Virus record (IMG/VR): IMGVR_UViG_3300032770_000002
Location: 124,001-188,000 of that record
DNA length: 64,000 bases
Reading direction: 5' to 3' (one strand)
Shown one piece after another: positions 1 through 64,000 of the stretch (position 1 is the first letter of the stretch; every line of letters begins with the position of its first letter). The translations under genes and the position numbers were made by a program. The notes under the pieces were generated by a model, which worked only from the letters and a program-made list of their open reading frames with translations, searched no databases and was not told where the DNA came from.

Positions 1-1
1 T

Positions 2-217
2 CAACCTGTCATAGAGTTTTTTCGCGTCATCAAACAGATACTCGAGCTCGGCTCTCGAGCGGTCCCAGAAGTGGCCATGGTTGTGCGGGACACGCACGCC
101 AAGCTGCGCCAAGAGGGCCTTCGTTTGGACGTGGCGACGTGGCTTGTGGTTCGGTCGTTGATACTCGACAACGGCATGTTTCGTCACAGTCTACTATACG
201 GGTTCAACCGACGATGA
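2..217 (+). CDS. hypothetical protein, 5'-truncated by window edge
   Basis: Open frame from base 2 (QPVIEFFRVIKQ...LYGFNRR) to TGA at 215-217. Confidence 0.45.
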   Translation, partial: QPVIEFFRVIKQILELGSRAVPEVAMVVRDTHAKLRQEGLRLDVATWLVVRSLILDNGMFRHSLLYGFNRR

Positions 218-485
218 GTTGAGGACGACCTTCGAGTTCTTGTTTACATGAAAAAACTTTCGATAACTCGTCAAAATATCCACAAAGGAATAGAAGCTTC
301 GTGTCAGGCCTTAGCTAAAGCTGAAGGAACTGACGTTGTCGAAGAGAGGGCCAGAGTTGCCAGGTTCGTTTATACTTCGATTAAAACGACGCAGCGTAGT
401 CAATTTCACGAAATAAGTGGACTTCAACCGGCTTGCGGTCGACCCGGGCATCGTCATTGCGGGTGATTTGACGTAGTTATGCCAC

Positions 486-767
486 ATGAGCACTGGCATC
501 AGTCGGATTCTCGAGTCGAAGGACAACACCAAGCGTGTCGGGCGTGACCTCGTCGACGCGCTAAACAAGCTGAAGGAGTGCGTCCGAGTTCAGCTCGTTG
601 ACAACCAAGAAGAAGAGGTGGAGGGCCGCGAGCTTGCCATTGGCCGGCGCATCCTCGAAATCTGTGGTGGCACAATGTCCCACAAGGAAGTGGCTGAAAT
701 TCGAGAACTGGCCCAAGAGCTCGTCAACATTCACTCGCCCACCGGTCCTGAACCGGTTCTTCAATGA
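486..767 (+). CDS. hypothetical protein
   Basis: 93-aa ORF, phage-like codon use, co-directional with neighbours. Confidence 0.65.
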   Translation: MSTGISRILESKDNTKRVGRDLVDALNKLKECVRVQLVDNQEEEVEGRELAIGRRILEICGGTMSHKEVAEIRELAQELVNIHSPTGPEPVLQ

Positions 768-768
768 C

Positions 769-1134
769 GTGAGACATTCTCGTGGTTTAAACTCTGATCG
801 ATATCGTCAATATAGCAAACAATGGAATTTAAGAAACAAGGAATATGGCAGCAACTGGCGACGTGAACGGCGAGCGGCCAATAGAAAATTTCTCTTTGAA
901 TATCTTAAAACTCATCCGTGCGTAGATTGCGGTGAGGACGACTTTGTTGTCTTAGATTTTGACCATGTATACGGAAAGAAGACCGTTGGCTGGAATCAGC
1001 TTATGCCAGGAAGTCGCTTCAGGCTTTTGCAAGAGATTCAAAAATGTGAAGTTCGATGTGCAAATTGTCATCGACGTAGACACTATCGAGAAAAATCAAG
1101 AGGAGCTAGATTTCGAGGATTGGTGCCTATTTAA
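769..1134 (+). mobile_element. HNH homing endonuclease (free-standing)
   Basis: CVDCG...LDFDHV...CEVRCANCH motif; AT-rich relative to flanks; GTG at 769 right after the upstream stop (track ORF starts at 598). Confidence 0.85.
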
Positions 1135-1772
1135 TGACCCGCAACCCGCATAACGCCATCAAGCGACTCGTCGAAGGGCCGGCTGAACTGACGAAGTATT
1201 CTTCGGTCAGGACGGAGCTTGACTTCGCCCTCGGTGAAATCCGTGACAAGATCACCACGCTGCTCAAGCTGCCTGTCAGCCAAGACCTGAAGGACGCCGC
1301 AAAGCTCTTCATCCAGCACCTTGAGCGCTATACCGTCAAGCGGTCGCTCGACCAAGACTCCGAATTGAGGACGGCGACAAAATTCTCATCGTCAAAGGCC
1401 GCCGGACGGGTTTACTCCTCGGCGGTGATCTTGCAGGCCATCAAGAAAGCCACTGGCAAGCGAAATTGGAGACAAGTTGAGGATGACGAGGAGTATGAGG
1501 CGGAGATGGTCGGTGAGACGATTGCCCACCTCTATGACGACTATGGCATCGAGGTCACGACGCAGGAACTCGTTCACATGGCCTTCGAGCGTGAGACTGA
1601 CAATCGCAGCGCTTTGGCCTACGTCTCAGTCTGGCTATTTCCTGGCGGCATCTACATTCAAGACCTTGCCACAGACCGCGTCAGCGGCTACGACAGCATT
1701 GTGAAGACGCCGCGCGAACTTGAGAAGGAGATTCGTCACTTTAGTGCCTATGATGGAGATGATTGGGAATGA
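1134..1772 (+). CDS. hypothetical protein
   Basis: 212-aa ORF; ATG overlaps the HNH stop (TAATG). Confidence 0.75.
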   Translation: MTRNPHNAIKRLVEGPAELTKYSSVRTELDFALGEIRDKITTLLKLPVSQDLKDAAKLFIQHLERYTVKRSLDQDSELRTATKFSSSKAAGRVYSSAVILQAIKKATGKRNWRQVEDDEEYEAEMVGETIAHLYDDYGIEVTTQELVHMAFERETDNRSALAYVSVWLFPGGIYIQDLATDRVSGYDSIVKTPRELEKEIRHFSAYDGDDWE

Positions 1773-2008
1773 CCCGCAACCCGCATCACCACTATCACAA
1801 GGCCTTACATAACTTGGACACCCTTATTGACACGACTAAGGGTCAACTCGCGATATTTGTGGAGTTGGCCGAGGGCCCGTGGAACCGAGTCATTGATGAT
1901 GACTGGAAAGCAGACTTAGAGTCCATGACCTTGCTTCAGCGAAAGGTCAAGCGCATCCTGTTGAAACGTGAGTTGAACCGGGAGTTTAGCCGTGCGACTC
2001 GTCGATGA
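1769..2008 (+). CDS. hypothetical protein sharing its MTRNPH start with 1134-1772
   Basis: ATGA overlap with upstream stop; first 18 nt identical to those of the 1134 gene. Confidence 0.6.
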   Translation: MTRNPHHHYHKALHNLDTLIDTTKGQLAIFVELAEGPWNRVIDDDWKADLESMTLLQRKVKRILLKRELNREFSRATRR

Positions 2009-2336
2009 TGCCACGCTTCAGGCCGTAGCTGGCCAGGTTAATTTTCACTTGGACATTGACTACGTCGACGCCATTTGGGGCGACCAGACAATCAGCAACC
2101 TTGGCTGGGAGGGGTCGAACATCGAGTGGGGCCTTGGAGTTCCTGACATCGACCGCGTCCTCGACTTGATGGACAAGTATCCAACCGGGAACTATCGGCT
2201 TGACATCGGCGTTGACGGCAAAGACAGTTCGTGGACTGAGGTGAGCAAGGACGACATGGTAGCTTTTCGGGTGTTCTTTATTGCCCAATGGGGCAACGTG
2301 GCGAAGGTCCAGATATGGCAAAACGAACCAAACTGA
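1992..2336 (+). CDS. hypothetical protein
   Basis: 114-aa ORF in the operon. Confidence 0.65.
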   Translation: MRLVDDATLQAVAGQVNFHLDIDYVDAIWGDQTISNLGWEGSNIEWGLGVPDIDRVLDLMDKYPTGNYRLDIGVDGKDSSWTEVSKDDMVAFRVFFIAQWGNVAKVQIWQNEPN

Positions 2337-2515
2337 CGTGCGAGAGCATTGTCAAGACCGTTGTCATTAGGGCCGTTGGACGAAAGGTCATTCGTTGCGG
2401 CAAGCCAGCAGCATGCTTCGTCAAGTCTGACGATGGCAAGTCACGCAAGGTGCTGTGCAAGAAGCATGGACGTGAGTTCAAGCGAAGCGGGTTTACGATC
2501 CACCAGCTTGAGTGA
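2315..2515 (+). CDS. small Cys-containing (zinc-finger-like) protein
   Basis: MAKRTKLTC...CGKPAAC...LCKKH; stop overlaps the next GTG. Confidence 0.55.
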   Translation: MAKRTKLTCESIVKTVVIRAVGRKVIRCGKPAACFVKSDDGKSRKVLCKKHGREFKRSGFTIHQLE

Positions 2516-3090
2516 TTCTCTTCCACGTGAAGTCACGCTCGTTAATTGACAGGATAGCCATGCTTGAAGCCGCCAGTGTTGAGGTTTCAAGAGCGGCCAA
2601 GGACACGATCGACATTCTCAACCAAGCTGGGATCCCGGTTCTCATCACAGGCGGCTTGGCTGTCGTCGCGTATGGATATGATGCATTCACGCGTGACGTT
2701 GACCTGATAGTGCCTGACGTTGCGGCTGCACGCCAAGTCTTGAGGGACCATGGCTACCAACTTTCACCTCTTCCGTTTAGAGTTCACGCCCCTGTTTCTG
2801 GCGTTCACGTTGACATCATGCCTGGCGGGAAAAGTCTGACGCCAAGTTGTCCAGTTAATTTTCCAATGCCTACTGAGATGGGTCAAAACTATTCAAGCCT
2901 TGTCGACCTTATCTCAACCAAACTTGGAAGCTATGTGTCAGATAGGCGTAGCCGGTTAAAGGACCTTGTTGCCGTGACAGAACTCATCAAGGCCGGAGCA
3001 CCGCGAGACCTTGCGGTTGACCCGGTCGTTCGTGAGCTCTATCTTGAAACGTGGGATGGTGTTGCCAACGGTTTGGGTGAACTAGGGTAG
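2512..3090 (+). CDS. nucleotidyltransferase (Pol-beta superfamily, AbiEii/MNT-like)
   Basis: ITGGLAVVAYG...TRDVDLIV and C-terminal DLISTK...RLKDL motifs. Confidence 0.75.
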   Translation: MILFHVKSRSLIDRIAMLEAASVEVSRAAKDTIDILNQAGIPVLITGGLAVVAYGYDAFTRDVDLIVPDVAAARQVLRDHGYQLSPLPFRVHAPVSGVHVDIMPGGKSLTPSCPVNFPMPTEMGQNYSSLVDLISTKLGSYVSDRRSRLKDLVAVTELIKAGAPRDLAVDPVVRELYLETWDGVANGLGELG

Positions 3091-3096
3091 CTGGTT

Positions 3097-3453
3097 ATGA
3101 CGATGACACCCGCGGACATTGCAAAAGCTGGCGCCATGCCAGACTTTAAGCTGGAGTGCGTCCCCTACGTCGGCTACAGCAACATCGACAGTCAAGTCTA
3201 CACGGGCTGTGGGTTAAAGGACTTGAACCACATGATTGACGCCGCGACGTTTTTCATGCAGCAATACCCGCGTGGCGTGCTCCTCTTTTACCGCCCGTGG
3301 CACGGCGATGAGACCGGCGCGAGCGACACGGCGTCTGACGTTTTTCGCATCCAACCAGTGGACATCGACGACATCGTCGCCGTGCGTGACGCCTTCGTGG
3401 CCTATTGGGGAGCTGTCGACAGGCCAACGGATTGGCTCAATGAGCCGTCGTAG
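3097..3453 (+). CDS. hypothetical protein
   Basis: 118-aa ORF in the operon. Confidence 0.65.
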   Translation: MTMTPADIAKAGAMPDFKLECVPYVGYSNIDSQVYTGCGLKDLNHMIDAATFFMQQYPRGVLLFYRPWHGDETGASDTASDVFRIQPVDIDDIVAVRDAFVAYWGAVDRPTDWLNEPS

Positions 3454-3458
3454 TTCTG

Positions 3459-3674
3459 TTGCTTGTCATGGGAGTTGCATGCCATGCCGATTGTTGGGTT
3501 TGTGGCCGCTGGTCTCGTGTGCAGTCAAGTGACGCCTGCATCTGCGACAGCTGTCAACGAAAGGGGTTTGTCAAAAATCTGAGTGGCCCGAGTGGATTCT
3601 TCAACGCCCTACTTAAGTGGAGGCCGTATGTTCGTGACTTCCGTCGTGCGGTGTCTGAAATTTTAGCCAAATGA
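3459..3674 (+). CDS. small Cys-rich protein
   Basis: CHADCWVC...CICDSC; ATGA overlap with the next gene. Confidence 0.5.
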   Translation: MLVMGVACHADCWVCGRWSRVQSSDACICDSCQRKGFVKNLSGPSGFFNALLKWRPYVRDFRRAVSEILAK

Positions 3675-3925
3675 GCAAGGACAAATTCAACGATGACTGC
3701 CAAGGCTGTAAGCCAGCCGTAATTGACGTGCAGACTGGCAAGCCGCTGACGCCCGAGCACCCGATCATGGCCGCGGTGAACCGGGTGTGGGGCAAGACGA
3801 CCTTGGCCGAGCGCGAGGCCTTCCACAAATTCACGTGCCTCAACAGTCGCGACCCAGAGGTGATGAAGGTCGTCCAATCACTAAGCGAACGAATTAAGTC
3901 TGCCGCTCAGGCCGACTTGAACTAA
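3671..3925 (+). CDS. hypothetical protein
   Basis: 84-aa ORF, translationally coupled. Confidence 0.65.
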   Translation: MSKDKFNDDCQGCKPAVIDVQTGKPLTPEHPIMAAVNRVWGKTTLAEREAFHKFTCLNSRDPEVMKVVQSLSERIKSAAQADLN

Positions 3926-3932
3926 CAAACAT

Positions 3933-4034
3933 ATGACTGACCAAACTGCCGCCTTCTTCATCCTCGGTGCCGTGTTCCTGCTCTTCTGCATTGCGGGCGT
4001 GTTTACCAGCATGGACAAGTATGACGATCGATGA
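3933..4034 (+). CDS. small membrane peptide (33 aa)
   Basis: MTDQTAAFFILGAVFLLFCIAGVFTSMDKYDDR; one hydrophobic helix; below the ORF-track cutoff. Confidence 0.55.
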   Translation: MTDQTAAFFILGAVFLLFCIAGVFTSMDKYDDR

Positions 4035-5112
4035 TGACGCGCTCAGCATCATCCATCACGGCCGCAACAGGGCCAAGTTGCTGGAACTGGTTTATCGCGG
4101 GCACGAGTGTGACCACGGGGACGGGCTGTTGCCACACGAGAAATTCACCCTGGCTGACAAGGCCGCCGCAGCAATCGCCCGCCTCACTCCTGACGATGAC
4201 ACAAAGCTCGACCGGCAGTCCGTTGCCAAATACATCGACCTAGAGAAGGTTGACTCGCCTGACTTCATCTACGGATACGAAGACGTCATTGACGCGGTCC
4301 TCAGCCACACCTCCAACAACCTCGAGCCTGAACTGAGGGACTGGCTCATCGACCGTGGCGTGACCGAGGAGCAGGTCCGCAGCTTTCGGTCGTTTAGCCA
4401 AGTGAGGAGCCGGCGACACCGGATTTACCTTGGCATCGAGGTTCACCCGGCGCTTCAGAAGTGGGTGGGCTGTTCAAGACCCAAGGGCATCATGATGAGC
4501 GCCTTTGGGTGCGATGGGGCGCTCTCTGGTGTGCACCTGCGGATGCTGTCCACCGTGCCGAAGATCAAGTTTGGCGCCTCTGTGCCACTGCTGCATGTCT
4601 CATCAAACGTCTGGTGTTGCCCGCGGCTTTACACTCACGCGCCGGATTTTGAGCCAGGCATGGACGTGTGGCTCGTTGAGGGGATCTTCGATGGGCTGGC
4701 CTTGGACCGGGTTGGAAAACACTACTTTTCGCCGTCAAGTGGCACGTGGTCATGTGAGCAGCTTTTCATCCTCGTCTCCCAGCTTCGGCGCTGCAAGCCA
4801 GGGCGGGTCATCTGCGCCCACGACAACGACCGTGTTGGGTTGAAGGAGAACCTCTTCCTCTGGTCGGTGTTGAGGCCTGAGTTTCAGACTGAGATCTTCG
4901 CTTACCCAAAGGGCGTCAAGGACATGTCGGAGCTCGTCTGCAAGCACCGCTCTGACCCGACGTCAGGTTCATTGGTCAACGCCGAAAAGGTCGCGGAACA
5001 GTATCTCGCCATGCCTTACAAGCCAGTCGTTCAATTTGACCACTATCTTGACTTTCGCAATTCGGCCTACAACAATGACCGCTATGCGTGGGCATATTTA
5101 AAGCATGGGTGA
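4021..5112 (+). CDS. Toprim-domain protein (DnaG/primase-like)
   Basis: VWLVEGIFDGLAL, ICAHDNDRVG and KGVKDMSEL Toprim motifs; ATG 4021 preferred over the track start 3967. Confidence 0.75.
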   Translation: MTIDDDALSIIHHGRNRAKLLELVYRGHECDHGDGLLPHEKFTLADKAAAAIARLTPDDDTKLDRQSVAKYIDLEKVDSPDFIYGYEDVIDAVLSHTSNNLEPELRDWLIDRGVTEEQVRSFRSFSQVRSRRHRIYLGIEVHPALQKWVGCSRPKGIMMSAFGCDGALSGVHLRMLSTVPKIKFGASVPLLHVSSNVWCCPRLYTHAPDFEPGMDVWLVEGIFDGLALDRVGKHYFSPSSGTWSCEQLFILVSQLRRCKPGRVICAHDNDRVGLKENLFLWSVLRPEFQTEIFAYPKGVKDMSELVCKHRSDPTSGSLVNAEKVAEQYLAMPYKPVVQFDHYLDFRNSAYNNDRYAWAYLKHG

Positions 5113-5782
5113 GTCACGCCAATTGATTGACGACCTTGAGCGGCGGCGTAAGCGCAATGTCACGGTGACCGAGATCAACCAGCTTATTGGTGGGTTCCAC
5201 TTCGACTTTCCGCGGTCGTCATCGCACGTCGACTACAAGCCGCAGCGTGAAGCGTGGCTGAATGTGGCCAGGCACCTCGACTGCACGCTCCTCGACCTGG
5301 CTGACGCCATCGCCAGTCCTAGCAAGACCCCTGAATGTGACCACTACTTGGTCGGCATTGAGGGCCTGTGGGAACTGACGCGCCACCCTGAGCTGTTCAA
5401 GCTGACTGACTATGACACGTCACGATTGACCGACCAGCTTGTCGTCTCTTACTTTTACGGCAACGACGACCGGCGTGAGGCTTTCCGCAAGTATGCGTCA
5501 CACAAGCCTGAGGACATGGCCTCGTCCATTGCGGAGTTTCTCAGCGGTGCTGGCGCTAAGGCCAAAGGGAATGTCGTCACATACGACCCGACTCGGTTTG
5601 TTGAGTTAGACTGGCGGATTGACAGCATCGATGAATTAACCGAGCCGCTCTTGAGCAGCGGTTGGAATGTCGAGATAAGGCCAAGCAAGACGACAAAGGC
5701 TTCGACGATGACTCCACTCATGGAACTTGTCGTGCACGGCCTTGACTTCCGCGGGGCGATGCACCGCATTCTAGGCCGCTAG
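5105..5782 (+). CDS. hypothetical protein with ESRQLIDD leader
   Basis: 225-aa ORF overlapping the Toprim gene stop. Confidence 0.75.
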   Translation: MGESRQLIDDLERRRKRNVTVTEINQLIGGFHFDFPRSSSHVDYKPQREAWLNVARHLDCTLLDLADAIASPSKTPECDHYLVGIEGLWELTRHPELFKLTDYDTSRLTDQLVVSYFYGNDDRREAFRKYASHKPEDMASSIAEFLSGAGAKAKGNVVTYDPTRFVELDWRIDSIDELTEPLLSSGWNVEIRPSKTTKASTMTPLMELVVHGLDFRGAMHRILGR

Positions 5783-5785
5783 TTT

Positions 5786-5817
5786 TTGTTTACAAACCTA
5801 CACTGTTGTGGCACATT
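5786..5817 (+). promoter_or_regulatory. putative early sigma70-type promoter
   Basis: TTGTTTACAAA, 17-bp spacer, TGG-CACATT; same motif at six other sites. Confidence 0.6.
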
Positions 5818-5823
5818 GCCACA

Positions 5824-5961
5824 ATGACTGCAATCATTCGACTGTGGGTGAGGTTGACGGACTGGTGGAGTGGGCGATGTGGCAACGACCCATGCCACAG
5901 TTACTTCCCGGCTCGCTTTGGGTGGCGATGTCGCAAGTGCCACAAGTTCACGTGGCTCTAA
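5824..5961 (+). CDS. 45-aa zinc-ribbon-like protein
   Basis: CGNDPC...CRKC; starts 6 nt after the promoter -10 box. Confidence 0.5.
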   Translation: MTAIIRLWVRLTDWWSGRCGNDPCHSYFPARFGWRCRKCHKFTWL

Positions 5962-6404
5962 CGGCCAATGAACGCTCGTGATTCGTTCGACGCTATCTGT
6001 GAAATGACTTGGCGATAGAACTGATCGATGTCAGCTTTTCCATTCTTGATGGATTCAGTCGAAGCTCGCAGCGCGATGTCAAGCCCGTCAAAGTAACCAC
6101 GCTGCCACTCAGTGAGCGGGCCGTTAGGATGGGCCAAGCTGGCGAAGCCCATGTTTGTGATCGGCTTTCCTTGCTGGTCCTCGATGCTCTTAATGTGGTG
6201 GTCTTTGGCGTCAATGCGAATGACAATTTCATTGACTGGCTGCGGCTTTTTCAAGGTTGACTCGCGCGTGTAGTTGTAACCCACGATGACGATAAGGCTG
6301 ATCGTCAGGAGCAGCCAGAGGATGACGGACTGGTGTGGGTGATTCGAGTCACTGGGGCTTGGCAATTCCGGTCTCCACTCTTTCTCCTCGGGATTCATAC
6401 TCAC
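5958..6404 (-). CDS. single-pass membrane protein
   Basis: VILWLLLTISLIVIVGY hydrophobic segment. Confidence 0.7.
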   Translation of the reverse strand: MSMNPEEKEWRPELPSPSDSNHPHQSVILWLLLTISLIVIVGYNYTRESTLKKPQPVNEIVIRIDAKDHHIKSIEDQQGKPITNMGFASLAHPNGPLTEWQRGYFDGLDIALRASTESIKNGKADIDQFYRQVISQIASNESRAFIGR

Positions 6405-7144
6405 CGTTCCGGAGTGACGAGGTAACGTTGTCGAAGTGGGTTGATTGAACCATCTCCGTCGTTAACGCACTCCTTGGCAACAATGGACTGACACACCGGG
6501 CATTTTTCAGCCAATTTTTCAGCCACTCCGTCATGCATCTTCGCCTTTGCAATGAGCGGGCTGCGTTGGCATGGGTGGCATTGTCCGCACGGCTCGAACT
6601 GGGTGTCGCTGATTTGATTCGGCATCTCACACCACACCACGTGCTGCTTAAGTTCGCCAGGCAGTTGACTGACGATCTCGTCCTTTTTGACCTTTACCAG
6701 TGGGAATTCAAGGATTGCTCGGTCATGGCGCATGAACTGCATGGACTTCCAAACTCGTTGAATGTCATCGAGAAACGAAATGGCATCATCGTTCATGACG
6801 TATCCCATTGCCACAGTGTCCGTCTTGGTTAGGAACAACGCGCCAAGCAGCCAGCTTGGAAGCTGCTTGAACGTGACTTCGCCCGTTCCATATGAAATGT
6901 TGACTGACGTGCCATAATGCCACTCGAACCGGTTTGGGAACATCACGTTGAACACTTCGGCAAGCTTTTTGCAGGCATTGAGCTCCATCCTGGTTTTGGT
7001 TGTGTTGTTCATGAGCTCGATGTAGTGGGCGACGACGCTGACGTGCTGGAACGTGCTCAGGTAGTAGTAAATGAGGTAGGTTGAGTCGAGCCCACCGCTC
7101 CAGAGAACGCCTGCTTTGTTCGTTTTTATCTTTGACTTGGGCAT
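6401..7144 (-). CDS. QueC-like PP-loop ATPase (7-cyano-7-deazaguanine synthase family)
   Basis: VLWSGGLDST PP-loop, FPL..KK.EI and C-terminal WC...PCGQCHPC zinc motif; alternative start 7201. Confidence 0.75.
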   Translation of the reverse strand: MPKSKIKTNKAGVLWSGGLDSTYLIYYYLSTFQHVSVVAHYIELMNNTTKTRMELNACKKLAEVFNVMFPNRFEWHYGTSVNISYGTGEVTFKQLPSWLLGALFLTKTDTVAMGYVMNDDAISFLDDIQRVWKSMQFMRHDRAILEFPLVKVKKDEIVSQLPGELKQHVVWCEMPNQISDTQFEPCGQCHPCQRSPLIAKAKMHDGVAEKLAEKCPVCQSIVAKECVNDGDGSINPLRQRYLVTPER

Positions 7145-7276
7145 GGTGAAAATGGCGGCCACGCAGGTCACTGAGACCGCCAGGGTGCAACTGCGATCCA
7201 CATGAGACGCCGGCCCGCGTGGCCACTGTGAAGAACTACGTGACGTATTTAATTCGTTGATAATTGAAACAAACCC

Positions 7277-7534
7277 ATGAAGTCACGAGATTTAATCGAT
7301 TCACAGTATGGCGGGAGGCCCGTTCCGCCGCATCAAAATCTCGACACTGACACCGAGCTTGACCTGGCGTCTAAGCAGGGTTTCACGGCGTGGGAATACG
7401 CCCAACGGATGAACCGCCACCACCCTCGCCTGCTTCAGGCTGTGACTGGCACCCCATACGAGCCGCTTTATCGCCGCCATTTCAACCTTCCTCAGCAAGA
7501 CAAGTGGTATGAAGGCCAAGTTAAGCCGACGTAA
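7277..7534 (+). CDS. hypothetical protein with KSRDLIDS leader
   Basis: 85-aa ORF after an A-rich leader. Confidence 0.65.
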   Translation: MKSRDLIDSQYGGRPVPPHQNLDTDTELDLASKQGFTAWEYAQRMNRHHPRLLQAVTGTPYEPLYRRHFNLPQQDKWYEGQVKPT

Positions 7535-8468
7535 CTTTATCAAGACCGGCGCGCTGTGGCTGCCTGGTGCGGCCGTAGTCAGCGCTCAGGACGTGGTCCC
7601 ATATCGGCATAAGTCTGGTGGAGGAATTTCCATCAGTGCCAAGACGCTTGACTGGGCAACTCGTGTTCAAACTAATGGTGACCCATATCCGTCGATGCCG
7701 ATGCTGATTGCGGTCGATGCCTGGTATAACGGGATTGTCTCAGACGGCCTAGACTCTGACATCTACGACTGCACCTTCATGGCCCCAGGGCCAACGAGAA
7801 TAACGCCACTCACGCCTTTTTACCGAACTTATGGCACTGATCCATGGACTTACGTGGGTGGAACAGTCACAACTCCAGTTGACCAAAGAGGCATAGCAAC
7901 GACTGGGTCTGTGACTTGCATCAATTCCGGAGTGACGCCATCGCAAGTGGTAACTGGAACCAGCTTTGGTCTTTCGATGTATTCGGGCATCGCAAACCCG
8001 AGTGGCGGAAGTCCGCCAGACTTCCAAGCTGGTGGCGGTGGCGGCGGTCACCACGCATACATTTACTCGACCACCATATCGGCTTACACCGACTTTCAGT
8101 TGAACTGGGACAACACCAAGTGGGGCAATAACCCGTTTGGCGTAGCTCTCTACGGATTTTTGTCAGTAAACCGAACTGGCGCAAACCAGCTCGACGCGTA
8201 TGGCGCAAACAGCGTGCTAAGTTGGACAAGTTTGGCCTCTTCAGCAAGCGCTGCGGCTGGCACCCTTCCGTCCGGTGGCAAGATGCAATTCGGTGGACTC
8301 AACTCAGTTTCTGGGTGGCTTTACGCCTATAGCTCATCGTCATACTGGACCATCTTGTGCATGCACAAAGGGTGGTCTTCGGCCAACGCCCAGAAGTTTT
8401 TCAACCGCTGTTTGACGCTGAGGATGTCCACCCCGTTCGGCGGCGGATACTACCAAGAAGTAATCTGA
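7509..8468 (+). CDS. twin-arginine-leader protein, Gly/Ser/Thr-rich beta (virion or lectin-like) body
   Basis: SRRNFIKTGALWLPGAAVVSA N-terminus; G/S/T/W-rich body. Confidence 0.75.
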   Translation: MKAKLSRRNFIKTGALWLPGAAVVSAQDVVPYRHKSGGGISISAKTLDWATRVQTNGDPYPSMPMLIAVDAWYNGIVSDGLDSDIYDCTFMAPGPTRITPLTPFYRTYGTDPWTYVGGTVTTPVDQRGIATTGSVTCINSGVTPSQVVTGTSFGLSMYSGIANPSGGSPPDFQAGGGGGGHHAYIYSTTISAYTDFQLNWDNTKWGNNPFGVALYGFLSVNRTGANQLDAYGANSVLSWTSLASSASAAAGTLPSGGKMQFGGLNSVSGWLYAYSSSSYWTILCMHKGWSSANAQKFFNRCLTLRMSTPFGGGYYQEVI

Positions 8469-8968
8469 TGTTTTACCTTGCGCCAGGTGGCAAGCTAGTC
8501 ACTTACTGGGACCTTCCAACGTGCCAAGTCCCAAACAACTCGAGGGTTGGCTCAGTGTCAATTCACTTCGCCATCACGCAAAAATTTCACGGCCAATGCC
8601 CGTGCATTTCAGGCGCGCCAACCAAGCCAGTTCTGGCTTTGATTCGCGACCCGGTTGAGCGTTATCGGTCGGCCATGGTCAAGGCGGTGGAGGATCGGTC
8701 GCTGGGCAACCACTTTAGCCTGCAGTGCGAACTGCTCATCGGCCAAGACGTGAGACTATACAGGTTTCCTGAACACCTAGAGCAGTTTGTCAAAGACACC
8801 GGGTTAGGCTCCATCACGTGGTCAAACAAGAGCCCAGTGCAAAAGCCAGAGCTTACACCGCAGCAGGTTCAGGATGTCTTGGAACGTTACAAGAAGGACG
8901 TCGAAATCTACGCCAGCATTAGAGAATCTGGGCAGGCGTATGTCAGCTCTCTTCAATCGTCCAGTTGA
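8468..8968 (+). CDS. sulfotransferase-like protein
   Basis: SRVGSVSI (5'-PSB-like) and LIRDPVERYRSA (3'-PB-like); TGATG coupling gives start 8468. Confidence 0.5.
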   Translation: MFYLAPGGKLVTYWDLPTCQVPNNSRVGSVSIHFAITQKFHGQCPCISGAPTKPVLALIRDPVERYRSAMVKAVEDRSLGNHFSLQCELLIGQDVRLYRFPEHLEQFVKDTGLGSITWSNKSPVQKPELTPQQVQDVLERYKKDVEIYASIRESGQAYVSSLQSSS

Positions 8969-10127
8969 CGCTCAGCTTATTCGTGCCATGCTTTATCTCC
9001 GTTGACTCAATGACAAGTCGCTGGTGCGTGAGCGGGACCTCGCCAACCATCTTCCAGTCCTTACTCTGGTCACCCAGTGGGTGGTCGTCGGTGTCACGCA
9101 CGGCCTCGTAGATGTAGAAGTTTCGGACAACCGTTGAGCCCCTTGCATAGCGCCCGGGAGTCCACTCACCCTTTTCAACTTGGCGCGCCTTCCACTCGCA
9201 GTGGGCGAGGCCAAATTCAGGGACGACCCACCCGTCATTGAGGTTGCTGTGCCAGCAACCAGCAAAGAGCGTGAACTGGCGGTTGGTGTCGAGGTTCGTG
9301 TAATTGAGCCGCGCGATGTGGTGTGGCAGCTCGTCAGTTTGAATGTTCCGCGAGCCTTCGAAGGTGTAGTCGAGGATCCAGCCATTCATCTCATACTGGC
9401 TCCCACTGCCGCAGCGCTGCAGCCTGACCATCTTCTTGAAGAGGTTGGCTCGGCCTTCCTTGCCGCCGTCAACCATGGCCCTGGCTATCGGAACCGTGCG
9501 GTTCATGCACCTTATCAGAAACTTGCCGATCTTAGTCTCGACGCCAAAGGACATCGCCAGCTTTTCAAAGCTTGTGACGCAGCGAAGCCAGTCCTCGTAG
9601 AAGCCGTCGACCCTGACGCGTGGGATGCCGCACAGAAACGTGCCATAGCTGTAGTATGGCGAGCAGACGTCGGCAAAGGCAACCTCCCTGGCGATCATGG
9701 CCATCTTTGTCGTGGTGCTAAACTCAGGCATGAACAGGCTGGTGATGGGCACCTTTTTGCGAAGCTCGTCAACGATCAGGTTTGGATCGATGTGCTCAAT
9801 GTCGTTTGTCGGGACGACCAGCAACTGCTTCTGTCCTGGCGTTGACGTGAAGATGTGCTCAGTTTCCTTTGGGTTCTCGCGGATGAGCTTGGCAAGCTCG
9901 CACATGGCCATGTGCCACAAGTCGTCTGGCCTTAAGACAATTGAAAAGTGGCGGCGCCACGCTTGGTCCAAATAACCGAGATAGCCACCATGCCAGACGG
10001 CACTGGCGTCATAAAATAAAAACTTGGCGTCGGTGTTGTTGAAGGCGTTCAGCACGTGGGCGCGCTGGCGCTTCCGGTCCTGGTCTGATGGCATGCTCAG
10101 TTCGGCGTCACAGAGTTCAATGATCAT
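8943..10127 (-). CDS. DUF4419-like protein
   Basis: AWRRHFSIVLRPDDLWH, PEFSTTT and CGIPRVRVDG..EDW motifs. Confidence 0.7.
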   Translation of the reverse strand: MIIELCDAELSMPSDQDRKRQRAHVLNAFNNTDAKFLFYDASAVWHGGYLGYLDQAWRRHFSIVLRPDDLWHMAMCELAKLIRENPKETEHIFTSTPGQKQLLVVPTNDIEHIDPNLIVDELRKKVPITSLFMPEFSTTTKMAMIAREVAFADVCSPYYSYGTFLCGIPRVRVDGFYEDWLRCVTSFEKLAMSFGVETKIGKFLIRCMNRTVPIARAMVDGGKEGRANLFKKMVRLQRCGSGSQYEMNGWILDYTFEGSRNIQTDELPHHIARLNYTNLDTNRQFTLFAGCWHSNLNDGWVVPEFGLAHCEWKARQVEKGEWTPGRYARGSTVVRNFYIYEAVRDTDDHPLGDQSKDWKMVGEVPLTHQRLVIESTEIKHGTNKLSVNWTIEES

Positions 10128-10158
10128 GGGCTGTAGAACTTTGACAGTCAACAAATTT

Positions 10159-10189
10159 TTGTTTACAAACCTTAAGGATGGTGTATGCT
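10159..10189 (+). promoter_or_regulatory. putative early sigma70-type promoter
   Basis: TTGTTTACAAA, 16-bp spacer, GTG-TATGCT. Confidence 0.6.
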
Positions 10190-10195
10190 TTTTGC

Positions 10196-10534
10196 ATGCG
10201 AAGCATTCAACGCAATCGAGATTACGTGAAAGTCGGCAACGTCTTTCGAGGAACGTCTAAACCGTGGGCCAAGTCGCCAACCCTGCGTGAAATCACGGCC
10301 GTCGACTGGGAAAACGGGCACCTCAGCTGGAAACAGGTCGGCGACGCCCTGCACGCTCCTCGCATTAACCATGCGCAGCGTCCTGATGGCACGATGAAGA
10401 TCGTGTCGTTTATGATGTGGGCCGACTGCTACGTGTCGAAGGCCGAATTGGCCGCGACGGACCTGACGGACCTCGTGAAGGTTGAGGTCAACGCGGTCCA
10501 CGAACCAGCCATCGTCGAGACATGCGTGACCTAA
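10196..10534 (+). CDS. hypothetical protein
   Basis: ATG 6 nt after the promoter -10 box. Confidence 0.65.
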   Translation: MRSIQRNRDYVKVGNVFRGTSKPWAKSPTLREITAVDWENGHLSWKQVGDALHAPRINHAQRPDGTMKIVSFMMWADCYVSKAELAATDLTDLVKVEVNAVHEPAIVETCVT

Positions 10535-11001
10535 AATGTTCTGGTTGGAATTGTGAGTCTGGCCTGCCTCCATTGCCTGGCACGACGCTGTGTGAGACGT
10601 GTTGGGCGTGTGGGCCACCCGGTCCAAAAGGGCCACCTGGACTAGTGAAGATTGACCCAGTGACCAACGTGAACGCCGTGGAGTTTTTGGCGAGTAATGA
10701 TAGTTGGGCAAAGAGCATCGGTTTGTTCAATTCGACGATTGCTCGAATAGCCCTGCTGATGTATTGCCAGCACCGGTGTGACATTAACTTGAAAGATGAT
10801 CTACTGACACAGGACGAGCCCTGGTGTGCCGGCGATTATGACGCGTTGCGGCATTTTGCAAACACGTTAGTCAAATCAATGATCACCAAGAAGTTCGTGG
10901 CCCCGTTGGTCAAAGAAAGACCTGATGAAGATCGACCCAACAATCGTGGCCGGTTCAAGGCTTCCAAGCTTGACGAACCCAAGCAACGTCGCCGGCCCTA
11001 A
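10522..11001 (+). CDS. hypothetical protein with N-terminal Cys cluster and a short GPP repeat
   Basis: CSGWNC...CETCWAC followed by GPPGPKGPPG. Confidence 0.6.
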   Translation: MRDLKCSGWNCESGLPPLPGTTLCETCWACGPPGPKGPPGLVKIDPVTNVNAVEFLASNDSWAKSIGLFNSTIARIALLMYCQHRCDINLKDDLLTQDEPWCAGDYDALRHFANTLVKSMITKKFVAPLVKERPDEDRPNNRGRFKASKLDEPKQRRRP

Positions 11002-11296
11002 AAAGGAAGAGTGGATTGGCGACGCCGTCCTGTCTCTCGGTCTGCGTCACTTCGTCTGCACGGTTCCGCCGGAGAGTCCGTTTTCAACGAATCAGATCGG
11101 TGTGCTGGCACGCAGCATTTCGTTCGTGGCCAGCAACGACTTCCTCAACACCTATTCCCAGTGGCTCAAAATCGAAGGCGGGGCCAATGAGGTGGAGCGG
11201 CGCATGGCCAGGCTTTTTCTCCTTCACGGCTTTGAGGAAGTCAAGTTGGAGTGTCAACGGATGTTTAACGCGTGGGCTGATTGGCGTGGATGCTAG
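10925..11296 (+). CDS. mini-RNase III-like catalytic domain
   Basis: EEWIGDAVLSL matches the RNase III signature (ERLEFLGDAVL); SNDFL and ANEVE...LFLLHGFEEV; no dsRBD. Confidence 0.6.
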   Translation: MKIDPTIVAGSRLPSLTNPSNVAGPKKEEWIGDAVLSLGLRHFVCTVPPESPFSTNQIGVLARSISFVASNDFLNTYSQWLKIEGGANEVERRMARLFLLHGFEEVKLECQRMFNAWADWRGC

Positions 11297-11300
11297 TCAA

Positions 11301-11513
11301 ATGAAAGAGACAATCCCATTGGAAGACATTAGAGATTTTCGCATTAAGCAATTGCGGCATGACATAGAAGAGGTCATGAACACGCTCAAAGAGTTTGAAA
11401 TTCCCGCTGTCTTAAACAAGCCAAGCCTCTTGAACTTTACCCAGTTGTCAGCTGCCGCTCAAAGCGGCATACTTTTGGCAAAGGCCATAGAAGAGCTCGA
11501 AAAACTAAAATGA
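11301..11513 (+). CDS. hypothetical protein
   Basis: 70-aa ORF from ATG 11301. Confidence 0.55.
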   Translation: MKETIPLEDIRDFRIKQLRHDIEEVMNTLKEFEIPAVLNKPSLLNFTQLSAAAQSGILLAKAIEELEKLK

Positions 11514-11521
11514 GGCCTTGG

Positions 11522-12235
11522 CTAGACGACGTAGATGACCAACGGCCAGTCCTTTGACAAAGCCTGGATGTAGATGTTGGCGCACTCCGACATCTCGATG
11601 ACATTTTGGTCCTCTTCTTCATCGGCGTGGAGCGCCAGTCTTCGCAAGTGTCCGGCTTCAATGACGCGCAGTCCCTCCAGCTTCTGGCAATCTTTGACGC
11701 TTCGTCGTTCAAACTGACTGACCCAACAGCACTCGATTGGCGTGATGATTCGCTGAACGGGAACCTTGCGGTCGCCGATGAAGATGTGGTTGTCCTGCAT
11801 GGACCACTTGACCCACTTGGACAGCGGAAACATGGTCGGACAAAACAGCACACCACGTGCAACGGCATCCTGGAGCGATGTTGCGCTGACGTGGATGGTA
11901 ATGGACGCACTCATGTTTTCTTTGGTGCGCATCGTTGCGAACGTGCGCTTGACCAGGTTTAATGGATTGGACTGTGTTAGCGGCATAGGTCCACTGATGA
12001 GCAGTGGGATGTATGGGCAGAACAACCCAAAGTTCCTATCCCGATTGGCACTGACCTGCTCATTCGTGTATGAGACGAAGAACACCTCCCCGTGCTGGTC
12101 GACATACTGCGACGAGACGAGTGGCCGGCTGGTGCTGCACGGCTCACCGTCAGGGAACATGTGGCGGCCAATCCAGACATCTCCTGGCCCGTTTGGCCGA
12201 AGTGCGTGGGCCTTAAACTCCTTAGAGGACGACAT
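11522..12235 (-). CDS. hypothetical protein containing a T4 gp23 C-terminal-like peptide
   Basis: FGLFCPYIPLL...KRTFATMR resembles the capsid motif GxFYCPYxPL...GFxTRY; ATG 12235 overlaps the upstream stop. Confidence 0.6.
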   Translation of the reverse strand: MSSSKEFKAHALRPNGPGDVWIGRHMFPDGEPCSTSRPLVSSQYVDQHGEVFFVSYTNEQVSANRDRNFGLFCPYIPLLISGPMPLTQSNPLNLVKRTFATMRTKENMSASITIHVSATSLQDAVARGVLFCPTMFPLSKWVKWSMQDNHIFIGDRKVPVQRIITPIECCWVSQFERRSVKDCQKLEGLRVIEAGHLRRLALHADEEEDQNVIEMSECANIYIQALSKDWPLVIYVV

Positions 12236-12710
12236 CCGCGGCCTTGTTGCGCAGTGACTTCTTCCAGTCAGCGAAAATCTGGCGTGACTCTTCAGGAGTC
12301 TTGTCGCCGATGGCGATATACTCGATCTCGCAGGTTGGCTGGACATTTACCCGAGCGTCAACGTCAGGCCAACTAGCATCGGCTGCGCCATCTTCAGGCC
12401 AATTGACCGTTGTGACGTCGATGCGGTGGCCTTCACCGATGATGTATGTTCTCGACGCCGGTGGATTGACCACCCACTTGTTCTCGTCCTTGAGCACCAC
12501 CTGAAGCTGTGACTCACCGATTGGCATGACTTGGCCATTTTGGGTCAAGCTGAAAAAGATGGTGTAATTGTGGCAGGTAGACTCGGCGGCCTTAATGGCG
12601 GGTAGGACCGGCAAGGCCGACGGTTTAGCCAGCTTCCGAAGGAACGAAATCGGGGCTGCGGCCACGGCTAAACTGCTCAGCACTCGGCTGATGAATAAGC
12701 GTCTCTTCAT
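12222..12710 (-). CDS. twin-arginine-leader hypothetical protein
   Basis: MKRRLFISRVLSSLAVAAAP N-terminus. Confidence 0.65.
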   Translation of the reverse strand: MKRRLFISRVLSSLAVAAAPISFLRKLAKPSALPVLPAIKAAESTCHNYTIFFSLTQNGQVMPIGESQLQVVLKDENKWVVNPPASRTYIIGEGHRIDVTTVNWPEDGAADASWPDVDARVNVQPTCEIEYIAIGDKTPEESRQIFADWKKSLRNKAADVVL

Positions 12711-12981
12711 ACGCCCTTAAGAACGGGCCTCGGCCACACTTGATGTCCATGAACATGATTGGACTGGTTGGCAAACTCATTGGTTGAACTGAGATAAGTT
12801 GGTCGATGACATCGCACTCCGACATGTTTTGAATGACCGGGAAGATCCACCTTGGGAAGTCGCCCACTTTACGGCGGGCCACGCGCCAGACTGGCTTGAT
12901 GAGTTTTGGAACGAAAATCCTAGGTCCAGACAGGACGACTAAGCCAGACGCAAGAACCTTGAAGAAACTGCGGCGGTGCAC
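12625..12981 (-). CDS. twin-arginine-leader protein with a T4 gp23 N-terminal-like peptide
   Basis: MHRRSFFK leader; VGDFPRWIFPVIQNM...DQLISVQPMSLPTSPIMFMDIKCG resembles the gp23 'VQPMxxPTG/S' region. Confidence 0.65.
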   Translation of the reverse strand: MHRRSFFKVLASGLVVLSGPRIFVPKLIKPVWRVARRKVGDFPRWIFPVIQNMSECDVIDQLISVQPMSLPTSPIMFMDIKCGRGPFLRAYEETLIHQPSAEQFSRGRSPDFVPSEAG

Positions 12982-12993
12982 GGTGAAAAGAAC

Positions 12994-14043
12994 TTAAATT
13001 GGCGGATTTGTTTCAAGGACCAGCCACGTTCCAGACTGAAAGTAGTAGATCCTGGCTTCTGATTTCAACGCGATGTGCGGGTCGGTCGCCGCTAAAGTCC
13101 AGTAAGTGCCGTCTGTGGACGTAAAGACATTGCCTTGTTCAGAGCACATGGCAAATTTTGAGTTGCCAAATGTGACGCCTGTAAAGTTATCAGTCGTGTT
13201 CGGGGGTTGCGGGTCGCCGTGAATGTCAAACAGGGTGAAGATCGTATAGATGTCCCACGTGACGCCGTCAGAAGTGGTCGCAACTAAGCCATTGGCGCCA
13301 ACAGCGACGAAAAGGTTTAGGTCACTGCTGTAGCAAATCGCCGCAAAGTCATCAAAGGCCCCGGTTGATTGAATCGTCCAACTACTGCCATTGGGTGATG
13401 TTGAGGCGCCGCCACCTTTGCCAACGCCGATAAAAATGCCATTGCCAAACGCAACTCCTCTGAAGTCCGTGGAGCCTGAGGTGTGCACGTTCCACGCTGA
13501 ACCGTCAGTTGAGTTGATGATCGTCCCGCTGTCTCCAACGGCCACAAATTGACTGTCGGCAAAGATTATGCTCCACAGGTTCTGGCTCGTTGCGACCGAC
13601 TGTGGCGTCCAGACATTCCCATCAGGGCTGCTTTCAACGTCACCGCCGAATCCAACGCCGACAAGAAGCCCTGCGCCAAAAGCGTGGGAGAAAATGTTTC
13701 CTGACGATGAGCCCAAATTGGTCCAATTTAAACCGTCGGTTGACGACGTGGCCAGGCCGCTTCCGCGAACTGAAAGCAGCGTTGTTCCATTGGCTGAGAT
13801 GTCGATGAGCAGCGATGAGCTCCCGCTTGCTCGGTCACTCGGCAAGAAGACAAAAGTGTCAGTCGGCGCCGGCGGTGATGGCGTAATTGAGATTGGGATT
13901 GAAGCTACTGGCCCAGTTCCATGGCTCTCGCCAGAGAAGAACGTTGCCGCTTCAACCGGGTTGCTTGGGTTTAGGGTTGGATTGACCCTAACGTAGCATC
14001 CAGGAAATGTCTCACGCGTGATGTCCATCACGCCTAACAACAT
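12994..14043 (-). CDS. beta-propeller protein with Asp-box-like S(T/P)DGxxW repeats
   Basis: Six repeats: SSTDGLNW, SSPDGNVW, NSTDGSAW, TSPNGSSW, TTSDGVTW, TSTDGTYW. Confidence 0.75.
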   Translation of the reverse strand: MLLGVMDITRETFPGCYVRVNPTLNPSNPVEAATFFSGESHGTGPVASIPISITPSPPAPTDTFVFLPSDRASGSSSLLIDISANGTTLLSVRGSGLATSSTDGLNWTNLGSSSGNIFSHAFGAGLLVGVGFGGDVESSPDGNVWTPQSVATSQNLWSIIFADSQFVAVGDSGTIINSTDGSAWNVHTSGSTDFRGVAFGNGIFIGVGKGGGASTSPNGSSWTIQSTGAFDDFAAICYSSDLNLFVAVGANGLVATTSDGVTWDIYTIFTLFDIHGDPQPPNTTDNFTGVTFGNSKFAMCSEQGNVFTSTDGTYWTLAATDPHIALKSEARIYYFQSGTWLVLETNPPI

Positions 14044-14241
14044 TCAAATCGAGAAGTCTTCGACGCCTTCAGGCTGAAGGTCAAACCAGTCTTCACCAGG
14101 AGCGGCCCAACCGATGGACCCGTCTTCAAACTTGACGGCATAGACGTCGTCGGTGAGGTTTTCGTCAATGGTGACGACGTGGCGGGTGTGGTCAATTAAA
14201 ACCGTTGCAGATTGACCAACCGAAAGGGTTGGAAAACTCAT
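14044..14241 (-). CDS. small hypothetical protein (SH3-like beta fold possible)
   Basis: MSFPTLSVGQSATV...YAVKFEDGSIGW. Confidence 0.55.
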   Translation of the reverse strand: MSFPTLSVGQSATVLIDHTRHVVTIDENLTDDVYAVKFEDGSIGWAAPGEDWFDLQPEGVEDFSI

Positions 14242-14272
14242 GGTAGAAGAGAACTCATGGTAGAAGAGAACT
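14235..14272. repeat. 17-bp tandem duplication (AACTCATGGTAGAAGAG x2 plus partial)
   Basis: Copies at 14235-14251 and 14252-14268, AACT at 14269-14272. Confidence 0.9.
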
Positions 14273-14322
14273 TTCAAGTGAATAACTTGCCGCCAATGTC
14301 GTCAACGACTTGGCCGGCAACG

Positions 14323-14793
14323 TTAGGATGGTGTTCGTAAGTTGTCAATGAGTTTCCTCGCCTTGGACTCAGTCAGCGCGGCTTCAACCTGAATCCAAGC
14401 TAGGAACTTGGCGTCGAGCAGGATTTCATACCCAGGGACCTCTTCGTCCATGATTGCGTCGATGCCACCTTGAGCTTGGATTCCCTTGATGCTGTTGATG
14501 TCATTCGGTCGATATCGCTCTTTGTAAGGGAGGTGGCGCCAAATCTCATAGGCGATGTCCTCCATCCCATACGGGTGGTCCTTCAGGCTTGGGTTTAATA
14601 ATTGTCGAAGCGGCACCTCGATCTCCGGGCCATAGCGTGCAACGGCCTTCTCAACGATGGCTTGAATCTGAGGCTCGGCCACGCCAGGGTGGATTGCGCC
14701 GCCCTTGTAGACCACTCGACGAACTTCCAAAAAGACTCGGCCAGCTTGTTTGCAAGCTGTCCAAAGTTTTTCATCGTATTCGTCGATTCTCAT
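14323..14793 (-). CDS. modular-array protein (one helical 'RYG' module A)
   Basis: AVARYGPEI...LLDAKFLAWIQVEAALTES-KARKLIDNL. Confidence 0.75.
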   Translation of the reverse strand: MRIDEYDEKLWTACKQAGRVFLEVRRVVYKGGAIHPGVAEPQIQAIVEKAVARYGPEIEVPLRQLLNPSLKDHPYGMEDIAYEIWRHLPYKERYRPNDINSIKGIQAQGGIDAIMDEEVPGYEILLDAKFLAWIQVEAALTESKARKLIDNLRTPS

Positions 14794-16598
14794 GGTGATT
14801 CAAGCCTACGGCTTATCTTGATTCGTTGAAGTTCGATCTTGAACCGCTTAAGGGCCTCTTCCTCATCCTTCCCGACGAGGAGGAAGATGTGGTCGATCTT
14901 GTCTGGGTTTGCGGTAGTGGTGCGGACGCCATGCATGTCGAGGTCGACGATTCGGTCACCGGTCTTAAATTGGTCGTTGGTGAGTCGCATCACCATCTCA
15001 AATGTGTCTTGGTAGTGGGCGCTGCTGTAGTCAATGGCGTGTCGAAATGGCTCGATCGCGCTGATGACCTCATCCGTGGTCGCGTCAAATGGAATGACAA
15101 TAACTTCCACGGGCGTCTCAAGCTCAGTCGAATCTGGCCTTCCAGGGCGGTTGTAGTAGAGGCGTTGGAACCTTGGCCCGTAGTCGTCCCTAGGGTGCTG
15201 TCGGTGGTGAAACTGGGCCATCTCATCAACGACAGAACGCGCTGAGGACTCGCCTAGCTTGTGGCGCAATATCCGGCCTTCGGTCTTTACCAATGCGTCA
15301 TGGAAGGCCTCTTGAAACGCGGTGGTGGCCAACTGCGAGATGACATGCCAACTGACGTATCGCGACACATAGTTCACTATTCCAGCCTCGTGGTTGCACG
15401 TTATCCAGATGTCCTCGAGCACGCGAAGCAAGTCATCGTCGACTTCCTCCTTGAGAAAACGCTTAAACCAAGCCCACTCGCGCCGATCGTAATTTACAAC
15501 GGGCGCCATCATGCGGCCAACGACGTCAGCGTTGGATTCGCCAAGCAAGCTGCTGACTCGGCCTCGTTCAAGCATCTTGAGGGCTCGCTCAAGCTGGTCT
15601 TTGAACTCACCCGTGTCCATCTCGGTGTAGTCCTCCTCGCTGACATACTCTTGGATGTAGTCGAGCACGCCGCGCATGTTGCCGCAGTAGTTGAAGACGT
15701 CGGCCACGATGTCAATGTGCTCTTGTGTGGCGCCGGACTGTTCAAGGTTGTAAAGGAGCATCTTGAGCTTTGGCCGGCCAAAGCTGATGATCGGGAAGAG
15801 GACTTCGGCCAGGCCAACGATGTGGGCCAGTCGGCGCAACTTGGCTCGCTTTCTGGCCTGTTCCATCTCCTCGTCACCTTCGTTGAGGTGCGTCCTGACG
15901 ATGTCGCCTAACAATCGACGGTGCTCGTCCGGGTTGAGCAGGACCCAAAAACTTTGATTCCACCCGCCGCGCTGGTGGATGTTGTAAAGTGTGTCGCCTG
16001 GACGCATCTGCGTGGCGACAAACTGGCCGATTCGTTCGTTGTTGTTTGAGTCGCCGCAGTGCCGGTATGGGTCAAGCAGCCTGTAAAGGATGTTGTGGTC
16101 GCCCGTGTGGACGTCAATTGTCGGCGCTTCAGGCAGGATGACGTCGCCTTTGCGTATTGGGTCTTTGTTGGCGACATTGTAGCTTGGGTCAAGTTCGGAG
16201 TCATCGCCAGCTCTGGAGAGGTCACGCTGCATCCGATAGTATGGCATCTCCATTAGGCTGTTGACGACAGAACGCGCCTTGGATTCAAGTGCGTCTCTCA
16301 TCTTGGCTTTTTGAATCAACAGCCTCAAGTAGCTTAAAAACTCGTCCGACGAGAACGTGGCGTAAAGTGCTTTGTCATTGGCATCGCCATGTTTCATCAT
16401 GTCAAGCTGGTCCACGAGGATGGTCCAGCCTCCGGGCAAGAGAGAAGCCAGTTCATCGCTTATTTTATCGCCAAAGCGAGCTTTGACTTTGTCGATCATT
16501 TGACGAGTAACGGCATCTTCAGGATTTGACGTGAATGCCATTCTAAAATTAACAATCTCGTCAGCTACATCCACCAAGAGGATAGGCGTGGGTATCAC
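14790..16598 (-). CDS. modular-array polyprotein (modules A, B, A, B with ES-xARxVV junctions)
   Basis: 602 aa; ARFGDKI, WVLLNPDEHRRL, LLVGKDEEEALKR; junctions ALES-KARSVV, LLGES-NAD, KLGES-SARSVVDE. Confidence 0.8.
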   Translation of the reverse strand: MIPTPILLVDVADEIVNFRMAFTSNPEDAVTRQMIDKVKARFGDKISDELASLLPGGWTILVDQLDMMKHGDANDKALYATFSSDEFLSYLRLLIQKAKMRDALESKARSVVNSLMEMPYYRMQRDLSRAGDDSELDPSYNVANKDPIRKGDVILPEAPTIDVHTGDHNILYRLLDPYRHCGDSNNNERIGQFVATQMRPGDTLYNIHQRGGWNQSFWVLLNPDEHRRLLGDIVRTHLNEGDEEMEQARKRAKLRRLAHIVGLAEVLFPIISFGRPKLKMLLYNLEQSGATQEHIDIVADVFNYCGNMRGVLDYIQEYVSEEDYTEMDTGEFKDQLERALKMLERGRVSSLLGESNADVVGRMMAPVVNYDRREWAWFKRFLKEEVDDDLLRVLEDIWITCNHEAGIVNYVSRYVSWHVISQLATTAFQEAFHDALVKTEGRILRHKLGESSARSVVDEMAQFHHRQHPRDDYGPRFQRLYYNRPGRPDSTELETPVEVIVIPFDATTDEVISAIEPFRHAIDYSSAHYQDTFEMVMRLTNDQFKTGDRIVDLDMHGVRTTTANPDKIDHIFLLVGKDEEEALKRFKIELQRIKISRRLESP

Positions 16599-17230
16599 TT
16601 GAGCAGCCTCCTGAAGTCCTTGCCAACGGCCTCGATGGACATGCGCTTGAGCTCGTCATACTCTTCGGGGTTGGCCAGCACAAGCCAGCTATTCAATGAC
16701 TGTTTTGACGCCCTAACCATGACGACTTTGTCTTCTGGATTTTTCGACAGGACGAATGACACGATCTTACTGGCCTCTAATTGGCCAGGAATGAACCGCA
16801 GTGGCCCAAGGATTGGCTGAAGATAAACGTCCCACCCAACTCCAAGTCGCAGGTCTTCGATGTCCGGCAGCGTGCCAGTCATGTCGGCTTCGTAAAGCGA
16901 AACGGTGACAGCGACCCAGTTCTCGAACTCCTTTGACATGATCACCTGGTAGGCGTCATTGCTCAGGTTGCGGGCGATCTCGTCAGAAATTCGTTGAGTC
17001 GCAAAGGTCCGTTCAAGCATGTTCGTGTGGGACCAGTTGTCTTGAATCGCTAACAGTTCGTCGAGCGCGTTAGAGACCTCCTTGCCGTAGCGCCGCTCGA
17101 CTTGTTTAAGAAAAGCTGGATAATCTTTAGAGTCGTCTGGAAACTTGCGTGAGATCCATCGAACCGTGCGTGTGCCGCGGTTGACGTCACCCATGTCGAT
17201 GTTGTCAATCAGTTGGCGTGCGACACTCAC
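16595..17230 (-). CDS. modular-array protein (A+B)
   Basis: SVARQLID leader; RRYGKEV; WLVLANPEEYDELKR. Confidence 0.8.
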   Translation of the reverse strand: MSVARQLIDNIDMGDVNRGTRTVRWISRKFPDDSKDYPAFLKQVERRYGKEVSNALDELLAIQDNWSHTNMLERTFATQRISDEIARNLSNDAYQVIMSKEFENWVAVTVSLYEADMTGTLPDIEDLRLGVGWDVYLQPILGPLRFIPGQLEASKIVSFVLSKNPEDKVVMVRASKQSLNSWLVLANPEEYDELKRMSIEAVGKDFRRLLK

Positions 17231-18369
17231 TTTCCAAGCTCCTCATGCTGGGCCATTTCCAATTGAGAATCGATGAGTCGGCGTGCGCTAGACTCAGATA
17301 GCAGTGACATCGTCACCTTGGACCACGCAACAAACTCATTGCTTATGACCTTGTCGAGCACGTTTATGGTAAAGTTTCCATTGTCAAGATTTTGTTTAAT
17401 CCACTCGTCAACTGGAAGTCCTGGGTGTTTTAAGATGGCCTTGACAATAGTGGCCGCTTCGTCGCCATAACGCTGCTTGACGCGTTCAAGGTATGCACCT
17501 AAAATTCGCTCCCTTCTAGACTTGAGCCGGGCTTGAACCTCACCATACTGTGCGCCGGCCATTACGTGCGGGTCGTGCCTCGGCGTGTCCGTGGCCTGTT
17601 GATAGAGGGTGTTCAGGTCCCAGACCACGCTGTTGAGAACGTCAGTCCACTTAGACTTATTCTCTTGAAGGGTCGCCTCCATCTTCAACCACGACCGGAA
17701 TTTCGGGTCAAGGATCGCCTGGTAGACTTGTTTGATGACCGGGTCGTTTTGGCTATTGTAGACCTGCTTGCAGACCCACCTAGAGTCGGTTCCAGCCGAG
17801 TTGGTGACGAGCCACTCGGCCACCTCTTGCCCACATCGCTGTGACAAGCGTTCAAGGAAGCGGCTGTAGGTGTCGTAGTTGTCCACGTCACCGTGCTTAC
17901 CATATCGCGATAGCACGTCGTGCAGGTCATCGAGCACTGGCTTCCAGTCGTCCCACACCTTTCCCATGTCTATGTCGCCAAACAACCGGCGGTGCTCAGA
18001 CTCATGCAAAGCGGCCGTCACCTTGACCCAACTCTTGAATGCCGGGTTGAGGAGCTCCTCGACCATCTTTCGGGTCTCATACTGGTGATAGCCCTGGTGG
18101 TAAAAGATCTTGTCAATGACGTGTGAGATGACCGCGCCAGACGACTCAGCTCGCGTGCCTTCAACTCCCGGGGCCATGACTTCCTCGTGACCGACAAAGA
18201 CGTGCTGGTCCAGGTAGTCGACCGTCTCTTGGCTGAGGCCGCGTGAGAGAAGCAGGTCGAGGAAGTTGCCGTAAGACTCGTCGTCGTAGGACATCGAGTC
18301 GGCCAGCTTGATTAGCCCGCGTAATACGGGCCTCAATTCAGTCCACAGTTGGTCTAGTGTGTAGGCCAC
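17227..18369 (-). CDS. modular-array protein (three tandem module A copies)
   Basis: Three repeats ending LNPAFKSW..LHES, LDPKFRSW..LQEN, ISNEFVAW..LSES. Confidence 0.8.
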   Translation of the reverse strand: MAYTLDQLWTELRPVLRGLIKLADSMSYDDESYGNFLDLLLSRGLSQETVDYLDQHVFVGHEEVMAPGVEGTRAESSGAVISHVIDKIFYHQGYHQYETRKMVEELLNPAFKSWVKVTAALHESEHRRLFGDIDMGKVWDDWKPVLDDLHDVLSRYGKHGDVDNYDTYSRFLERLSQRCGQEVAEWLVTNSAGTDSRWVCKQVYNSQNDPVIKQVYQAILDPKFRSWLKMEATLQENKSKWTDVLNSVVWDLNTLYQQATDTPRHDPHVMAGAQYGEVQARLKSRRERILGAYLERVKQRYGDEAATIVKAILKHPGLPVDEWIKQNLDNGNFTINVLDKVISNEFVAWSKVTMSLLSESSARRLIDSQLEMAQHEELGK

Positions 18370-18375
18370 GCTGGT

Positions 18376-18383
18376 CTAACTAG
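18376..18383 (-). promoter_or_regulatory. possible late-promoter motif CTAGTTAG
   Basis: 6 nt upstream of the 18369 start; same octamer upstream of 33595 and 51909. Confidence 0.3.
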
Positions 18384-18393
18384 CCCACTGCGG

Positions 18394-18999
18394 TTAGGGC
18401 TGGTTTGTGACCGTGATGCTGAGCCGAGCACGAAAGAACAGGCCTGGTGCGTTCGTAATGGCCAGCTGGTATTGGGCGGCGGGTGTCCACGTCTTCAGGT
18501 CCGAGTTGGTCTCCACGGTTGTGTTGACGTAATAGACTGCACCCGTTGAAGGTGGCGTTGGAAGCGGGGCGACATAGCTGGCTTCAGTTGAAAAGGGTGA
18601 TTCAAGGCCAGCCGACGTGTAAGCGGTGGCTGCAAAGAAGTTTGTTGACCCGGCGTCGACGGCGACGATGAAGTTTGTGGTGTTGCCCGCGTTGTAGTTG
18701 GTCGAGTAGGTCCTCGACGCTGGTCCTTGGTAAATCTTGTAGCCAACGACATCGGGTGAGACCGACGGGTTCCACGCCAGCCCAACATTGACCGCGTTGG
18801 TTAGCGGGACTCCAATTCTATTGCCCAAGGACCGTGGTATCGGAGCTACGGTCTTGGCCTTCAGGCCCGGAGGTGATGGTGGGCCTGAAGGCTTCACCAC
18901 AGTTTGCGTCTTGCACCCCACGATGAAGCCGACGGCCAAAATGAGGGTCCAAGTTGAGAGTCGCGAGTTCATAGCACTTGAAAATACACCCAGGATCAT
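18394..18999 (-). CDS. predicted lipoprotein with fibronectin type III domain
   Basis: Lipobox ...AVGFIVG-C; LAWNPS...GYKIYQG...FFAATAY...LESPFS FN3 pattern; C-terminal VETNSDLKTW...LFFRARL; start may be 18972. Confidence 0.75.
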   Translation of the reverse strand: MILGVFSSAMNSRLSTWTLILAVGFIVGCKTQTVVKPSGPPSPPGLKAKTVAPIPRSLGNRIGVPLTNAVNVGLAWNPSVSPDVVGYKIYQGPASRTYSTNYNAGNTTNFIVAVDAGSTNFFAATAYTSAGLESPFSTEASYVAPLPTPPSTGAVYYVNTTVETNSDLKTWTPAAQYQLAITNAPGLFFRARLSITVTNQP

Positions 19000-19730
19000 G
19001 GTGAAGATGTTGGAAAGTCAACACGCGTGAGTCGCTTGTAATAGACACGGACCTGTGAGATGAACAGGTTGACGTTCGTCTCCGTGTCCCCGCCGTCCCC
19101 GCCCTGGCGTTGAATTTCCCAGACAATTCCTTTGGAGGCGGCTGGCGTGTTGCCAACGGTCAATGCCGCCGTGACGCCCTCCTGTCCTTGGACCCACGCG
19201 TTTGTGCCCACGTTGTTGGTCATCCTGACCAGTGCGCCGAACGTGACGTTGGTCAGGTTGTCACCTGGGCCGAGAGCCACGGCGCGGACGGCGTAGACCA
19301 TGTTTGTCGCCAGTGAGGAGTTGGTGCCAGAGCAGACTGAAAAAATTCCAACTTTCACCGTTCCAAGGTCCCAGTCCCACGGCAGTGAGAACCGCGTGCG
19401 AATGGCGTTGGTTATGGCTATGGTCCCGTTTGTGTGCGACAAGACCATGCCGTCACCCATGTTTGTGATGCTGGCCACGCTCGCTGGGGTGATGGTCGCG
19501 GCGACACTCTCCAGGCCGTTGGTAAACCACGCCCCCATTGGAACGTCCACGGAGCTGATGATGGTCAAGTTTGTGATGGCCGGTCCACTGTTGATGTAAA
19601 GCTTCCCGCCGGTGACGTTAAACTGGGATGGCTCGACGGTGTTGATTGGGTAAGCGGCCATTAAAATGTGCGTAGTGGCCAGCATGAAGGCCAACACAAG
19701 CCCCGTGGTTGAGCGGTGAAAGTATCGCAT
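18996..19730 (-). CDS. signal-peptide-bearing, Thr-Asn-rich beta protein (virion-like)
   Basis: GLVLAFMLATTHILMAA leader; 11 TN dipeptides in 244 aa. Confidence 0.7.
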   Translation of the reverse strand: MRYFHRSTTGLVLAFMLATTHILMAAYPINTVEPSQFNVTGGKLYINSGPAITNLTIISSVDVPMGAWFTNGLESVAATITPASVASITNMGDGMVLSHTNGTIAITNAIRTRFSLPWDWDLGTVKVGIFSVCSGTNSSLATNMVYAVRAVALGPGDNLTNVTFGALVRMTNNVGTNAWVQGQEGVTAALTVGNTPAASKGIVWEIQRQGGDGGDTETNVNLFISQVRVYYKRLTRVDFPTSSP

Positions 19731-19780
19731 AAATGTGATATGTTCTATCGAGCTAAATGTCAGACATCTTAAATAGTTGA

Positions 19781-20209
19781 ATGGGCTTTGACTCACAGTC
19801 GATCTCCGACGCCGCGATTACCATCGAGCCTGACCGATACTATCTCGGCCTGTGGTTCCTTGAAATCGAGGAGAAGGGCGTCAACTTCCTCCTGACGGCG
19901 TCACGAAAACTGGACGACGCTGAGCCAGCAGACTGGGTTGTCGAGTATCGTTGGCGCGACATAAGCGACCCTGGCCCTGTGACGTGCACGTCAGGAGTTT
20001 ATCCTGCCAAGACGGCAATTGAGGTCGAGGCCGAAATTGACAGTTTGCTAAAGCACCTGACGAGCCTTGAATTTAAGGACGGCCCAAAGGGGCACCCGGA
20101 CAACCTTCGCATCTTTGACTTTTATCCCGCCCACTGTGGCGGGCGTGAATTGTCCGATCGTCTCATCGTGGCTCCAGCGGCGTGGATGTGCGAGCGGGCG
20201 GTCGAATAA
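19781..20209 (+). CDS. hypothetical protein
   Basis: 142-aa ORF. Confidence 0.65.
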   Translation: MGFDSQSISDAAITIEPDRYYLGLWFLEIEEKGVNFLLTASRKLDDAEPADWVVEYRWRDISDPGPVTCTSGVYPAKTAIEVEAEIDSLLKHLTSLEFKDGPKGHPDNLRIFDFYPAHCGGRELSDRLIVAPAAWMCERAVE

Positions 20210-20212
20210 TTT

Positions 20213-20244
20213 TTGTTTACAAAATGCGGCCAGTGTGGTATATT
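20213..20244 (+). promoter_or_regulatory. putative early sigma70-type promoter
   Basis: TTTACA (20216-20221), 17 bp, TGG-TATATT (20239-20244). Confidence 0.75.
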
Positions 20245-20251
20245 GTCACAT

Positions 20252-21376
20252 ATGATACCGCCTGATTGGGTTCCGACGGTCATTGAAGTGGATTCGCTCA
20301 ACTCCCTTGAGCGGCTCTTGACGCCGCGCCGCTATGGGACCGTGCCGGGTGGCAACTACGGAAACACCAACGTTTTTGCCCACGACCTCGCCTACTGCGT
20401 TTCATCATCGCTGGCCGCCTTTCAAAACAGCGGCAAGCTCATGTGGGGACAGACCAACACCATGCACATTGCGTTTGACTTGGCCCGCAATCGCATGCCA
20501 TATTACTTCATCGATGGCCAGCTTGCTCGGGCCATTGCCGCAACAGCCGTTCCAAAGGACATGTCATTCGGCGAGATTCAGTGGCCGCTCAACGCATTGA
20601 CGTTCGCCTATCCGCTCGATTTCATGCGTGAACTGACTGGCTACAACGTTGACATCGGATTTGTCTCAGGCGCGATCTGGCCGCACAGCGGCATCACTAA
20701 ACCGCCCATTGAAATCTGCCCTGAGTTGATCGCTTTCAGCGTTCCTGCATTCCAGGTCGACGAGCCGCGAATGGCCGTGACGTTCGTTGACCACCGTGAC
20801 TTCGTCGTCCAAAATTTCCTGGCCGCGTCTTATCATGCGTCACACGAACTTTCGTCCCCAATTTCGGACATCGACACGATTGAATACCTTCAGTGGAAAT
20901 TTAATAGCGGGCTTGAGACCACGATGAACTTGCCGGTTGCTGACGAGCAAGTCGTCAGCCGTAAAGTCGTGGCGCTCTTCATGAAGACGCTGCTTGTCAT
21001 CTCGGCCCTTGAGCCACGCTATGTCGAGCGTGAGGCGAAGCTGCGCGACCCAATCGTCAAACGCGGGGTTCACAAGCCAGCGCTGTGGCGCCCAAACTTT
21101 ATTGGGCGGGCGTTTACGCTTCCAAAGCACACGCCGGTTGGAACACACGCGACGCCCATCTACCACGTTCGTCGGCGGCACGTCGTTCGCCAGGCCATTG
21201 GCCCACGGGACAAGCTCGTCCACGTCTCGTCACTGCCGCGCAAAGCTGACGGAAGGACCGATTGGGACGCGGTCACCGACGAGCAGAAGGCCGCGTTTTG
21301 GAAGTGCCATGAGAACCGTTGGATCGAGGAACAATGGCTCGGCGTAAAGGAGGACGATGCCAATATTCCTTCTTGA
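20252..21376 (+). CDS. hypothetical phage protein with C-terminal HxRRxHxxRQxxG...WI motif
   Basis: PIYHVRRRHVVRQAIG...RWIEEQWLG; ATG 7 nt after the -10 box. Confidence 0.75.
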   Translation: MIPPDWVPTVIEVDSLNSLERLLTPRRYGTVPGGNYGNTNVFAHDLAYCVSSSLAAFQNSGKLMWGQTNTMHIAFDLARNRMPYYFIDGQLARAIAATAVPKDMSFGEIQWPLNALTFAYPLDFMRELTGYNVDIGFVSGAIWPHSGITKPPIEICPELIAFSVPAFQVDEPRMAVTFVDHRDFVVQNFLAASYHASHELSSPISDIDTIEYLQWKFNSGLETTMNLPVADEQVVSRKVVALFMKTLLVISALEPRYVEREAKLRDPIVKRGVHKPALWRPNFIGRAFTLPKHTPVGTHATPIYHVRRRHVVRQAIGPRDKLVHVSSLPRKADGRTDWDAVTDEQKAAFWKCHENRWIEEQWLGVKEDDANIPS

Positions 21377-22001
21377 TAATGACGGCTCGCGCTCTGGCTG
21401 CCTATACGAGCCACGTGTCTCGACAAACAAGTGGGTTGAGACCCTGGCGCCGAGGCGTGGCTTTAAGACGTGGCGTTACAACTTTGTCGTCACTTGTGAG
21501 GTCTTGCTCGTGGACGGCCGGTCACGTCGGTTTCGTCTTTCACGCCCGTGCGATTCGGCCACGATTCGCCATGTAGACCCAACACTTCTGACAATCATGA
21601 CCGCCAACCGGTTAAAGGACCGCGTTCCACAGTCATTGGTCACTGAGGTTGAAAAACGGGCCAAGAAGTGGATTGATGCTCAGGCGATTAGGGCGGAATA
21701 CCTTCCACCAATTGAAAGACTCTACTCCGGCGTCAAGGCCTCCATGCTGTTTCCTCGAACGGCCGATCTTCGATTTATCGTCATCAACACCGACCTTGAC
21801 AACGACGTCTCGGCCGAGTTGATGGCTTCGTTTTTAAGCCAGCCTAGGGGCGCTAACGACAAGCTCATTCGAGTCATGTCTAATGAGCAGGCCGTCACGT
21901 CGATCTACTACATCGTCACGCCAGACGAACTTGTTGAGCTCAAGCGGACGATTACAGATTGCAACCGCCAACGGGTTTCAAGTCTTCTCGACCGTTCTTA
22001 G
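21357..22001 (+). CDS. modular-array protein (D+B)
   Basis: VLLVDGRSRRF...EVEKRAKKWID; IYYIVTPDELVELKR...RVSSLLD. Confidence 0.75.
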   Translation: MPIFLLDNDGSRSGCLYEPRVSTNKWVETLAPRRGFKTWRYNFVVTCEVLLVDGRSRRFRLSRPCDSATIRHVDPTLLTIMTANRLKDRVPQSLVTEVEKRAKKWIDAQAIRAEYLPPIERLYSGVKASMLFPRTADLRFIVINTDLDNDVSAELMASFLSQPRGANDKLIRVMSNEQAVTSIYYIVTPDELVELKRTITDCNRQRVSSLLDRS

Positions 22002-22005
22002 CTTC

Positions 22006-22206
22006 ATGGGACCTCATGACGCGATTTTGCGCCGATTTGCTGAGGCCAAGCCGACTGCCATTGAGAAACTAGAGCAGATCGTGAGCTTGGCTAAAGAGGC
22101 GATGCCTGGCCTTGAGCTGCAGGACCAGCTTGACCTTTGGGCCGCGATGGCCAGCATTGATGAGATTGCTGCCCGCGCGCAGCAGAAAAGTGAGAAGGTC
22201 GAGTGA
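22006..22206 (+). CDS. small hypothetical protein
   Basis: MGPHDAILRRF...; GTGA coupling to the next gene. Confidence 0.55.
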   Translation: MGPHDAILRRFAEAKPTAIEKLEQIVSLAKEAMPGLELQDQLDLWAAMASIDEIAARAQQKSEKVE

Positions 22207-22982
22207 AGGACAACTTCAGGTGCCCAGACGACCTTTACGTCGACGTTGAGGGCGTGCTTGGTGTGCGCCCACAAAAATCGGCGCAAAACTTCGACCCACT
22301 CTCACAGGAGACACAAACTGGGTATAAAAATGTCCTCCACCGGGCGCACATTTCTTGCAAAAACCAATTGTGGTCAAGTGTGCGTAATGGTGGGCAGCCA
22401 ATTAGGTATCGCCTTGCGTGGAATTACTTGGACAACAATGAACCCGTGGCCTTTATTGATATGGTTGAGATTCGACGCATGAACTTTGTCCACAAAGACG
22501 GCACGCCTTATGACATCCGCCCACTTGAGGCCAAGTTCTTGCGGACGCAGATTGACAAGTTGCCAGAGAGTCGAGCTCAGCAGGTCATTGAGATGGCGTA
22601 TTATTCGCTCCACGATCACCCACCGAGTGAGCAGTGGGTCAAGGACAACAACGTGGACGTCGTCCTGACGAAACACGTCCCGATATGGGACATTGCGGCG
22701 ACGAACGTGCACCACCTGTTTCATGGCATGAAGTGGACTGACTCGTCACGCTACGATGCCACTGACAACCTGCTGGCGTTTCTCAACACGAAGGAGGGTG
22801 ACGAGACGTTCGTCCGAGTTCGAATCATTCACCCTGACACCCTCGCCCTTGTGAATCGAGCTGGATTATCGAGCGGGCTGACTGGCATCTACTACGTCTT
22901 GGCAAAGCCTGAACAGCTTGAAAAACTCAGGCGCGAGATGATCAAGACCCAAGGGATGAAGGTCAAGAAGGCCCTCAAGTGA
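22203..22982 (+). CDS. modular-array protein (C+B)
   Basis: HKDGTPYDIRPL and IYYVLAKPEQLEKLRR. Confidence 0.8.
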   Translation: MKDNFRCPDDLYVDVEGVLGVRPQKSAQNFDPLSQETQTGYKNVLHRAHISCKNQLWSSVRNGGQPIRYRLAWNYLDNNEPVAFIDMVEIRRMNFVHKDGTPYDIRPLEAKFLRTQIDKLPESRAQQVIEMAYYSLHDHPPSEQWVKDNNVDVVLTKHVPIWDIAATNVHHLFHGMKWTDSSRYDATDNLLAFLNTKEGDETFVRVRIIHPDTLALVNRAGLSSGLTGIYYVLAKPEQLEKLRREMIKTQGMKVKKALK

Positions 22983-23653
22983 ACGCGCGCCAGACAATTG
23001 ACGAGATGGCCCACATGATCTTGGGGCGGCGCAAGAAGCCAACTGTCACCGACATCAAGGTGGGTGTTGATGTTTATTCAACGCTTCCCGCGTTGAAGGC
23101 TTTCGCCGTGGCCGTGCTGTCAAATGGCCAGTTTAAACACTTTGAAGTTACAGAACCAACCGATGCCGATGATACAGCCATGGTCCACGCAGCTAGGGCC
23201 GTCAGCGGGGGTGATTCTTTCTATGCTACTTTTCCAATGACCCAGCTTGAGGTAAGGCTTCGCGAAAAGAACTGGGCAAAACTCCAGTCAATGCGTGAGG
23301 AAGTTGTGCGCCAGGCCAAGGCCTGGGTTTACGACAATGAGCGTGAAATCAAGTATGGAAAGCTCAAGCGCCCGCAGTCGATAAAGCTCGACTACGACGC
23401 TGCCCCGCTCGTCAAGGGATTTCGGTTCATTCGCTTCGCCAAGGGCTCACGCAAGGGGATGGACAGTGTCTTGGCTTTGACCCAAAGCGCCGCGCCAGGG
23501 GAGTCCGTGCTCAAGGTCGAAGGGAGTGACATGACCCACACGGGTCTGCGATACGTGTATTACGTCCTGCTCACCCCTGAGGAACGCCAAGAGCTTGAGC
23601 GTCGGCGCATCCAGGTTGAACGGGAGCGCATTGGAGGCATCCTCGGCCAATGA
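22979..23653 (+). CDS. modular-array protein (D+B)
   Basis: NARQTIDE leader; AVLSNGQFKHF...VVRQAKAWV; VYYVLLTPEERQELERR...RIGGILG. Confidence 0.8.
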   Translation: MNARQTIDEMAHMILGRRKKPTVTDIKVGVDVYSTLPALKAFAVAVLSNGQFKHFEVTEPTDADDTAMVHAARAVSGGDSFYATFPMTQLEVRLREKNWAKLQSMREEVVRQAKAWVYDNEREIKYGKLKRPQSIKLDYDAAPLVKGFRFIRFAKGSRKGMDSVLALTQSAAPGESVLKVEGSDMTHTGLRYVYYVLLTPEERQELERRRIQVERERIGGILGQ

Positions 23654-24426
23654 ACGCGAAGGACGTCATCGAGGCCAGGTTTAAACACCGGCCACACCCA
23701 GGCCTTTGCATCAAGGTGACGCTGAGCATTGGCAAGGCACCACCCAAGTTTAGTCAGCCATTTCACCTGATCGTTCCAGTTCCAGCCCGAGTTCCATTTG
23801 ACAGCGTTGAAGAGTGGTGGGATGGCACTGAATCGCCAGCGGGCATAGAGCTGTGGGACATGATGCAACAGCAGCTTCCAAAATTCTCAAAAAACTTGGA
23901 AAGATACGGCCTAGTAAGAAATTGGCGCTACGCCATCATGAGGAACGGGAAGAGGATCAAGTTGAAGGGCCGCTCACCGAACCTTCAACTAGAGGAGCCC
24001 TATGTCGTTGCTTATGTCCACAGGAACGGCAAGCCCTACGACATTCGCCCATTTATGCGTGACCGCGTCTCAGGCCTGCTCGGTGAGTCACGTCCACACC
24101 CTGGACTTTGTGTTCAAATCGACATTGACGTCTATCGCTATGATGCAACATCGACCGTCCATGAGCCAAAGGTAATGACGATAGTGGTGCCAGTTCCAGA
24201 CGGGGTTCCTTTCGACGACATTCAATACTGGCTTAGGCAGAAGGAAAGGCCTGGTTCATTTGTGACGTGGTGGCCATATATCGAAGCGCAACACCACATC
24301 GACAAAAACACGGTCAGCGCCATTGTTTACCCAGGTGGAATTGCCGGCTACGTTCACGCTGACGGAACACCTTACGACGTCCGCCCATTTTTCGGTGATC
24401 GCGTGAAAGGCATACTTGACAAATGA
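23650..24426 (+). CDS. modular-array protein (C+C)
   Basis: Two RPHPGLC...H(R/A)(N/D)G(K/T)PYD(I/V)RPF..DRV.G(L/I)L units. Confidence 0.85.
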   Translation: MNAKDVIEARFKHRPHPGLCIKVTLSIGKAPPKFSQPFHLIVPVPARVPFDSVEEWWDGTESPAGIELWDMMQQQLPKFSKNLERYGLVRNWRYAIMRNGKRIKLKGRSPNLQLEEPYVVAYVHRNGKPYDIRPFMRDRVSGLLGESRPHPGLCVQIDIDVYRYDATSTVHEPKVMTIVVPVPDGVPFDDIQYWLRQKERPGSFVTWWPYIEAQHHIDKNTVSAIVYPGGIAGYVHADGTPYDVRPFFGDRVKGILDK

Positions 24427-24854
24427 AGGCCAGACAACTCATTGACGCTAAGCTCAACGAGCCACACTACAACAGCCCTGAGGAAGTTCGGCTGGCCCGC
24501 GTGACGTTCAACGTCTCCATCGAGAATGTTGAGGGTGAAGTGACCCGCAAGATGGGGCCGTTTATGGTTGACGTTCACCTCGATCCTGGGGAACTTGAGG
24601 CCAAAGGGTTGACACTGGCCAGCAAGCGTTTCTGGCAAGGTAATGGGGAGTGGAGACTGTGGAAAGAGTTCAGGGGGCAGCATCAAAAGGATTATACTGT
24701 GATCGGTGCGTTGATCGCCGATCATTATCTCGTCGACGCGGACGTCGTTGACGTCAAGATCGTTGACTACTTCGGCAACCCGGTCGACCTGCAGAACGTC
24801 GCTCGTGGTTTCATCAAGGGGCAGCTTGACAAGCCAAGTGAAAACGAGGAGTAG
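24423..24854 (+). CDS. modular-array protein (divergent C)
   Basis: KARQLID leader; DYFGNPVDLQ...FIKGQLDK. Confidence 0.7.
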   Translation: MKARQLIDAKLNEPHYNSPEEVRLARVTFNVSIENVEGEVTRKMGPFMVDVHLDPGELEAKGLTLASKRFWQGNGEWRLWKEFRGQHQKDYTVIGALIADHYLVDADVVDVKIVDYFGNPVDLQNVARGFIKGQLDKPSENEE

Positions 24855-26277
24855 CCATCACATCGCTGAGGAGGACGTCCCACACCCTGGGCTGTGCGTC
24901 AAGCTCACCCTGGGCGTCGTCGTGAAGCGTCGCCTTGACTATGAGCTTGGTTATCGTGAGTGGGAAGTCTACGGGGAACAGGCCGCATCGCCAGTCATCG
25001 TGCCGATTCCAGATAATTGGCCGTGGCGAGCCGCCGATGAGTGGGTCTATGCCCTTATGGATCATGAGGTCGACCTGGTCGACATCGTCCAGAAACAGAG
25101 CCCGGAGACGTGGAAAAAGGTCGAGGAGTGGCGGTATGAACTGACTCCACGCTATGACGTCAAGGAGGAGTTTGAGGTTGTCGAGATTCTTGGGTGGTGC
25201 CACGCTGATGGCACGCCTTACGACATCCGCCCGCTTGAAGCTGGCCGAGTTCGAGACATTCTTGGCGAAGCTGAAGATGAGTGGGACCGCTGCCTTCAAG
25301 ACGCGCGCAAGCTCTACGTGGAAATAAAGAAGCTGTGGCATGAAAGTGGCTATTACCACAACAAACTTGGCGAAAAGGTTCTCAGTGACGTCGAGTTTCA
25401 CTACGGCCAGGACGTCGCCAACTGGTTGAGGTATTTTATGGGCGTCCACCCACGGCAGGTTGGGTGGACACTTCAGCGTTGGAGCCCTGAGATCATTGCC
25501 GACCACATGGACCCGGTCAATGGGCAGGAACACCCCGAAGCCTTGGCCACGCTTCGAACGCCTGAGTTCAGGCACTTTTTGAGTCGGGCCATCGCAAGGG
25601 CAAACGTCAGGTCAATGCTTGGTGGTGGCACGCTTGAGTCACTTGACGATTTTCGCCCACACCCTGACCTCCATGTCGTGGTTAAGTTACGCATCTATGG
25701 CCCGCCTTGGGCTCATGACGAGGCCACTGCTCCTGATAATCGTGGCTATAACTTGGAAGAGTGGGATGACGCCATCGTGACCGTTCCAGTTCCTGAGCAC
25801 TGTTCATTTGATGAGATTGAAAATTGGGTCTTTCAGCGCGATACGAGTGAAGGGTCGATTATGTGGTGGCACGAGTTTAAAGCCCAATCGCCTGAGGAGG
25901 CCCAGCGCATTGAAACCGAAAAAGGTTTACACTTAGGCGTGGCTGTGGTAGGGGTAATAGGGTATCAACATGGCGATGGGCGGCCATACGACATTCGCCC
26001 ATTCCTTAGGGATCGCGTCGGCAGATTGTTAAACACAGACGAAGATGTTATGTCAAATGCAAGAAAAGTCATCGATGAGTTCACGAGTGCGTCTGGCGTT
26101 CCTGGCCGTGACATGGGGCCGGCGCCGCTTGTCGCTCCACCGCCAGTGCGCCCACGCCCGACGACGCCAACGCGTCCGGCTCAGCCGACTAAACCTGGCG
26201 TGAGGCCATGGCACCCGACGCCTCGCCCTGGAGTAAACCCACGCCCCAAAGCCAGGTTTCGCAGGACCGGTGTCTAG
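24838..26277 (+). CDS. modular-array polyprotein (C+A+C plus Pro-rich tail)
   Basis: GTG 24838; PHPGLC, HADGTPYDIRPL, FHYGQDVANWL..TPEFRHF, HGDGRPYDIRPF, then MSNARKVIDE and a Pro-rich tail. Confidence 0.8.
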   Translation: MKTRSSHHIAEEDVPHPGLCVKLTLGVVVKRRLDYELGYREWEVYGEQAASPVIVPIPDNWPWRAADEWVYALMDHEVDLVDIVQKQSPETWKKVEEWRYELTPRYDVKEEFEVVEILGWCHADGTPYDIRPLEAGRVRDILGEAEDEWDRCLQDARKLYVEIKKLWHESGYYHNKLGEKVLSDVEFHYGQDVANWLRYFMGVHPRQVGWTLQRWSPEIIADHMDPVNGQEHPEALATLRTPEFRHFLSRAIARANVRSMLGGGTLESLDDFRPHPDLHVVVKLRIYGPPWAHDEATAPDNRGYNLEEWDDAIVTVPVPEHCSFDEIENWVFQRDTSEGSIMWWHEFKAQSPEEAQRIETEKGLHLGVAVVGVIGYQHGDGRPYDIRPFLRDRVGRLLNTDEDVMSNARKVIDEFTSASGVPGRDMGPAPLVAPPPVRPRPTTPTRPAQPTKPGVRPWHPTPRPGVNPRPKARFRRTGV

Positions 26278-26717
26278 TGTCTAGAATAATCAGCCACGAG
26301 ACGGCACCACCTGATAAATTCTTCAGGTGGTAAATTCCATTTTATCACATTGATGACTTTGTGAACCCACTGGACATTTCCAATAATGTAACCTTTTGAA
26401 GAATCAATACGGTCAAGAGATGCAGTATGGCCGTTGTCACTACATTGCATCCATTGTCTACTAGATTTGGCCTGTCTCCAGTGTCTAGAAAATGTCAGTT
26501 CAACTCCGGTTAAAGCACAACATTTATGCTGTTTAAGAAAAAGTTCCCAGCCATATTTAATTGTGATAGAAAACTTACGATTGGTTTTTCTGGCGGTCCG
26601 TCTTAATCCATTCCAATAAGCTAATGAAATATCGCCGTATCCTTGCCATGTTTGCCATTTCTTTGGACAACACGCTCGTCTTTGGAGTGGAGTATGACGA
26701 TATGGCGTTCGTAGCAT
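26274..26717 (-). mobile_element. HNH homing endonuclease inserted antisense in the array
   Basis: CALTGVEL...ASLDRIDSSKGYIIGNVQWVHKVIN.IK; AT-rich; opposite strand to all neighbours. Confidence 0.85.
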
Positions 26718-26732
26718 TAGGAAGAGAACTTC

Positions 26733-27212
26733 ATGGCTGAGGAACTTCCATTTGCTGTTAAGGTCGACGTGCCGGGCGAGATTGAGGGCCAGTATTTTGT
26801 CGCCCACTGCGTCGCGACGATCATGCCACGTGCGGCCTCGCCGGCACATGTGAATTCACCGACATGGGTGAATGCACCGACGTGGCCTGAGCTTAGGAAG
26901 TGGGTCGAAAATTTTTCATCCATGACCGGGTTTCCTGGCCGAATAGGCCAGATTGATTCTGTCGTGTTTGACAGCGTTCGTGACCAGTTTGCGGAAGCGG
27001 CTTCTCAACTTGGAAAGAGGTCAGGACCCCTGCCGAAAAACTACACCATCGATTGGAAAAACGCCACGTTCACGTGGCTCGATCGAAACCAAGAACCGTT
27101 TGACACGAGGCGACTTGACGGCGAGTATGTCCGCCAACAACTTGACAAGAGCCTACAACATGAAAGTTCGTCCAAGTCAGTGATTGACGATGTTTTTCGC
27201 CGTTACCGATGA
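26733..27212 (+). CDS. modular-array protein (divergent C)
   Basis: WLDRNQEPFDTRRL..YVRQQLDK; ends HES-SSKSVIDD. Confidence 0.75.
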   Translation: MAEELPFAVKVDVPGEIEGQYFVAHCVATIMPRAASPAHVNSPTWVNAPTWPELRKWVENFSSMTGFPGRIGQIDSVVFDSVRDQFAEAASQLGKRSGPLPKNYTIDWKNATFTWLDRNQEPFDTRRLDGEYVRQQLDKSLQHESSSKSVIDDVFRRYR

Positions 27213-27229
27213 AGTGGCCATTTTTGGCA

Positions 27230-28444
27230 ATGACTGCGCGTGAAATTATTGACGAAGTGGCTGGGTTGCACCTCAAGGCTACGGTCAGAGTTCCCGCGTC
27301 GGTGACTGGGAGCGTGACGGTCATTGGCACTGGGGAGATTCCAACCGGGGTCGTGCCGTGGAACTTACTACGCGAGTGGTCGCATGGCGAGATGAGCTAC
27401 AGCGCTGATTTTGCGGACTTTATTCGTCCACGCATCGCAAACAAGCTTGTCGACGCCGTGGTCAACAACTTGATCGACAAGCACCCGTTCATCATGCGAT
27501 TAGGTTCGCGGCCAAGGCGGGCTAAAATCATCGAGTGGATTCAACGCCGGATCACGTGGCCGCTTGCTCACCCGGAGAATCACCCGCCGCCAGAATCGGT
27601 CAAGTTTGAGTGGATCAACCCTGACGGCACACCCTATGACTTGCGGCCATTGGAGGCCGATTTTACACGCGGGTTGCTCGGCGAAGGTGGAGGTGGCTAC
27701 GCGGACCTATATGGCGACCTGTGTGGTGAGACTGATGTGACTTTTAGGCTGTGTCAACAGGACCAACGAGACAAGTTTCGGACGATCAATGTCAAGTTGC
27801 CAGTTAACAGACACGTCGATTGGCTTTGGGCCGAGAAGTGGGCCACTGACGCCATTTGGTATGCCTTTGTTTATGGCGAGCCGTATAATAACCTTGGCAA
27901 CATGATTCTGTCTGACGAAGACCGAGCTCTTCTTTCACCCAAGCCTGGAGTCAATGTTAAATTTCACAGCATGGGCAAAATCCGGTGGGTTCATGCCGAT
28001 GGCACGCCTTACGACACCCAGCCGCTTTATCGCCGGTTCATTGGGCATAAGCTCAGCGAGGAGACGACGAAAATTGACCACGTAAAACTGTGGGTTGACG
28101 TCTATCTGGGCGACACACGGCCAACTTCGCCCAATGAAAGGTCAGTTGAGACCATTGAAGCCACGATCCCTGTGGGCGTTGGTGTGCGCAAGCTAAGCAA
28201 ATACGCTGAATCACATCGCTACCTGACGCCGAACGTCATCATGGACAGGAGATGGGATTCTGGCTGGTGGTTGCCAGAGTTCGTTAATGAGCTCGAGTCG
28301 ATGAACCGAGATGAACTGTTCCATCATGGGGTCTGGTTTGGGCTGCGTAAGATTGAGTATTATGACGAGCACAACGAGTTGGTCGACCCACACATCGTTG
28401 ACCGGCTAGGCGTCAGTTACATGCTCGACAAGAACGCTACTTAA
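27230..28444 (+). CDS. modular-array polyprotein (C+C+divergent C)
   Basis: TAREIIDE leader; NPDGTPYDLRPL, HADGTPYDTQPL, YYDEHNELVDP; alternative start 27209. Confidence 0.8.
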   Translation: MTAREIIDEVAGLHLKATVRVPASVTGSVTVIGTGEIPTGVVPWNLLREWSHGEMSYSADFADFIRPRIANKLVDAVVNNLIDKHPFIMRLGSRPRRAKIIEWIQRRITWPLAHPENHPPPESVKFEWINPDGTPYDLRPLEADFTRGLLGEGGGGYADLYGDLCGETDVTFRLCQQDQRDKFRTINVKLPVNRHVDWLWAEKWATDAIWYAFVYGEPYNNLGNMILSDEDRALLSPKPGVNVKFHSMGKIRWVHADGTPYDTQPLYRRFIGHKLSEETTKIDHVKLWVDVYLGDTRPTSPNERSVETIEATIPVGVGVRKLSKYAESHRYLTPNVIMDRRWDSGWWLPEFVNELESMNRDELFHHGVWFGLRKIEYYDEHNELVDPHIVDRLGVSYMLDKNAT

Positions 28445-28448
28445 GTCA

Positions 28449-29720
28449 ATGAGCGAGAATGCGCGCAGGCTAGTTGATTCTGTCTTTGAGATGGCGCTAG
28501 ACCCAGGCCAATATCCGAACTTTGTTCACCCGGAGCGTCGGCGACAGTTCACGCGGGGTGAACACCCGATGGCCAAAAATCCGGCCTACCCACCCTTTAC
28601 GCCACAGCCAGGGCAGAAGGAAGTCAACTGGGAAGAGGTCGTGGGCGGCGGCCAATACAGGGACACCCTTGCGCGGATCCAGACGTTCTTCAATCGGCTT
28701 CATGGCAACGAACCTGGCGATCAGACTTACACATTTCAGACCATCGCCCAGTCCATGTTTCAGGCCGTTGAAGACGCGATGGGGATGGAGAAGCCCTATC
28801 GCCGCGCGCTTGAAAAGCTGGCCATCGACTTGCTGCTTGAGCAACCTGAGTTTAAGGCGCTGAAGGAGCCATATGAAAAGGGTGAGTTCAAGATCGACGC
28901 TAAGCTTGGCGCGCAGGGTGACCTTCGCCTCGTCGCCTTGTCGTCGGATGAAGTAACGCCGACGCAGCAGGAGGAATTTGCGGCCTTCCAAGAGATGGCC
29001 GGCTTTGACGACGAGGTGGCCAAGCGGCGCGTCCTTAACGCCTTGATTGCTGGCGGAGCGGTCTCGAAGAACTACGCCTACCAACTGATCAACTCGAAGA
29101 TTGAGAAGATCTCACCCGGCTTGCCGACGCTCTACGGGATGGCGATGGCCGGGACTGAGTTGGGCTATTTTGCGTTGCCAGACGAGGCCGTTGGTCAGGC
29201 CGCTCGCACACCCGGGGCGGCGGGTGGTTCAATGGAACTTGACATGTCCGACGTGCCAACCATCAAGGTCAGGGCAATGATCTTCCCGATGCTCGTCCAA
29301 GAGCTGGCCAAGGGCTTTCTTGAATTGGCCGCCTATGAAGGCTTGCCAAAGGACCCTGCCGTTGCCAAGGGCGTCATTGCCAAAGCTGACCTAGCTGACG
29401 AGGAGTCGTGGGCGATGATCATGGGCCGCGGGCTGTGGATGCGGTTTGTCAACGCCATCGGTGCGGATGATGACGAGGTGACACTGCACCTCTACAACCG
29501 GATTGCCGCGTTGCCGGCGGCTGAGTTCAACCAGACCATGCGGACCATTCAGGCCGGTGGGCCAGAAGCCGAGCGCCTGCTGCGTGAGATGGCCAAGTCC
29601 ATTCGTGATGACATTGAGGCTGAAAAGCACGGGACGCTTGAGGAACCCGAAGGTGGCGAAGGTGGCGAGGAGGGTGGCGACGAGTTTGGCATTGACCCAG
29701 ACGCGTGGAAAAATGGATGA
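28449..29720 (+). CDS. large-phage hypothetical protein, acidic C-tail
   Basis: ENARRLVD leader; KRRVLNALIAGG, PTIKVRAMIFPMLVQELAKG; resembles a family I recall from large uncultured phages. Confidence 0.8.
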   Translation: MSENARRLVDSVFEMALDPGQYPNFVHPERRRQFTRGEHPMAKNPAYPPFTPQPGQKEVNWEEVVGGGQYRDTLARIQTFFNRLHGNEPGDQTYTFQTIAQSMFQAVEDAMGMEKPYRRALEKLAIDLLLEQPEFKALKEPYEKGEFKIDAKLGAQGDLRLVALSSDEVTPTQQEEFAAFQEMAGFDDEVAKRRVLNALIAGGAVSKNYAYQLINSKIEKISPGLPTLYGMAMAGTELGYFALPDEAVGQAARTPGAAGGSMELDMSDVPTIKVRAMIFPMLVQELAKGFLELAAYEGLPKDPAVAKGVIAKADLADEESWAMIMGRGLWMRFVNAIGADDDEVTLHLYNRIAALPAAEFNQTMRTIQAGGPEAERLLREMAKSIRDDIEAEKHGTLEEPEGGEGGEEGGDEFGIDPDAWKNG

Positions 29721-30049
29721 ACCGTGGTGGTCATCTTCGCAGGTTTAGGAGGCGGCTGATGGCCGAATATCTTGCGTCTAATGAAGCGGCAGGTTGGGGG
29801 CGTGGTAATTATCCTCTTAAATTTTGCAATTCTCTTGGACCGATGGGTCGACATTGCCGGCTGTGGCTTGAAAATGAATTGTTTAAGCTTCGCGATGCTG
29901 GTAAAATTTTACACAACGTGGAGGTCAAAGACGGGTTCAGACGCAGTGTTTTTTATCCTGATACTTTAGCAGTTCGACGTTCCATCCAGCGTCATGTTGG
30001 AGGTCTGCTGAGCGACTCACAGATCGTCATCGACTCACTTTACAAATAA
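29717..30049 (+). CDS. hypothetical protein
   Basis: ATGA-coupled; ends RHVGGLLSDS-QIVIDSL like the array junctions. Confidence 0.55.
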   Translation: MNRGGHLRRFRRRLMAEYLASNEAAGWGRGNYPLKFCNSLGPMGRHCRLWLENELFKLRDAGKILHNVEVKDGFRRSVFYPDTLAVRRSIQRHVGGLLSDSQIVIDSLYK

Positions 30050-30081
30050 TTGTTTACAAATCTAAGGTGAGGGTGTAAAGT
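30050..30081 (+). promoter_or_regulatory. putative early sigma70-type promoter
   Basis: TTTACA, 17 bp, GTG-TAAAGT. Confidence 0.65.
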
Positions 30082-30087
30082 GCGCCC

Positions 30088-30606
30088 ATGTTCGACGTCA
30101 CAACGCTGAAAATTGGGCCGCTTCCAGAGGCGCTTGTCTCGGCTTCCATTGACTTCGCCACTCAATTTAGCGTGAAGATGCACGAGACCATGATGCCGGC
30201 GTCTGTCTTCTTCACCAAGCAGGGACGATTTGGGACGGTCAAAATTCCGGTAATCCAAGACCCCAGTGACAAAAATGTGGTCTCGCAAGTCATTCGTGAT
30301 TTCAGGCGTGATTGCGATGCCGTCACTTTTGTCGCTGAATCGTGGATAGTCGAGCGGCCAGTAAACAGGAAAGACCCAAACAAGGAAGACGTCAAGAAGA
30401 TGGCGGACAAGATGTTTCCGACTGGCATCATCCACGACGAGCCGGATCGTAAGGAGGTCGTCATGCTATGCATCTACGTCAAGTCAAGGACACTCATTCT
30501 TACCGCGCCCATCGAACGCACCCCAGACAAGGTCAGTCTTGGCGATTGGGAGGTGACTCAGGACTCCGCAGTCGATTCTCGACTCGCAGGGAGGTTTATA
30601 GATTGA
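30088..30606 (+). CDS. hypothetical protein
   Basis: 172-aa ORF 6 nt after the promoter. Confidence 0.75.
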   Translation: MFDVTTLKIGPLPEALVSASIDFATQFSVKMHETMMPASVFFTKQGRFGTVKIPVIQDPSDKNVVSQVIRDFRRDCDAVTFVAESWIVERPVNRKDPNKEDVKKMADKMFPTGIIHDEPDRKEVVMLCIYVKSRTLILTAPIERTPDKVSLGDWEVTQDSAVDSRLAGRFID

Positions 30607-31244
30607 TGACATTCGGTGCCAAAGCGTTGATTGACTCGCTTCTTTACGAGATGCCACGCCACCTGACTAGGAAGCCTGAGCATGACCGGCCGCGGATAAC
30701 GTATACGACTGAGTTGGACGGGTGGAACGGCAACTTCTTGTGCAAGGCGACTGCAATCCTTTCGAGCGGTGAGACGAAGGTCTTTAAGACGACCGTTCCA
30801 ATGACGCCTGAACAACGTGAAACGTGCAAGACACTCAATTTCGACCAGGCCAAGAGGCAGTATCCAAAGGAGACTAAGCAAGTTTATGACGAGGCCGTCT
30901 CGGCCGCGCGCGAGTGGATTGAAAAGAATGACGAGCCATACGTCATGATGGACCAGTCACTCAACTACGACCTCATCGGTGACGACCTGCTGTGGGTTCT
31001 CAAGGGTTTCCGATACGTTGTTGGAAATAAAGGGGTGTTGGGTGGCGGTCCGGCAGCGTCCTTAGCGGCCTTGGCCAACATGATGAAGCCAGGAGACAAG
31101 GTGGTCCAGGTGACCACCCGCGACCACCCACAGGATTTTCGCTTAACCTATTTCGTCGTTGTCAACCCTGCCGAGGGTGAGGAACTCCACCGTCGGGCCA
31201 TTGAGGCCAAGCGCAAAGAGGTCAGTTCATACCTTGAAACATGA
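30606..31244 (+). CDS. modular-array protein (D+B)
   Basis: GAKALID leader; AILSSGETKVF...AVSAAREWIEKN; YFVVVNPAEGEELHRR. Confidence 0.8.
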   Translation: MTFGAKALIDSLLYEMPRHLTRKPEHDRPRITYTTELDGWNGNFLCKATAILSSGETKVFKTTVPMTPEQRETCKTLNFDQAKRQYPKETKQVYDEAVSAAREWIEKNDEPYVMMDQSLNYDLIGDDLLWVLKGFRYVVGNKGVLGGGPAASLAALANMMKPGDKVVQVTTRDHPQDFRLTYFVVVNPAEGEELHRRAIEAKRKEVSSYLET

Positions 31245-31621
31245 GCGCGCTGATGATCATCGATGCCGTCTACGAGGAAGACGGGATGAAGGCCAACTAC
31301 CGACTTCAGCAAGTCGGCCATACGTTAGCTGAAATGGGCGCCTGGTTTGGAAGCTTGTGGTCTTGGTCTCGTTCAACAGGATTACGCGAGGTTTCAACAG
31401 AATTACGCGAGCAAATTGTCAAGGAGATTGATGACAGGTTTGGGGTTCCTGTCGGCGGCGTCTTTCGCGAGTGCCTTAATCGCTACTTCATCAGTGACAT
31501 CGTCAGCTACCTTGCCAACGCTGAACACTTGCCGGCCATCCAGACATTCATCAGTGACGAGTGCCAAGCTTGGCTAAAGGCCAGGATCTTCAAGGCCAAA
31601 TTTGAAATGAGGCACGGGTGA
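31241..31621 (+). CDS. modular-array protein (A)
   Basis: IDDRFGVPV...FISDECQAWLK. Confidence 0.7.
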   Translation: MSALMIIDAVYEEDGMKANYRLQQVGHTLAEMGAWFGSLWSWSRSTGLREVSTELREQIVKEIDDRFGVPVGGVFRECLNRYFISDIVSYLANAEHLPAIQTFISDECQAWLKARIFKAKFEMRHG

Positions 31622-32103
31622 TTCGAGTCAATGTCAACGGCAGGCTGTGGGAGCTCGGCCAAGAGGTCGATCCTGAGTGGCCATTTCAGGTTGAAAAAGA
31701 TGTTGGGTTTGATGGCCTGGTTTTGCTTAATGACAACGAGAAGTCAGACTATTTGACTCACGTTGGATTTGTTCGCGGTAGTGCAACGGTCTTTTTCTAT
31801 GGCATCGAGGACGGCGACCTCTATTATTTGGGCGAGGACCCAAGCGTCGAGTCAGACCAAATGGTCATTGAATCACCGTATCGTGACGCCGAGTATTTGC
31901 TCGTCAATGGTGGGACGGCCTACTGGTCCAAGCCTGTCAACTTTGACATTGGGCCGTTCAAGAAGAAAGTGGTCGACAAGTATGACAAGGCCGTGCCATG
32001 GGCTGAGGTTGACGCGTATGGCGACAAGGTAGACCGCGACATTGGCGAGTCAGCAGCTCGTCTGGCTATCGATAACCTGTTCTTACAACGTGACCGGACT
32101 TAG
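31618..32103 (+). CDS. hypothetical protein
   Basis: 161 aa; ends IGES-AARLAIDNL. Confidence 0.7.
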   Translation: MIRVNVNGRLWELGQEVDPEWPFQVEKDVGFDGLVLLNDNEKSDYLTHVGFVRGSATVFFYGIEDGDLYYLGEDPSVESDQMVIESPYRDAEYLLVNGGTAYWSKPVNFDIGPFKKKVVDKYDKAVPWAEVDAYGDKVDRDIGESAARLAIDNLFLQRDRT

Positions 32104-32302
32104 ACGATTTACAGCCCGAGATTTGATTGAGGTCGGCGACCCGGAGATGATTGCCGACCTCCTTCTTGAGGCCGACGATGCCGAATATGCCCAGGTCTTT
32201 CCAGAGCCGGAAGACGCTGACTTGGATCAAGAGACAATCATTCGTCGTATGAACCTAGTGAGACGAATTCACCAAGAGCTTGACGGTGAGGTGGTGCGAT
32301 GA
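32090..32302 (+). CDS. small acidic protein
   Basis: GTG 32090; TARDLIE...LLLEADD. Confidence 0.55.
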   Translation: MTGLRRFTARDLIEVGDPEMIADLLLEADDAEYAQVFPEPEDADLDQETIIRRMNLVRRIHQELDGEVVR

Positions 32303-33555
32303 CTTCTCGCCAAGGCCTCATGCTCCAAATGATTGAGCACACTCAGTATTGGTCTGAGTGCAATCAAAAGCAGCGCAAGAAGATCGAGAACCTCTTCAAG
32401 TGGGCCCGCAACGTCGTGCAGTCCAATGACGGCGTCTTCTGGATGGCCCGAGTCTTTCGCCGTGCGTTCATCTACCTCAGCCTTGACATTGACCCGGCGA
32501 ACCCTAAAAAGCCAGTCAAGGGCAAGTGGTTTTACCGCGCGAAGAAGCTTGACTCGCAGGGCTACTCACTCGAAAAGGCCGTCAAGGAAGTCTGCTTCTT
32601 CATCCAGCTTCAGCCTGGCATTGGGACGTCGCAGTTTGAGACGGTCTTCACGAACTTGCGGCAGAAGGCCGCACGCCTTGGAAAGTTTGACATCGACAAG
32701 ATCAACCCGACAGTGTTGAAGCTGGTCGTGCGCGGAGCCGGCGGCGAAGGCATGGGCCACAAGGAAGACTGTCCAGCCACAAAGGGTGGACACTGCAACT
32801 GTGGGTGGCGTGACATTGAGCGCAAGGCCGCCGAGCTCGCGCCAATGCGCGGGCCAATTGCCGTGGCCCTGGGCATCGCCAACCTGAGATACACGAACCC
32901 CGACGGCACTGACCGCCCAACGGACGCAGTCTACCAAGAGTTGAACCAGATTGGCAGCTCACTTGAGGCGATTGAAAAGCTGCCTGAAGGCAAGACCATC
33001 ATTCAGCTTCCAGACGGGGCAAAGTGGGTGTCACTCGACTGCCACGGCAACGAGTATGAAGGCAAGCTCATGGGCCACTGCGGCAACCAAGGTGGCAAGG
33101 CCGGCGACAAGCTGCTGTCACTGCGCGTGCCGTCAACGAAGTTCATGGGCTTCTTCGAGCCGAAGCTGACGTTCATCTTCGATCCTCGAACGGGCGCCCT
33201 CGGTGAGATGAAGGGCTTCGGCAACAAAAAGCCGGACAAAGCCTACCACAAGGACATTCTTGAGCTGTTGAAGAACAAGATGGTCAAGAAGCTGAACGGG
33301 ATGGGATACTTGCCATCGAACAACTTCAGCATCAATGACCTTAGTGACGAAGACCTGCACGAGCTCGCCGTCGTTCGGCCAGACTTGATCAAGGCCCAGT
33401 TGACCAGCGGTGACCAATTTCAGAAGATCTCTCAGTCTCGCTATCAGAAATTGACTGGTGAAAAGAGGGAAAAGAAGCCAGCTCCCACGTCACGGGTTCG
33501 TCAACCAACTGAGCCTGAGGACGACGAACGCGAGGATCTTCCTCTTCCTGAGTGA
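32299..33555 (+). CDS. hypothetical protein with PcfJ-like C-terminal domain
   Basis: KWVSL...EGKLMGHCG...LLSLR...GEMKGFGNKKP..YH. Confidence 0.6.
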   Translation: MTSRQGLMLQMIEHTQYWSECNQKQRKKIENLFKWARNVVQSNDGVFWMARVFRRAFIYLSLDIDPANPKKPVKGKWFYRAKKLDSQGYSLEKAVKEVCFFIQLQPGIGTSQFETVFTNLRQKAARLGKFDIDKINPTVLKLVVRGAGGEGMGHKEDCPATKGGHCNCGWRDIERKAAELAPMRGPIAVALGIANLRYTNPDGTDRPTDAVYQELNQIGSSLEAIEKLPEGKTIIQLPDGAKWVSLDCHGNEYEGKLMGHCGNQGGKAGDKLLSLRVPSTKFMGFFEPKLTFIFDPRTGALGEMKGFGNKKPDKAYHKDILELLKNKMVKKLNGMGYLPSNNFSINDLSDEDLHELAVVRPDLIKAQLTSGDQFQKISQSRYQKLTGEKREKKPAPTSRVRQPTEPEDDEREDLPLPE

Positions 33556-33570
33556 GGTTAAACTCAGGAA
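33545..33570 (+). terminator. possible hairpin/terminator
   Basis: TTCCTGAG-N10-CTCAGGAA inverted repeat at the end of 32299-33555, followed by a T-rich tract. Confidence 0.35.
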
Positions 33571-33583
33571 ATTTCTGGTTTTC

Positions 33584-33591
33584 CTAGTTAG
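33584..33591 (+). promoter_or_regulatory. possible late-promoter motif CTAGTTAG
   Basis: 3 nt upstream of the 1789-aa structural gene. Confidence 0.3.
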
Positions 33592-33594
33592 GTC

Positions 33595-36500
33595 ATGGCA
33601 ATTGAAGTCAGGTTCGCCGGAGAACGTGACGCCGCAAACCCCAACATCATTCACTATGTTGGAAATGCGGGCACAATCGCTGGCACATACTACAGCGACC
33701 TGACGCTCGACTTCAACCTGGTCACGGGTGATTGGACGGCGAATGTTCCGCCAGGTTTTCCGGCTGGAGTCCAGGTCTCGGCATCGTGGATTGACCTCGA
33801 CCCGCACGTCGTTCGGCCAGAGCCAACGACCCGCCTTCAAAGCGCCATTGGACGTCCTGAGAGCGACATCATCAGCCCTGATTCACCGCGTCCTTGGCAC
33901 ACTGAACAACCTGGACTGGACGCCTATTGGAAGCTGGAAGAGTCGATAGGGCACGTTCGCGTCGACTCTGAGGATGGGCACGACCTCACCCCAGACACCG
34001 GCTATTTTGGGAACCAAGTGTCGAGTGACATTGGCATTGTTGGCACCTGCGCCTATGGGTCATCAACGTCGTATGGCCTCCTGATCAATGACGCCTTCAA
34101 CATCTCCAACAAGTCGTTTTCACTGACATTCTGGGCCAAGCAGTTTCCAGCGGCTCAACCTTTTTATCAGTGGGTCCTGTCGCAGTGCCAAACGGCCGAC
34201 CCAGTCCATGGCTTGGGCAATGACATTGAGTTTGGGATCTACAACTACTACCCATTTGGCAACTTTGAGTGGCACGTCTTCCAGAATGATGGAACGGACA
34301 TCTTGCTAGATTCTGGGGCTGGTGCGTTTGTCACCAACGTCTGGTTTTTCTTCGCGTGCGGTTACGATGACGTCAACAAGGTCAGTTGGATTTCCGTCAA
34401 TGGAGCCCCGAGGATCACGACCCCATGCAACAGCGCTCGCTCGCACACGCACACAGACTTTAGGCTGTTTTGGGTAAGTGGTTCGTCGAACTACCTTAAC
34501 ATCCCAAACTGCTTTTACGGGTGGATTGATGAGGCGGCCTTCTGGAGCCGCAACATGACCGATGACGAGATTTCGGCTTACTACAACGGCACCCGTAAGT
34601 TCGATGAGTTCGAGACAATCACCGTCTATGGAACGGTGCCAGGGACGGTTGACTTCGAGTTGTTTGATGACGCGCCATGGCACCGGTCGCTGACGGGCGA
34701 TCGTGAGCGTCGGCTCATGACGGACATGGACCTCACTGGACCGTCCTGTCACGCCATCGCCACGCTGACCATTCCAACGGTCCTCGATCAAAGCAACGTC
34801 CCATACACCTTGTCCACAGTTAAGGGACTGACTAGCGCGCTTCCACTTCAAACTTCAGCCGCAGTTAGCGACGAGTTTGGCGACCCATGCTTCGCCATCG
34901 CGGTTCCTGGGACTGTCGCCGGGACGGTCATTTCAAACGACCCGATCTTAACGCCAACGGGCCTCGTCTATGGCGTGCTCGTCAGTGACCCACAGTCATT
35001 TTTTACCCCCACGTTTCGTGATGGGCTGTGGGAATGGTGGCCATTTAACGAGCACCCTGAGTCCAACCTGACCGTCTTTGAGCGGGTGTGGGGTGGTTCG
35101 ACTGACCTTGACGGTTTCCTTGACACGGATCGCACGCTCATTGAGGACTGGGGGTGGGCGCTTCACGTTCCGCGTGAGCGGTCAATTACGCTTCCATTCC
35201 ACGAAGCCACAGCTTTTGGCTCGATGACATTGACCGAGCGATTTCAGCTCGTCAACGACCTAGGCGACGGCACGTCCACACTCTTTGCGATTGACAGTCT
35301 GCGAGTCACCGTTGAGAGCAGCTCAGGGAGCTACACGCTTCGAGTTGAGGTTTGGAGCGGCGGCACGTGGACCACTGAGGCCTCGACGAGCGTCAGCCTT
35401 GGCGTTGACTACTACCTGGCCATCGTCTTTGACGGGTCGGTAGTTTCACGCTTCTTGCTCTACGCCGAAACTGACGTTGACCCGGCGCCGACGTTCAGTG
35501 GCGGTCCATTCGCCGACACGGCCGACCTGACTGGGTCGATTGAGGCGTCCATTTCCTGCGACCTCCTGACTTTCTACGTCTACGACCTTCGAATTTGGAC
35601 AAGTGAGAAGACGGACACCGAGTTGAAGGCGATGCGGCGCCGAGTCATCCACGAGGCTCCGCAAGCTCGGTGGCCTTCGGTCGTCCCAACGGAGCAGGGG
35701 TCTGGGTATGCCTTGCTGACGTGGGCGCGAAGTGGCTTTGTCTACCCTGGCGGGCCGAGTCCCACCATTGTTGGTGGCACGATGGCGACTTGGCTTCTTG
35801 AAAAGGAGAGCGTCAGCATCCTCCTCAAGGCGGCCCGCGTCTTTGACGACATTCGAGTTGAAGACCTAGGGTTCGGCGGTGGCCAAGCCATCGTTGAGCC
35901 GTGGACCTTGGGCTCGCAGTTTTCACTGGTCCTCGCTGACTCAAGGGCCGTGGTCGCGTCGTCGATGGGCGTCATTGGTGACAACCCAATTTGGGAGGGT
36001 GAGTTTGGGCCTTGGGAACCGGAGGCAAACCGCAACATCACGGCACACCGGGCATGGTTCAGTGGCTCTGGGAAGTCGTGGGACATCGAGGTTAAGTCGA
36101 CTATCGGTGGCCCAGCTCTCGTCGCGATTGAGGAAGACTTGGGCGGCATGGGGAGCGCACTCGTTGACGCGGGCCATGAGGCCCTTGAGGTCATGACAAC
36201 CGGGTCCATCGTCACGACTGGCACGGTGGACCACGGGGCCAACATGTTCCTCTACAGCCCAACGAGTGTTGTCGTGGACATTGCGGGCATCGACGAGTGG
36301 GTTGACCAGAACTCGTTTGGGCTAGGGCAGAACCCTCCCGTTGCGGCCATCGACTCACGTGGCAAGCTGACGTTTTACGTGGCGACGGCCCTTTCAGCAG
36401 GACCTTACCGGTTGACGCTCGACGCCGGGAACATTGGGCAGGTGGCTAGCGACTTTGTTGGGCTGCAAGTCGACGTCACCATCGCCCAAAGTTCAACTTA

Positions 36501-38964
36501 CTCACTGACAGTTCGTGGTGATGGCCAAGTCGACCCGCGTGGCTACGTCACACTTGACTTTGAGTTAGACTCTGCCATTGCGTCAGGGTGGTTGCTTGAG
36601 CTTGCGTGGGGTGGGAAGCTTGACTTCCCACAGCTCAACATCGGCTACGCCCTAGCCGTCTACGGGTTCACGATTGAGTCGAGGCTTCCGGTCCTCTATC
36701 GAGTTGACTCGCCAGCTGACTTGACCCAGGTCATTGCAACGACTCATGTCGTCAACCCAATCTACCCAGGTGGGACAATCCCTGGAGGGTGGGTTGGAGT
36801 TGTCGGCCCGTCTGGGTCAATCGTTGACTGGATTCACGAGTCCGAGGCTGACTTGCGTCCGCTCATGACTGGGTTTCTCGCGTCGGTCCCGAGCGAGACA
36901 ATCACTGGACTGAGCATGCGGCGGGCCGAGGACATCCTCCTCGCGTCCAGTCCTTGGTCGCTGCCTGATCCATCGGCGCCAAGCGCACCGACCGTCACCG
37001 TCTCTGGGCCACTCACTGGCCTCGAAGGCGACACGCTGACTTACACCGTCTCGGGCGTCGCCAACGCGGTCAGCCTTGTCTGGCAGTTTTGGGACGGTGA
37101 GGTTCGAACGACTGACGCGACGGTCACATCTCAAGACAAAGTTGCCAACGCTGGCGGCTCATGCACGGTGACGGTCACGGCAATCAATGAAGTCGGTGAC
37201 ACGGCTTTAGACTCAGCGACAACGCTCGTGGACTTTGCCCCGGTCATTGTGAACGTTGTCGTCAGCAAGAATGACTCTGTTGCGCCATACAGCTCAACGG
37301 TGACCGTCGTTGCTACCGACCCAGACTCAGCGCCAAGTGGGGCGTTCCCGGGGTCGAAGATTTACGGCACGCTTGCGGGCACCATTCAGTCAACTTCTTC
37401 AACCGTCTCTGGGACGCTGTATGGGACGCTCAATTTTGGGGTGACGGTGACAACTGACGCCGAGGAGGACTTGGTGTTGACCGATGACTACGGGTCGTCC
37501 AACACCTACCCGCTGATGTTCCGCACCAAGCCGAGCAGGCCAGTCCTTGTCGTCGCAAGCGCGTCGCCGCCGTCACTGAAGCTTGGGCCAAACGCGAGCG
37601 TGACGCTGACGGCCGTGGCGACTGACCTTGACGGCGAGGCCATCGTCTCGTTTGACTGGGCCTTGCTCGTCGCCAACGGCTGGTCCAGCGACCAGCACCT
37701 CAGTGGAACTTCTAGGGTCCTTGGCGGTGGCGCGACGCAAAACTCAGTCATTGTCGACTGCTCCGCTGAGTCGGCTGGCACTGTGACGGTGACGATCACC
37801 GTCACGACGGCCACCGGAAAGACTGGGACGAGCGACCTCTCAGTCGTGTTCGAGCCAGCGTCGGCCCCAGTCATCAACCATTTCGACATTCTCGGCATCG
37901 TCACCCCAGGGAACTTGACGACGGTGAGCGCCTACGTGACGGACCCTGGCAACAGCCCACTGAGTTACGCGTGGGTATTTGATGACCCATCGGGCGTCAC
38001 ACGCTACGGCAATCCAGTCCAGGTCATCGCGTCGGGCCCAGTCATCAAGGGGACGTTGACGGCGACGGACGCCGTGGGTGACTCGGTAACCGAGGCCATC
38101 CCACCGATCCTCCTGTCATCGCAGCTTAACGTGGTCGGGACGATCGGCGAGCAGTTCATCTACGTCCCTACTGTGATGGGCTCACTCCCGGTGACTCTCT
38201 CAGTTTCACAGCTTGCTCCAGGTCTTATTTTTGTGGGCGGGACGATTAGTGGCGTGCTTGCGGCCGTCGGCATCGGCACGCTGACCGTGAGCGCAACAAA
38301 CACGGACGGGTCTGACACGCGAAATGTCTACATCGAGGTTCGTGAAAGCGCTCTAGCTGCGCCGGCCAACTTGCGAGTCAACAGTGCCGCCATCGCGGCG
38401 ACATACGGCCCAGGCGACAGCGCGGTCGTCACCTGGTCGTCTGACCTTACATTGTCGACGATTCTGCGCTTCTACACAATCGCCGGACAATTGATGCTTG
38501 AGACGAAGCTTGACCCGGGCGTGGAGGTCTTCGTCCTCGACAACGCCCACATCATCTCAACGTTCGGGTCTGAGTCTGACTTCCGCGTGCGAGCTTACTC
38601 GTCCGATGGCACCAACGAAAGCGGTGACTATGCCGAAGTGACGGTCACGCGCTCATCGGCTCCGGTGTCATCGCCGATGGCCGTTTATTGGGGCGTGCAA
38701 GCCGACCCGACAATTACTGACCCAGAGATTGCGGCGCTGAGCAGCGCCGTTCAGACGAGCCGAGCACTCTCGGTGACGTTAAACCCGTCGGCGCAGTATC
38801 TCTACTTCGCCTTCCCAGTCGCCTTTGGAAGCCCGGCGTTTTACATCAGCGGGTTGCTCACAACGGCTTGGGTGTTGACGACCAGGAGCTACGGCGGGGT
38901 GAGCTACAACATCTACCGCTCAACGAACATCTTGACTGGGAGCTACCCTGTTGTCGTCGTCTAA
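33595..38964 (+). CDS. large virion structural/adhesin protein (two LamG-like, PKD/Ig-like and FN3-like domains)
   Basis: AYWKLEE...FSLTFW...GWIDEAAFWSR (LamG); LSYAWVFDD (PKD-like); LAPGL.F.GGTISG (Ig-like); T/V/S/D-rich. Confidence 0.85.
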   Translation: MAIEVRFAGERDAANPNIIHYVGNAGTIAGTYYSDLTLDFNLVTGDWTANVPPGFPAGVQVSASWIDLDPHVVRPEPTTRLQSAIGRPESDIISPDSPRPWHTEQPGLDAYWKLEESIGHVRVDSEDGHDLTPDTGYFGNQVSSDIGIVGTCAYGSSTSYGLLINDAFNISNKSFSLTFWAKQFPAAQPFYQWVLSQCQTADPVHGLGNDIEFGIYNYYPFGNFEWHVFQNDGTDILLDSGAGAFVTNVWFFFACGYDDVNKVSWISVNGAPRITTPCNSARSHTHTDFRLFWVSGSSNYLNIPNCFYGWIDEAAFWSRNMTDDEISAYYNGTRKFDEFETITVYGTVPGTVDFELFDDAPWHRSLTGDRERRLMTDMDLTGPSCHAIATLTIPTVLDQSNVPYTLSTVKGLTSALPLQTSAAVSDEFGDPCFAIAVPGTVAGTVISNDPILTPTGLVYGVLVSDPQSFFTPTFRDGLWEWWPFNEHPESNLTVFERVWGGSTDLDGFLDTDRTLIEDWGWALHVPRERSITLPFHEATAFGSMTLTERFQLVNDLGDGTSTLFAIDSLRVTVESSSGSYTLRVEVWSGGTWTTEASTSVSLGVDYYLAIVFDGSVVSRFLLYAETDVDPAPTFSGGPFADTADLTGSIEASISCDLLTFYVYDLRIWTSEKTDTELKAMRRRVIHEAPQARWPSVVPTEQGSGYALLTWARSGFVYPGGPSPTIVGGTMATWLLEKESVSILLKAARVFDDIRVEDLGFGGGQAIVEPWTLGSQFSLVLADSRAVVASSMGVIGDNPIWEGEFGPWEPEANRNITAHRAWFSGSGKSWDIEVKSTIGGPALVAIEEDLGGMGSALVDAGHEALEVMTTGSIVTTGTVDHGANMFLYSPTSVVVDIAGIDEWVDQNSFGLGQNPPVAAIDSRGKLTFYVATALSAGPYRLTLDAGNIGQVASDFVGLQVDVTIAQSSTYSLTVRGDGQVDPRGYVTLDFELDSAIASGWLLELAWGGKLDFPQLNIGYALAVYGFTIESRLPVLYRVDSPADLTQVIATTHVVNPIYPGGTIPGGWVGVVGPSGSIVDWIHESEADLRPLMTGFLASVPSETITGLSMRRAEDILLASSPWSLPDPSAPSAPTVTVSGPLTGLEGDTLTYTVSGVANAVSLVWQFWDGEVRTTDATVTSQDKVANAGGSCTVTVTAINEVGDTALDSATTLVDFAPVIVNVVVSKNDSVAPYSSTVTVVATDPDSAPSGAFPGSKIYGTLAGTIQSTSSTVSGTLYGTLNFGVTVTTDAEEDLVLTDDYGSSNTYPLMFRTKPSRPVLVVASASPPSLKLGPNASVTLTAVATDLDGEAIVSFDWALLVANGWSSDQHLSGTSRVLGGGATQNSVIVDCSAESAGTVTVTITVTTATGKTGTSDLSVVFEPASAPVINHFDILGIVTPGNLTTVSAYVTDPGNSPLSYAWVFDDPSGVTRYGNPVQVIASGPVIKGTLTATDAVGDSVTEAIPPILLSSQLNVVGTIGEQFIYVPTVMGSLPVTLSVSQLAPGLIFVGGTISGVLAAVGIGTLTVSATNTDGSDTRNVYIEVRESALAAPANLRVNSAAIAATYGPGDSAVVTWSSDLTLSTILRFYTIAGQLMLETKLDPGVEVFVLDNAHIISTFGSESDFRVRAYSSDGTNESGDYAEVTVTRSSAPVSSPMAVYWGVQADPTITDPEIAALSSAVQTSRALSVTLNPSAQYLYFAFPVAFGSPAFYISGLLTTAWVLTTRSYGGVSYNIYRSTNILTGSYPVVVV

Positions 38965-39452
38965 TGCAAGTCTTAGGCACAGTCATTGCAGCCGAAATCA
39001 CCAGCGGCGACACGGACAACACCTTTAGCCTAGGCAACCTCAATTATTTCGCGGGCGGTCACAAGACCGCGGCCACGACGGCCGACCGTGACGCCATCAC
39101 GACTGAGCGCCGAATGGAGGGCATGACGTGCTGGGTCGTCGACATCCAGCAGCTCTACAGGCTTGTCGGTGGGATCACCAATAGCAACTGGGTGCTCGAG
39201 GTTACACCGGCCGTTTCACCAGTCAGTGGGTCTTGGCCACTCGGAAATGGCGATGACTCTGGCAGCGTCACCGGACTTGGCCTTGGATTCACCCCATCAC
39301 GCGTCATACTTTCCATTTCCAGGCCATCAGGCGGGTTGATGATCTTTGCCAATGACAATTCAGGGACGTTGACCACGGACGGTTTTGACTTTGAGTTGAG
39401 CGGCATGACTGACTCAACAGACTACGTGTTGAACTACGTCATCTTTCCATGA
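38964..39452 (+). CDS. virion structural protein
   Basis: TADRDAITTERRMEGMTCWV..YRLVGGITNSNW motif typical of phage virion proteins; TAATG coupling. Confidence 0.75.
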   Translation: MQVLGTVIAAEITSGDTDNTFSLGNLNYFAGGHKTAATTADRDAITTERRMEGMTCWVVDIQQLYRLVGGITNSNWVLEVTPAVSPVSGSWPLGNGDDSGSVTGLGLGFTPSRVILSISRPSGGLMIFANDNSGTLTTDGFDFELSGMTDSTDYVLNYVIFP

Positions 39453-42400
39453 AAACAAACCGTCTCATCGCGCTCTCAGCGATTGTCGCCTTGGCCTTGT
39501 TGACCATTGCCGCTGCCTCGAGAACCCCAATTCTTCGTGGGTTTCTTCAGAGTGACTTTGATGGAAACAATCTGTCAATCACCAACCTGGCGAGTGCTTC
39601 AGCCCAAAATCTCCTCTCGGCAAATGCCTTAATCGGGGAGCAAATTGGCAACGTCAGCGGAACCAACTCCATGGTCACGCTCAGGAGCACGCTGCCAGTT
39701 CCGCGTCACGTTCCACAAGGGATGTTTCAACTGTGGTATCTCCATGGTCCAGACGTTGGCTGGACTAACAGCCTGGCTAATGACACCACTTACACGATTA
39801 CAAACGTCGTTGCCTGGATGATAGGGGACGGCTTGCGTGACGCCGGGTTCAACTGGATCATGATCAGTGTCGGGTGCAACTCACCTTACCGCGACAGCTC
39901 TGGGGCCATCCTTTGGAACACGAACCTGTTTCCGGAAGGAATGCAGATTGCCGTGGACTACTGCCACAGCAACGGGTTTTACGTGTGCATCTACACTGAA
40001 CCGACCGCGTATCTCTACAACTCTGACTTTACGACTTACAATGGAACGTTCGTTGGGACGCCATTTGAGAAGATCCACACGGACGTGACGAACTTTGCGG
40101 CGATCGGGTTTGACGCCATCGAGGTCGATTTTCAGGGGTCATTCACCACGCCTAGGCAAAACCCTGGAATGCTGGTTGACTGCACCACCAACGGCGTGTC
40201 CGCTTACTTTCAACTGCTTCACCAGGAGGTCGCAAAGTGTGGCCGCCCAATGGAGATCAAGAGTGCCGGCATTCCACAATATCCTGATCCGTGGATGCCC
40301 GCAAGCATCAACGAGTGGGACCAGTTGGGATACTTCACCAACCAGGTCTTGATGTGGTCGAATGGACCCGCTACAGGGACGATAAACGTGGGCGACGACA
40401 CTCCATGGTCGGAGTATATTCGGTTCGACTTGGACATGCTGCGTTCAGACCTCATTGGACCAGGCCATCACATCTTCCGCAACAACATGCGGCTCAACAC
40501 GACGGTCATCCATGACCGAACCATCATGGCCTTTTCGGCCATCGAGTGCTCGGACCAGGTGCTCAACGAGATAGACTACCCGTGGATCTCCAGGCCGCAG
40601 CAGAATGCTGACTTGAGGAACAAAGCCTGGAGGTTAATCTGCAAAGACCCGGGTGTCATTCAAGGCCAGGTGTTGTGGCGCACAAACTGGGTTGACGTGG
40701 ACCAACGGCCGCTTGTTGACACGACCTACGGTCTAGCGGAAAAAGCCATCCTTCTTTACAATCGCAAAACTAACGCCGCGCAGGACATTACGTGTTACCT
40801 GCCAGTGCTTGGTTACGATACCAATCCAGTCGTCGTCCTTGACGTCTTCAACAACACCAACGTGACCATAACTGGTGGAACTTTAAAGGCTACGGCTGTT
40901 CCAACAAATAGCGCGATCCTCTTCCTCGCCTACATTCCACGGCCACTTGACCAGGTTGAAAGTGTTGACGCTGTTGGGAACATCGCCGTGTCAACAAGCA
41001 TTAGCGTGACGAACACGACGACGAAAAATGGTATCACGCTCTCATCCACTTCACTGCGTGGGACGAACGCCACAGCGGCACGATACTCTTTTGGCCTCGG
41101 CTTTGACACTAGCATTGGCTACGGCACGTTGCAGTTGGCCGGCTATGGCGGTTCAACTTGGCAGGCTTCGACGCTTTTTGGCACCACAAATCGCACGGTT
41201 GTTAGCGTGCAACGTCTCGATGGCCGAGTTGACCAAGGAAGCATTGGCCAGCTTTTCACCGTGGGCAAAGACGCGCCTCCTTATGACGGCACGGCGACTT
41301 TTGGAACATTTGAAATTGGAGGAAGACTGGAGCCTGACCCAACAAACAGCTTCCAGGTGGACAACGCCCAGATGAATCGAGCTTTTTTGGTCAACACAAA
41401 CGGGAATACGTTTGCTGGAGGCAACTTGACTGTGACCTCGAACCTTACGTCTAGGGTGTTGACGGTAACCAATCCATTGACTGGCCTTTACACCTACGTC
41501 GCCGGGGATGGCATCTTCGCGTCCAACGCGCAGACCAAGGCTTCGATGAATTACACCAATGGCATCCTTTCGACCACGAACCCGCTTGTCACGAACGGGA
41601 TTTTCGCGGCATATGCCGCCACGGCTTTTAACGGGATGGGGATCTCGCTCGGTGCCGGTCAATACGGGACTCCCCCGAGCGGCTTTGCATGGAACTTTGC
41701 TTCGCGTGGCCACCTAGTGCAGATGGTTTCTGGGTGGCAGGACGGAACCGTGGAACTTGGCAACATAGGCCAGGGGTTCATCTGGGCATCCGGCGCTCCT
41801 CCATACGACGGCAGCGCTGGATACGGAACAGTGGCAGTTGGCGGGTGGACACCTGACCCGACAAACTCATTTCAGGTGGACAACCACCAGCGGTATGGAT
41901 CATTCCAAGTCGGAACCAATGGCGTGACTTACGCCAACGGCGGCATCCGACCGGGTGTGTTCACCGTCGCCACTCTGCCGACAGCATCGGCCTACCAGGG
42001 AGTTGAAGTTTACTGCTCTGACGTGTTGACGCCTGCTGGGACAGGTGAGCGCGTCGTCTCCGATGGCACCAACTGGCGCACGATGCGAGACAATATCATT
42101 GCCACCACGACGCTTTCGGCTTATGTCTTCAATTGTGCTGAAGCGAGAGTCAACCGTATCACGAGCAAATCAACTATATACTGGAATGAAATCATCCTTC
42201 CGAGCACCGGTGGGTCAATGCCGCGCAATGTTCAAGCCTCTGGAACTGGCGCTGGCCAGGGTGAAGGCTCGTCCCGCAGCGACCTTGGCCGGTTTGGCTA
42301 CATCAGCACTGGCACGACGACGACAGGAGCGTATAAGGTGTGGACGGGAGGTGAACCAGGACTGAGCACAGATGAAGCGTATGGATTTGGTGGCAATTAC

Positions 42401-42844
42401 ATCGTGTCAACGGGCGGCACGCCCACCGACCAATTTTACGTCTACATAGGTTTCGGAAACAACGTTGCGGCTGTGCCAACCACGGCCGCGTGCGGCTTCC
42501 TTTACGACCCTGGCAACGTCACCGGTTACACAGGGACGTCCTCATCAACCAACAACTGGTGGTTTCTTCACGGCACTGGCGGCGCCCTCGTGGCAACTGA
42601 CACCGGCGTGGCTGTGACGTTTACCTCAGCGACGGCTCACAGACTTGGGGCCGAATTTGACGCGTCTGGGATTACGGCAAAGGTTGACAGTTCAACTATC
42701 TTCTCTGATTCGACCGACATCACCGAAAGCGCGCTGTATAACTGGATTACCATCGTCAAGACAGCTGGCACTACATCTCGCCTTCTATATGAAGCTCGGC
42801 CTTGGCTGCACATCCGGCAATCGACGCTCAAGTTAAATCCGTAA
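39449..42844 (+). CDS. signal-peptide protein with GH27 (alpha-galactosidase-like) TIM barrel and tail-fibre-like C-terminus
   Basis: GLRDAGFNWI...RDSSG...FPEGMQIAVDYCHSNGFYVCIY...FAAIGFDAIEVD; duplicated APPYDG...PDPTNSFQVDN unit. Confidence 0.75.
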   Translation: MKTNRLIALSAIVALALLTIAAASRTPILRGFLQSDFDGNNLSITNLASASAQNLLSANALIGEQIGNVSGTNSMVTLRSTLPVPRHVPQGMFQLWYLHGPDVGWTNSLANDTTYTITNVVAWMIGDGLRDAGFNWIMISVGCNSPYRDSSGAILWNTNLFPEGMQIAVDYCHSNGFYVCIYTEPTAYLYNSDFTTYNGTFVGTPFEKIHTDVTNFAAIGFDAIEVDFQGSFTTPRQNPGMLVDCTTNGVSAYFQLLHQEVAKCGRPMEIKSAGIPQYPDPWMPASINEWDQLGYFTNQVLMWSNGPATGTINVGDDTPWSEYIRFDLDMLRSDLIGPGHHIFRNNMRLNTTVIHDRTIMAFSAIECSDQVLNEIDYPWISRPQQNADLRNKAWRLICKDPGVIQGQVLWRTNWVDVDQRPLVDTTYGLAEKAILLYNRKTNAAQDITCYLPVLGYDTNPVVVLDVFNNTNVTITGGTLKATAVPTNSAILFLAYIPRPLDQVESVDAVGNIAVSTSISVTNTTTKNGITLSSTSLRGTNATAARYSFGLGFDTSIGYGTLQLAGYGGSTWQASTLFGTTNRTVVSVQRLDGRVDQGSIGQLFTVGKDAPPYDGTATFGTFEIGGRLEPDPTNSFQVDNAQMNRAFLVNTNGNTFAGGNLTVTSNLTSRVLTVTNPLTGLYTYVAGDGIFASNAQTKASMNYTNGILSTTNPLVTNGIFAAYAATAFNGMGISLGAGQYGTPPSGFAWNFASRGHLVQMVSGWQDGTVELGNIGQGFIWASGAPPYDGSAGYGTVAVGGWTPDPTNSFQVDNHQRYGSFQVGTNGVTYANGGIRPGVFTVATLPTASAYQGVEVYCSDVLTPAGTGERVVSDGTNWRTMRDNIIATTTLSAYVFNCAEARVNRITSKSTIYWNEIILPSTGGSMPRNVQASGTGAGQGEGSSRSDLGRFGYISTGTTTTGAYKVWTGGEPGLSTDEAYGFGGNYIVSTGGTPTDQFYVYIGFGNNVAAVPTTAACGFLYDPGNVTGYTGTSSSTNNWWFLHGTGGALVATDTGVAVTFTSATAHRLGAEFDASGITAKVDSSTIFSDSTDITESALYNWITIVKTAGTTSRLLYEARPWLHIRQSTLKLNP

Positions 42845-42856
42845 GTTCTAAAACCA

Positions 42857-43135
42857 GTGAACTACATCGTTTACGAAGAAGACGGTTTCGGAGTGGTGGA
42901 GTCACCTTGCGTTGAAGGGCGAAGTCTTGGCGTGTTTTCAGGGACGGAAGCTGAGGTCGCGGCCTACTGTGAAGCTGAGACGCGTAAACTCCACCCGAAG
43001 CGAACGAACTGGGATTCACCGCAGATTCGTTTTAAGCCAGCGATTCAACTTAACCCAAATCACGTAGAATGGCAATCTTCATTAGTTTCGAAGGGGACGA
43101 GTGTGTCGGAAAGACCACACAAGCAAGCATCTTGA
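42857..43135 (+). CDS. hypothetical protein
   Basis: 92-aa ORF. Confidence 0.55.
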   Translation: MNYIVYEEDGFGVVESPCVEGRSLGVFSGTEAEVAAYCEAETRKLHPKRTNWDSPQIRFKPAIQLNPNHVEWQSSLVSKGTSVSERPHKQAS

Positions 43136-43731
43136 CGGCTCGGCTTAAGGCCTCGCGCATCCCGGCCATCTTGGTCCGAGAACCTGGTGGGACGCCGTTT
43201 GGCGAAACATGCCGATCGATCCTAAAGGACCCAAACAACGACCTGTGCCCGGAAGCTGAGCTGCTCTTGATGAACGCTAGCCGCTCGCAACTTGTCAGCA
43301 CAGTCATCTTGCCAGCTTTGAATGAAGGCGTTACCGTAATTGCCGATCGCTTTCATGACTCGACCATCGCCTATCAGGGTTACGGGCGTGAATTGGGACA
43401 GAAGGCCGAAGACGTTGTCAACGTCGCCATCGGTGACGTCATCCCAGACATTACCTTTTACCTGTGGGCGGCCAAGGGCACGAAGGAACGCCGACAAATT
43501 CAGCGTGGAGCTCCGCCAACTGACAAGTTTGAGTCGCTAGACCAGGCCTTTTTTGCTAGGGTGCGTGAAGGCTACGAGCACATCATGACTCATAATGCGC
43601 GCGTTGCGTGCATCGAATCTAGCGGCGCCATTGACCAGGTTTCAGACGCAATTTGGAGCAAGCTACTCAGCTGGAAGGAGTGGTGCGTAAATCGGCCCAA
43701 AAAGCCCTGGGAGCCAAGTCTCAGCTTGTGA
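43069..43731 (+). CDS. tmk: thymidylate kinase
   Basis: FISFEGDECVGKTTQ P-loop, VREPGGT, ADRFHDSTIAYQGYGR. Confidence 0.92.
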   Translation: MAIFISFEGDECVGKTTQASILTARLKASRIPAILVREPGGTPFGETCRSILKDPNNDLCPEAELLLMNASRSQLVSTVILPALNEGVTVIADRFHDSTIAYQGYGRELGQKAEDVVNVAIGDVIPDITFYLWAAKGTKERRQIQRGAPPTDKFESLDQAFFARVREGYEHIMTHNARVACIESSGAIDQVSDAIWSKLLSWKEWCVNRPKKPWEPSLSL

Positions 43732-43753
43732 GTATATTTAGGTTACGAACGAT

Positions 43754-43975
43754 ATGAAAAACGAACAGTTAGCTAACCAGATCTGTGACCAACTTTTGGC
43801 CCGTGAAGAAGTTAAAGAATGCGGCCCTGGAATGCGCGGCAGCCGCTCCGCCGAAGGGTCCGGAAGCCGAGCTGGGTTTGCTTCTCGGGCTTCGCGTGGA
43901 TCCGCATCAGCTTCCCGTGAAGCGTCCGCGTCGCGTGAAGCATCGGCCTCGCGTGAAGCGGCTGGGTCGCGCTAG
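43754..43975 (+). CDS. small Ser/Arg/Ala-rich protein with SREASA repeats
   Basis: Three tandem 18-bp units TC(C/G)CGTGAAGC... at about 43915-43968. Confidence 0.6.
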   Translation: MKNEQLANQICDQLLAREEVKECGPGMRGSRSAEGSGSRAGFASRASRGSASASREASASREASASREAAGSR

Positions 43976-44247
43976 AAGGCCTTGATTTCGATGACCGGAA
44001 GTTGTGAACCGTCCGCCATTACCGGACGGTTTCGTTTTGTCTCCTGAAGGTCATCTTCGGTTATTGCCGAGTTCCAGCACTCGGAACACAAGAATCCATC
44101 GTAGCCGTAGATGGAGTGGAAGTCGGATGATTTAATGAGGAGGGTTTGGCAGTTGACGCACACCCCACACGTCACCATGTCACGGTGCCACCCGATTATT
44201 GAGTAGCCCGCGTTGTCAACCCCAAAGTCGTCTGATTTTGCGGACAT
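43972..44247 (-). CDS. small zinc-finger-like protein
   Basis: CGVCVNC...LCSEC. Confidence 0.55.
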   Translation of the reverse strand: MSAKSDDFGVDNAGYSIIGWHRDMVTCGVCVNCQTLLIKSSDFHSIYGYDGFLCSECWNSAITEDDLQETKRNRPVMADGSQLPVIEIKAF

Positions 44248-44290
44248 TGGTTTCTTCTCGCGATTTAAGAACAGCAGTGTTCTCAGGTTC

Positions 44291-44896
44291 GTGCGTTATT
44301 TACCTGGACATCAATTTGAAAGTGGTTTGATTTTAGTAAGGAGATCTCGAACCGTTCATCGAGGAATTTTCAAGTGTGTTTGCGGTGATGAATTTGAAAC
44401 ATTTATAGCCAATGTCGCTAGGGGTATTACTCGATCATGTGGATGTCTTAAGTCAATACTTCGTCGACAAACACTGGGTCCAATCGATTACGAGTCTGCT
44501 CGTGATAAAATTCTCTTTTCTACGATCAAATTTCATGCCAAAGATCGAGGTCTTGAGTTTGAGTTAACTCTCGATGATGTCCGAAGATTAACGCGTCAAA
44601 ACTGCCATTTCTGTGGGAGTCCTCCGGCCAGTCGTCATTTTATTGGAGGTCGAAATAGACTTGCGTCATTTTACATCATTCATAATGGGATTGACCGATT
44701 GGATAATCTAAAAGGTTACACTGTCAAAAACTCGGTGCCCTGCTGTAAACAGTGCAACTATTCAAAACGCGACAACAGTGTCGACGAATTTAACGCCTGG
44801 ATTGATCGCGTTGTGGCCCATCGTAACGCGGTTAAAGATCAAAGTGAGATGGCTTCAACAGTGATTCTCAGACGAAATTGTCAGTTGACGTGTTAA
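44291..44896 (+). mobile_element. HNH homing endonuclease
   Basis: CVCG...TRSCGC N-domain; CHFCG...NGIDRLDNLKGY...VPCCKQCNYSK; AT-rich; antisense to neighbours. Confidence 0.88.
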
Positions 44897-45932
44897 GAAT
44901 TTCGTGAATGAGAAGATTTTTTTCATTGTTCGCACATTGGTGGCAGCAGTCTCTGACCGGGTCTAAGCCGTCAAACCTTGCCTTGGCCTCGTCGCTGAAC
45001 CACAGCTCGCTAAACTTTCGGTCCTTGATTGACCCGATTGCGCCAGTCTCATCATAGGCCTTGTTGTGGCAAGCATAGACGTTTAAGTCCGCGCCAACGA
45101 CCGGGACAATCTGCATGAAATAGCACCGGTGATAGGTTCGAAAGCTGTTGTGGGCCGATGACATCAAGTCATAGGTCGTGTTGACCGAGAACGTCTTGTC
45201 AACGATCTTGTCGCGAATCTGGTCGAGTTGAACCTGCACCCGTGCAGCGATCTTGCGGTGATACTCGTGGAAGCCGGGTGAAAGCCACATCGGGCTGAAG
45301 CGCACGTTCTGAACGCCGCAGTCCTTAAGCTGCTGTGAGAATTGGAATAGCTTGGAGCAGTTGTCGGCGTGGACGATGAAGTTGACGTAGAGGTCGCAGG
45401 TCTTTGACTTTCTTTTTGCAAAGGCCGCAATGTTGACCATGATCTCGTCGAACATCGACTCATGGACGTGGCGGAACTTTGCCAGCTCCTCCTTGCACGA
45501 GTAGTCCATTGACACGCGAACCCACTTGGCGTTGGCGAGAGTCTCTGCCCGCTCGTCACTCAGAAAGGACCCGTTGGTGATGATGGAGAGGTCGATGTTC
45601 CGCTCAAGCGTGTATCGCATCATCGGCACGATGTCTGGGTGGATGAGCGGCTCACCGCCACCAGAGAACGTCAAGGCCTTGACCCCAATGTCGGAAAAGT
45701 CGTCGAGAAGCTCAATCATCTTCTCGAGCTTGATGCGGTCACGCACGGCCATCTCCTTGTGCATCTGGGACATCTCTGGCGCGTGATAGACACACCACCA
45801 ACAGTGATGGTTGCAGAGATTGATTGGCTTGACCCGGACGTAAATAGGCGCACTGATGGTGCCTTTTCTGAACGACTTGAGCTTGTCCGGGAAGTGAACT
45901 ATCTTCAGGTCTGAATACTTGTTGCTCGGCAC
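44868..45932 (-). CDS. radical SAM/SPASM-domain protein
   Basis: CNHHCWWC, TFSGGGEP, ITNG; SPASM-like CYF...VYACH...IGSI...CCHQC. Confidence 0.9.
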   Translation of the reverse strand: MPSNKYSDLKIVHFPDKLKSFRKGTISAPIYVRVKPINLCNHHCWWCVYHAPEMSQMHKEMAVRDRIKLEKMIELLDDFSDIGVKALTFSGGGEPLIHPDIVPMMRYTLERNIDLSIITNGSFLSDERAETLANAKWVRVSMDYSCKEELAKFRHVHESMFDEIMVNIAAFAKRKSKTCDLYVNFIVHADNCSKLFQFSQQLKDCGVQNVRFSPMWLSPGFHEYHRKIAARVQVQLDQIRDKIVDKTFSVNTTYDLMSSAHNSFRTYHRCYFMQIVPVVGADLNVYACHNKAYDETGAIGSIKDRKFSELWFSDEAKARFDGLDPVRDCCHQCANNEKNLLIHEILNTSTDNFV

Positions 45933-45939
45933 GGTTAAA

Positions 45940-46413
45940 CTACGCTGGCACTTTCTTCAGGCTGATGAACCACGGTCGTTCATAGTCAATTGACTTCATG
46001 GCTCGAATGAGGCCGTCGACTGACGCCGGAAATTTGGCCTGGATGTTTCGGAACATTCCAGTCATTGACAGTGCGTCAAGTTCGTTGTGGCTTGGGCCGT
46101 AGGTTGGGTAGTCCGCGTAGCCAACTAAGCCGACCGGCAGTTTTTGGAAGTCAATGTCAAGCTTGACTTGCTCAAAGGCCCGCTCAAGCAGGAATGGCGT
46201 GATCGTGTAGACGATCGGACGCAGACCGGCGATGGCCATCCCGGCGGCAAATCCAACCATGCTCTGCTCGGCAATTCCAAACTCAATGTGCCTCCGCGGG
46301 CAGAGCGCGCGAAACGTGTCGAACATCGCTCCGCCGACGTCGCCAGTGATGAGGTGGACACGCCCGTCTTGCAGGCCTAACGCGGCAATGGATTCGGCAA
46401 ACTGTTTTCTCAT
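45940..46413 (-). CDS. transketolase-like subunit, pyrimidine-binding domain only
   Basis: LITGDVG, EFGIAEQSMVGFAAGMA..GLRP, FLLERAFEQ, GPSH; lacks the C-terminal domain. Confidence 0.88.
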   Translation of the reverse strand: MRKQFAESIAALGLQDGRVHLITGDVGGAMFDTFRALCPRRHIEFGIAEQSMVGFAAGMAIAGLRPIVYTITPFLLERAFEQVKLDIDFQKLPVGLVGYADYPTYGPSHNELDALSMTGMFRNIQAKFPASVDGLIRAMKSIDYERPWFISLKKVPA

Positions 46414-47045
46414 AGTTCGGACATGATCGATTGAAATTCAGGGTCGGTTAGGAAGTGAACGTGCCAGTCAGGGTGGGCTTCGAAAAGCTTGACACCGAAG
46501 CCCTTCTGGCGTCCGTATGTCTTGATTGGGAACACTTGGTTCATGAGCTTAGTGATTGACGGATCGAGACACCGGCACGAGCCCTGCCACCCGTTGTCGT
46601 CGACGTGAACGGTGAGATTATCGAGGTTGTATCGGCGGGCGACGTTCAAACTTTCCCACGTCGTTCCCTCAAGGCACTCGCCATCGCCAAGCAGGACGTG
46701 GACGTGGCCAGGGGCGTGGATAAACTTCTTGGCGTAGGCGATCCCGACGGCCGTTGGAAGGCCGTGTCCAAGGCTGCCTGTTGTTGACGGAATGCCATTG
46801 GCCGGGTCAATGTCAGGGTGGACCTTCATGACGTTAGGGTGAAAGCCGTGGCTCTCCAAGACCGCAAACCACGCGACACACGCGTGACCCTTGCTAAGGA
46901 TGAAGACGTCATTCTTGTGGTCGAATTGCTTGTAGATGTCCACGATGACCGGAAGTGCGCTCAGGCTGCTGGCGATGTGGCCGTGTGAGTTGATGTCACG
47001 GTGGGACCTGGCTATTTCAATGACGCGGCGAATGAGTTCTTTCAT
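46410..47045 (-). CDS. transketolase-like subunit, TPP-binding domain
   Basis: GHIASSLS, FILSKGHA, TGSLGHGL, LGDGECLEG..WES...VDDNGWQ. Confidence 0.9.
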   Translation of the reverse strand: MKELIRRVIEIARSHRDINSHGHIASSLSALPVIVDIYKQFDHKNDVFILSKGHACVAWFAVLESHGFHPNVMKVHPDIDPANGIPSTTGSLGHGLPTAVGIAYAKKFIHAPGHVHVLLGDGECLEGTTWESLNVARRYNLDNLTVHVDDNGWQGSCRCLDPSITKLMNQVFPIKTYGRQKGFGVKLFEAHPDWHVHFLTDPEFQSIMSEL

Positions 47046-47047
47046 AC

Positions 47048-47719
47048 ATGTTTAGCAAAGAAGAAGTCATCTCGAGCTTGACCACTCCACGTCAAGCTCT
47101 GCTTAACCCGGCTCGGTGGAACCAATTCCTCTCGATGGGCCTGCCGATTAAGGACAAGACGATTTTTGAGCCAGGCGCTGGCATCGGCGACCAGACTGAT
47201 TGGCTGTTGAAGCAGGGCGTGAAACACGTCACGGTCCACGACGGCCGGCCGGAGTCGTTGAAGGTGATTCAAGACCGTTTCGGCTCTGACCCTCGGCTCA
47301 GTTACGTGTGCGGTAACTTGGAGAACGGCCTGACTGAAGCGCAGTTCAACTTCACCGTTGACTTCATCTACTGCTATGGCGTCTACTATCATCTCAACGA
47401 GTCAATGCAGAATTGGAACATCATGAAAGGCCTCGCCAAGATGGGACCAACCATGGCCTTTGACTACCTTGAAAGTCACCGTGGTGACGACTACACGTAT
47501 TCATACGGGTATGAAGTTCCAAGCACGTCAATGAGCCGGTTTGCGCTGCGTCCGACTCGCGCGACTTTAATCAAGGCTGTCAGGGACATCTGGGGCTTTG
47601 CCTACTTGCCAAAGAACCAGCTTCAGTGGAATGACCCTTACGACGGGACGGAGCGGCGCTTTGTCATGGTCGCTTCTCATGTTCCATTGGACGGCGCTAA
47701 CCTTGAGCTTCAGACCTGA
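47048..47719 (+). CDS. class I SAM-dependent methyltransferase
   Basis: IFEPGAGIGD motif I; DFIYCYGVYYH. Confidence 0.82.
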   Translation: MFSKEEVISSLTTPRQALLNPARWNQFLSMGLPIKDKTIFEPGAGIGDQTDWLLKQGVKHVTVHDGRPESLKVIQDRFGSDPRLSYVCGNLENGLTEAQFNFTVDFIYCYGVYYHLNESMQNWNIMKGLAKMGPTMAFDYLESHRGDDYTYSYGYEVPSTSMSRFALRPTRATLIKAVRDIWGFAYLPKNQLQWNDPYDGTERRFVMVASHVPLDGANLELQT

Positions 47720-48092
47720 CAGAGTCTGTTAGGGCTTTAGACACCTTCTGGCGTAGAATCAACGTGAGCAGGTGTTGGGCCGCGTCGCCTAGTTCTGGGT
47801 CATTTTTAATGTTGTGGAGCCATGTTGTGCAAAGGGTCTTGGCCGTTTCAGGGCCAAACGAGTCAATAAATTCATTGTCTTTCAAAAAGAAGACAATGAT
47901 ACCCTGTGGCAGCTTTCCTTTCAAAACTCGATGAATAGCTTGGTATATGTGCATCCGCCTTTGGGCGCCTTTAACGCGAATGACGAGAAGAGACCCTGGC
48001 TTTAATTCGCGGACGTCACCCACAAGCTCACACGAGATCAGGGTAGACAACCACAAGCCAAAGACGCGTAGAAAGTAAAATTTTTTAATCAT
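47697..48092 (-). CDS. hypothetical protein
   Basis: AT-richer ORF from ATG 48092. Confidence 0.5.
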   Translation of the reverse strand: MIKKFYFLRVFGLWLSTLISCELVGDVRELKPGSLLVIRVKGAQRRMHIYQAIHRVLKGKLPQGIIVFFLKDNEFIDSFGPETAKTLCTTWLHNIKNDPELGDAAQHLLTLILRQKVSKALTDSVRSEAQG

Positions 48093-48849
48093 TGAGGTTG
48101 TTGAGTTCACGCTCGAGTTGATCGACGCCATTGACGAGAACCACGCGGTCGTCAAAGTTCACGAGGTCGTGGCTGTAGTTGACCCACCGCTTGACGTGTG
48201 GAAAAGCGAGCTCATTGAACGTGGCCAGGAATGGGGCGTTGGCCACGCCAACCACGAACTTGCACCGCGACGCCAGTTCACCGATTTGGTTGAGTTTCAA
48301 CCCGAGTTGAGTCGTCACGGGGATGCGGTCATCGCCGCAAGGGTGAGTGGCCACAAGTTTAAACTTTCCAGCAAAGCGGCGAACCAGCTCGTCAACTAGG
48401 CCCTGTGAAAACCCATGGCACTGCCCGCTCAATGGCGTGGAGTTGACGAAGAGCATGTCAAATGACTGGCCGCTGAGAGGGTGATTCGGGTCCATTGACT
48501 CGGCTGGAAACAACATCTCCTTGTGGCTCGGCGTGGCCCACGAAAGCCCTAACAACTTGGCGATGTAGCCGTGAAACTCAATGAGAAAGTCGAGGAACTT
48601 GCTCGGGTTGCGGCGCGTCTGATACCAGTTATCACGGCCTATCCACCCATCAAAAGACCCGTCGACGTGCTTGTCAGTAATGATTAGGTTTGGCAACTTT
48701 CTGGCCATTCCACGAACCTGGTCGACATACTCCGGACGCACTGAAAAGACGAACTCGTCCGTAGTTCGTTTGGCCGCAATGTTGAGGAACATTAACATGA
48801 ACAACTGGTCACCGCAATGAAATGACGAAAAGACGTTCTTTGTTGACAT
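48085..48849 (-). CDS. glycosyltransferase-like protein (GT-B / heptosyltransferase-like)
   Basis: HCGDQLFM N-motif; LNQIGELASRCKFVVGVANAP resembles the GT9 'L.E..ALI..A..VVG.DTGP' motif; glycan-cluster context. Confidence 0.5.
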   Translation of the reverse strand: MSTKNVFSSFHCGDQLFMLMFLNIAAKRTTDEFVFSVRPEYVDQVRGMARKLPNLIITDKHVDGSFDGWIGRDNWYQTRRNPSKFLDFLIEFHGYIAKLLGLSWATPSHKEMLFPAESMDPNHPLSGQSFDMLFVNSTPLSGQCHGFSQGLVDELVRRFAGKFKLVATHPCGDDRIPVTTQLGLKLNQIGELASRCKFVVGVANAPFLATFNELAFPHVKRWVNYSHDLVNFDDRVVLVNGVDQLERELNNLND

Positions 48850-49590
48850 ATGATCGTGATGACTACTCTGTTCCGATTAACCGGAGAACTAGCGAGTGAT
48901 CGATTGAAGGAATTTCGGTATTGCATCGAGAAAAATGCTGACAACCCGATTGTCGAAAAGCTTCACGTCCTGTGGGAGCGGAAAGATCCTATCAAGTCTC
49001 GCGATCCGAAGCTGAAGGTGCGGGAGCATTACTTCGGTGATCCATTCCCGTTCGATGACGACCATCTATTTTTGAATCATCCTAAGATCACCGTTCATAT
49101 CTGTGATGGTCGGCCGATGTATAGCGACTTTATTCGTGTGGCCAGGGACGAGCACCTTGAAGGAAAGGTCATTGCAATTTGCAACACAGACATTTGGACT
49201 GACGAGACCTTAGCCCTGGCCGAGAACATCCAGACTGACACGATTTACGCCATCACGCGCCACAACTGGGACCCTGGAAAAAAGGAGTCCACTGGGTTGC
49301 AAGGTGACGGGCTGCACGGGTCACAGGACACGTGGATCTTTCGCCACCCGCTCAGGCCATTCCAGAATGAGATCTACATGGGCGTTCTTGGGTGTGATTC
49401 ATATTTTGCCCAGAAAGCCATCGAGATGGGCATCACGGTCATCAACCCGTGCCGCCAGATCAAGACGTATCACCTGCACACGATCGGGTGGCGAAACAAC
49501 ACTCCAGGCGGAAAAAGCTACTGGGATTCACCCGATTACATGGCTGTCTGTATTCAACCGAGTGACATTAATGCGCCGCCGGCGCCCTAA
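48850..49590 (+). CDS. glycosyltransferase-like protein (GT-A-like)
   Basis: RPMYSDF, IAICNTDIW, YAITRH, SQDTWIF, MGVLGCDS; cluster context. Confidence 0.5.
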   Translation: MIVMTTLFRLTGELASDRLKEFRYCIEKNADNPIVEKLHVLWERKDPIKSRDPKLKVREHYFGDPFPFDDDHLFLNHPKITVHICDGRPMYSDFIRVARDEHLEGKVIAICNTDIWTDETLALAENIQTDTIYAITRHNWDPGKKESTGLQGDGLHGSQDTWIFRHPLRPFQNEIYMGVLGCDSYFAQKAIEMGITVINPCRQIKTYHLHTIGWRNNTPGGKSYWDSPDYMAVCIQPSDINAPPAP

Positions 49591-49606
49591 AAATTTTTCC
49601 ACTTTT

Positions 49607-49637
49607 TTGTTTACAAATGTCAGAAGAGCGGTATATT
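49607..49637 (+). promoter_or_regulatory. putative early sigma70-type promoter
   Basis: TTTACA, 16 bp, TATATT. Confidence 0.7.
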
Positions 49638-49682
49638 AGGGATGTAAGTTAAAACTTAACACGACCAAAGAAAGATAATCAT

Positions 49683-50387
49683 ATGGCACTCAAAGACATT
49701 TCAGTCAAAACTCCCAAGGCCAAAGCCGGCAAGTCCGAAATGCCCGTCGTCGAGATCAACGCGATGACCACGGTGACCGACGCTGAAGGCGTTGCCAAAC
49801 AAGTTCCGCTGATCACCGAGTTCAACAAGGCCAAACTGGCCATGAAGGACGCCGAAGCCAAGGTCAAGGAGATGGAGCCGGAAGTCAAAAAGCTTGGCGT
49901 GCTGGAGTGGATCAAAGCCAACGTTGACAAAGGCCCGGGTGAACCGCTCTCGAGCGTCAAGCTTATCGACCCCAATGGCAGCGAGCTGCGCCTGACCGGT
50001 CAAGACCGCTATCCGCTGGCCGACGCCGAGCCCGTCGACGTTCTCTTCACCGAGACCCTCCACGAGGACATCAACCAGTATGTTCAGTTCACGCTCAAGG
50101 CCGCGTTCAACAGCAAGGTGTTCCTCGACGCCGACGGCGACTTCCAGGAGGAGATTTATGAGCAGTTCAACCAGGCGTGCGCCGCCGTGGCCAAGAAGCT
50201 TGGCGTCGCCAACCCGCTGTCCGCGACCAAGGTCCTCCAGCCGAAGCCTCAGTTCCACAAGGAACGCTGGGTCAACTTCAACGTCGTGCAGAACCGCCAG
50301 CTCTTTGACGTGCTGCCGAACGTCGTGACCATGACGCCGCTCGTGACCAACGACAAGCCCGCAGTTAAAGCTGAGTCAGCTGCGTAA
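49683..50387 (+). CDS. hypothetical protein, probably highly expressed
   Basis: Own promoter and terminator; strong C-ending codon bias. Confidence 0.85.
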   Translation: MALKDISVKTPKAKAGKSEMPVVEINAMTTVTDAEGVAKQVPLITEFNKAKLAMKDAEAKVKEMEPEVKKLGVLEWIKANVDKGPGEPLSSVKLIDPNGSELRLTGQDRYPLADAEPVDVLFTETLHEDINQYVQFTLKAAFNSKVFLDADGDFQEEIYEQFNQACAAVAKKLGVANPLSATKVLQPKPQFHKERWVNFNVVQNRQLFDVLPNVVTMTPLVTNDKPAVKAESAA

Positions 50388-50432
50388 CAATTTTGCTGGT
50401 GTGGTCGTGTCATCGTAAAGCATCAGCAACTA

Positions 50433-50470
50433 GGTGGCCGGGATTGTCTTCCCGGCCACCGCTCTTTTTA
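50433..50470 (+). terminator. rho-independent terminator
   Basis: GGTGGCCGGGA-TTGTCT-TCCCGGCCACC 11-bp stem followed by GCTCTTTTT. Confidence 0.85.
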
Positions 50471-50778
50471 TGACTCGATTTGAAAAAGAAATCATGACTC
50501 GCTACAGCGATCACCCGTTGGCCATGGCTCGACAACTTTACGAGCGTGACAATGAAATTTACGAGCGTGACCATGAAATCAAAAGGTTAAAGGCCGATCT
50601 AATCCACCTGACTGTCTGCGTGAGGCGTGCTCACGAAGCTTTGGACCGGGTGATGAACGGACCGCCAACCGTCGAGAGGGGTAGAAAGATTGCCAAAATC
50701 ACCAACTACCTCGAAGACTGCAATTCCATGTTCGGCTTCAAGAAGCCAGTGAAAAAATCAGCGAAGTCGAAGACATGA
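50470..50778 (+). CDS. hypothetical protein
   Basis: ATG 50470 (track start 50434 lies inside the terminator). Confidence 0.6.
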   Translation: MTRFEKEIMTRYSDHPLAMARQLYERDNEIYERDHEIKRLKADLIHLTVCVRRAHEALDRVMNGPPTVERGRKIAKITNYLEDCNSMFGFKKPVKKSAKSKT

Positions 50779-51278
50779 GCGAACAACTTCAACGATCGGA
50801 ACGCTTGACCCTCGACGAGATTGACGACCTTGAGAAGGGTCTCGAAGGGCTCAAGACGTGGATGGACACCCTTGGATTTGGCGTCATCGCTGAGACCCCG
50901 CGCACCATCACATTCAGTCCGCGCATGCGGTCGGCTTTGGCTCGCAGCGGAAACCTGATCATGGACATGTCCATCATGGAGACGAGGTTCATCCAGCAGT
51001 GCGGCGCCACGACGGTCAAGGCGAAGGACCACGTCCAGGAGGAATTTTGCCTGCTTGTCACGTTGAACAACGAGCGTGAGACGATGGTCCAACTGTATGG
51101 CGTGATGAACGGCCAGGAGGTCTTCAACAACTTCAAGGGCTTCGTCCACGACGTCGTCACGAACCGGCTGGCCATGCCACAGCCGATCAAAGAAGAGCTG
51201 TCCAGGACGTTTCTGGAAGGCCTGCAGGTGCTCAAGAAAGACCCTGTGAAGCTTCTTCAATTTGGCGTTACGCCATGA
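50775..51278 (+). CDS. hypothetical protein
   Basis: 167 aa, ATGA-coupled. Confidence 0.75.
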   Translation: MSEQLQRSERLTLDEIDDLEKGLEGLKTWMDTLGFGVIAETPRTITFSPRMRSALARSGNLIMDMSIMETRFIQQCGATTVKAKDHVQEEFCLLVTLNNERETMVQLYGVMNGQEVFNNFKGFVHDVVTNRLAMPQPIKEELSRTFLEGLQVLKKDPVKLLQFGVTP

Positions 51279-51901
51279 AATGGACGCATTGCAAATATGA
51301 CGGTGCAAGGCTGAGGAAAGATGCGGACAATACTGTCCAACGAAAAACTGTCAGTGGCACCATGGTCTTCCGACGTCAGAAGATGATGGGCCTCCACGTC
51401 ATCGAAAATTCCATCGTGTTCCTATGGGTGATGTCAACCGCTCGACGAGTCATTGACCAAGTTGCTGAGTCTGACGACCTCAGTCAGGCCATTCGTCAGC
51501 GTGAACACTTGATCCTGTGCATGCGCGACCCAGCATTTGTCGCGCGGAGTGAAAATCCTCGGAAAGCCATTACTGGAGACATTCTCAAGATCACACGGAG
51601 AATGAAGCACCCGCCTGGTTCAACAGTCCACATCATGCAATTGACCAGGGACGCCGAGGACATTGATCGGCCGTGGGACCGCGGCACGCGAACGGTTCGT
51701 GCAACTCAGTTTCAAGGAATTCCACCGCAGGACAGTAAGACGTGGGGTCGTCCAACTTATGGTCATTCCGTTGATTATTGGAACTATGAACCACACGAGT
51801 GGGGCACCCAGGAAGTCGAACTGGTCGGGCACGGAAAACGTCATGAGCTGGGACGGCTATGGACGCCACGGCCTGGAAATCCTGGCTACGATTTGGGCTA
51901 G
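51275..51901 (+). CDS. hypothetical protein with internal MSTARRVIDQ leader (possible start 51431)
   Basis: 208-aa ORF; in-frame ATG at 51431. Confidence 0.6.
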   Translation: MKWTHCKYDGARLRKDADNTVQRKTVSGTMVFRRQKMMGLHVIENSIVFLWVMSTARRVIDQVAESDDLSQAIRQREHLILCMRDPAFVARSENPRKAITGDILKITRRMKHPPGSTVHIMQLTRDAEDIDRPWDRGTRTVRATQFQGIPPQDSKTWGRPTYGHSVDYWNYEPHEWGTQEVELVGHGKRHELGRLWTPRPGNPGYDLG

Positions 51902-51908
51902 TTAGCAT

Positions 51909-52328
51909 ATGCCGAGTTTAGCTCGAGTCGTCATCAACATTTTCGAGGCATGTTACTGCCAAGCCTCTGGCGAGGAGGTCGTCAACTACCTGCTTGACAT
52001 TGGCACGTCACATGGCGGATTTTTGCCAAAAACCTTGCGTGACATCGCCGGCCGTGACTTTGAGTTGACGTCAGTTCCCATTGACGACCTGCTCAGGTCC
52101 GATGACAAGTTCGCTGAATTTTATCGCAAGACCAAGCGGCCAGACCCAAACAAACCTTACCAGCCGCGTGATTTAAGGCAGACCGACAAGGGTGAGCCGG
52201 TGGAGGCTGAGGACTTGATTGACTCGCCAGTCGTTGTCATTGATGGGAAGCTCCGTGACGGGTGGCACAGAACGGCCGGAAAATTGGACAGGGGTGACAA
52301 GAAGGTCTTGGCATACGTAGCAAAATGA
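51909..52328 (+). CDS. ParB/sulfiredoxin-like domain protein
   Basis: SPVVVIDGKLRDGWHR...KKVLAYV; preceded by CTAGTTAG at 51898-51905. Confidence 0.55.
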   Translation: MPSLARVVINIFEACYCQASGEEVVNYLLDIGTSHGGFLPKTLRDIAGRDFELTSVPIDDLLRSDDKFAEFYRKTKRPDPNKPYQPRDLRQTDKGEPVEAEDLIDSPVVVIDGKLRDGWHRTAGKLDRGDKKVLAYVAK

Positions 52329-52921
52329 AAGCACGCGACATCATCGATTCGGTCACACCAGAGCGGGCGTGTGTTCAGTGCGAAATTGAACACGGCATTT
52401 ACGACAAGTCAGACCCTAACAAGTCACATGGCTCGTGCCGGCGTCACCTTGAACAGTGGGCAAGGGAACAAGGATTGACTGACGCCCAAGTTGATGAGAT
52501 CATGCGTGAGACCAAGTCTTACCCACCGGACTTGGGGCCAGTTCGTGAAGCCTTAGAAAGGGCTTGTTCGCAGTGCGAAAAGGACCACGGGATTCGAAGC
52601 CACGGTAAAAGCCACGGGCTCTGCAAGCGGCATACCATTGAGTGGGCCAGGGAAGGCGGAGTCTCCGAACCTGAGATTGAGGCCATCGTTCGTGAAGTTG
52701 ACGCTGGTAGTGGCTTTCCAGAGGACCTTGGGCCAGTCAAGAAGGATGAGGACCTTGAAAAACAGTGCCTCTACTGTGGGCGGCTATTTGACCCGCAGTC
52801 AAACCAGTGGGTCGACGCAAAACCTAGGGACCCGAATAACGTCAGTCACGGCTACTGCCCTGATTGTTTGGAGAAGTCCAAGCAACAGGTTCGGTCTATG
52901 TTTGGAACGGAGCGCCGTTGA
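52325..52921 (+). CDS. protein with three CxxC...SHGxC zinc-binding repeats
   Basis: CVQC..SHGSCRRH, CSQC..SHGLCKRH, CLYC..SHGYCPDC. Confidence 0.8.
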   Translation: MKARDIIDSVTPERACVQCEIEHGIYDKSDPNKSHGSCRRHLEQWAREQGLTDAQVDEIMRETKSYPPDLGPVREALERACSQCEKDHGIRSHGKSHGLCKRHTIEWAREGGVSEPEIEAIVREVDAGSGFPEDLGPVKKDEDLEKQCLYCGRLFDPQSNQWVDAKPRDPNNVSHGYCPDCLEKSKQQVRSMFGTERR

Positions 52922-53424
52922 ACGCCCGCAATCTTATCGACCGGTTGGTTGAAACGTCTGACTTGACGTTTGTCCCGATGGACGCTGACGAGATCCGGCA
53001 GGTTCAGTCTATTGCCGCTGGACAGCTGGCCAACGTGGACAATCTTTACTTCATTAACCAGGACATTACTGATTATCACAGCCTTAACATCGACATCCCG
53101 CAGGAGTATTTGCGCAAGAAGGTTGGACACGGCCTTGAATCGGGTGACGTTCACGGCGAGTTTTACGGATTCGGTCGAATGGCCTTCACACCTTCATCTC
53201 TTTTACGGTCTGAAATTGGAAGAGTTCCAGTTGTCTCTGGCTTGCACGTCATGGTGTTAAAGAGCAGCCAAGGGTGGGTTATTGGAACCACTCGCGGAGG
53301 GTCATACGGTGGCATAACTTTTTACAAGGACCACCCGATGCATGACCTCAACGCGGCCATCCAGAAGTTCATTGCCACGCTGGAAGTCATTGCAAATGGA
53401 CAAAATTCCCGGTTTGACAGCTGA
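52918..53424 (+). CDS. hypothetical protein with NARNLID leader
   Basis: TTG 52918 overlapping the upstream stop. Confidence 0.65.
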   Translation: MNARNLIDRLVETSDLTFVPMDADEIRQVQSIAAGQLANVDNLYFINQDITDYHSLNIDIPQEYLRKKVGHGLESGDVHGEFYGFGRMAFTPSSLLRSEIGRVPVVSGLHVMVLKSSQGWVIGTTRGGSYGGITFYKDHPMHDLNAAIQKFIATLEVIANGQNSRFDS

Positions 53425-54379
53425 CGAACATGTCTAGCCGCTTGGCGTAGGGCGTCAGTCTATGGAAGTCGACCCACTCCAGAAAGTTGTCCAGGTCATT
53501 CTGGTCCAAGTTGGTCAGCCCGAGATAGTCAAGGAACGTGAACATCAGCCCGTCTGGGCGCGCAAGCTGAAGGCTGCGCATAAATTCACCCGTTGAAAAT
53601 TCAAAGACGCGGCGCACGCGCTTCGTCACGGTTGTGATTTCGGGCTTTACGCCCAATGACGCCCACGTCAGCTCCTTTCCAGCACACGGCCCAGACGGCC
53701 CGCCAGTCCGTATCGGATATGTCCTAAAGACGCCATAGTAGCTCCAGTCAAGTCCACCAAGCCCATTGCGCTCAACTGCAACCCTCGGCAGCGTTGAGCG
53801 TGACGTGACGTGTGGAAAGAGCCCAAAATTCGTGTCGAGCAACAGGCCTTGTGAGCACTCAAAGATGGCCAAGTTGGAACTGATGTGCGAGATCAGGTTG
53901 AAGTAGGCCTCGTTGTCAACGACGACGATGTCCTGGTTGAGTGAGAAGAAGTCATGTTCAATGACTGACTCAACACGGCGGTGGATAAACTTCCCTGCCC
54001 GGGCCATCCCTGTCCCTGACCCAGTTGACGAAATTCGCCTTACCAGGTCGGATTCGTCGGCCTTCATCTCAGGCATTAAGACGGCCGCGTGCTCGTGGAT
54101 GTAAATCGGCTTTTTGACGGCGCGCCAGTCTCGTTGAAGAAGTTCGAGTTCGATGACTGAGTCTGGGCCCATCAAGATCGAGTCGGCCCAAAAGCTTGAA
54201 GCCGGGATGGAGCGCGTTGACCCTTGGGTGCTCGTGTGTCCGGAGTTCGGGCCGTTTTCACCAATGACGGTCAAGTGGAGTCCCGGGTATTCAGCCCTCA
54301 GTTTCTTGGCCAAAAATTCAGCCGCTGAGGCTTTTCCTTCACTGCCATATTGCCCGCCAAAGACAACGACGTGACGCAT
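53387..54379 (-). CDS. purZ: adenylosuccinate synthetase homologue, PurZ0-like (2-aminoadenine pathway)
   Basis: GGQYGSEGK (Ser where PurA has catalytic Asp13), PNSGHT, SSTGSG, ECSQG, YPIRTGGPSG, ELTW..LG..PEITTVTKRVRRV, TFLDY. Confidence 0.75.
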   Translation of the reverse strand: MRHVVVFGGQYGSEGKASAAEFLAKKLRAEYPGLHLTVIGENGPNSGHTSTQGSTRSIPASSFWADSILMGPDSVIELELLQRDWRAVKKPIYIHEHAAVLMPEMKADESDLVRRISSTGSGTGMARAGKFIHRRVESVIEHDFFSLNQDIVVVDNEAYFNLISHISSNLAIFECSQGLLLDTNFGLFPHVTSRSTLPRVAVERNGLGGLDWSYYGVFRTYPIRTGGPSGPCAGKELTWASLGVKPEITTVTKRVRRVFEFSTGEFMRSLQLARPDGLMFTFLDYLGLTNLDQNDLDNFLEWVDFHRLTPYAKRLDMFVSCQTGNFVHLQ

Positions 54380-54403
54380 GAGCTGAAGAACGTTCTATCG
54401 ACC

Positions 54404-54916
54404 ATGCATCGTTCCATCAAGATTATCTCCGGTGGTCAGACGGGGGCCGATCGTGCTGGTTTAATTTTTGCTCGCGACAACAACATCCCGTATGGAGGCT
54501 ATGTGCCTTTGCGTCGAAAGGCCGAAGACGGGGTGGTGCCGATGATCTTCACCGAGATGACTGAGTCGGCATCGTCAGATTATCGTGTCAGGACTGAGTT
54601 AAACGTGAGAGAGGCCGACTGCACGATCGTCTTTACACGCTGCCCGCTCAGTGAAGTGGCCAGCGGGTCATGGCTGACGATTGCCTTCGCAAAGAAGTAT
54701 GGGAAGGAGTGGCGGCACGTTGACGTCAACAAGCCGAACATGAACGAGGTTGACAAGTGGCTTGAGATGCTTTACGCCAGGTGGCATCACTACGGAAGCG
54801 GGCTTCAATTCACGATCAACGTCGCTGGTGGGCGCGAGTCAAAGAACCGCGGCATTCAAGACGCGGTCCTGGCGCTGTTAAAATCATCCACATTTTTGTT
54901 TACAAATCAAGGTTAG
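54404..54916 (+). CDS. SLOG-superfamily ('putative molybdenum carrier') protein
   Basis: KIISGGQTGADRAGL, GGY.P..RKAEDG, YRVRTELNVREADCT, INVAGGRES. Confidence 0.85.
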   Translation: MHRSIKIISGGQTGADRAGLIFARDNNIPYGGYVPLRRKAEDGVVPMIFTEMTESASSDYRVRTELNVREADCTIVFTRCPLSEVASGSWLTIAFAKKYGKEWRHVDVNKPNMNEVDKWLEMLYARWHHYGSGLQFTINVAGGRESKNRGIQDAVLALLKSSTFLFTNQG

Positions 54917-54927
54917 TGTGGTATATT
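54896..54927 (+). promoter_or_regulatory. putative early sigma70-type promoter
   Basis: TTTACA, 17 bp, TGG-TATATT. Confidence 0.75.
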
Positions 54928-54933
54928 AACGGC

Positions 54934-56022
54934 ATGATACGGATTGACAACGCGCCTGTTCCAAACGTGGTCTCGGACCGCAAACTGGGCCTTGAGATCG
55001 AGATTGATCTCGGCAACAATGGGGACCTCAGCGACCTTCCAGACATTCAAGGCTGGATCAAAAAGGGTGACGGCTCGCTCACGCACGGCTACGAATACAC
55101 GTTCAACGGACCGTGCACACCGTCAACATCGAAGGAACGGTGTGAACGATTCTGTCAGTCGATTAAAGATGTGAACGTTCACCGCTCTGGCGGCTTTCAC
55201 GTTCATGTCCAGGGCAACAACTATTCACACGAGGACGCATACAACCTTTGCTTGATTTACACGAAATTCCAGGACGTCATCAACAAGCTTGTGGCGCCTT
55301 CTCGAGTCAGCAACACCTACTGCGAAGCCTATTCGTGGACGTCACTCCGACATCACACTCCGGCGTCATTCGCCCAGGCCTACAATTTGACGCCGCTTGT
55401 CAGCAGTCGTGGCTCCGCGAAAAACGTGGCCAACCGCTATCGGGCAGTCAACACGAACATGCTAGCTTGCCGTGACGAGGCCGACCGCAGCATTGAATTT
55501 CGACAGGGCAGTGTCAGCAAGCGATTTGGCGTGGTCTACGGGTGGCCTTGCTTCCTTGCGGCATTGACTGAGTTGGCCCAGTGCAAAGACCTCTTCGACG
55601 AAGTCCTTAGTGCGCGGTCCATTCAACTTCGCGACCTCTTGGCCGTGCTTCACGCCTGGGAGTCCAAGTCCGGTTCAACGGGCGTCGCCGACTGGGTGGA
55701 GTGGCGATACAATTACCTGAATCAGAAGCCTGACGACGCTGAACTTCGCCTCGCCTTGGAAGCCATCGCTGAGAAGCCAATCGGTCTTTATGGCCTGTCT
55801 CGCAAGATCGACATCAACCTGGCCGTGACAAAGCGGATCATTGATGACCTCTTGGCCAAGGGCCTCATCTTCAAGCGGGCCAACTCGACAGCTTATGTCA
55901 CGTCCTATGAGTTTAAGGCTGAGGCCGACCTGAAGCAGATGATTGAGGCTTTGAAGAGCCGAGCGGCCAGTCTTACACCGCCTCCGCCAATGCCGGCCAC
56001 CCTGCCTCCGCCACAAACATGA
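54934..56022 (+). CDS. amidoligase (COOH-NH2 ligase type 2)-like protein with C-terminal winged HTH
   Basis: LGLEIE, W.KKGDGSL..GYEY, GGFHVHV, IEFRQG; C-terminal LYGLSRKIDIN...IIDDLLAKGLI. Confidence 0.75.
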   Translation: MIRIDNAPVPNVVSDRKLGLEIEIDLGNNGDLSDLPDIQGWIKKGDGSLTHGYEYTFNGPCTPSTSKERCERFCQSIKDVNVHRSGGFHVHVQGNNYSHEDAYNLCLIYTKFQDVINKLVAPSRVSNTYCEAYSWTSLRHHTPASFAQAYNLTPLVSSRGSAKNVANRYRAVNTNMLACRDEADRSIEFRQGSVSKRFGVVYGWPCFLAALTELAQCKDLFDEVLSARSIQLRDLLAVLHAWESKSGSTGVADWVEWRYNYLNQKPDDAELRLALEAIAEKPIGLYGLSRKIDINLAVTKRIIDDLLAKGLIFKRANSTAYVTSYEFKAEADLKQMIEALKSRAASLTPPPPMPATLPPPQT

Positions 56023-56228
56023 CGACGCTTACCCACGAACAATTCGAAGAATACATCAAGGACCCGCTGGCCGCTGACGCTAAAGTGCGCAAGTGGTGTG
56101 ACCTGCCGGAGGATCGCTACTACACTGTCTCGGTCTGGCCAATGCCGGGGATCGTTCGGCCCACCAATGTCCACCGGCCGTTGCCGCCAAAAAGATCTCC
56201 AAGTCCAATCAGAGTTGAAAATTATTAA
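56019..56228 (+). CDS. hypothetical protein
   Basis: 69 aa, ATGA-coupled. Confidence 0.6.
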   Translation: MTTLTHEQFEEYIKDPLAADAKVRKWCDLPEDRYYTVSVWPMPGIVRPTNVHRPLPPKRSPSPIRVENY

Positions 56229-56231
56229 GCC

Positions 56232-56492
56232 ATGCCTGATTTCATCAAGCCTAACATCGTCGGTCGGCACTGGGCCACGCACAGCTTTAAGCACGAGAGC
56301 ACGCAAATTTACCTCTGCGAGAGCTACGATCCAGCTACGGGCTACAACATGACGAACGTCAGCGACCCGACTGACAAACACTGCATTTCAGAGCGGGCCC
56401 CAAATCGAACTTGGTGGCCGGCTGAAGACCGCGGCGAACACTGGTGGATTGAACAGTGGTGCCGTAAAATCCCAAAGCGTAGAATCCTATGA
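56232..56492 (+). CDS. hypothetical protein
   Basis: 86 aa, coupled to the next gene. Confidence 0.6.
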   Translation: MPDFIKPNIVGRHWATHSFKHESTQIYLCESYDPATGYNMTNVSDPTDKHCISERAPNRTWWPAEDRGEHWWIEQWCRKIPKRRIL

Positions 56493-57022
56493 TGATTATC
56501 GTTGACGTTGAGTCTGACGGGCCCTGTCCTGTTGACTATTCAATGGTGTGTTTCGGTGCCGTCGTGGTTGAAGACACCAGTCGCACATTTTTCGGTCGAA
56601 CGGCCCCGTTGCCTGGCGCAAAGTGGGACCCACAGGCCCTAGCAGTTAGTGGTCACACGCGCGAAGAGCACCTAACTTTTATGCATCCTGAAACCACGAT
56701 GCTCGGGTTTGAAATGTGGCTGACTAGCTTGGGCAAGACCAAGTATCAGTTTATCTCGGATAACCCGGCCTTTGATTGGCAGTGGATCAATTACTACTTC
56801 CACCACTTTGTCGGGCATAACCCATTCGGCTTTTCAGCAAGACGCATTGGCGATTTCTATGCCGGGCTTGTCAAGAATTGGCGGTGCGCCAATGACTGGA
56901 AGAGCCTGCGTGTAACTGAGCACACGCACCACCCGGTCGATGACGCAAAAGGAAACGCTGAAGCGTTAATGGCGATGGCCCACAAGTATTCAGCGAAGCT
57001 GCTTAAGGTGGAGTCCACGTGA
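56489..57022 (+). CDS. DEDDh 3'-5' exonuclease (RNase AS/oligoribonuclease-like)
   Basis: IVDVESDG, SDNPAFDWQW, HHPVDDA. Confidence 0.85.
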   Translation: MMIIVDVESDGPCPVDYSMVCFGAVVVEDTSRTFFGRTAPLPGAKWDPQALAVSGHTREEHLTFMHPETTMLGFEMWLTSLGKTKYQFISDNPAFDWQWINYYFHHFVGHNPFGFSARRIGDFYAGLVKNWRCANDWKSLRVTEHTHHPVDDAKGNAEALMAMAHKYSAKLLKVEST

Positions 57023-57884
57023 TGGTTCCAGCAACGGGGATTCCAGCCCTGTTGTCAATGACCGGGTTCTCGTCGATGTCACGCAAGTCTACGGTCGACG
57101 TCATCAACTGCTCCAACGTGTCAGGCGCGACGACCGCGTTCAAGTTCGTGGTCACTTGCCACAAGGCCGGCAGGACGAGGTCTTGCATGTCGACCTGGTA
57201 GCCTTCAACCCGGACTGAGAACGTCGTCTGGTATCGAATCTGCTGGCTTCCACGGTCATCCTCAGTGGCGTCGGACACGTCGGACTCAAGGCACAGCCTG
57301 ATCAGCATCACATTTTCCTCAGTCGGATACTTCGCCCTGATCCACGTCTGGGGTTGCGCCCCGTTTCGCCAGAAGCATGCCCAGACGCGCTGCATGAATA
57401 GGGCCTGAGTGTCGGGACGCAGGCACCAATACGTGACGTCCAGGTGAAAGTTCAAGCCAATCGGCCTGTTTCTGACGCGGACGTTCCCGAGGTCCTGTTT
57501 TACGACGTCATTGGAAACGGTGGGCCAGCTGATGTGGCGGGCCCGGTGGGTTGAAAATGTCCCATAGTTTCGATACGATTGGCGCCGCCGCGTGATGGAG
57601 ATGAGCGGGTATCGCGCTGGCGATGGATACGGCTCGTAGAGCGGGGAGCCATTTTTGTTCTTGGCCTTGAGCAGGTAAAGGTAAGGATTGTCAGGATTGG
57701 ACCACTGCTGCTTAAAGTCCGCAAAGGCGTCCATCGGCTTTGCGAAGACGACCGGGACTGGATACCCGTCAGCAACAAAGAAGTGCGTGTGGCACCACCA
57801 CTGCAGAGCCAGCTCGTGGATCCGCATTGGGGTCAAGTTAAAGTCAGGCGTGACTCCAGGGCCGGTTATGATTGGCGCGTCCAT
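57003..57884 (-). CDS. T4 gp15-like tail terminator/sheath stabiliser
   Basis: VPVVFAKP, YPLISITR, RPIGLNFHLDVTYW..RPDTQ..MQRV..F pattern parallels gp15. Confidence 0.55.
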   Translation of the reverse strand: MDAPIITGPGVTPDFNLTPMRIHELALQWWCHTHFFVADGYPVPVVFAKPMDAFADFKQQWSNPDNPYLYLLKAKNKNGSPLYEPYPSPARYPLISITRRRQSYRNYGTFSTHRARHISWPTVSNDVVKQDLGNVRVRNRPIGLNFHLDVTYWCLRPDTQALFMQRVWACFWRNGAQPQTWIRAKYPTEENVMLIRLCLESDVSDATEDDRGSQQIRYQTTFSVRVEGYQVDMQDLVLPALWQVTTNLNAVVAPDTLEQLMTSTVDLRDIDENPVIDNRAGIPVAGTITWTPP

Positions 57885-57890
57885 CGTTTG

Positions 57891-57898
57891 CTACTTAA
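57891..57898 (+). promoter_or_regulatory. possible late-promoter motif CTACTTAA in a 20-bp divergent gap
   Basis: 6 nt upstream of 57905; the minus strand reads GTAGTTTAAGTAG upstream of 57884. Confidence 0.3.
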
Positions 57899-57904
57899 AC
57901 TACC

Positions 57905-58255
57905 ATGACAGAATTGTTGACAGGCCGATCACGGCGAGGTTCAGAACCTTGGCTAGGTGTCGACCTTGACGCTACTTTGGCCACCCACAAAGAGGGCTCT
58001 GGCATTGATTCCATCGGTGAGCCAGTGCCTGGCATGCTTGAGAAGGTTAAGCGCGCATTGCGGGCCGGACGCAAGGTGAAGGTCTTCACCGCGCGAGCGG
58101 GTGACCCTAGGCAAATTCCGCTCATTCAGCAGTGGACAGTCAAACATGGGCTTGGAAAGCTCGAAGTGACCAACGAAAAAGACGAGAACTGTGAAGAGAT
58201 TTGGGACGACCGTGCCAAGAGCGTGGTTCCTAACAAAGGACGCTTTGCCAACTAG
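57905..58255 (+). CDS. HAD-superfamily phosphatase
   Basis: GVDLDATL, VFTAR, IWDDRA motifs. Confidence 0.8.
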   Translation: MTELLTGRSRRGSEPWLGVDLDATLATHKEGSGIDSIGEPVPGMLEKVKRALRAGRKVKVFTARAGDPRQIPLIQQWTVKHGLGKLEVTNEKDENCEEIWDDRAKSVVPNKGRFAN

Positions 58256-58259
58256 ATTT

Positions 58260-59396
58260 ATGAGTGAAGAGAACCAACAGGTGCCGGAATTTGACGTTCT
58301 AACTCCAGACATTCCACTGCCGCAAGTCGTGGCGAGGCAGGAAATTGCGGATGAACGGAAGGGAGCGTTTCGATTCAGCTTTATCGGGTCTGGCCAGGGT
58401 GGCGGGAGAATTGCGGCGACATTCCGCGCCCTGGGCTACAAGCGCGTTTGCGCGATCAACACGGCGCGTCAGGACCTGGCGTCGCTCCCAGCCGACGTTA
58501 AGAAACTCGTTATCGGCGATGGAGAAGGAGGTGCTGGCAAAGACCCAGCCGTGGCGAAGGCAGCGTTTGATAAAAACGCTGAAAATGTCCTAGACCTGAT
58601 GCGGGCGTCATTTGGCCAAGTGTATGACCGAACAATCATCTGTGTTGGGGCCGGCGGTGGAACTGGCGCTGGAACGGTGATCGGCCTTGTCGACAAAGCG
58701 CGTGAGCTTCAGGTTGCCAGCAAGTGTCCGACTGACAAGGTCGGCGTCATCGTTGCCCTGCCCAAGGTGACCGAAGGCCGGCGTCCAAGCATCAACGCTC
58801 ACACCGTCTTGTTATCATTGGTCGCCTACGTTGAACAGGGCTTTGTCTCACCGCTTATCGTTCTTGACAACGAGCGAATGAGCTCACTCTATCCTGGGCT
58901 CGCGATCGATCCATTCTGGGACACGGCCAATCAAAGCGTCTGTCGGCTGTTTGACCTCTTCAACATGATCTGCGTTCAAAATTCGACATACACCGCGTTC
59001 GACCCGGCTGATTACAAGTCGATCCTCGACTCAGGCCTGATCGTCTTTGGGGCCACGCCCGTCGCCAACTGGTCGGAGGCCGGCCAAATCAGCTCCGCAC
59101 TGCGAGACAACTTGAAGAAAAACATTCTTGCAGGAGGTGTCAACCTGTCAACTGGAACGGTCGCCGCGGCAATCGTTATTGCTGGAAAGAGCGTCTTAAG
59201 CCAAGTGCCGCACGAGCACCTCGACCAGGCCTTCGATCAATTGACAAGGTTGTTGAAAACAAACAGCATGGTGCACCGTGGCATCTACAGCGGAAACAAG
59301 GACTCCATGGCCATTTACACCGCAATTGGCGGCCTGGCCGCACCGACTGAGAAGCTGGACGAGCTGGCCAAAATCGGCGGGATAAGCGGTAAATAA
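58260..59396 (+). CDS. tubulin/FtsZ-family GTPase (TubZ/PhuZ/CetZ-like)
   Basis: GSGQGGGRI, AINT, GAGKDP, GAGGGTGAG signature, T7-like FDPAD; ATG 58260. Confidence 0.9.
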   Translation: MSEENQQVPEFDVLTPDIPLPQVVARQEIADERKGAFRFSFIGSGQGGGRIAATFRALGYKRVCAINTARQDLASLPADVKKLVIGDGEGGAGKDPAVAKAAFDKNAENVLDLMRASFGQVYDRTIICVGAGGGTGAGTVIGLVDKARELQVASKCPTDKVGVIVALPKVTEGRRPSINAHTVLLSLVAYVEQGFVSPLIVLDNERMSSLYPGLAIDPFWDTANQSVCRLFDLFNMICVQNSTYTAFDPADYKSILDSGLIVFGATPVANWSEAGQISSALRDNLKKNILAGGVNLSTGTVAAAIVIAGKSVLSQVPHEHLDQAFDQLTRLLKTNSMVHRGIYSGNKDSMAIYTAIGGLAAPTEKLDELAKIGGISGK

Positions 59397-59460
59397 TTTG
59401 TTAACAACTTAAAGTTGCAAGTTCTATCTGATGTCGTCGTAAACGTCGTAGGACGTTTTG

Positions 59461-59483
59461 GCGGGCCGGTTTTGGCGGCCCGC
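59461..59483. terminator. hairpin between convergent genes (bidirectional terminator candidate)
   Basis: GCGGGCCG-GTTTTGG-CGGCCCGC 8-bp stem. Confidence 0.6.
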
Positions 59484-59492
59484 CTTCTTCAT

Positions 59493-59693
59493 TTAGAGGC
59501 CAAGTTCGTCAGGCGTTCCCTCGATTAGCCCATCAGACCTGGTCGAGGCTTTTGGCTCCAAATTTTCAACGTCTCCATGCGTTTTCGTGTGGTCTTCGTA
59601 GCATGCAGCACAGACGTTGTCGTCACAGTGCTCACACCGGCCAATCGTCATTCTCCCGCACTCACAGCAGGGTTGTTCAAGAGCGTCTGCCAT
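59493..59693 (-). CDS. small zinc-finger protein
   Basis: CCECG...CEHC...CAAC...H. Confidence 0.6.
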   Translation of the reverse strand: MADALEQPCCECGRMTIGRCEHCDDNVCAACYEDHTKTHGDVENLEPKASTRSDGLIEGTPDELGL

Positions 59694-59708
59694 ATCAAAA
59701 ATAATCTA

Positions 59709-60551
59709 CTAGTCCCTAATTGCCCGGTCGAGGACTTCTGAATAGTGGTCAATTTGGTTGTGCTTAAACCGCCTGACCCAGGCCGGGTGGCTGACTCGCC
59801 GAATCGGTGTCAACCCTAATTTTCTCAAGCCTTCGTGGGCTACGTTGCCCATGGCGATGATCTTCAACGTTGGTTTCCAGACCATCAAAGCCTGAATCAG
59901 GTTGGCTTCAGTCGGGTGAATGATGTTTGTCCACATTAGGTCCGATTCAAGCACGTTGCTTTTTTCAAGGGCCAAGCTAATGTAACTGGCGGCGTCCCGG
60001 TCGTCGAAAAATGGCCAATGTTCGAAGTCCAAATATCGGTTGATTTCTTCACCTACTAAGACGGCCCGCGCTCGAATGTGCCCGCTCAGATTTTTGAGCC
60101 TAGGGTCAAGGGCTTCCGGAAACTGTGAATGGCGAAGCGCCGTCATTCGTTCGATGGCGACGCGCGGCGTGTGCGAACCTGTCCACACGATGACGTCCGG
60201 GCGTGGAGCTTGGAGTGTCTCACACTTGAGCAAGGCCTTTTGGAGCGTGCTAGACGTGATGATGTTGACAGCTCCAAATCGAAGCATGACTCTGTCGATG
60301 GCGCGAGCGGCTGCGAGAAAATTCTCTGATGAATCGGCAAGTTCTTTAACCCAGTTTGTGCAAACAATGACGAGATGATCACACGAAAGATCAATCGATT
60401 TTCTGACGATTTCGGTCAAGTAGATAAAGCGTCTTGACGATGACGACTTATCCACGCGAATCACACTTGACTTAACCGTCGGTCCGACCACTTTTTGAAT
60501 CAAGTCAACCATTTCGTGGCTAAAGTCATCTATGCAGATCAGTCCACGCAT
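59709..60551 (-). CDS. degenerate NMP-kinase-like domain fused to a uracil-DNA-glycosylase-fold domain
   Basis: C-half AVLVGEE...WPF...YISLAL...MWTN...IIAMGNVA...VSHPAW; N-half RGLICIDD lacks GKT. Confidence 0.5.
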   Translation of the reverse strand: MRGLICIDDFSHEMVDLIQKVVGPTVKSSVIRVDKSSSSRRFIYLTEIVRKSIDLSCDHLVIVCTNWVKELADSSENFLAAARAIDRVMLRFGAVNIITSSTLQKALLKCETLQAPRPDVIVWTGSHTPRVAIERMTALRHSQFPEALDPRLKNLSGHIRARAVLVGEEINRYLDFEHWPFFDDRDAASYISLALEKSNVLESDLMWTNIIHPTEANLIQALMVWKPTLKIIAMGNVAHEGLRKLGLTPIRRVSHPAWVRRFKHNQIDHYSEVLDRAIRD

Positions 60552-60574
60552 GCTAGGGTAGAACGAATTTCACT

Positions 60575-63388
60575 ATGAATGAGCCAATGCCAACACTGAA
60601 TGAGCGCGTTGAGATCTTAGATGACCTACCAAAACCGATAATTGACGACGCTTCTGCTGCACCTGAACCAGCTCGCCTGACGCGAGTCTTTTCAAAGTCA
60701 GGAATTTGCCCATTTGACGACGTCACGTGGATCAAGCGAGACGTCGACATCACCGATGACAAGGGTAAGGTCGTCTTCACGCAGAAGGGCGTCGAGACTC
60801 CAGAATTTTGGTCCGACCTGGCTGTCAAGATCGTCGCTTCGAAGTATTTTTGGGGCGAAAAGAACACCGACCAGCGTGAACACTCCGTGCGCCAGTTGAT
60901 TCATCGCGTGTGTGACACCATTGCGACGTGGGCCGTTGAAGGACGATACGTTCACCCTGACGACGAGACGCTCTTCTACAACGAACTTTGCTGGCTTTGC
61001 CTGCATCAACACGCGTCTTTTAATTCGCCCGTTTGGTTTAACGTTGGGCTGTTCCACCAATATGAAGCCGGGCGCGGCAGTGAAGGCGGGTGGGCTTGGG
61101 ACCAAGACCTCGGCGAAGCTGTGAGGGTCAGGACGATGTATGAGAAGCCACAGTGCTCGGCTTGCTTCATCGTGTCCGTCGCTGACAACATGGAGGCACT
61201 CCTTGACTTGGCCAAGACTGAGGCGATGCTCTTCAAGTTTGGAAGCGGAACTGGGACGGACCTGACGCCCATTCGTTCATTTCGTGAGAAACTCTCCGGC
61301 GGTGGGTCGCCGTCAGGCCCGATGAGTTTTTTGCGCGTCTACGACCAGGTTGCTGGCATCGTCAAGTCAGGCGGCCGAACTCGTCGTGCGGCGAAGATGA
61401 ACACCATCCGTGACTGGCACCCTGACATCGAGGAGTTCATTAACGCGAAGCCAGTTGAGGAACGAAAAGCGCGGGCCCTAATCGAGTCAGGCTATGATGG
61501 CTCCATTAACGGTGACGCCTACTCGAGCGTGATGTATCAGAATGAGAACCTTTCTGTTCGAGTCAGCGACCAGTTCATGAAGGCAGCCACGAATGGCGAT
61601 GGAACGTGGTGGACAAAAGCGGTCACGAGTGGAGACCGGGTTGAGAAGAAAGACGCCAAGGACTTGCTGCACAAGATGGCCGAAGCAGCTTGGTTCTGTG
61701 GTGACCCAGGCGTGCAGTTTGACGGCGTCATCCAGCGTTACCACACGTGTGCTGGAACGGAGCCGATTCACAGCACAAACCCATGTGCTGAATATGTCTT
61801 CATCAACAACACGTCGTGCAACCTCGCCTCAATTAACCTCGTCAAGTTCATGGAAGGCGAGGTGTTCAACGTCGAGCGGTTCAAAGCCGCGGTGCGGCTC
61901 ATCTTTACGGCCCAAGAGATCTTGTTTGACAACTCGAGCTATCCAACCAAGACGATTGCCGAGAACTCGCACATCTTCAGGACTGTAGGGCTTGGCTTTG
62001 CGAACCTTGGCTCGCTGTTGATGGGCCTTGGCATTCCATATAACTCTGACCAAGGCCGTAGCATTGCCGCTTCGATTACGGCCATCATGACGGGTGAAGC
62101 TTACGCCACGTCGGCTGGAATGGCCAAGACGCTGGGACCGTTTCCGGGGTTCTATGACGCGCGCTGTTCGCACGTCAAGCACCCGGTCAAGGCGAACAAT
62201 GTTGAGTCGATGCGCGACGTCTTAAACCTCCACGCCGCACACGCGAGCAAGCTCAAGACTCCAGGGCACCGCTATCTCGATGCCGCCGCAAACGAGTGTT
62301 GGCTGCGGGCGATTGGACTGTTCAACTGCCACGGTGTGCGCAACGCCCAGGCAACGGTCATTGCGCCAACTGGAACGATCGCATTCATGATGGACTGCGA
62401 CACGACCGGGATAGAGCCAGAGCTTAGCTTGGTCAAGGTTAAGTCGCTCATCGGTGGCGGGTCCTTGACGATCGTCAATCGCTCCATCGGTCGGGTGCTT
62501 CGCCAGCTCGGCTACAGTGAGCCTGAAATTGATGCCGCGATCAAACACGTGGAGAAATATGGCCACCTTGAGGCCATCAGCGAGGACATCAAGTCGCCGC
62601 TCAGGATTGACGACCACCACGACGTCTTTGACACGTCACTGCCGGCCGGGCCGAGCAAGCGCTCCATCCCATACATGGCCCACGTCCAGATGATGGCTGC
62701 AGTTCAGCCGTTCATCTCTGGGGCGATTTCAAAGACGATCAACATGCCAGAAAGCTCCACGGTCGAAGACGTGAAGCAGGCTTACGTGGAAGCGTGGAAG
62801 TCTGGTCTGAAGTGTGTGGCCATCTACCGTGATGGCTCTAAACGAGCCCAGCCATTAAACGTCAAAAAGTTTGGTCAAGACAAAGCAGCGGACCCGGCGT
62901 TAAATGGCCACGGTGTTTATCTCCCAAATCGACACCGGCTCCCTGACACCCGGAAGGCCGTGACGCACAAGTTCAGCGTTGGTGGCCATGAGGGTTACCT
63001 GACTGTCGGCCTCTTTGAAAACGACATGCCAGGTGAGCTGTTCATCACGATGGCCAAGGAGGGTTCGACGGTAGGCGGCCTGATGGACACGATTGGCACG
63101 CTGACAAGTTTGGCGCTGCAGTATGGCGTGCCACTCGAAGCTTTAATCCGCAAGTTTCGGTCAACTCACTTCGAGCCATCTGGCATTACGACAAATCCAA
63201 AAATCCGGATGTCGGCCTCGATCATCGACTACATATTCCACTGGATGGCCCTTGAATTTGACCACGATGACGAAGTTTCCAGCGTCAGTGACGAGGTAAA
63301 GACGTGCCCACATTGCGGCCACGTGGCGCAGCGTAGTGGGACGTGTTACACTTGCACGAATTGCGGAAGCAGTCTCGGTTGCAGTTGA
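60575..63388 (+). CDS. nrdJ: class II (adenosylcobalamin-dependent) ribonucleotide reductase with TSCPD and zinc-ribbon tail
   Basis: FNSPVWFN, QCSACF, GSGTG, TNPCAE, CNLASINL, IAPTGTI, QPFISGAISKTINMP, YRDGSK. Confidence 0.95.
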   Translation: MNEPMPTLNERVEILDDLPKPIIDDASAAPEPARLTRVFSKSGICPFDDVTWIKRDVDITDDKGKVVFTQKGVETPEFWSDLAVKIVASKYFWGEKNTDQREHSVRQLIHRVCDTIATWAVEGRYVHPDDETLFYNELCWLCLHQHASFNSPVWFNVGLFHQYEAGRGSEGGWAWDQDLGEAVRVRTMYEKPQCSACFIVSVADNMEALLDLAKTEAMLFKFGSGTGTDLTPIRSFREKLSGGGSPSGPMSFLRVYDQVAGIVKSGGRTRRAAKMNTIRDWHPDIEEFINAKPVEERKARALIESGYDGSINGDAYSSVMYQNENLSVRVSDQFMKAATNGDGTWWTKAVTSGDRVEKKDAKDLLHKMAEAAWFCGDPGVQFDGVIQRYHTCAGTEPIHSTNPCAEYVFINNTSCNLASINLVKFMEGEVFNVERFKAAVRLIFTAQEILFDNSSYPTKTIAENSHIFRTVGLGFANLGSLLMGLGIPYNSDQGRSIAASITAIMTGEAYATSAGMAKTLGPFPGFYDARCSHVKHPVKANNVESMRDVLNLHAAHASKLKTPGHRYLDAAANECWLRAIGLFNCHGVRNAQATVIAPTGTIAFMMDCDTTGIEPELSLVKVKSLIGGGSLTIVNRSIGRVLRQLGYSEPEIDAAIKHVEKYGHLEAISEDIKSPLRIDDHHDVFDTSLPAGPSKRSIPYMAHVQMMAAVQPFISGAISKTINMPESSTVEDVKQAYVEAWKSGLKCVAIYRDGSKRAQPLNVKKFGQDKAADPALNGHGVYLPNRHRLPDTRKAVTHKFSVGGHEGYLTVGLFENDMPGELFITMAKEGSTVGGLMDTIGTLTSLALQYGVPLEALIRKFRSTHFEPSGITTNPKIRMSASIIDYIFHWMALEFDHDDEVSSVSDEVKTCPHCGHVAQRSGTCYTCTNCGSSLGCS

Positions 63389-63397
63389 GAAAGTCAC

Positions 63398-63694
63398 GTG
63401 ATGAAAAAAGGCAAGAAGTCGGACAAGAAAATTGGCAAAAAACTCGAGAAGGTTTTGTTTCATGGGCTGGACCCTAAGATGTGCGACCTTCTTCGCCCGT
63501 CAGTGGAAAAGCTGAACAACACCGAAAAAGGCCTGCTCACGTTGATGGTCTTGACACAGCGGGCCCACTCGAAGTTCATGCAGGAAGTCATGAATGAATT
63601 GATTCCAATGCAGTCGATGAATACGCCGGCGGCGAACGTCTTTTATCCAGACATCGTTCACCGGAACGGCAGTAAGAAGAAGTCCAAGAAGTAA
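63398..63694 (+). CDS. Lys-rich hypothetical protein
   Basis: 98-aa ORF with basic ends. Confidence 0.65.
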   Translation: MMKKGKKSDKKIGKKLEKVLFHGLDPKMCDLLRPSVEKLNNTEKGLLTLMVLTQRAHSKFMQEVMNELIPMQSMNTPAANVFYPDIVHRNGSKKKSKK

Positions 63695-63701
63695 CGTATT
63701 T

Positions 63702-63733
63702 TTGTTTACAAACGTCTCTCTCCCGTGTAGATT
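63702..63733 (+). promoter_or_regulatory. putative early sigma70-type promoter
   Basis: TTTACA, 17 bp, GTG-TAGATT. Confidence 0.65.
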
Positions 63734-63740
63734 ATGGCTC

Positions 63741-64000
63741 GTGAAGACGCTCAATTTGCAAGTCGGTGCGATGTGCGGCATGCCAAGCCAGACGTGCCTC
63801 ATGTCCAAGAAAAATCGTGAAGCTCTTCAACTTGACGTCAACGGCCTGGTCGTTGTGCGGTCCAATGACCAAGACACCTCGGTGGTTCGACGCATCCTTA
63901 AGGCTCCAAACATCCCGCAAAAGGACGCCTTCGTGTTCTTGTCACCTGACGACCTAAACTTGCTCAATGTCAACATTGCAGACAACGTCGAGCTCAGCCA
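63741..64000 (+). CDS. 3'-truncated ORF, possible CDC48-N-like double-psi beta-barrel
   Basis: Open from GTG 63741 to window end; MSKKNREALQLDVNGLVVV...LSPDDLNLLNVNIADNVEL. Confidence 0.4.
   Translation, partial: MKTLNLQVGAMCGMPSQTCLMSKKNREALQLDVNGLVVVRSNDQDTSVVRRILKAPNIPQKDAFVFLSPDDLNLLNVNIADNVELS

What the first reader, a model, noticed from the sequence alone, without database searches (positions are those of the whole stretch)
5105..52945. A shared 'xARx(L/I/V)ID' leader and L-x-E|S junction on about 20 unrelated proteins: candidate capsid-targeting and maturation code
Seen: N-terminal copies at 5105 (ESRQLIDD), 7277 (KSRDLIDS), 17230 (VARQLIDN), 22979 (NARQTIDE), 23650 (NAKDVIEA), 24423 (KARQLIDA), 26050 (NARKVIDE), 27230 (TAREIIDE), 28449 (NARRLVDS), 30606 (GAKALIDS), 31241 (ALMIIDA), 32090 (TARDLIE), 51431 (TARRVIDQ), 51909 (LARVVINI), 52325 (KARDIIDS) and 52918 (NARNLIDR). 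The same helix recurs internally or at C-termini right after an ...E-S site (LTES-KARKLID, ALES-KARSVV, LGES-SARSVVDE, LSES-SARRLID, HES-SSKSVID, IGES-AARLAID). Established: T4 internal proteins share a short N-terminal capsid-targeting sequence, and the T4 gp21 protease cleaves after Glu in (L/I)-x-E. Inference: this phage has its own targeting tag for many different cargo domains (ParB-like, zinc-binding, unknown), and multi-module genes are polyproteins cut into units inside the prohead and ejected with the DNA.
Basis: partly seen in the sequence, partly recalled or inferred. Interest (0 to 1): 0.85.

Follow-up and report, generated by a model that had tools for sequence, protein, structure and literature searches.

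The report
Shared leader tag on phage proteins
About two dozen otherwise unannotatable genes of an uncultivated 230-kb T4-type phage carry the same short helix, usually at the very start of the protein; with a T4-type head protease encoded elsewhere on the contig, this most likely marks proteins that are loaded into the capsid and trimmed there, a much enlarged version of the T4 internal-protein leader.

Summary
All 16 listed N-terminal copies are at the stated coordinates. The core x-A-R-x-(L/V)-I-D occurs 24 times in the window's proteins against 1.9 expected. Codons vary, so selection acts on the amino acids. I found further copies: four C-terminal and several internal. Every clear internal or C-terminal copy directly follows x-E-S.

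The window is part of a 230,253-bp IMG/VR contig. Walking along it found T4-type head genes: a gp20-family portal, a gp23-family capsid protein, and directly upstream of that a gp21-family prohead protease (Peptidase_S77) fused to a scaffold-like tail.

- The tail holds LGES, LSES twice and LKES: 4 L-x-E-S against 0.37 expected.
- L/I-x-E is enriched about threefold in tag segments and depleted in the mature bodies of tagged proteins, but not in other proteins.
- In relatives, an internal module occurs as a separate gene that starts with the tag.

It remains unproven.

Corrections:
- The cargos are not all unrelated; several belong to paralog and module families.
- "ParB-like" has no support.
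- L-x-E-S is not enriched genome-wide.

This is a new variant of a known kind.

The parts
2527..2571 (+). N-terminal tag VKSRSLIDRIAMLE|A (GTG start; the JGI gene call starts later, at an ATG)
   Evidence: in-frame stop 6 codons upstream
5105..5143 (+). N-terminal tag MGESRQLIDDLE; keeps a 'GES' before the helix
   Evidence: in-frame stop 2 codons upstream
7277..7306 (+). N-terminal tag MKSRDLIDSQ, with no Glu downstream
17192..17230 (-). N-terminal tag VSVARQLIDNIDM of the 211-aa gene 16595-17230
22979..23011 (+). N-terminal tag VNARQTIDE|MA (GTG overlapping the previous stop); cargo is a module-B family protein
23650..23682 (+). N-terminal tag MNAKDVIE|ARF; cargo is two module-A repeats
24079..24090 (+). 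L-G-E-S junction between the two module-A repeats, with no tag after it (LLGES|RPHPGLC)
24423..24461 (+). N-terminal tag MKARQLIDAKLNE|P
26050..26082 (+). Tag MSNARKVIDE|F, in frame inside the 509-aa ORF 24748-26277. Either a start for a 75-aa Pro-rich protein or the last module of a multi-module protein.
27230..27262 (+). N-terminal tag MTAREIIDE|VA; cargo is module-A repeats (404 aa)
28449..28490 (+). N-terminal tag MSENARRLVDSVFE|M of a conserved 423-aa all-alpha protein
   Evidence: tag and its Glu conserved in 41-62%-identical homologues; helix 3-13, pLDDT <50, detached from the body
30606..30650 (+). N-terminal tag MTFGAKALIDSLLYE|MPRH; the start agrees with the public gene call
31241..31276 (+). 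Weak N-terminal tag MSALMIIDAVYE|E
32090..32149 (+). Weak N-terminal tag; ...FTARDLIEVGDPE|M sits 9 residues after a GTG
51431..51469 (+). N-terminal tag MSTARRVIDQVAE|S (the gene caller used an upstream ATG)
51909..51947 (+). N-terminal tag MPSLARVVINIFE|A
52325..52363 (+). N-terminal tag MKARDIIDSVTPE; cargo has three CxxC...HG...C repeats
52918..52953 (+). N-terminal tag LNARNLIDRLVE|T (TTG overlapping the previous stop)
16245..16292 (-). Internal junction plus tag ALES|KARSVVNSLME|MPYY in the 602-aa multi-module ORF 14790-16598
   Evidence: Relatives: P0045 keeps FGES|RARQVINEMPYY; P0047 starts with MSAGQTIDRLLLEMPRH
15507..15548 (-). Internal junction LLGES followed by a degenerate tag NADVVGRMM. 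Relatives P0045 and P0046 end at this point.
15219..15257 (-). Internal junction plus tag LGES|SARSVVDE|MAQF
16479..16514 (-). Weak tag AVTRQMIDKVKA near the N-terminus of the 602-aa ORF
   Evidence: the public gene call starts at the Met inside it
14326..14376 (-). C-terminal junction plus tag LTES|KARKLIDNLRTPS-stop
17230..17301 (-). C-terminal junction plus tag LSES|SARRLIDSQLEMAQHEELGK-stop of the three-module 380-aa ORF; the next gene starts with its own tag
22560..22595 (+).
27156..27209 (+). C-terminal junction plus tag QHES|SSKSVIDDVFRRYR-stop
32038..32100 (+). C-terminal junction plus tag IGES|AARLAIDNLFLQRDRT-stop

Best explanation
The window is contig positions 124,001-188,000 of a 230-kb, T4-type, contractile-tailed huge phage known only from a metagenome.

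About 17 genes in the window, and at least 30 in the 209 kb I could read, begin with a 10-15-residue amphipathic helix: 1-4 residues, then A-R-x-(L/V)-I-D-x-hydrophobic-x-E, often E-M.

Most likely mechanism. This helix works like the T4 capsid-targeting sequence. It docks the newly made protein onto the prohead scaffolding core, which here is probably the long C-terminal tail fused to the gp21-family protease. [quoted passage not shown] The protease cuts after Glu in hydrophobic-x-E, often before Ser, which frees the cargo from its anchor. The freed cargo stays in the head and leaves with the DNA.

A Glu site usually lies between tag and cargo:
- after most N-terminal tags (21 of 30);
- before C-terminal tags;
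- on both sides of most internal tags.
Multi-module ORFs would therefore be cut into units.

Shown:
- the motif, its position and its enrichment;
- selection at the amino-acid level;
- the T4-type head genes on the same contig;
- enrichment of L-x-E-S in the protease's tail;
- depletion of L/I-x-E in the bodies of tagged proteins;
- interchange between internal modules and separate tagged genes in relatives.

Inferred:
- docking to the core;
- cleavage at these sites;
- presence in virions and ejection;
- an anti-defence role for the cargo.
For: 1. Motif statistics and N-terminal placement. Codons vary between copies.

2. T4-type head genes on the same contig:
- Portal_T4, 643 aa;
- gp13-like neck protein;
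- tail sheath;
- Gp23-family capsid protein, 84.7 bits against a cut-off of 24.4;
- directly upstream of it, Peptidase_S77, 59.6 bits against a cut-off of 27.
The protease matches gp21 genes in 2331 phage records and keeps the invariant His and Ser-Ser-Arg-Gly.

3. T4 gp21 cuts after L/I-x-E. T4 internal proteins carry 10-19-residue N-terminal targeting propeptides that gp21 removes (PMC9026906, PMC9958956, PMC12373910). The related SPN3US protease prefers Ser at P1' (PMC10052503).

4. The protease's C-terminal tail has 4 L-x-E-S against 0.37 expected, with 0 of 1000 shuffles reaching 4. Its orthologues in relatives carry 2-10 hydrophobic-x-E-S sites each. In T4-like phage Aeh1, L/I-x-E is likewise dense in gp22, gp21 and gp68 (3.2-5.3 per 100 aa) and sparse in gp23, gp24 and gp20 (0.3-0.8).

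5. L/I-x-E counts:
- tag segments: 18 against 5.6 expected;
- bodies of 29 N-tagged proteins: 37 against 51.9 +/- 6.4 (0.6% of shuffles are as low);
- the other 267 proteins: 508 against 462.

6. 21 of 30 N-terminal tags are followed by hydrophobic-x-E, against 37% in a matched background. All clear C-terminal and internal tags are preceded by x-E-S; chance regex hits in the ribonucleotide reductase, the sheath and similar proteins are not.

7. Relatives of the 602-aa ORF: P0047 begins with the tag, followed by module 2; P0045 keeps FGES|RARQVINEM; P0045 and P0046 end at the LLGES boundary.

8. The tag of the 423-aa protein is conserved in position across homologues, and its Glu is kept in at least 90% of them. 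AlphaFold2 puts it on a detached, low-confidence helix. Relatives carry variant tags (A-E-R-I/L-V...L-L-E), sometimes followed by Ala/Pro linkers.

9. Tags are absent from recognisable enzymes and from portal, sheath, baseplate and tape-measure proteins. They sit on proteins with no Pfam or PHROG family. One exception is a DMP19-like DNA-mimic domain.

10. One tagged gene lies 2 kb upstream of the protease gene (L033:5001-5543).
Against: - There are no proteomic, structural or genetic data. The phage is uncultivated.
- L-x-E-S and L/I-x-E are not enriched across the window as a whole. Enrichment of L-x-E-S in tagged proteins is modest: 8 against 3.35, with 23 of 1000 shuffles reaching 8.
- Nine of 30 N-terminal tags lack a downstream hydrophobic-x-E.
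- After cleavage at L-x-E|S, an internal module would still carry its tag, so internal tags are not needed for targeting.
- At least 30 tagged proteins, some of 400 aa, are far more than T4 packages.
- The conserved 423-aa tagged protein lies between DNA polymerase and ligase genes in a relative.
- The cluster 51431-53424 is downstream of a sigma-70-like, early-looking promoter. No T4 late promoter TATAAATA was found.
- The depletion test uses simple residue shuffles and one gene set.
Confidence: 0.58

Rival explanations
1. The helices are docking or oligomerisation elements for an assembly other than the capsid. For example, a C-terminal helix of one protein could pair with the N-terminal helix of the next, as docking domains do in polyketide synthases, or the tagged proteins could co-assemble in the cytoplasm. 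In that case x-E-S is only a conserved linker or helix cap, or is cut by another protease.
For: - In three of four cases, a gene that ends with a tag is followed directly by a gene that starts with one (17301/17230, 27209/27230, 32100/32090).
- Tags occur at N-termini, at C-termini and internally.
- The 423-aa tagged protein sits among replication genes in a relative.
- A PhageMetallopep gene and AAA genes exist on the contig.
Against: - It does not explain why the same L-x-E-S tetrapeptides pile up in the gp21-type protease's scaffold-like tail.
- It does not explain why L/I-x-E is depleted only in tagged bodies.
- The tandem C-terminal and N-terminal tags are equally well explained by fission of multi-module genes.
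Confidence: 0.15
2. The shared helix is only the best-conserved remnant of common ancestry in a large, fast-evolving paralogous gene family. Internal copies are scars of gene fusion and have no signalling role.
For: - Several tagged proteins share modules.
- Module B (ending ...YYVL.P.E..EL.R...) recurs in at least eight genes.
- The cargo proteins have almost no detectable homologues.
Against: - The tag sits on clearly different bodies: an all-alpha 423-aa protein, the module-A repeats, Cys/His repeats, a DMP19-like domain and a nucleotidyltransferase-like protein.
- It is kept while the bodies diverge beyond recognition, and it also occurs at C-termini.
- A remnant would not be the most conserved segment, and it would not be flanked by Glu sites on the cargo side.
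Confidence: 0.1
3. The leader directs new proteins to a chaperonin for folding, as reported for the N-terminus of T4 gp23. Removal of the leader is secondary.
For: - The contig encodes a Cpn10-like protein next to the portal region.
- The capsid protein's propeptide contains LLE|NARRKFGRLDE|V, with the same length and N-A-R-R...E frame as the tag of 28449.
- T4 precedent is cited in PMC10052503 (its reference 29).
Against: - Many tagged proteins are only 60-140 aa and would hardly need a chaperonin.
- C-terminal tags cannot act during translation.
- The idea does not explain the depletion of cleavage sites in the bodies.
Confidence: 0.07
4. The tag sorts proteins to another phage-built compartment, for instance one organised by the phage tubulin, rather than to the capsid.
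For: A TubZ/PhuZ-like tubulin is encoded at 58191-59393.
Against: - The head genes are T4-type, not phiKZ-type, and no shell protein of any compartment was recognised in 209 kb.
- Replication and nucleotide enzymes, the expected residents of a nucleus-like compartment, lack the tag.
Confidence: 0.05

Closest known systems
T4 capsid-targeting sequence (CTS) on internal proteins IPI-III and Alt, removed by the gp21 prohead protease
   Same: - A short N-terminal leader shared by proteins with no other similarity. T4 propeptides are 10-19 residues; here they are about 10-15.
- The leader ends in a hydrophobic-x-Glu site.
- The phage has gp20-, gp21- and gp23-family head genes.
- T4 Alt and gp21 also lose C-terminal pieces.
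- Related T-even phages carry variable sets of leader-bearing ip genes (PMC9026906, PMC9958956, PMC12373910).
   Different: - Scale: at least 30 tagged genes in 209 kb, against 3-10 in T-even phages.
- The tag also occurs at C-termini and between modules of multi-module ORFs.
- Ser follows the Glu at the junctions.
- The protease is fused to a 420-residue scaffold-like tail instead of having a separate gp22.
- The tagged genes are scattered in several operons.
- Sequence similarity to the T4 leader was not tested. No experimental evidence exists here.
Inner-body and ejection-protein paralog families of phiKZ, 201phi2-1 and SPN3US, processed by gp175/gp245
   Same: - A giant phage with large paralog families of head-internal proteins of unknown function; SPN3US family B has 20 members.
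- Cleavage after Glu, with Ser favoured at P1' in SPN3US.
- Multiple sites within propeptides (PMC5694885, PMC10052503).
   Different: - Those proteases use S/A/G-x-E; here P3 is mostly L, I, V or F, as in T4.
- No shared short leader is described for those families.
- No Pfam family typical of them was found on the tagged proteins.
- This phage has T4-type, not phiKZ-type, head genes.
Cargo-loading peptides of encapsulins and encapsulation peptides of bacterial microcompartments (recalled from memory, not tested against sequences)
   Same: Short amphipathic helices at the N- or C-terminus, or between domains, joined to diverse cargo by flexible linkers, that load cargo into a protein shell.
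   Different: No encapsulin or microcompartment shell gene was seen in 209 kb of Pfam-annotated contig. The shell here would be a virus capsid, and the tag appears to be removable by a protease.

Membership tests
T4-type CTS / internal-protein system | The phage encodes the T4-type prohead machinery (gp20 portal, gp21 protease, gp23 capsid protein) | tested here: met
   Portal_T4. Gp23 at 84.7 bits and Peptidase_S77 at 59.6 bits, both above Pfam cut-offs and adjacent to each other. The genes lie on the same contig but outside the window (contig about 15.5-18.9 kb and 61-63 kb).
T4-type CTS / internal-protein system | A short N-terminal leader shared by proteins that otherwise lack similarity | tested here: met
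   17 N-terminal copies in the window and 30 in 209 kb. Many cargos show no mutual BLASTP similarity, though some are paralogues.
T4-type CTS / internal-protein system | The leader ends at a protease site (L/I-x-E in T4) | tested here: met
   21 of 30 tags are followed by hydrophobic-x-E, against 37% in a matched background. L/I-x-E in tag segments is 18 against 5.6 expected. Nine tags are exceptions.
T4-type CTS / internal-protein system | The leader is necessary and sufficient for packaging into the prohead core | not testable with these tools
   Needs fusion-protein packaging experiments.
T4-type CTS / internal-protein system | The proteins are present in virions, processed, and ejected with the DNA | not testable with these tools
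   Needs virion proteomics or metaproteomics. The only indirect sign is depletion of L/I-x-E in tagged bodies.
T4-type CTS / internal-protein system | Sequence similarity of the leader to the T4 CTS | not tested
   The T4 internal-protein sequences were neither typed nor fetched. Only length and the position of the cleavage residue were compared, from PMC9026906.
gp21 prohead protease (Peptidase_S77) | Profile match above the curated threshold | tested here: met
   PF03420, E 3.9e-16, 59.6 bits against a cut-off of 27, residues 48-189 of L033:7619-9451. tblastn hits gp21 genes in 2331 phage records.
gp21 prohead protease (Peptidase_S77) | Conserved catalytic His and Ser | tested here: met
   Invariant H98 and S153-S154-R-G in the alignment with Aeh1 gp21 and two relatives. 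An N-terminal L-x-E (L21, E23) is also invariant. Which residues are catalytic is taken from memory of the T4 structure.
gp21 prohead protease (Peptidase_S77) | Gene order protease - scaffold - capsid protein | tested here: met
   The 611-aa protease-plus-tail ORF ends 36 nt before the Gp23-family ORF. Aeh1 has the order 68-21-22-23.
gp21 prohead protease (Peptidase_S77) | Cleaves after Glu in L/I-x-E | not testable with these tools
   Indirect only: L-x-E-S 4 against 0.37 expected in its own tail, and 2-10 such sites in orthologues.
phiKZ/SPN3US inner-body protein families | Cleavage motif S/A/G-x-E and membership in the described paralog families | tested here: not met
   P3 at the junctions is L, I, F or V in most cases. 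No Pfam family was found on the tagged proteins.
Encapsulin / microcompartment cargo peptides | A cognate shell gene (encapsulin, BMC-H or BMC-P) in the genome | tested here: not met
   No such Pfam family among gene calls and scans covering contig 7.9-216.6 kb.

The most novel reading that the evidence does not exclude
The phage uses one removable helix, placed at either end of a protein or between modules, as a general capsid-loading code. If so, about 10-15% of its genes, including arrays cut from multi-module precursors, are delivered into the host with the DNA. The helix may copy the last segment of the capsid protein's own propeptide (LLE|NARRKFGRLDE|V), so that cargo competes for the same site on the scaffold. 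Variant tags in related huge phages would then let the injected protein set of uncultivated phages be read directly from sequence.
Probability: 0.3. Interest if true: 0.75.

Novelty: new variant of a known kind. Interest (0 to 1): 0.6.

Why it matters
If the tag is a capsid-loading signal, it gives a sequence-only way to list the proteins that an uncultivated huge phage injects into its host. Those proteins are the most likely source of new anti-defence functions; one tagged protein already looks like a DNA mimic.

It would also extend the T4 capsid-targeting principle in three ways: to C-terminal tags, to internal tags, and to protease-cut multi-module precursors. A second, unrelated tag would be useful for packaging foreign proteins into phage heads.

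If the tag proves to be something else, the motif is still a clade-wide sorting or docking signal of unknown purpose on dozens of genes.

Tried and rejected
- Nucleotide-level repeat or regulatory element: rejected, because codons differ between copies.
- Close relatives among sequenced phages: none. Megablast of 20 kb and tblastn of the tubulin found nothing. tblastn of the 423-aa protein found only two weak hits in unannotated 630-640-kb phage records.
- Function of the cargo proteins: Pfam and PHROGs gave nothing for about 20 tagged proteins. "ParB-like" for 51909-52325 found no match even at E up to 5.
- The 423-aa tagged protein as capsid or portal protein: rejected. AlphaFold2 gives an all-alpha fold (pTM 0.79) with no informative match in PDB or BFVD, and PDB sequence searches were empty.
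- The 349-aa ORF 12994-14043 as capsid protein: rejected. Its sequence shows SxDGxxW repeats of a propeller type.
- Large ORFs outside the window (746 aa and two of 702 aa) as head genes: no PHROG or PDB signal.
- T4 late promoter TATAAATA as a link between tagged operons and head genes: absent from the window and from the head-gene locus. The recurrent intergenic motif is instead a sigma-70-like promoter, mostly before helicase and other non-tagged genes.
- Census of the tag across IMG/VR with the exact pattern for M-K-A-R-x-hydrophobic-I-D: 55 hits. Only the home contig has two, and the other loci have no second tag, so those hits look like chance and the pattern was too narrow.
- Homologues of the tagged 212-aa protein 30606-31241: only itself.
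- Microcompartment or encapsulin reading: no shell genes.
- Nucleus-like compartment reading: the head genes are T4-type, and replication enzymes are untagged.
- Not covered: contig 1-7.9 kb and 216.6-230.3 kb were not read. The second structure prediction was not used, because no deep alignment exists for a multi-module protein.

Full report

A six-frame scan with [ASTG][RK]x[LIVMT][IV][DEN] gave 34 hits in ORFs of at least 70 aa, most within 0-20 residues of the ORF start.

In a greedy set of 84 ORF proteins (20,945 aa):
- The stricter pattern occurs 24 times, against 1.9 +/- 1.4 in residue shuffles; 0 of 2000 shuffles reach 24.
- A[RK]x[LIV][IV]D occurs 12 times, against 0.29.

The codons for Ala, Arg, Leu and Ile differ from copy to copy. 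The conserved object is therefore a peptide, not a DNA element.

Seven copies have an in-frame stop 2-6 codons upstream. Several start codons overlap the stop of the preceding gene, as in ATGA, GTGA or TTGA. These helices are at the extreme N-terminus.

The column profile is A (17 of 23), R (19), x, L/V/I (21), I (19), D (18). It is followed by a hydrophobic position and then often by E or E-M.

**2.

Four proteins end with the helix:
- 14326-14376 minus strand;
- 17230-17301 minus strand;
- 27156-27209;
- 32038-32100.

In each case the helix comes 0-1 residue after x-E-S: LTES, LSES, QHES and IGES.

The 602-aa ORF 14790-16598 (minus strand) holds ALES|KARSVVNSLMEM, LGES|SARSVVDEM and a degenerate LLGES|NADVVGRMM. 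ORF 22203-22982 holds LPES|RAQQVIEM between two module types.

Chance regex hits inside the ribonucleotide reductase, the sheath, the tape-measure protein and similar proteins have no E-S in front.

**3. What is overstated.**

The cargos are not all unrelated. BLASTP groups 23650, 24748 and 27230, which share a repeated module of about 120 aa that starts RPHPGLC and ends DGTPYD.RP...LLGE. It also groups 22979 with 30606 (E 5e-12) and, weakly, 14326, 16598 and 17230-18369.

A second module, ending ...YYVL.P.E..EL.R..., recurs in at least eight genes.

Over the window as a whole, L-x-E-S is not enriched (10 against 6.0) and L/I-x-E is at background (156 against 152).

None of the roughly 20 tagged proteins has a Pfam or PHROG family. 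"ParB-like" has no support even at E up to 5.

**4. Where the window comes from.**

The 423-aa tagged protein located the window on IMGVR_UViG_3300032770_000002, a contig of 230,253 bp; window position 1 is contig position 124,001.

The window holds no recognisable structural gene. It has:
- a class II ribonucleotide reductase, a TubZ/PhuZ-like tubulin and a Toprim protein;
- thymidylate kinase, a PurZ-like adenylosuccinate synthetase and QueC;
- two giant proteins: one of 1789 aa with a laminin-G-like and weak PKD-like domains, and a separate 1131-aa melibiase-like one.

I walked the contig in steps of about 10 kb. From 216 kb down to 7.9 kb this found:
- a gp13-like neck protein;
- a Portal_T4 protein of 643 aa, a gp25-like baseplate protein and a Cpn10-like protein;
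- a baseplate hub;
- an 887-aa sheath;
- a weak tape-measure-like match (PhageMin_Tail, E 0.0099, below the Pfam cut-off) in a 777-aa ORF;
- at contig 15.5-18.9 kb, a 611-aa protein whose residues 48-189 are Peptidase_S77, the T4 gp21 family (59.6 bits, cut-off 27), followed after 36 nt by a 483-aa Gp23-family major capsid protein (84.7 bits, cut-off 24.4).

The protease part matches annotated gp21 genes in 2331 phage genomes at 25-36% identity. Aligned with Aeh1 gp21 and two relatives, it keeps an invariant His, an invariant V-S-S-R-G and an N-terminal L-x-E.

The gene order matches the 68-21-22-23 order of the T4-like phage Aeh1. The difference is that here the scaffold-like region is fused to the protease.

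The phage is therefore a distant T4-type myovirus, and a gp21-type protease is present.

**5. Does the junction look like that protease's site?**

T4 gp21 cuts after Glu in L/I-x-E. [quoted passage not shown] The 10-19-residue propeptides of the internal proteins are the capsid-targeting sequences (PMC9026906, PMC9958956). The related SPN3US protease cuts after A-x-E and favours Ser at P1' (PMC10052503).

In this phage, the 420-residue tail behind the protease domain contains LGES, LSES, LSES and LKES, together with many L-x-E-A sites; further hydrophobic-x-E-S sites (ITES in the protease domain, VRES in the tail) also occur in the 611-aa protein. In the full 611-aa protease protein that is 4 L-x-E-S against 0.37 expected and 6 hydrophobic-x-E-S against 0.89; no shuffle of 1000 reaches either value. 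The rate is 6.5 per 1000 aa, against 0.43 in untagged proteins.

Orthologous protease-scaffold proteins in eight related contigs carry 2-10 such sites each, typically K/A-L-x-E-S.

As a yardstick, Aeh1 has 5.3, 4.3 and 3.2 L/I-x-E per 100 aa in gp22, gp21 and gp68, but 0.7, 0.3 and 0.8 in gp23, gp24 and gp20. The present phage has 3.1-3.2 in the protease protein and 1.0 in the capsid protein.

The small ORF just upstream of the protease has FSEM near its start and ends with LTES-DPPA.

The capsid protein has two conserved L-x-E sites in the 92 residues that precede its Pfam domain (LLE at 71-73 and LDE at 82-84). The second aligns with the Aeh1 gp23 segment RIEE|A.

**6. Two further tests of the removable-tag idea.**

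First, placement of Glu sites. Of 30 N-terminal tags in 209 kb, 21 are followed within about 12 residues by hydrophobic-x-E. The rate is 37% at comparable [LIVMT][IV][DEN] triplets elsewhere and 20% at random positions. C-terminal tags have the site in front. Internal tags have it on both sides in most cases.

Second, if the cargo bodies must survive inside a head full of an L/I-x-E protease, they should avoid that motif. They do:
- bodies of 29 N-tagged proteins: 37 L/I-x-E against 51.9 +/- 6.4 expected from composition (0.6% of shuffles are as low);
- the other 267 proteins: 508 against 462;
- the 18-residue tag segments: 18 against 5.6.

The effect is modest and rests on simple shuffles, but it is specific to the tagged set.

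**7. Comparative evidence.**

The 423-aa tagged protein has 40 homologues at 41-62% identity, plus three weak hits at about 25%, on contigs of up to 251 kb. The N-terminal helix is kept in place, with consensus x-K-A-E-x-I/L-V-x-x-I/L-L-E-A/M, and the Glu is present in at least 90% of the sequences.

AlphaFold2 (pTM 0.79) models residues 3-13 as a helix with pLDDT below 50, separated from an all-alpha body.

Loci from more distant relatives contain further gene starts of the same kind, for example M-x-x-A-E-x-I-V-D-A-L/M-L and V-N-A-R-L-I-V-N-R-L-L-E. Several are followed by Ala/Pro-rich linkers.

A full HMMER search with the 602-aa ORF found only four relatives, and they are informative:
- P0047 starts with M-S-A-G-Q-T-I-D-R-L-L-L-E-M-P-R-H and continues with the query's second module. 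It also has VGES|RLVIDGM near its end.
- P0045 keeps the internal FGES|RARQVINEMPYY and stops at LLGDS.
- P0046 keeps SLSE|ARCVIDDAL.

Modules therefore move between "separate gene with an N-terminal tag" and "internal unit behind x-E-S". This is what a set of units released by a protease would look like.

**8. Extent.**

Outside the window, the tag heads runs of small ORFs with no known family at contig 71.5-72.9 kb, 99.3-103.7 kb and 106.9-111.7 kb. Single genes carry it at 12.9, 31.2, 32.5, 190.8, about 196.5 and 203.7 kb.

One of these, L004:4292-5449, has a DMP19-like DNA-mimic domain (29 bits, cut-off 25).

Enzymes, the portal, the sheath, baseplate proteins and the tape-measure-like ORF are untagged.

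**9. Interpretation.**

The best reading is a T4-style capsid-targeting leader with release by the gp21-type protease, expanded to dozens of cargos and to C-terminal and internal positions. I put this at about 0.58.

The concept is established for T-even phages. [quoted passage not shown] Giant phages such as SPN3US carry up to 20-member paralog families of head proteins (PMC5694885).

I therefore rate this a new variant of a known kind.

**10. What argues against it, and the rivals.**

Nothing shows packaging or cleavage directly.
- Nine N-terminal tags lack the downstream Glu.
- Internal tags are not needed for targeting.
- The number and size of the cargos is large.
- The 423-aa protein sits between polymerase and ligase genes in a relative.
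- The cluster 51431-53424 lies behind a sigma-70-like promoter, TTGTTTACAAA-N17-TATAxT, which otherwise precedes helicase-type genes.
- No T4 late promoter exists in the window or in the head-gene locus.

The rivals are:
- docking helices for another assembly (0.15);
- a remnant of paralogy (0.10);
- a chaperonin-targeting leader, prompted by the Cpn10 gene and by the capsid propeptide segment NARRKFGRLDE, which has the frame of the 28449 tag (0.07);
- sorting to another compartment (0.05).

None of the rivals explains the L-x-E-S load of the protease tail together with the depletion of the motif in tagged bodies only.

**11. Limits.**

Contig positions 1-7.9 kb and 216.6-230.3 kb were not read. 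Gene starts at GTG or TTG are my inference; public gene calls sometimes choose a later ATG. The exact-pattern scan of IMG/VR was too narrow to map the distribution of the tag.

Noticed in passing
window 53387-54379 (-), 6401-7201 (-): The adenylosuccinate-synthetase-like gene matches the PHROG family named '2-aminooxy adenylosuccinate synthetase' (PurZ-like, E 1.6e-41). A QueC-like gene is also present. Together with three thymidylate-synthase genes elsewhere on the contig, this hints at modified bases in the phage DNA.
   Followed up: no
window 58191-59393 (+): A tubulin/TubZ-like GTPase (Tubulin, E 3.7e-9, above the Pfam cut-off; TubZ-like C domain, E 2.8e-5, just below it) in a phage whose head genes are T4-type, not phiKZ-type. 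tblastn found no match among 50,697 sequenced phages.
   Followed up: partly
window about 49600-49682 (upstream of 49683); also at least 11 other intergenic sites on the contig: A recurrent motif TTGTTTACAAA, about 17 bases, then TATAxT. It looks like a sigma-70-type promoter (-35 TTTACA, -10 TATAAT-like), sits mostly before helicase and other non-structural genes, and is often found in divergent pairs.
   Followed up: partly
window 24423-24854 and 24748-26277 (+): Two ORFs overlap by 107 nt in different frames. The second has no convincing start before its first RPHPGLC module. This could be a programmed frameshift, an indel in the assembly, or an unusual start.
   Followed up: no
L033:9488-10936 (contig 17,422-18,870), residues 68-85: The capsid protein's propeptide contains LLE|NARRKFGRLDE|V, an 11-residue piece between two L-x-E sites with the same N-A-R-R...E frame as the tag of gene 28449. 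The L-E-N-x-R and L-D-E parts are conserved in relatives down to 28% identity.
   Followed up: partly
L033:7619-9451 (contig 15,553-17,385): The gp21-family protease is fused to a scaffold-like tail of about 420 residues that ends in a Gln/Pro-rich stretch, instead of having a separate gp22 gene. Relatives share this architecture (551-676 aa).
   Followed up: partly
window 33595-38964 and 39449-42844 (+): Two giant genes directly follow the main tagged operon: one of 1789 aa with a laminin-G-like domain and weak PKD-like matches, and one of 1131 aa with a signal peptide and a melibiase-like domain. They may be fibres or adhesins, or secreted enzymes.
   Followed up: no
window 7509-8468 (+), 12625-12981 (-), 18394-18999 (-): Twin-arginine-like signal peptides (RRNFIK..., RRSFFK...) and a lipoprotein-like signal on phage-encoded proteins. 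The 349-aa ORF 12994-14043 has SxDGxxW propeller-type repeats.
   Followed up: no
L031:13729-15468 (-) (contig about 32.7-34.4 kb): A 580-aa protein with an LGES site at 114-117, a SWIM-type CxC...CxH zinc-finger-like motif, a long Pro-rich region and C-terminal REFGGS repeats. It lies near the tape-measure-like ORF.
   Followed up: no
L004:4292-5449 (contig 190,795-191,952): A tagged 386-aa protein (MRQAKATIDQLFE...) with a DMP19-like DNA-mimic domain. It is the only tagged protein with a Pfam match above the cut-off.
   Followed up: partly
window 598-1134 (+): An HNH homing-endonuclease-like gene (PHROG 2255, E 6.6e-25). Two neighbouring small genes both start with MTRNPH..., which suggests a local duplication.
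   Followed up: no

Follow-up and report, generated by a model that had tools for sequence, protein, structure and literature searches.

A phage assembled from a wetland metagenome encodes, in a genome of 230,253 bp with direct terminal repeats that is estimated complete, a small and evolutionarily conserved gene in which a secretion-signal-like leader precedes a copy of the most conserved 48 residues of its own T4-type major capsid protein (MCP). This gene, hereafter ORF A, belongs to a large and undescribed family of capsid-peptide mini-proteins, whose function can only be inferred and for which mimicry of unassembled capsid protein is tentatively considered here as the most plausible. The window analysed corresponds to positions 124,001 to 188,000 of the IMG/VR virus record IMGVR_UViG_3300032770_000002, i.e. 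a stretch of 64,000 nucleotides. Elsewhere in the genome, a T4-type head module comprises a gp21-like prohead protease (Peptidase_S77, E 5e-18), followed by a 393-aa scaffold-like ORF and a 483-aa MCP of the Pfam Gp23 family (84.7 bits), the latter lying 119 kb from ORF A. The MCP and ORF A are the only Gp23-like sequences in the genome. The features discussed below are collected in the following table.

Location of the features under discussion (window coordinates unless a contig or record is given)
Feature	Position	Strand	Description
ORF A	12625..12981	-	118-aa gene, GTG start
Leader of ORF A	12874..12981	-	residues 1-36; twin-arginine motif, 12-residue Ala/Gly/Ser/Leu/Val stretch, basic P-K-L-I-K-P-x-W segment
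Gol box core of ORF A	12730..12873	-	residues 37-84; paralogous copy of own-MCP residues 89-136
Gol-homologous stretch	12763..12849	-	residues 45-73; positionally homologous to T4 gp23 94-122
C-terminal tail of ORF A	12625..12729	-	residues 85-118 plus stop; last 86 nt overlap the start of ORF B in another frame
ORF B	12222..12710	-	162-aa downstream gene with paralogous leader and unrelated, fast-evolving cargo
Gene just upstream of ORF A	12994-14043	-	349 aa, weak beta-propeller-type hits (DUF6242)
Very large ORF	33595-38964	+	1789 aa, concanavalin-like lectin domain, weak PKD hits
Very large ORF	39449-42844	+	1131 aa, alpha-galactosidase-like segment
Tubulin/FtsZ-family protein	58191-59396	+	TubZ-like C-terminal domain, weak PHROG hits to PhuZ-type tubulin
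Ribonucleotide reductase	60575-63388	+	class II (B12-dependent), TSCPD domain, C-terminal zinc ribbon
Own MCP (outside the window)	G000:C1:17422-18873		483 aa, Pfam Gp23 family
Tandem mini-genes, contig L009	L009:6001-8509		leader-bearing genes copying two MCP segments
Tandem mini-genes, contig L011	L011:5677-7108		leader-bearing genes copying two MCP segments
Leader gene beside an MCP gene, contig L018	L018:6823-9467		between acidic scaffold-like protein and non-Gp23 major head protein
Leader gene beside an MCP gene, contig L027	L027:36-1346		between acidic scaffold-like protein and non-Gp23 major head protein
Adjacent leader genes, contig L022	L022:37-384 and 490-678		identical leader, unrelated cargo
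Cys-rich Gol-box protein, contig L033	L033:1012-1611		CxxC...CxxC module joined to the Gol box
MCP of Bacillus phage SP-15	KT624200, 25569-28017		annotated in two pieces around a putative endonuclease

The first-pass annotation had described a stand-alone capsid fragment equivalent to the T4 Gol peptide and fused to a Tat-like leader, and this observation is confirmed, ORF A containing the peptide quoted there, though only in part as regards the leader. The capsid similarity exceeds chance, since BLASTP against the phage's own MCP gave 29/48 identities (60%, E 9e-19) and a six-frame search of the genome gave E 9e-16. On its own, ORF A scored only 14.6 bits on Pfam PF07068 Gp23 (E 0.022), below the curated cut-off of 24.4 bits, and its two orthologues scored 22.3 and 12.0 bits, whereas 18 of 20 family members matched Gp23 at E up to 10, the best at 4.6e-11. 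Only profile positions 6-50 out of 376 are covered, and the full capsid fold with its P, A and insertion domains is thus absent from this 118-aa protein. Regarding the equivalence to the T4 Gol region, it holds by position: ORF A residues 44-94 align to Gp23 profile positions 6-50, T4 gp23 residues 88-134 align to positions 1-47, and BLASTP pairs the VQPM motif of ORF A (65-68) with T4 114-117. The 29-residue Gol region, as defined in T4 gp23, binds EF-Tu (domains II/III), enables the cleavage of EF-Tu by the e14 protease Lit, and is the most conserved part of gp23, while gp23 of related phages is suggested to contact EF-Tu generally (PMC3014915). In T4, this stretch spans the end of the N-terminal region (residues 66-105, disordered before expansion and later the arm and N-fist) and the strand leading into I-domain linker 1 (PMC9546572).

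ORF A is a gene rather than a recent pseudogene fragment under no selection, which had been set beforehand as a condition that would refute the observation. Two full-length orthologues (P0001 and P0002), carried by short soil or forest contigs, are 59-64% identical to it over the full length, and pairwise comparison of the three sequences gave an overall dN/dS of 0.14-0.29 with saturated dS (1 or more), both leader and core being constrained. Of the six frames, only this one is open in all three sequences and it also has the lowest omega (0.11-0.32). Against the MCP copy, the core shows 66% nucleotide identity, with dN 0.37 and dS 0.92, so that the duplication is old. As for transcription, no RNA sequencing run was listed and only the source wetland DNA run was found to hold the locus. 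The C-terminal tail coincides with the leader of ORF B and shows a reduced dS in the overlapped part (0.5-0.9, against 1 or more elsewhere), which fits a dual coding constraint from this leader rather than a function of the tail itself; the tails of other family members are unrelated. The same overlapping arrangement of ORF A then ORF B is present in both orthologous contigs (L005 and L006), whereas the gene just upstream of ORF A is replaced in L005, the closest relative, by a different 111-125-aa gene, indicating that this slot is variable.

The leader combines the twin-arginine motif H-R-R-S-F-F-K at residues 2-8, at the junction of a positive n-region and the h-region, an uncharged stretch and a basic flank, which matches the minimal description of Tat signals (PMC13673990). 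The uncharged stretch is 12 residues long with a mean Kyte-Doolittle value of 1.82, at the short end of the range (family medians are 12 and 17). However, no curated Tat model (PF10518, TIGR01409) matched ORF A or ORF B, no AxA cleavage site follows the hydrophobic stretch in ORF A, and searches of the phage genome for TatA or TatC found none; among 20 family members, 6 weakly matched Pfam TAT_signal, the best at E 1.1e-3. In addition, the P-K-L-I-K-P-x-W-K region after the hydrophobic stretch is far more conserved than a generic signal needs. Within the 230-kb genome, a leader HMM found only ORF A and ORF B (E 2e-16 for the latter). The cargo of ORF B has no Pfam, PHROG or NCBIfam match and, having no similarity to the MCP, is rejected as another MCP fragment. 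A scan of 185,579 prokaryote species genomes returned no leader, which was found only in phage or metagenome contigs.

A profile of the three orthologues searched against 1.84 billion representative proteins found 188 proteins at E up to 1e-3, of which the best 150, together with proteins from fetched loci, were sorted into four groups. Of these, 33 carry the leader plus the Gol box and 62 carry the leader only, where a 33-residue leader is nearly invariant (14 invariant positions in a 16-sequence alignment) while the cargo is hypervariable (30-150 aa) and unalignable; ORF B is one of them, the others falling within a subset of P0012-P0145 and L016-L031. Another 72 are short proteins with a Gol box but no such leader, at least six of which are contig-end MCP pieces as judged from an upstream delta-domain motif, and the last 7 are full-length MCPs. 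Many of the short proteins have different N-termini, namely a Cys-rich CxxC...CxxC module or basic helices, and many also end in basic, aromatic-rich (tryptophan-rich) tails; a subfamily of 150-200-aa proteins (P0011, P0071, P0074, P0075, P0089, P0095, P0109, P0114, P0149, P0151 and the L033 gene) joins the Cys-rich module to the same Gol box. Three core-only members that were looked up are all complete internal genes within arrays of small ORFs. Isolated Gol-region ORFs are common in uncultivated phages, in about 100 small proteins, whereas tblastn of ORF A against 50,697 cultured-phage records gave no match at E 0.1. In two adjacent genes of contig L022, an identical leader precedes unrelated cargo, which suggests cassette-like duplication or gene conversion of the leader.

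The family is connected to capsids in several ways. First, in the L009/L011 lineage (one contig is 231.7 kb), genes with leader plus Gol box sit in tandem with leader-bearing genes whose cargo copies a second conserved MCP segment, matching own-MCP residues 252-305 (E 2e-7) and aligned to about 250-307 of T4 gp23, that is the strand and spine-helix region following the insertion domain. Second, in a SU10-adaptor-bearing lineage, namely a 41.5-kb IMG/VR contig with a SU10-type adaptor (L018) and L027, a leader-family gene sits between an acidic scaffold-like protein and a non-Gp23 MCP, its cargo being 39% identical between the two contigs while the MCP is 82% identical. Third, the Gol boxes keep MCP-like constraints, as per-position information correlates at r 0.73, the consensus residue is the same at 27 of 43 positions, and F, P, VQPM, P, Y and D are near-invariant in 96 mini-proteins, although this comparison is partly circular since the hits were found with a profile of these same positions. 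Besides, the Gol boxes track the MCP clade of their own lineage: the core of ORF A shares 28 of 43 positions with its own MCP, against 25-29 with its nearest orthologues and 16-17 with other MCP clades, while the core of the family member P0005 shares 34-36 of 43 with this MCP clade. Resemblance to the cognate MCP is therefore maintained or renewed.

The interpretation proposed in the first-pass annotation, i.e. a decoy or mimic titrating a capsid-sensing defence or poisoning assembly of competing T4-like phages, is only partly supported. A stand-alone, selected copy of the MCP segment homologous to the Gol peptide behind a twin-arginine leader is supported, but the argument that the conserved RR of the capsid motif (R100-R101 in T4) is replaced by QN as in a non-activating decoy is rejected, since the phage's own full-length MCP has AN at that position, which varies in step with MCP lineage in both MCPs and mini-proteins, and some mini-proteins keep RR. 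The titration of a defence, EF-Tu binding, Lit activation and the poisoning of assembly remain hypothetical, the decoy idea being plausible and consistent with the data.

As to origin, the analysis establishes that ORF A arose by an old partial duplication of the phage's own MCP gene, from which only the most conserved peptide was kept, and that it is a conserved accessory gene of a jumbo phage with T4-type head morphogenesis; homology, selection, modular architecture, the spread of the family and the tracking of the cognate MCP clade rest on the sequences themselves, whereas membrane targeting or export, the binding partner and the decoy effect are inferred only. In the reading favoured here, and only tentatively, the protein, which cannot form a capsid subunit, would display the epitope of nascent, unassembled MCP, probably at or across the inner membrane, and would compete with the real MCP for a host factor or capsid-sensing defence recognizing that peptide, in the way EF-Tu and Lit recognize the T4 Gol peptide, thereby acting as a decoy or buffer. 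Besides the positional identity with the Gol region, the purifying selection on both leader and core, the MCP-like constraint pattern of the Gol box, the Tat signal architecture of the leader, the maintained resemblance to the cognate MCP and the Gol precedent, this view is in line with features of accessory, arms-race genes, namely a patchy distribution, diverse N-terminal modules (Tat-like leader, Cys-rich, basic), the occurrence of the members looked up as complete genes inside arrays of small ORFs, a location far from the protease-scaffold-MCP module and, for one member, next to HD, nucleotidyltransferase/CoaE and PARP genes. On the other hand, no binding partner is on record and export to the periplasm would remove a decoy from cytoplasmic sensors, so that leader and decoy fit together only if the leader acts as an anchor or hitch-hiking tag; the paired mini-genes and the adjacency to an MCP gene in other phages fit an assembly role at least as well. 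Capsid proteins are frequent triggers of abortive-infection defences, but a counter-measure built from a piece of the capsid protein itself has not been described, and the roughly 100 relatives of this gene provide a concrete candidate set of a defined 43-residue module under MCP-like constraint, mounted on different targeting modules. In a broader reading, which is unlikely on present evidence but not excluded, phages of many lineages would encode capsid-epitope decoys displaying the most constrained peptide(s) of their own MCP on interchangeable targeting modules, so as to blind or mislocalise host sensors or EF-Tu-dependent suicide proteases that recognize newly made capsid protein, while the twin-arginine leader would separately define a new phage-specific delivery tag for a hypervariable arsenal of small effectors. 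Independently, this nearly invariant leader is a new handle for finding small phage effectors in dark matter genes.

The main rival, somewhat less likely, is a capsid-assembly or capsid-architecture factor, where the free N-arm/linker strand would dock in trans onto MCP subunits, as a chaperone holding the MCP assembly-incompetent, a nucleator or tether at the membrane, cement at unsatisfied lattice sites, or a poison subunit against co-infecting relatives; such proteins would then be a new class of trans-acting capsid-lattice peptides. The known contact roles of this MCP region (PMC9546572), the tandem mini-genes for two segments that flank the insertion domain in the MCP, the leader gene adjacent to an MCP gene in L018 and L027, and the tracking of the MCP clade favour it. 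Conversely, ORF A lies 119 kb from the head module among genes of unknown function, the family is patchy and modular, unlike core morphogenesis genes, and a peptide 60% identical to the phage's own MCP would also poison its own assembly. Complex prediction of ORF A residues 37-118 with two copies of own-MCP residues 60-483 returned a score of 0.00 and counts neither way.

An exported or membrane moron-type protein, for example for superinfection exclusion or envelope modification, whose capsid-derived segment would merely be recycled as a structural scaffold and have nothing to do with capsids or capsid sensing, is improbable. The Tat-type leader architecture, the hypervariable cargo and the absence of the leader from prokaryote genomes, pointing to a phage-specific module, speak in its favour, as do language-model neighbours of ORF B that include Tat-signal and periplasmic hydrogenase small-subunit clusters, though with scores of 0.78-0.79 these are weak leads only. 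However, the Gol box keeps MCP-like constraints and stays close to the cognate MCP clade, Gol boxes also occur behind non-secretory N-termini, and the leader family is linked to capsids three separate times, through two fused MCP segments and adjacency to an MCP gene.

About as improbable is an encapsidated and injected internal protein, with the leader as a capsid-targeting sequence like that of the T4 internal proteins and with ORFs A and B as variable cargo delivered with the DNA, possibly itself an anti-defence decoy. As in T4, whose cargo are anti-defence proteins (PMC3012670), a conserved N-terminal tag sits on small and highly diverse cargo, sometimes in tandem genes with identical leaders; a leader gene also lies next to scaffold and MCP genes in L018, and the phage has a gp21-type prohead protease. 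Yet, there is no sequence likeness to the T4 targeting sequence, the tag is longer, hydrophobic and Tat-like, no (L/I)-x-E site occurs between leader and core in ORF A, and the same leader is found in phages with unrelated MCP types, i.e. a Gp23-type jumbo phage and a contig bearing a SU10-type adaptor, which is hard to reconcile with binding a phage-specific scaffold.

A ribosomally made peptide precursor, with the leader as a recognition peptide for a modifying enzyme and the capsid-like part as the modified core, is very unlikely. In L009 and L011, two to four leader-bearing mini-genes lie directly upstream of a 215-aa radical SAM protein with a CxxxCxxC motif, extra C-terminal cysteines and no assignable subfamily, but that enzyme is present only in the L009/L011 lineage, this genome has no homologue of it, none is seen nearby in L005, L006 and the fetched locus L013, the enzyme matches peptide-maturase models only weakly and generically, far below their cut-offs, and the cores are long and lack the Cys/Ser/Thr richness typical of such precursors. 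A non-functional remnant of a partial MCP duplication that happens to stay open, despite the coverage of only 45 of 376 Gp23 profile positions and the lack of transcript data, is contradicted by the selection analysis and by the existence of about 100 related mini-proteins.

Compared with known systems, ORF A differs from the T4 Gol peptide in being a separate gene with its own leader rather than part of the MCP, although the VQPM..P motif and the hydrophobic pattern are conserved, and T4 itself shows no such stand-alone ORF in the stretch examined. The T4 vertex protein gp24 is likewise derived from the MCP gene by duplication within the same phage but keeps the whole fold (Gp23 profile 2-376, 327 bits), as against about 48 residues in ORF A. 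With Tat signal peptides, including uncleaved signal anchors, the leader shares a polar residue then R-R-x-F-F/L-K and a basic region after an uncharged stretch of 12-17 residues, which may count as the moderately hydrophobic stretch of such signals although that of ORF A is at the short end of the range. In T4, the 5' part of gene alt also persists as separate small ORFs (alt.-1/alt.-2, annotated as an old duplication of its first part), whereas ORF A is an internal MCP segment fused to a foreign leader, lies far from its source gene and belongs to a widespread selected family. While MCP paralogues and viral mimic peptides are already known, literature searches found no description of stand-alone Gol-region genes or of this leader family, and nothing relevant on capsid-fragment decoys or on twin-arginine leaders in jumbo phages.

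Other searches and predictions were of little help. PDB sequence searches with the MCP and with the family profile returned no capsid hits, the IMG/VR scan with the three-orthologue alignment and the NCBIfam search with ORF A, ORF B, the orthologues and the MCP returned nothing, and the ESM Atlas gave no usable hit for ORF A. AF2 predicted for ORF A only local helices, including one at residues 3-17 at modest confidence, and a hairpin (pLDDT 62, pTM 0.23), too weak for a fold search, while the prediction for the own MCP from a 6-row alignment (pLDDT 45) was unusable for mapping the segment in 3D. Within the window, the two very large ORFs listed in the table may be fibre or host-surface proteins. 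The closest cultured-phage MCP to that of this phage, at 30% identity, is the one annotated in two pieces in Bacillus phage SP-15.

Follow-up and report, generated by a model that had tools for sequence, protein, structure and literature searches.

What are the proteins encoded in two oppositely oriented gene blocks of an uncultured wetland jumbo phage, and how do the same few units come to recur in them in so many orders? We analysed a window of 64,000 nucleotides (IMGVR_UViG_3300032770_000002, positions 124001-188000) from this phage of about 230 kb; the sample consists of DNA contigs from two wetland runs. A sequence-only reading of the window had proposed an expanding, recombining library of virion-packaged effectors or decoys. 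Its modular side holds, with units gained and lost between relatives; packaging in the virion, in the manner of T4 internal proteins, is consistent with the observations but unproven.

Four domain families in two divergent operons

Gene calls place the genes where they had been noted, in one block on the minus strand (14323-18369) and one on the plus strand (21357-31621). The blocks are divergent operons whose neighbouring genes overlap by start and stop. Fourteen genes hold 30 units of four domain families: A (10 units), B (7), C (10) and D (3).

The minus-strand block contains a single A of 156 aa (14323..14793), whose C-terminus consists of a junction and a leader remnant, LTES-KARKLIDNLRTPS-stop. 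Next to it lies an A-B-A-A-B protein of 602 aa (14790..16598), with units A 16284-16598, B 15873-16283, A 15537-15872 (marginal), A 15249-15536 and B 14793-15248; its internal junctions read ALES-KARSVVNSLMEMP, LLGES-NADVV and KLGES-SARSVVDEMA. An A+B protein of 211 aa (16595..17230; A 16889-17230, B 16598-16888) begins with the leader M-SV-ARQLID, and the A-A-A protein of 380 aa (17227..18369) ends in LLSES-SARRLIDSQLEMAQHEELGK-stop.

On the plus strand, the first gene encodes a D+B protein of 214 aa whose N-terminus lacks a leader (21357..22001). It is followed by a C+B protein of 259 aa (22203..22982; C 22203-22568, B 22569-22979, junction KLPE-SRAQQVIEMAYY), a second D+B protein of 224 aa (22979..23653, leader M-N-ARQTIDEMA), a C-C protein of 258 aa (23650..24426, leader M-N-AKDVIE) and a single divergent C of 143 aa (24423..24854, leader M-K-ARQLID). 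The 479-aa product of 24838..26277 is a C-A-C protein with a leader (C 24853-25269, A 25270-25620, C 25621-26052) and a Pro/Arg-rich basic tail (26053-26274, net charge +11). Then come a single C of 159 aa (26733..27212), ending in a junction and leader remnant, LQHES-SSKSVIDDVFRRYR-stop, and a C-C-C protein (27209..28444) that likely starts at 27230 with M-T-AREIID (units 27230-27685, 27686-28060 and the divergent 28061-28441). The last two are a D+B protein, 212 aa from M-TFG-AKALIDSLLYEMP (30606..31244; the ORF opens at 30468), and a single A of 126 aa with the degenerate leader M-SALMIID (31241..31621). A B follows every D, and it is almost always a B that closes a protein in which B occurs. 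All architectures agree with the sequence-only reading, except that 14790 had been read as A-B-A-B and that 24838 carries the basic tail in addition.

Within the window, C, B and core A units retrieve one another in all-versus-all BLASTP and jackhmmer searches. When each unit is left out in turn and scored by the HMM of its family, 27 of the 30 score above all 1000 shuffles of the left-out unit, which bears out the four recurring modules; the exceptions are A_14790_u4 (1/1000), A_14790_u3 (38/1000) and C_27209_u3 (42/1000). The highest score between classes is at most 7.4 bits, and the module profiles match none of the remaining ORFs of the window.

Two other origins were ruled out. A single diverged repeat underlying A-D is rejected by hhalign, with a probability of at most 5% between families. 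An assembly artefact is rejected by an independent Logan contig (230,155 bp), which covers 22979-28444 (5.5 kb) with zero differences and no joints.

The modules resemble no known domain, as had been claimed. Pfam and PHROGs give no match for any array protein, PADLOC finds no family at E≤0.01 for the ten array proteins searched, and PDB sequence profiles for A, C and D+B return nothing below E=0.06. Foldseek against PDB and BFVD reaches a best E of 0.04-0.7 with TM ≤0.35, and reveals no similarity to Ig, lectin or β-helix folds; ESM Atlas scores stay at or below 0.59, with LPD matches at 0.48 that amount to noise. The model of C is confident (pLDDT 88) and the AlphaFold model of the 22979 D+B protein less so (pLDDT 73); both are without structural neighbour. 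As modelled, the modules appear to be small α/β or helical units.

A leader and a trailer frame each cassette

The terminal helix, the E-S junction and the leader described before are all present. The N-terminal leader, 10-14 residues long, has the consensus M/S-x-(A/S)(R/K)-x-(L/V)-(I/V)-(D/E)-x-(L/V)-x-E-(M/S), in short M-x-(A/S)R-x-(L/V)-I-D-x-x-x-E. The C-terminal trailer helix has the consensus P-(L/F)-x-x-x-R-(V/I)-x-x-L-L-(G/D)-(E/D), in short R-V-x-x-L-L-G-(E/D). In 118.8 kb, 30 ORFs carry the leader 1-4 codons past the start codon, against 2.7 expected by chance. They cover at least 12 unrelated families and make up about one gene in eight; the leader is missing from PolA, DnaB and ligase of relatives and from RNR and tubulin of the window. 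The leader is thus a peptide-level signal common to non-homologous proteins. A DNA- or RNA-level motif is ruled out, as synonymous Ala and Arg codons vary freely between copies, and it is this freedom that points to selection on the peptide.

Natural stop codons lie 0-3 residues past L-L-G-(E/D/Q), while internal junctions read L-L-G-E-S-x-A-R. A cut after Glu would therefore leave an S-x-A-R N-terminus, as single genes have after Met. Cassettes are joined, split and re-ordered exactly at this trailer/leader joint.

By sequence pattern, both ends of the leader match aliphatic-x-Glu, the type of site that prohead proteases cut in T4 and in giant phages. Tallied by eye, about 13 of 21 leaders in the window have (L/I/V)-x-E in the next 10 residues, where roughly 2 would be expected. 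The junctions read L-(G/S/T)-E↓S, with Asp often replacing Glu at the putative P1 in relatives. Across the module proteins as a whole, (L/I)-x-E shows no enrichment or depletion that might betray protease pressure. Natural C-termini, which need no cut, keep the trailer as well, so the helix must have a function beyond that of a cleavage site.

The same frame on other families

At least eight further domain families carry the same leader and trailer frame, and the system is larger than first noted. The conserved acidic 423-aa protein of 28449..29720 (plus) is leader-tagged and contains none of modules A-D. Related large phage contigs contain 46 homologues of it, and the family has no match in PDB or PHROGs; by tblastn against GenBank phages, only two unannotated phages of about 640 kb matched, partially. 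Some relatives have one or two C modules joined to the N-terminus of such a protein via a leader junction, ...E(T/S)-MSARxAIDxVLMEMP. In two more distant relatives this family provides the sole widely conserved tagged protein, whose acidic C-terminal tail ends in Trp; its gene lies between DNA polymerase A and NAD-ligase, inside a DnaB-PolA-ligase block and not among head genes.

Further tagged genes lie on the plus strand. Adjoining the array, a 114-aa ORF of another family (29705..30049) ends in a trailer and leader remnant, RHVGGLLSD-SQIVIDSLYK-stop, and a 161-aa protein of another family (31618..32103) has a junction and leader at its end, DIGES-AARLAIDNLF... before the stop. Beyond the array lie a protein with the leader V-K-SRSLIDRIAMLEA and a weak NTP_transf_5 match (2527..3090), a 225-aa protein (5105..5782, MGE-SRQLID) with the trailer-like end helix HRILGR-stop, and an 85-aa protein (7277..7534, MK-SRDLID). 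Four leader-tagged genes of other families follow one another at 51431..53424 (51431-51901, 51909-52328, 52325-52921 with Cys/His-rich repeats, and 52918-53424). The leader is also found outside the array on a DMP19-like protein (29 bits) and an Amidoligase_2 protein (32.5 bits), both above the Pfam cutoff; these two are the only hints toward a role in host defence.

Some resemblances were seen by eye, unaligned and unscored. The 5105..5782 protein looks like the tagged protein at 398-1015 of the related contig L005, and the region after the C module of P0059 looks like the 7277..7534 domain. A transglutaminase-like N-terminal domain guessed by eye in L005 5871-7001 was dropped without Pfam support.

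Relatives differ by whole cassettes

Related phage contigs have B, C and D at the same locus, with A absent. The arrangements listed there are CC-tail, CAC-tail, CCCC-tail, C-D-B and C-C-D-B; CCCCC and B-D-B occur in other relatives, as do fusions of C modules with the 28449-type protein. Module order is thus not fixed among relatives, in keeping with the recombination first proposed.

The relative L008 is collinear with the window (36-72% amino-acid identity) and differs from it by five cassette-level changes. It has an orthologue of the 21357 D+B protein and lacks the C+B gene 22203; it has C where 23650 is C-C, C-C where 24423 is C, and C-C-tail where 24838 is C-A-C-tail. The orthologues of 24838 are C-C-tail in P0050 and C-C-C-C-tail in L005. 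Relatives therefore differ by whole cassettes. Orthologous modules share 36-55% identity with L008, against 60-72% for the neighbours 20213 and 28449. A word-based homologue search with the C-C and 17227 A-A-A proteins returned only the queries themselves, and a full HMM search with the C profile only 24 proteins among 1.84 billion.

Possible destinations of the tagged proteins

Our best explanation, to which we give a probability of about 40%, is that the four modules have been amplified out of a wider set of cassette proteins that one uncultured jumbo-phage lineage possesses, with a capsid-targeting-like tag and joints cut by a protease. In T4, the internal proteins bear propeptides of 10-19 residues that serve as capsid targeting signal, are necessary and sufficient for loading into the prohead core, and are then cut off; gp21 cuts after L/I-x-E, and Asp there blocks processing (PMC9026906). 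A 10-14-residue leader ending, by sequence pattern, in aliphatic-x-Glu parallels these features and would be consistent with packaging. A cassette would consist of a leader helix, a variable domain and a trailer helix. The leader may act like the T4 capsid targeting sequence and draw the protein into the assembling prohead, where a protease specific for aliphatic-x-Glu(/Asp) would cut at L-G-E↓S behind the trailer and at L-x-E↓M behind the leader. Proteins of several cassettes would be freed as single domains with ends matching those of single-cassette products. Once mature, the domains may remain inside the capsid and be delivered to the host along with the DNA, as early effectors; alternatively, they may form an internal DNA-associated body, which the Pro/Arg-rich basic tail would fit. 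With targeting and processing information only in the frame, domains could be added, duplicated and lost freely, which would account for the combinatorial architectures. Virion-type genes next to the arrays, for a 1789-aa LamG/PKD protein and a 702-aa protein weakly matching Tail_P2_I, speak for this reading. Against it count the Asp at many putative P1 positions in relatives, the trailer kept at natural C-termini, the position of the 28449-family gene away from head genes in two more distant relatives, the flat overall frequency of (L/I)-x-E, and the required protease, for which no gene is recognised in contig 88-217 kb.

A broader version is doubtful: leader and trailer would carry all sorting and processing information, and any domain between them would be loaded in the capsid and freed by the maturation protease. 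Equally doubtful is a cargo of about one gene in eight that spans a dozen or more families, among them four novel folds, an amidoligase and a DNA-mimic-like protein.

Somewhat less probably, these are ordinary intracellular multi-domain proteins, neither packaged nor cleaved, for instance counter-defence binders in the infected cell, with leader and trailer as linker helices or as a shared interaction motif (such as head-to-tail pairing that chains cassettes). The trailer kept at natural C-termini, which in the models forms part of the C and B domains as an integral helix, would suit such proteins, as would the frequent Asp at junctions and the lower conservation of modules relative to 20213 and 28449. 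Likewise, no prohead protease, major capsid, portal or terminase gene is recognised by Pfam in contig 88-217 kb (129 kb of about 230 kb). A linker helix leaves unexplained, however, why the same peptide stands 1-4 residues past Met on non-homologous single-domain proteins (30 against 2.7), and why the joint is exactly where stops and starts lie.

It is improbable that the leader sorts proteins to a destination other than the capsid, such as a compartment that the phage builds inside the infected cell. The phage genome does encode a PhuZ/TubZ-like tubulin (58191-59396), and the tagged 28449-family protein of distant relatives, with its acidic tail ending in Trp, is encoded within the DnaB-PolA-ligase block. 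The tag is nevertheless absent from PolA, DnaB and ligase themselves in relatives and from RNR in the window, no chimallin-like shell gene is recognised in the region read (contig 88-217 kb), and the protease-like junctions would go unexplained. To our knowledge, protein import into known phage nuclei uses no linear N-terminal tag.

Least probable of all, exposed virion parts (decoration, fibre-associated or receptor-binding) whose leader docks to a common structural adaptor, like tailspike N-terminal anchors, would fit the high module turnover and the virion-type, fibre- or baseplate-like genes that adjoin the arrays (a 1789-aa LamG/PKD, a 1131-aa melibiase-like, a 349-aa β-propeller-like and a 702-aa protein with a weak Tail_P2_I match), but not the small domains without Ig, lectin or β-helix similarity, nor a leader on an amidoligase and a DMP19-like protein, unlikely surface parts.

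If the leader is a capsid-loading tag, the virus would build and re-sort an arsenal of proteins delivered with its DNA via a 12-residue label and a cuttable joint. This would offer testable packaging rules for giant phages, now known only for T4, about 30 candidate first-strike effectors with new folds, and possibly a tool for putting cargo into phage particles. Should any framed domain indeed be loaded, the repertoire of virion cargo would be the largest and most modular known, and nature's own blueprint for getting foreign proteins into phage heads. Even with another destination, a linear sorting or assembly tag on about one gene in eight would be new phage cell biology.

Comparison with known systems

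Polyvalent proteins of phages and conjugative elements are very large multi-domain proteins with LPD and enzymatic domains, proposed to reach the recipient cell with the DNA and to be processed into pieces. The arrays share with them combinatorial domain architectures in proteins of a mobile element. In contrast, units here are 100-150 aa long and framed by leader and trailer, the largest array protein has 602 aa, and no array protein has a Pfam LPD or enzymatic domain.

In phiKZ, 201phi2-1 and SPN3US (gp175/gp245), paralogous head-internal families are cut after x-x-Glu, and Ser is the favoured P1' residue; gp245 of SPN3US cuts A-x-E and prefers Ser there (PMC10052503), so that A-x-E↓S there compares with the putative L-G-E↓S here. 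Those families have propeptides of 111-254 residues and fixed architectures, with no shared short leader or modular shuffling described, whereas leaders here have 10-14 residues, P3 would be Leu, Ile or Val and not Ala, Ser or Gly, and there is no PHROG or BFVD similarity. Nor can this phage be recognised as phiKZ-like; PolA, DnaB and NAD-ligase are present in its relatives.

The T4 proteins IPI, IPII, IPIII and Alt differ from the array proteins by the lack of any sequence or fold homology (PHROGs, Pfam, BFVD, PDB). Here, moreover, cassettes are concatenated with internal tags and end in a trailer helix, Asp is frequent at the putative P1, and about 30 genes are tagged, against about 4-6 in T4. 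In both systems, unrelated proteins share a short N-terminal peptide, which here ends, by sequence pattern, in a putative aliphatic-x-Glu site, and we count as a further likeness that the internal cargo of T4 consists of fast-evolving small proteins and an enzyme.

Four unrelated protein families assembled into arrays

The 14 array genes, named here by their start positions in the window, lie where the sequence-only reading had placed them. They form two divergent operons (14323-18369 on the minus strand, 21357-31621 on the plus strand), the members of which overlap at start and stop codons. The recurrence of units is confirmed by all-versus-all BLASTP, in which C units match one another at E-values as low as 5e-16 and D+B at 6e-11; jackhmmer, started from single units, finds the remaining C and B units as well as the core A units. 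We divided the 14 proteins into 30 units and scored each with a class profile built without it, against 1000 shuffles of itself. Units recover the other members of their class, as the proposal of shuffled modules demands: 27 of 30 score above all shuffles, and the weakest three are beaten by 1, 38 and 42 of 1000. Profile matches across classes A, B, C and D do not exceed 7.4 bits, the four families are mutually unrelated by hhalign, and a profile search detects no module elsewhere in the window.

The architectures proposed earlier hold apart from two. Gene 14790 encodes A-B-A-A-B, with one A more than had been read, and the 24838 protein ends with an additional conserved leader followed by a Pro/Arg-rich basic tail (26053-26274, plus strand; net +11 over 74 aa). 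The same tail closes the C-array protein at 6991-8805 of L005, a related phage locus, and the homologous protein P0050; it may serve to bind DNA or as an anchor. A small conserved ORF of ~66 aa (22006-22206, plus strand), devoid of leader and trailer, separates the first D+B gene from the cassette gene that follows, and has a homologue at 3003-3206 of a second related locus, L008. The start of the longer 21883 ORF, which overlaps 21357, is probably not the real one.

The array is real DNA, since an independent assembly (a Logan contig of 230,155 bp, depth 18) shows no difference across 22979-28444 and a second wetland sample contains short pieces identical to the array.

Search for known folds

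That the modules resemble no known domain is borne out by Pfam, PHROGs and PADLOC, where matches to the array proteins are not significant; PDB sequence profiles and the ESM Atlas likewise give no significant match to the modules. Ten paralogues suffice for a confident model of module C (pLDDT 88, pTM 0.77), with a predicted fold of a long-strand sheet, three helices and a terminal helix. Module C has no structural neighbour in the PDB (best E 0.67, TM 0.23) or in BFVD (best E 0.11). With a pLDDT of 73, the D+B model is less confident, and it too has no structural match. A full HMM search of 1.84 billion representative proteins with the C profile returned just 24, several of them multi-copy; this is a real family, limited to one small lineage.

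A leader and a trailer frame the domains

Every A, B and C unit is closed by a C-terminal trailer helix, P-(L/F)-x-x-x-R-(V/I)-x-x-L-L-(G/D)-(E/D), with stop codons 0-3 residues beyond it. Many units and many genes open with a leader, (M/S)-x-(A/S)(R/K)-x-(L/V)-(I/V)-(D/E)-x-(L/V)-x-E-(M/S); at internal junctions (L-L-G-E-S-x-A-R-x-L-I-D...) it follows the trailer immediately. The leader is conserved at the peptide level, while synonymous codons vary freely. In 118.8 kb it occurs 1-4 codons past the start codon in 30 ORFs, versus 2.7 expected.

Beyond the four modules, it is found in window genes 2527, 5105, 7277, 28449, 51431, 51909, 52325 and 52918, and the contig at 88-217 kb holds more arrays upstream, with new families, extra B modules and another HNH insertion. 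Two tagged proteins have Pfam matches above cutoff: a DMP19-like protein of a DNA-mimic family (L009 4292-5449, contig ~190.8-192.0 kb; 1.8e-6) and an Amidoligase_2 protein (L013 407-1489, contig ~88.5-89.5 kb; 1.1e-7). At least four more amidoligase-type genes of the contig, one at window 54781-56022, are untagged. The window's ribonucleotide reductase and tubulin lack the leader, as do the DNA polymerase A, DnaB and ligase of relatives; more distant relatives carry a variant, M-S-x-A-E-R-x-V-x-x-L-L-x-E. Because unrelated proteins share this peptide at their extreme N-terminus, the leader is a sorting or assembly signal.

Cassettes differ between relatives

There are 46 homologues of the tagged, non-repeated 28449 protein (28449-29720, plus strand; 423 aa), some of which lie on contigs of 207-251 kb, and partly similar sequences occur in two ~640-kb uncultured phages (LR745206, LR756502). 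Like P0002-P0047, the protein contains a low-complexity acidic stretch as an insert, and its C-terminal tail, also acidic, ends D-x-W-(K/R). Its closest homologue (58% identity) lies in L005, which is syntenic with the window and matched by the window profiles of C (3e-38), B (3.5e-28) and D (7e-10). Proteins at this locus read X-C-B, C-C-C-C-tail, C-C-C and (D)B-D-B. X is the N-terminal domain of 5871-7001, is 170 aa long and bears a Cys...His...Asp pattern; a by-eye guess of a transglutaminase-like protease found no Pfam match.

Five cassette-level events distinguish the closer, collinear forest-soil contig L008 from the window: it has no C+B gene, a single C in place of CC, CC in place of a single C and C-C-tail in place of C-A-C-tail, and its selfish gene insertions differ. 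Other relatives add CCCCC, C-D-B and C-C-D-B, or one or two C modules joined in frame to a 28449-type protein. Module order is thus not fixed, relatives differing by whole cassettes. Order nevertheless obeys a grammar: no D occurs without a B directly after it, and B nearly always comes last; module A was not detected beyond the genome of the window phage.

Two HNH endonuclease genes (PHROG endonuclease, 8e-20) interrupt two different cassette arrays, one in the window (26274-26849, minus strand) and one at L010 4235-4732 of the same contig (plus strand). The former probably starts at a Met near 26717, so that it does not overlap gene 26733. L008 lacks HNH at that place, and has Zn-ribbon and GerE-type HTH genes inserted one gene further upstream.

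The source phage

The source contig (IMG/VR IMGVR_UViG_3300032770_000002, JGI Ga0335085_10000140; 230,253 bp, wetland metagenome), of which the window spans 124,001-188,000, is that of a jumbo phage, with no nucleotide-level relative among 50,697 GenBank phages. Its genes include one for a PhuZ/TubZ-like tubulin of the Tubulin/FtsZ family (58191-59396, plus strand; Pfam 3.7e-9), the C-terminal domain of which is TubZ-like, and others for thymidylate kinase, class II ribonucleotide reductase and HNH endonucleases. A 702-aa protein adjoining the upstream array matches Tail_P2_I weakly. The 44868-47719 cluster comprises radical SAM/SPASM and transketolase-N/TPP fragment genes (minus strand) and a methyltransferase (plus strand), and may encode a pathway that modifies nucleotides or peptides; directly upstream of the window is another radical SAM/SPASM gene. 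Counter-defence-type genes are found elsewhere, both in this phage and among relatives: NADAR, dual-specificity phosphatase and cpYpsA (L003/L010, contig ~117.7-118.7 kb) and, at L007 15026-15550, Tad5.

A possible route into the capsid

The closest precedent for the leader is found in T4, where propeptides of 10-19 residues on the internal proteins act as capsid targeting sequences, binding the prohead core before gp21 cleaves them off behind L/I-x-E (PMC9026906). In giant phages the proteases cleave behind x-x-E and prefer Ser at P1' (PMC10052503). An aliphatic-x-Glu motif stands at both ends of our leader: L-G-E|S precedes it, and L-x-E|M follows in ~13 of 21 window copies, as tallied by eye. 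If cleavage occurred after the trailer, internal units would acquire an S-x-A-R N-terminus and an L-L-G-E C-terminus, as in single-unit genes. On the strength of the T4 precedent, these motifs and the matching unit ends, we favour, at a probability of roughly 40%, a model in which the leader would be a capsid-loading tag, a protease would cut cassette junctions, and the mature domains would be delivered together with the DNA.

Against capsid loading, Asp often replaces Glu at the junctions, [LI]-x-E has no global bias, and the trailer is retained where no cut is needed. The array proteins could instead be uncleaved, intracellular and multi-domain, with leader and trailer as interaction helices, a reading we consider unlikely but worth keeping in view. 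Also against capsid loading, the 129 kb read (contig 88-217 kb) yielded no recognisable protease or head gene, and in distant relatives the 28449-family gene sits between DNA polymerase A and NAD-ligase, in a DnaB-PolA-ligase block, with a lipoprotein gene and a gene for a leader-plus-Pro-rich protein before it. The leader might instead address proteins elsewhere, for example to a phage-built compartment; we find this rather improbable, and among the genes of the same 129 kb none was recognised as coding for a chimallin-like shell. Very large LamG/PKD (33595-38964, plus strand; 1789 aa) and melibiase-like (39449-42844, plus strand; 1131 aa) proteins flank the arrays, as does a beta-propeller-like protein (12994-14043, minus strand; 349 aa), and all three are probably fibres or host-surface enzymes; that the cassettes are themselves exposed virion modules is very unlikely.

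Comparison with known systems

Tagged, packaged and fast-evolving phage proteins are already known from T4, as are families of ejection-protein paralogues in phiKZ-like phages. What is new is the scale, with ~30 tagged genes, the frame on both sides of the domain, the concatenation of cassettes into multi-unit proteins, the documented turnover of cassettes between relatives and the absence of known folds. There is a substantial chance that the system is something more general than its T4-like and phiKZ-like precedents.
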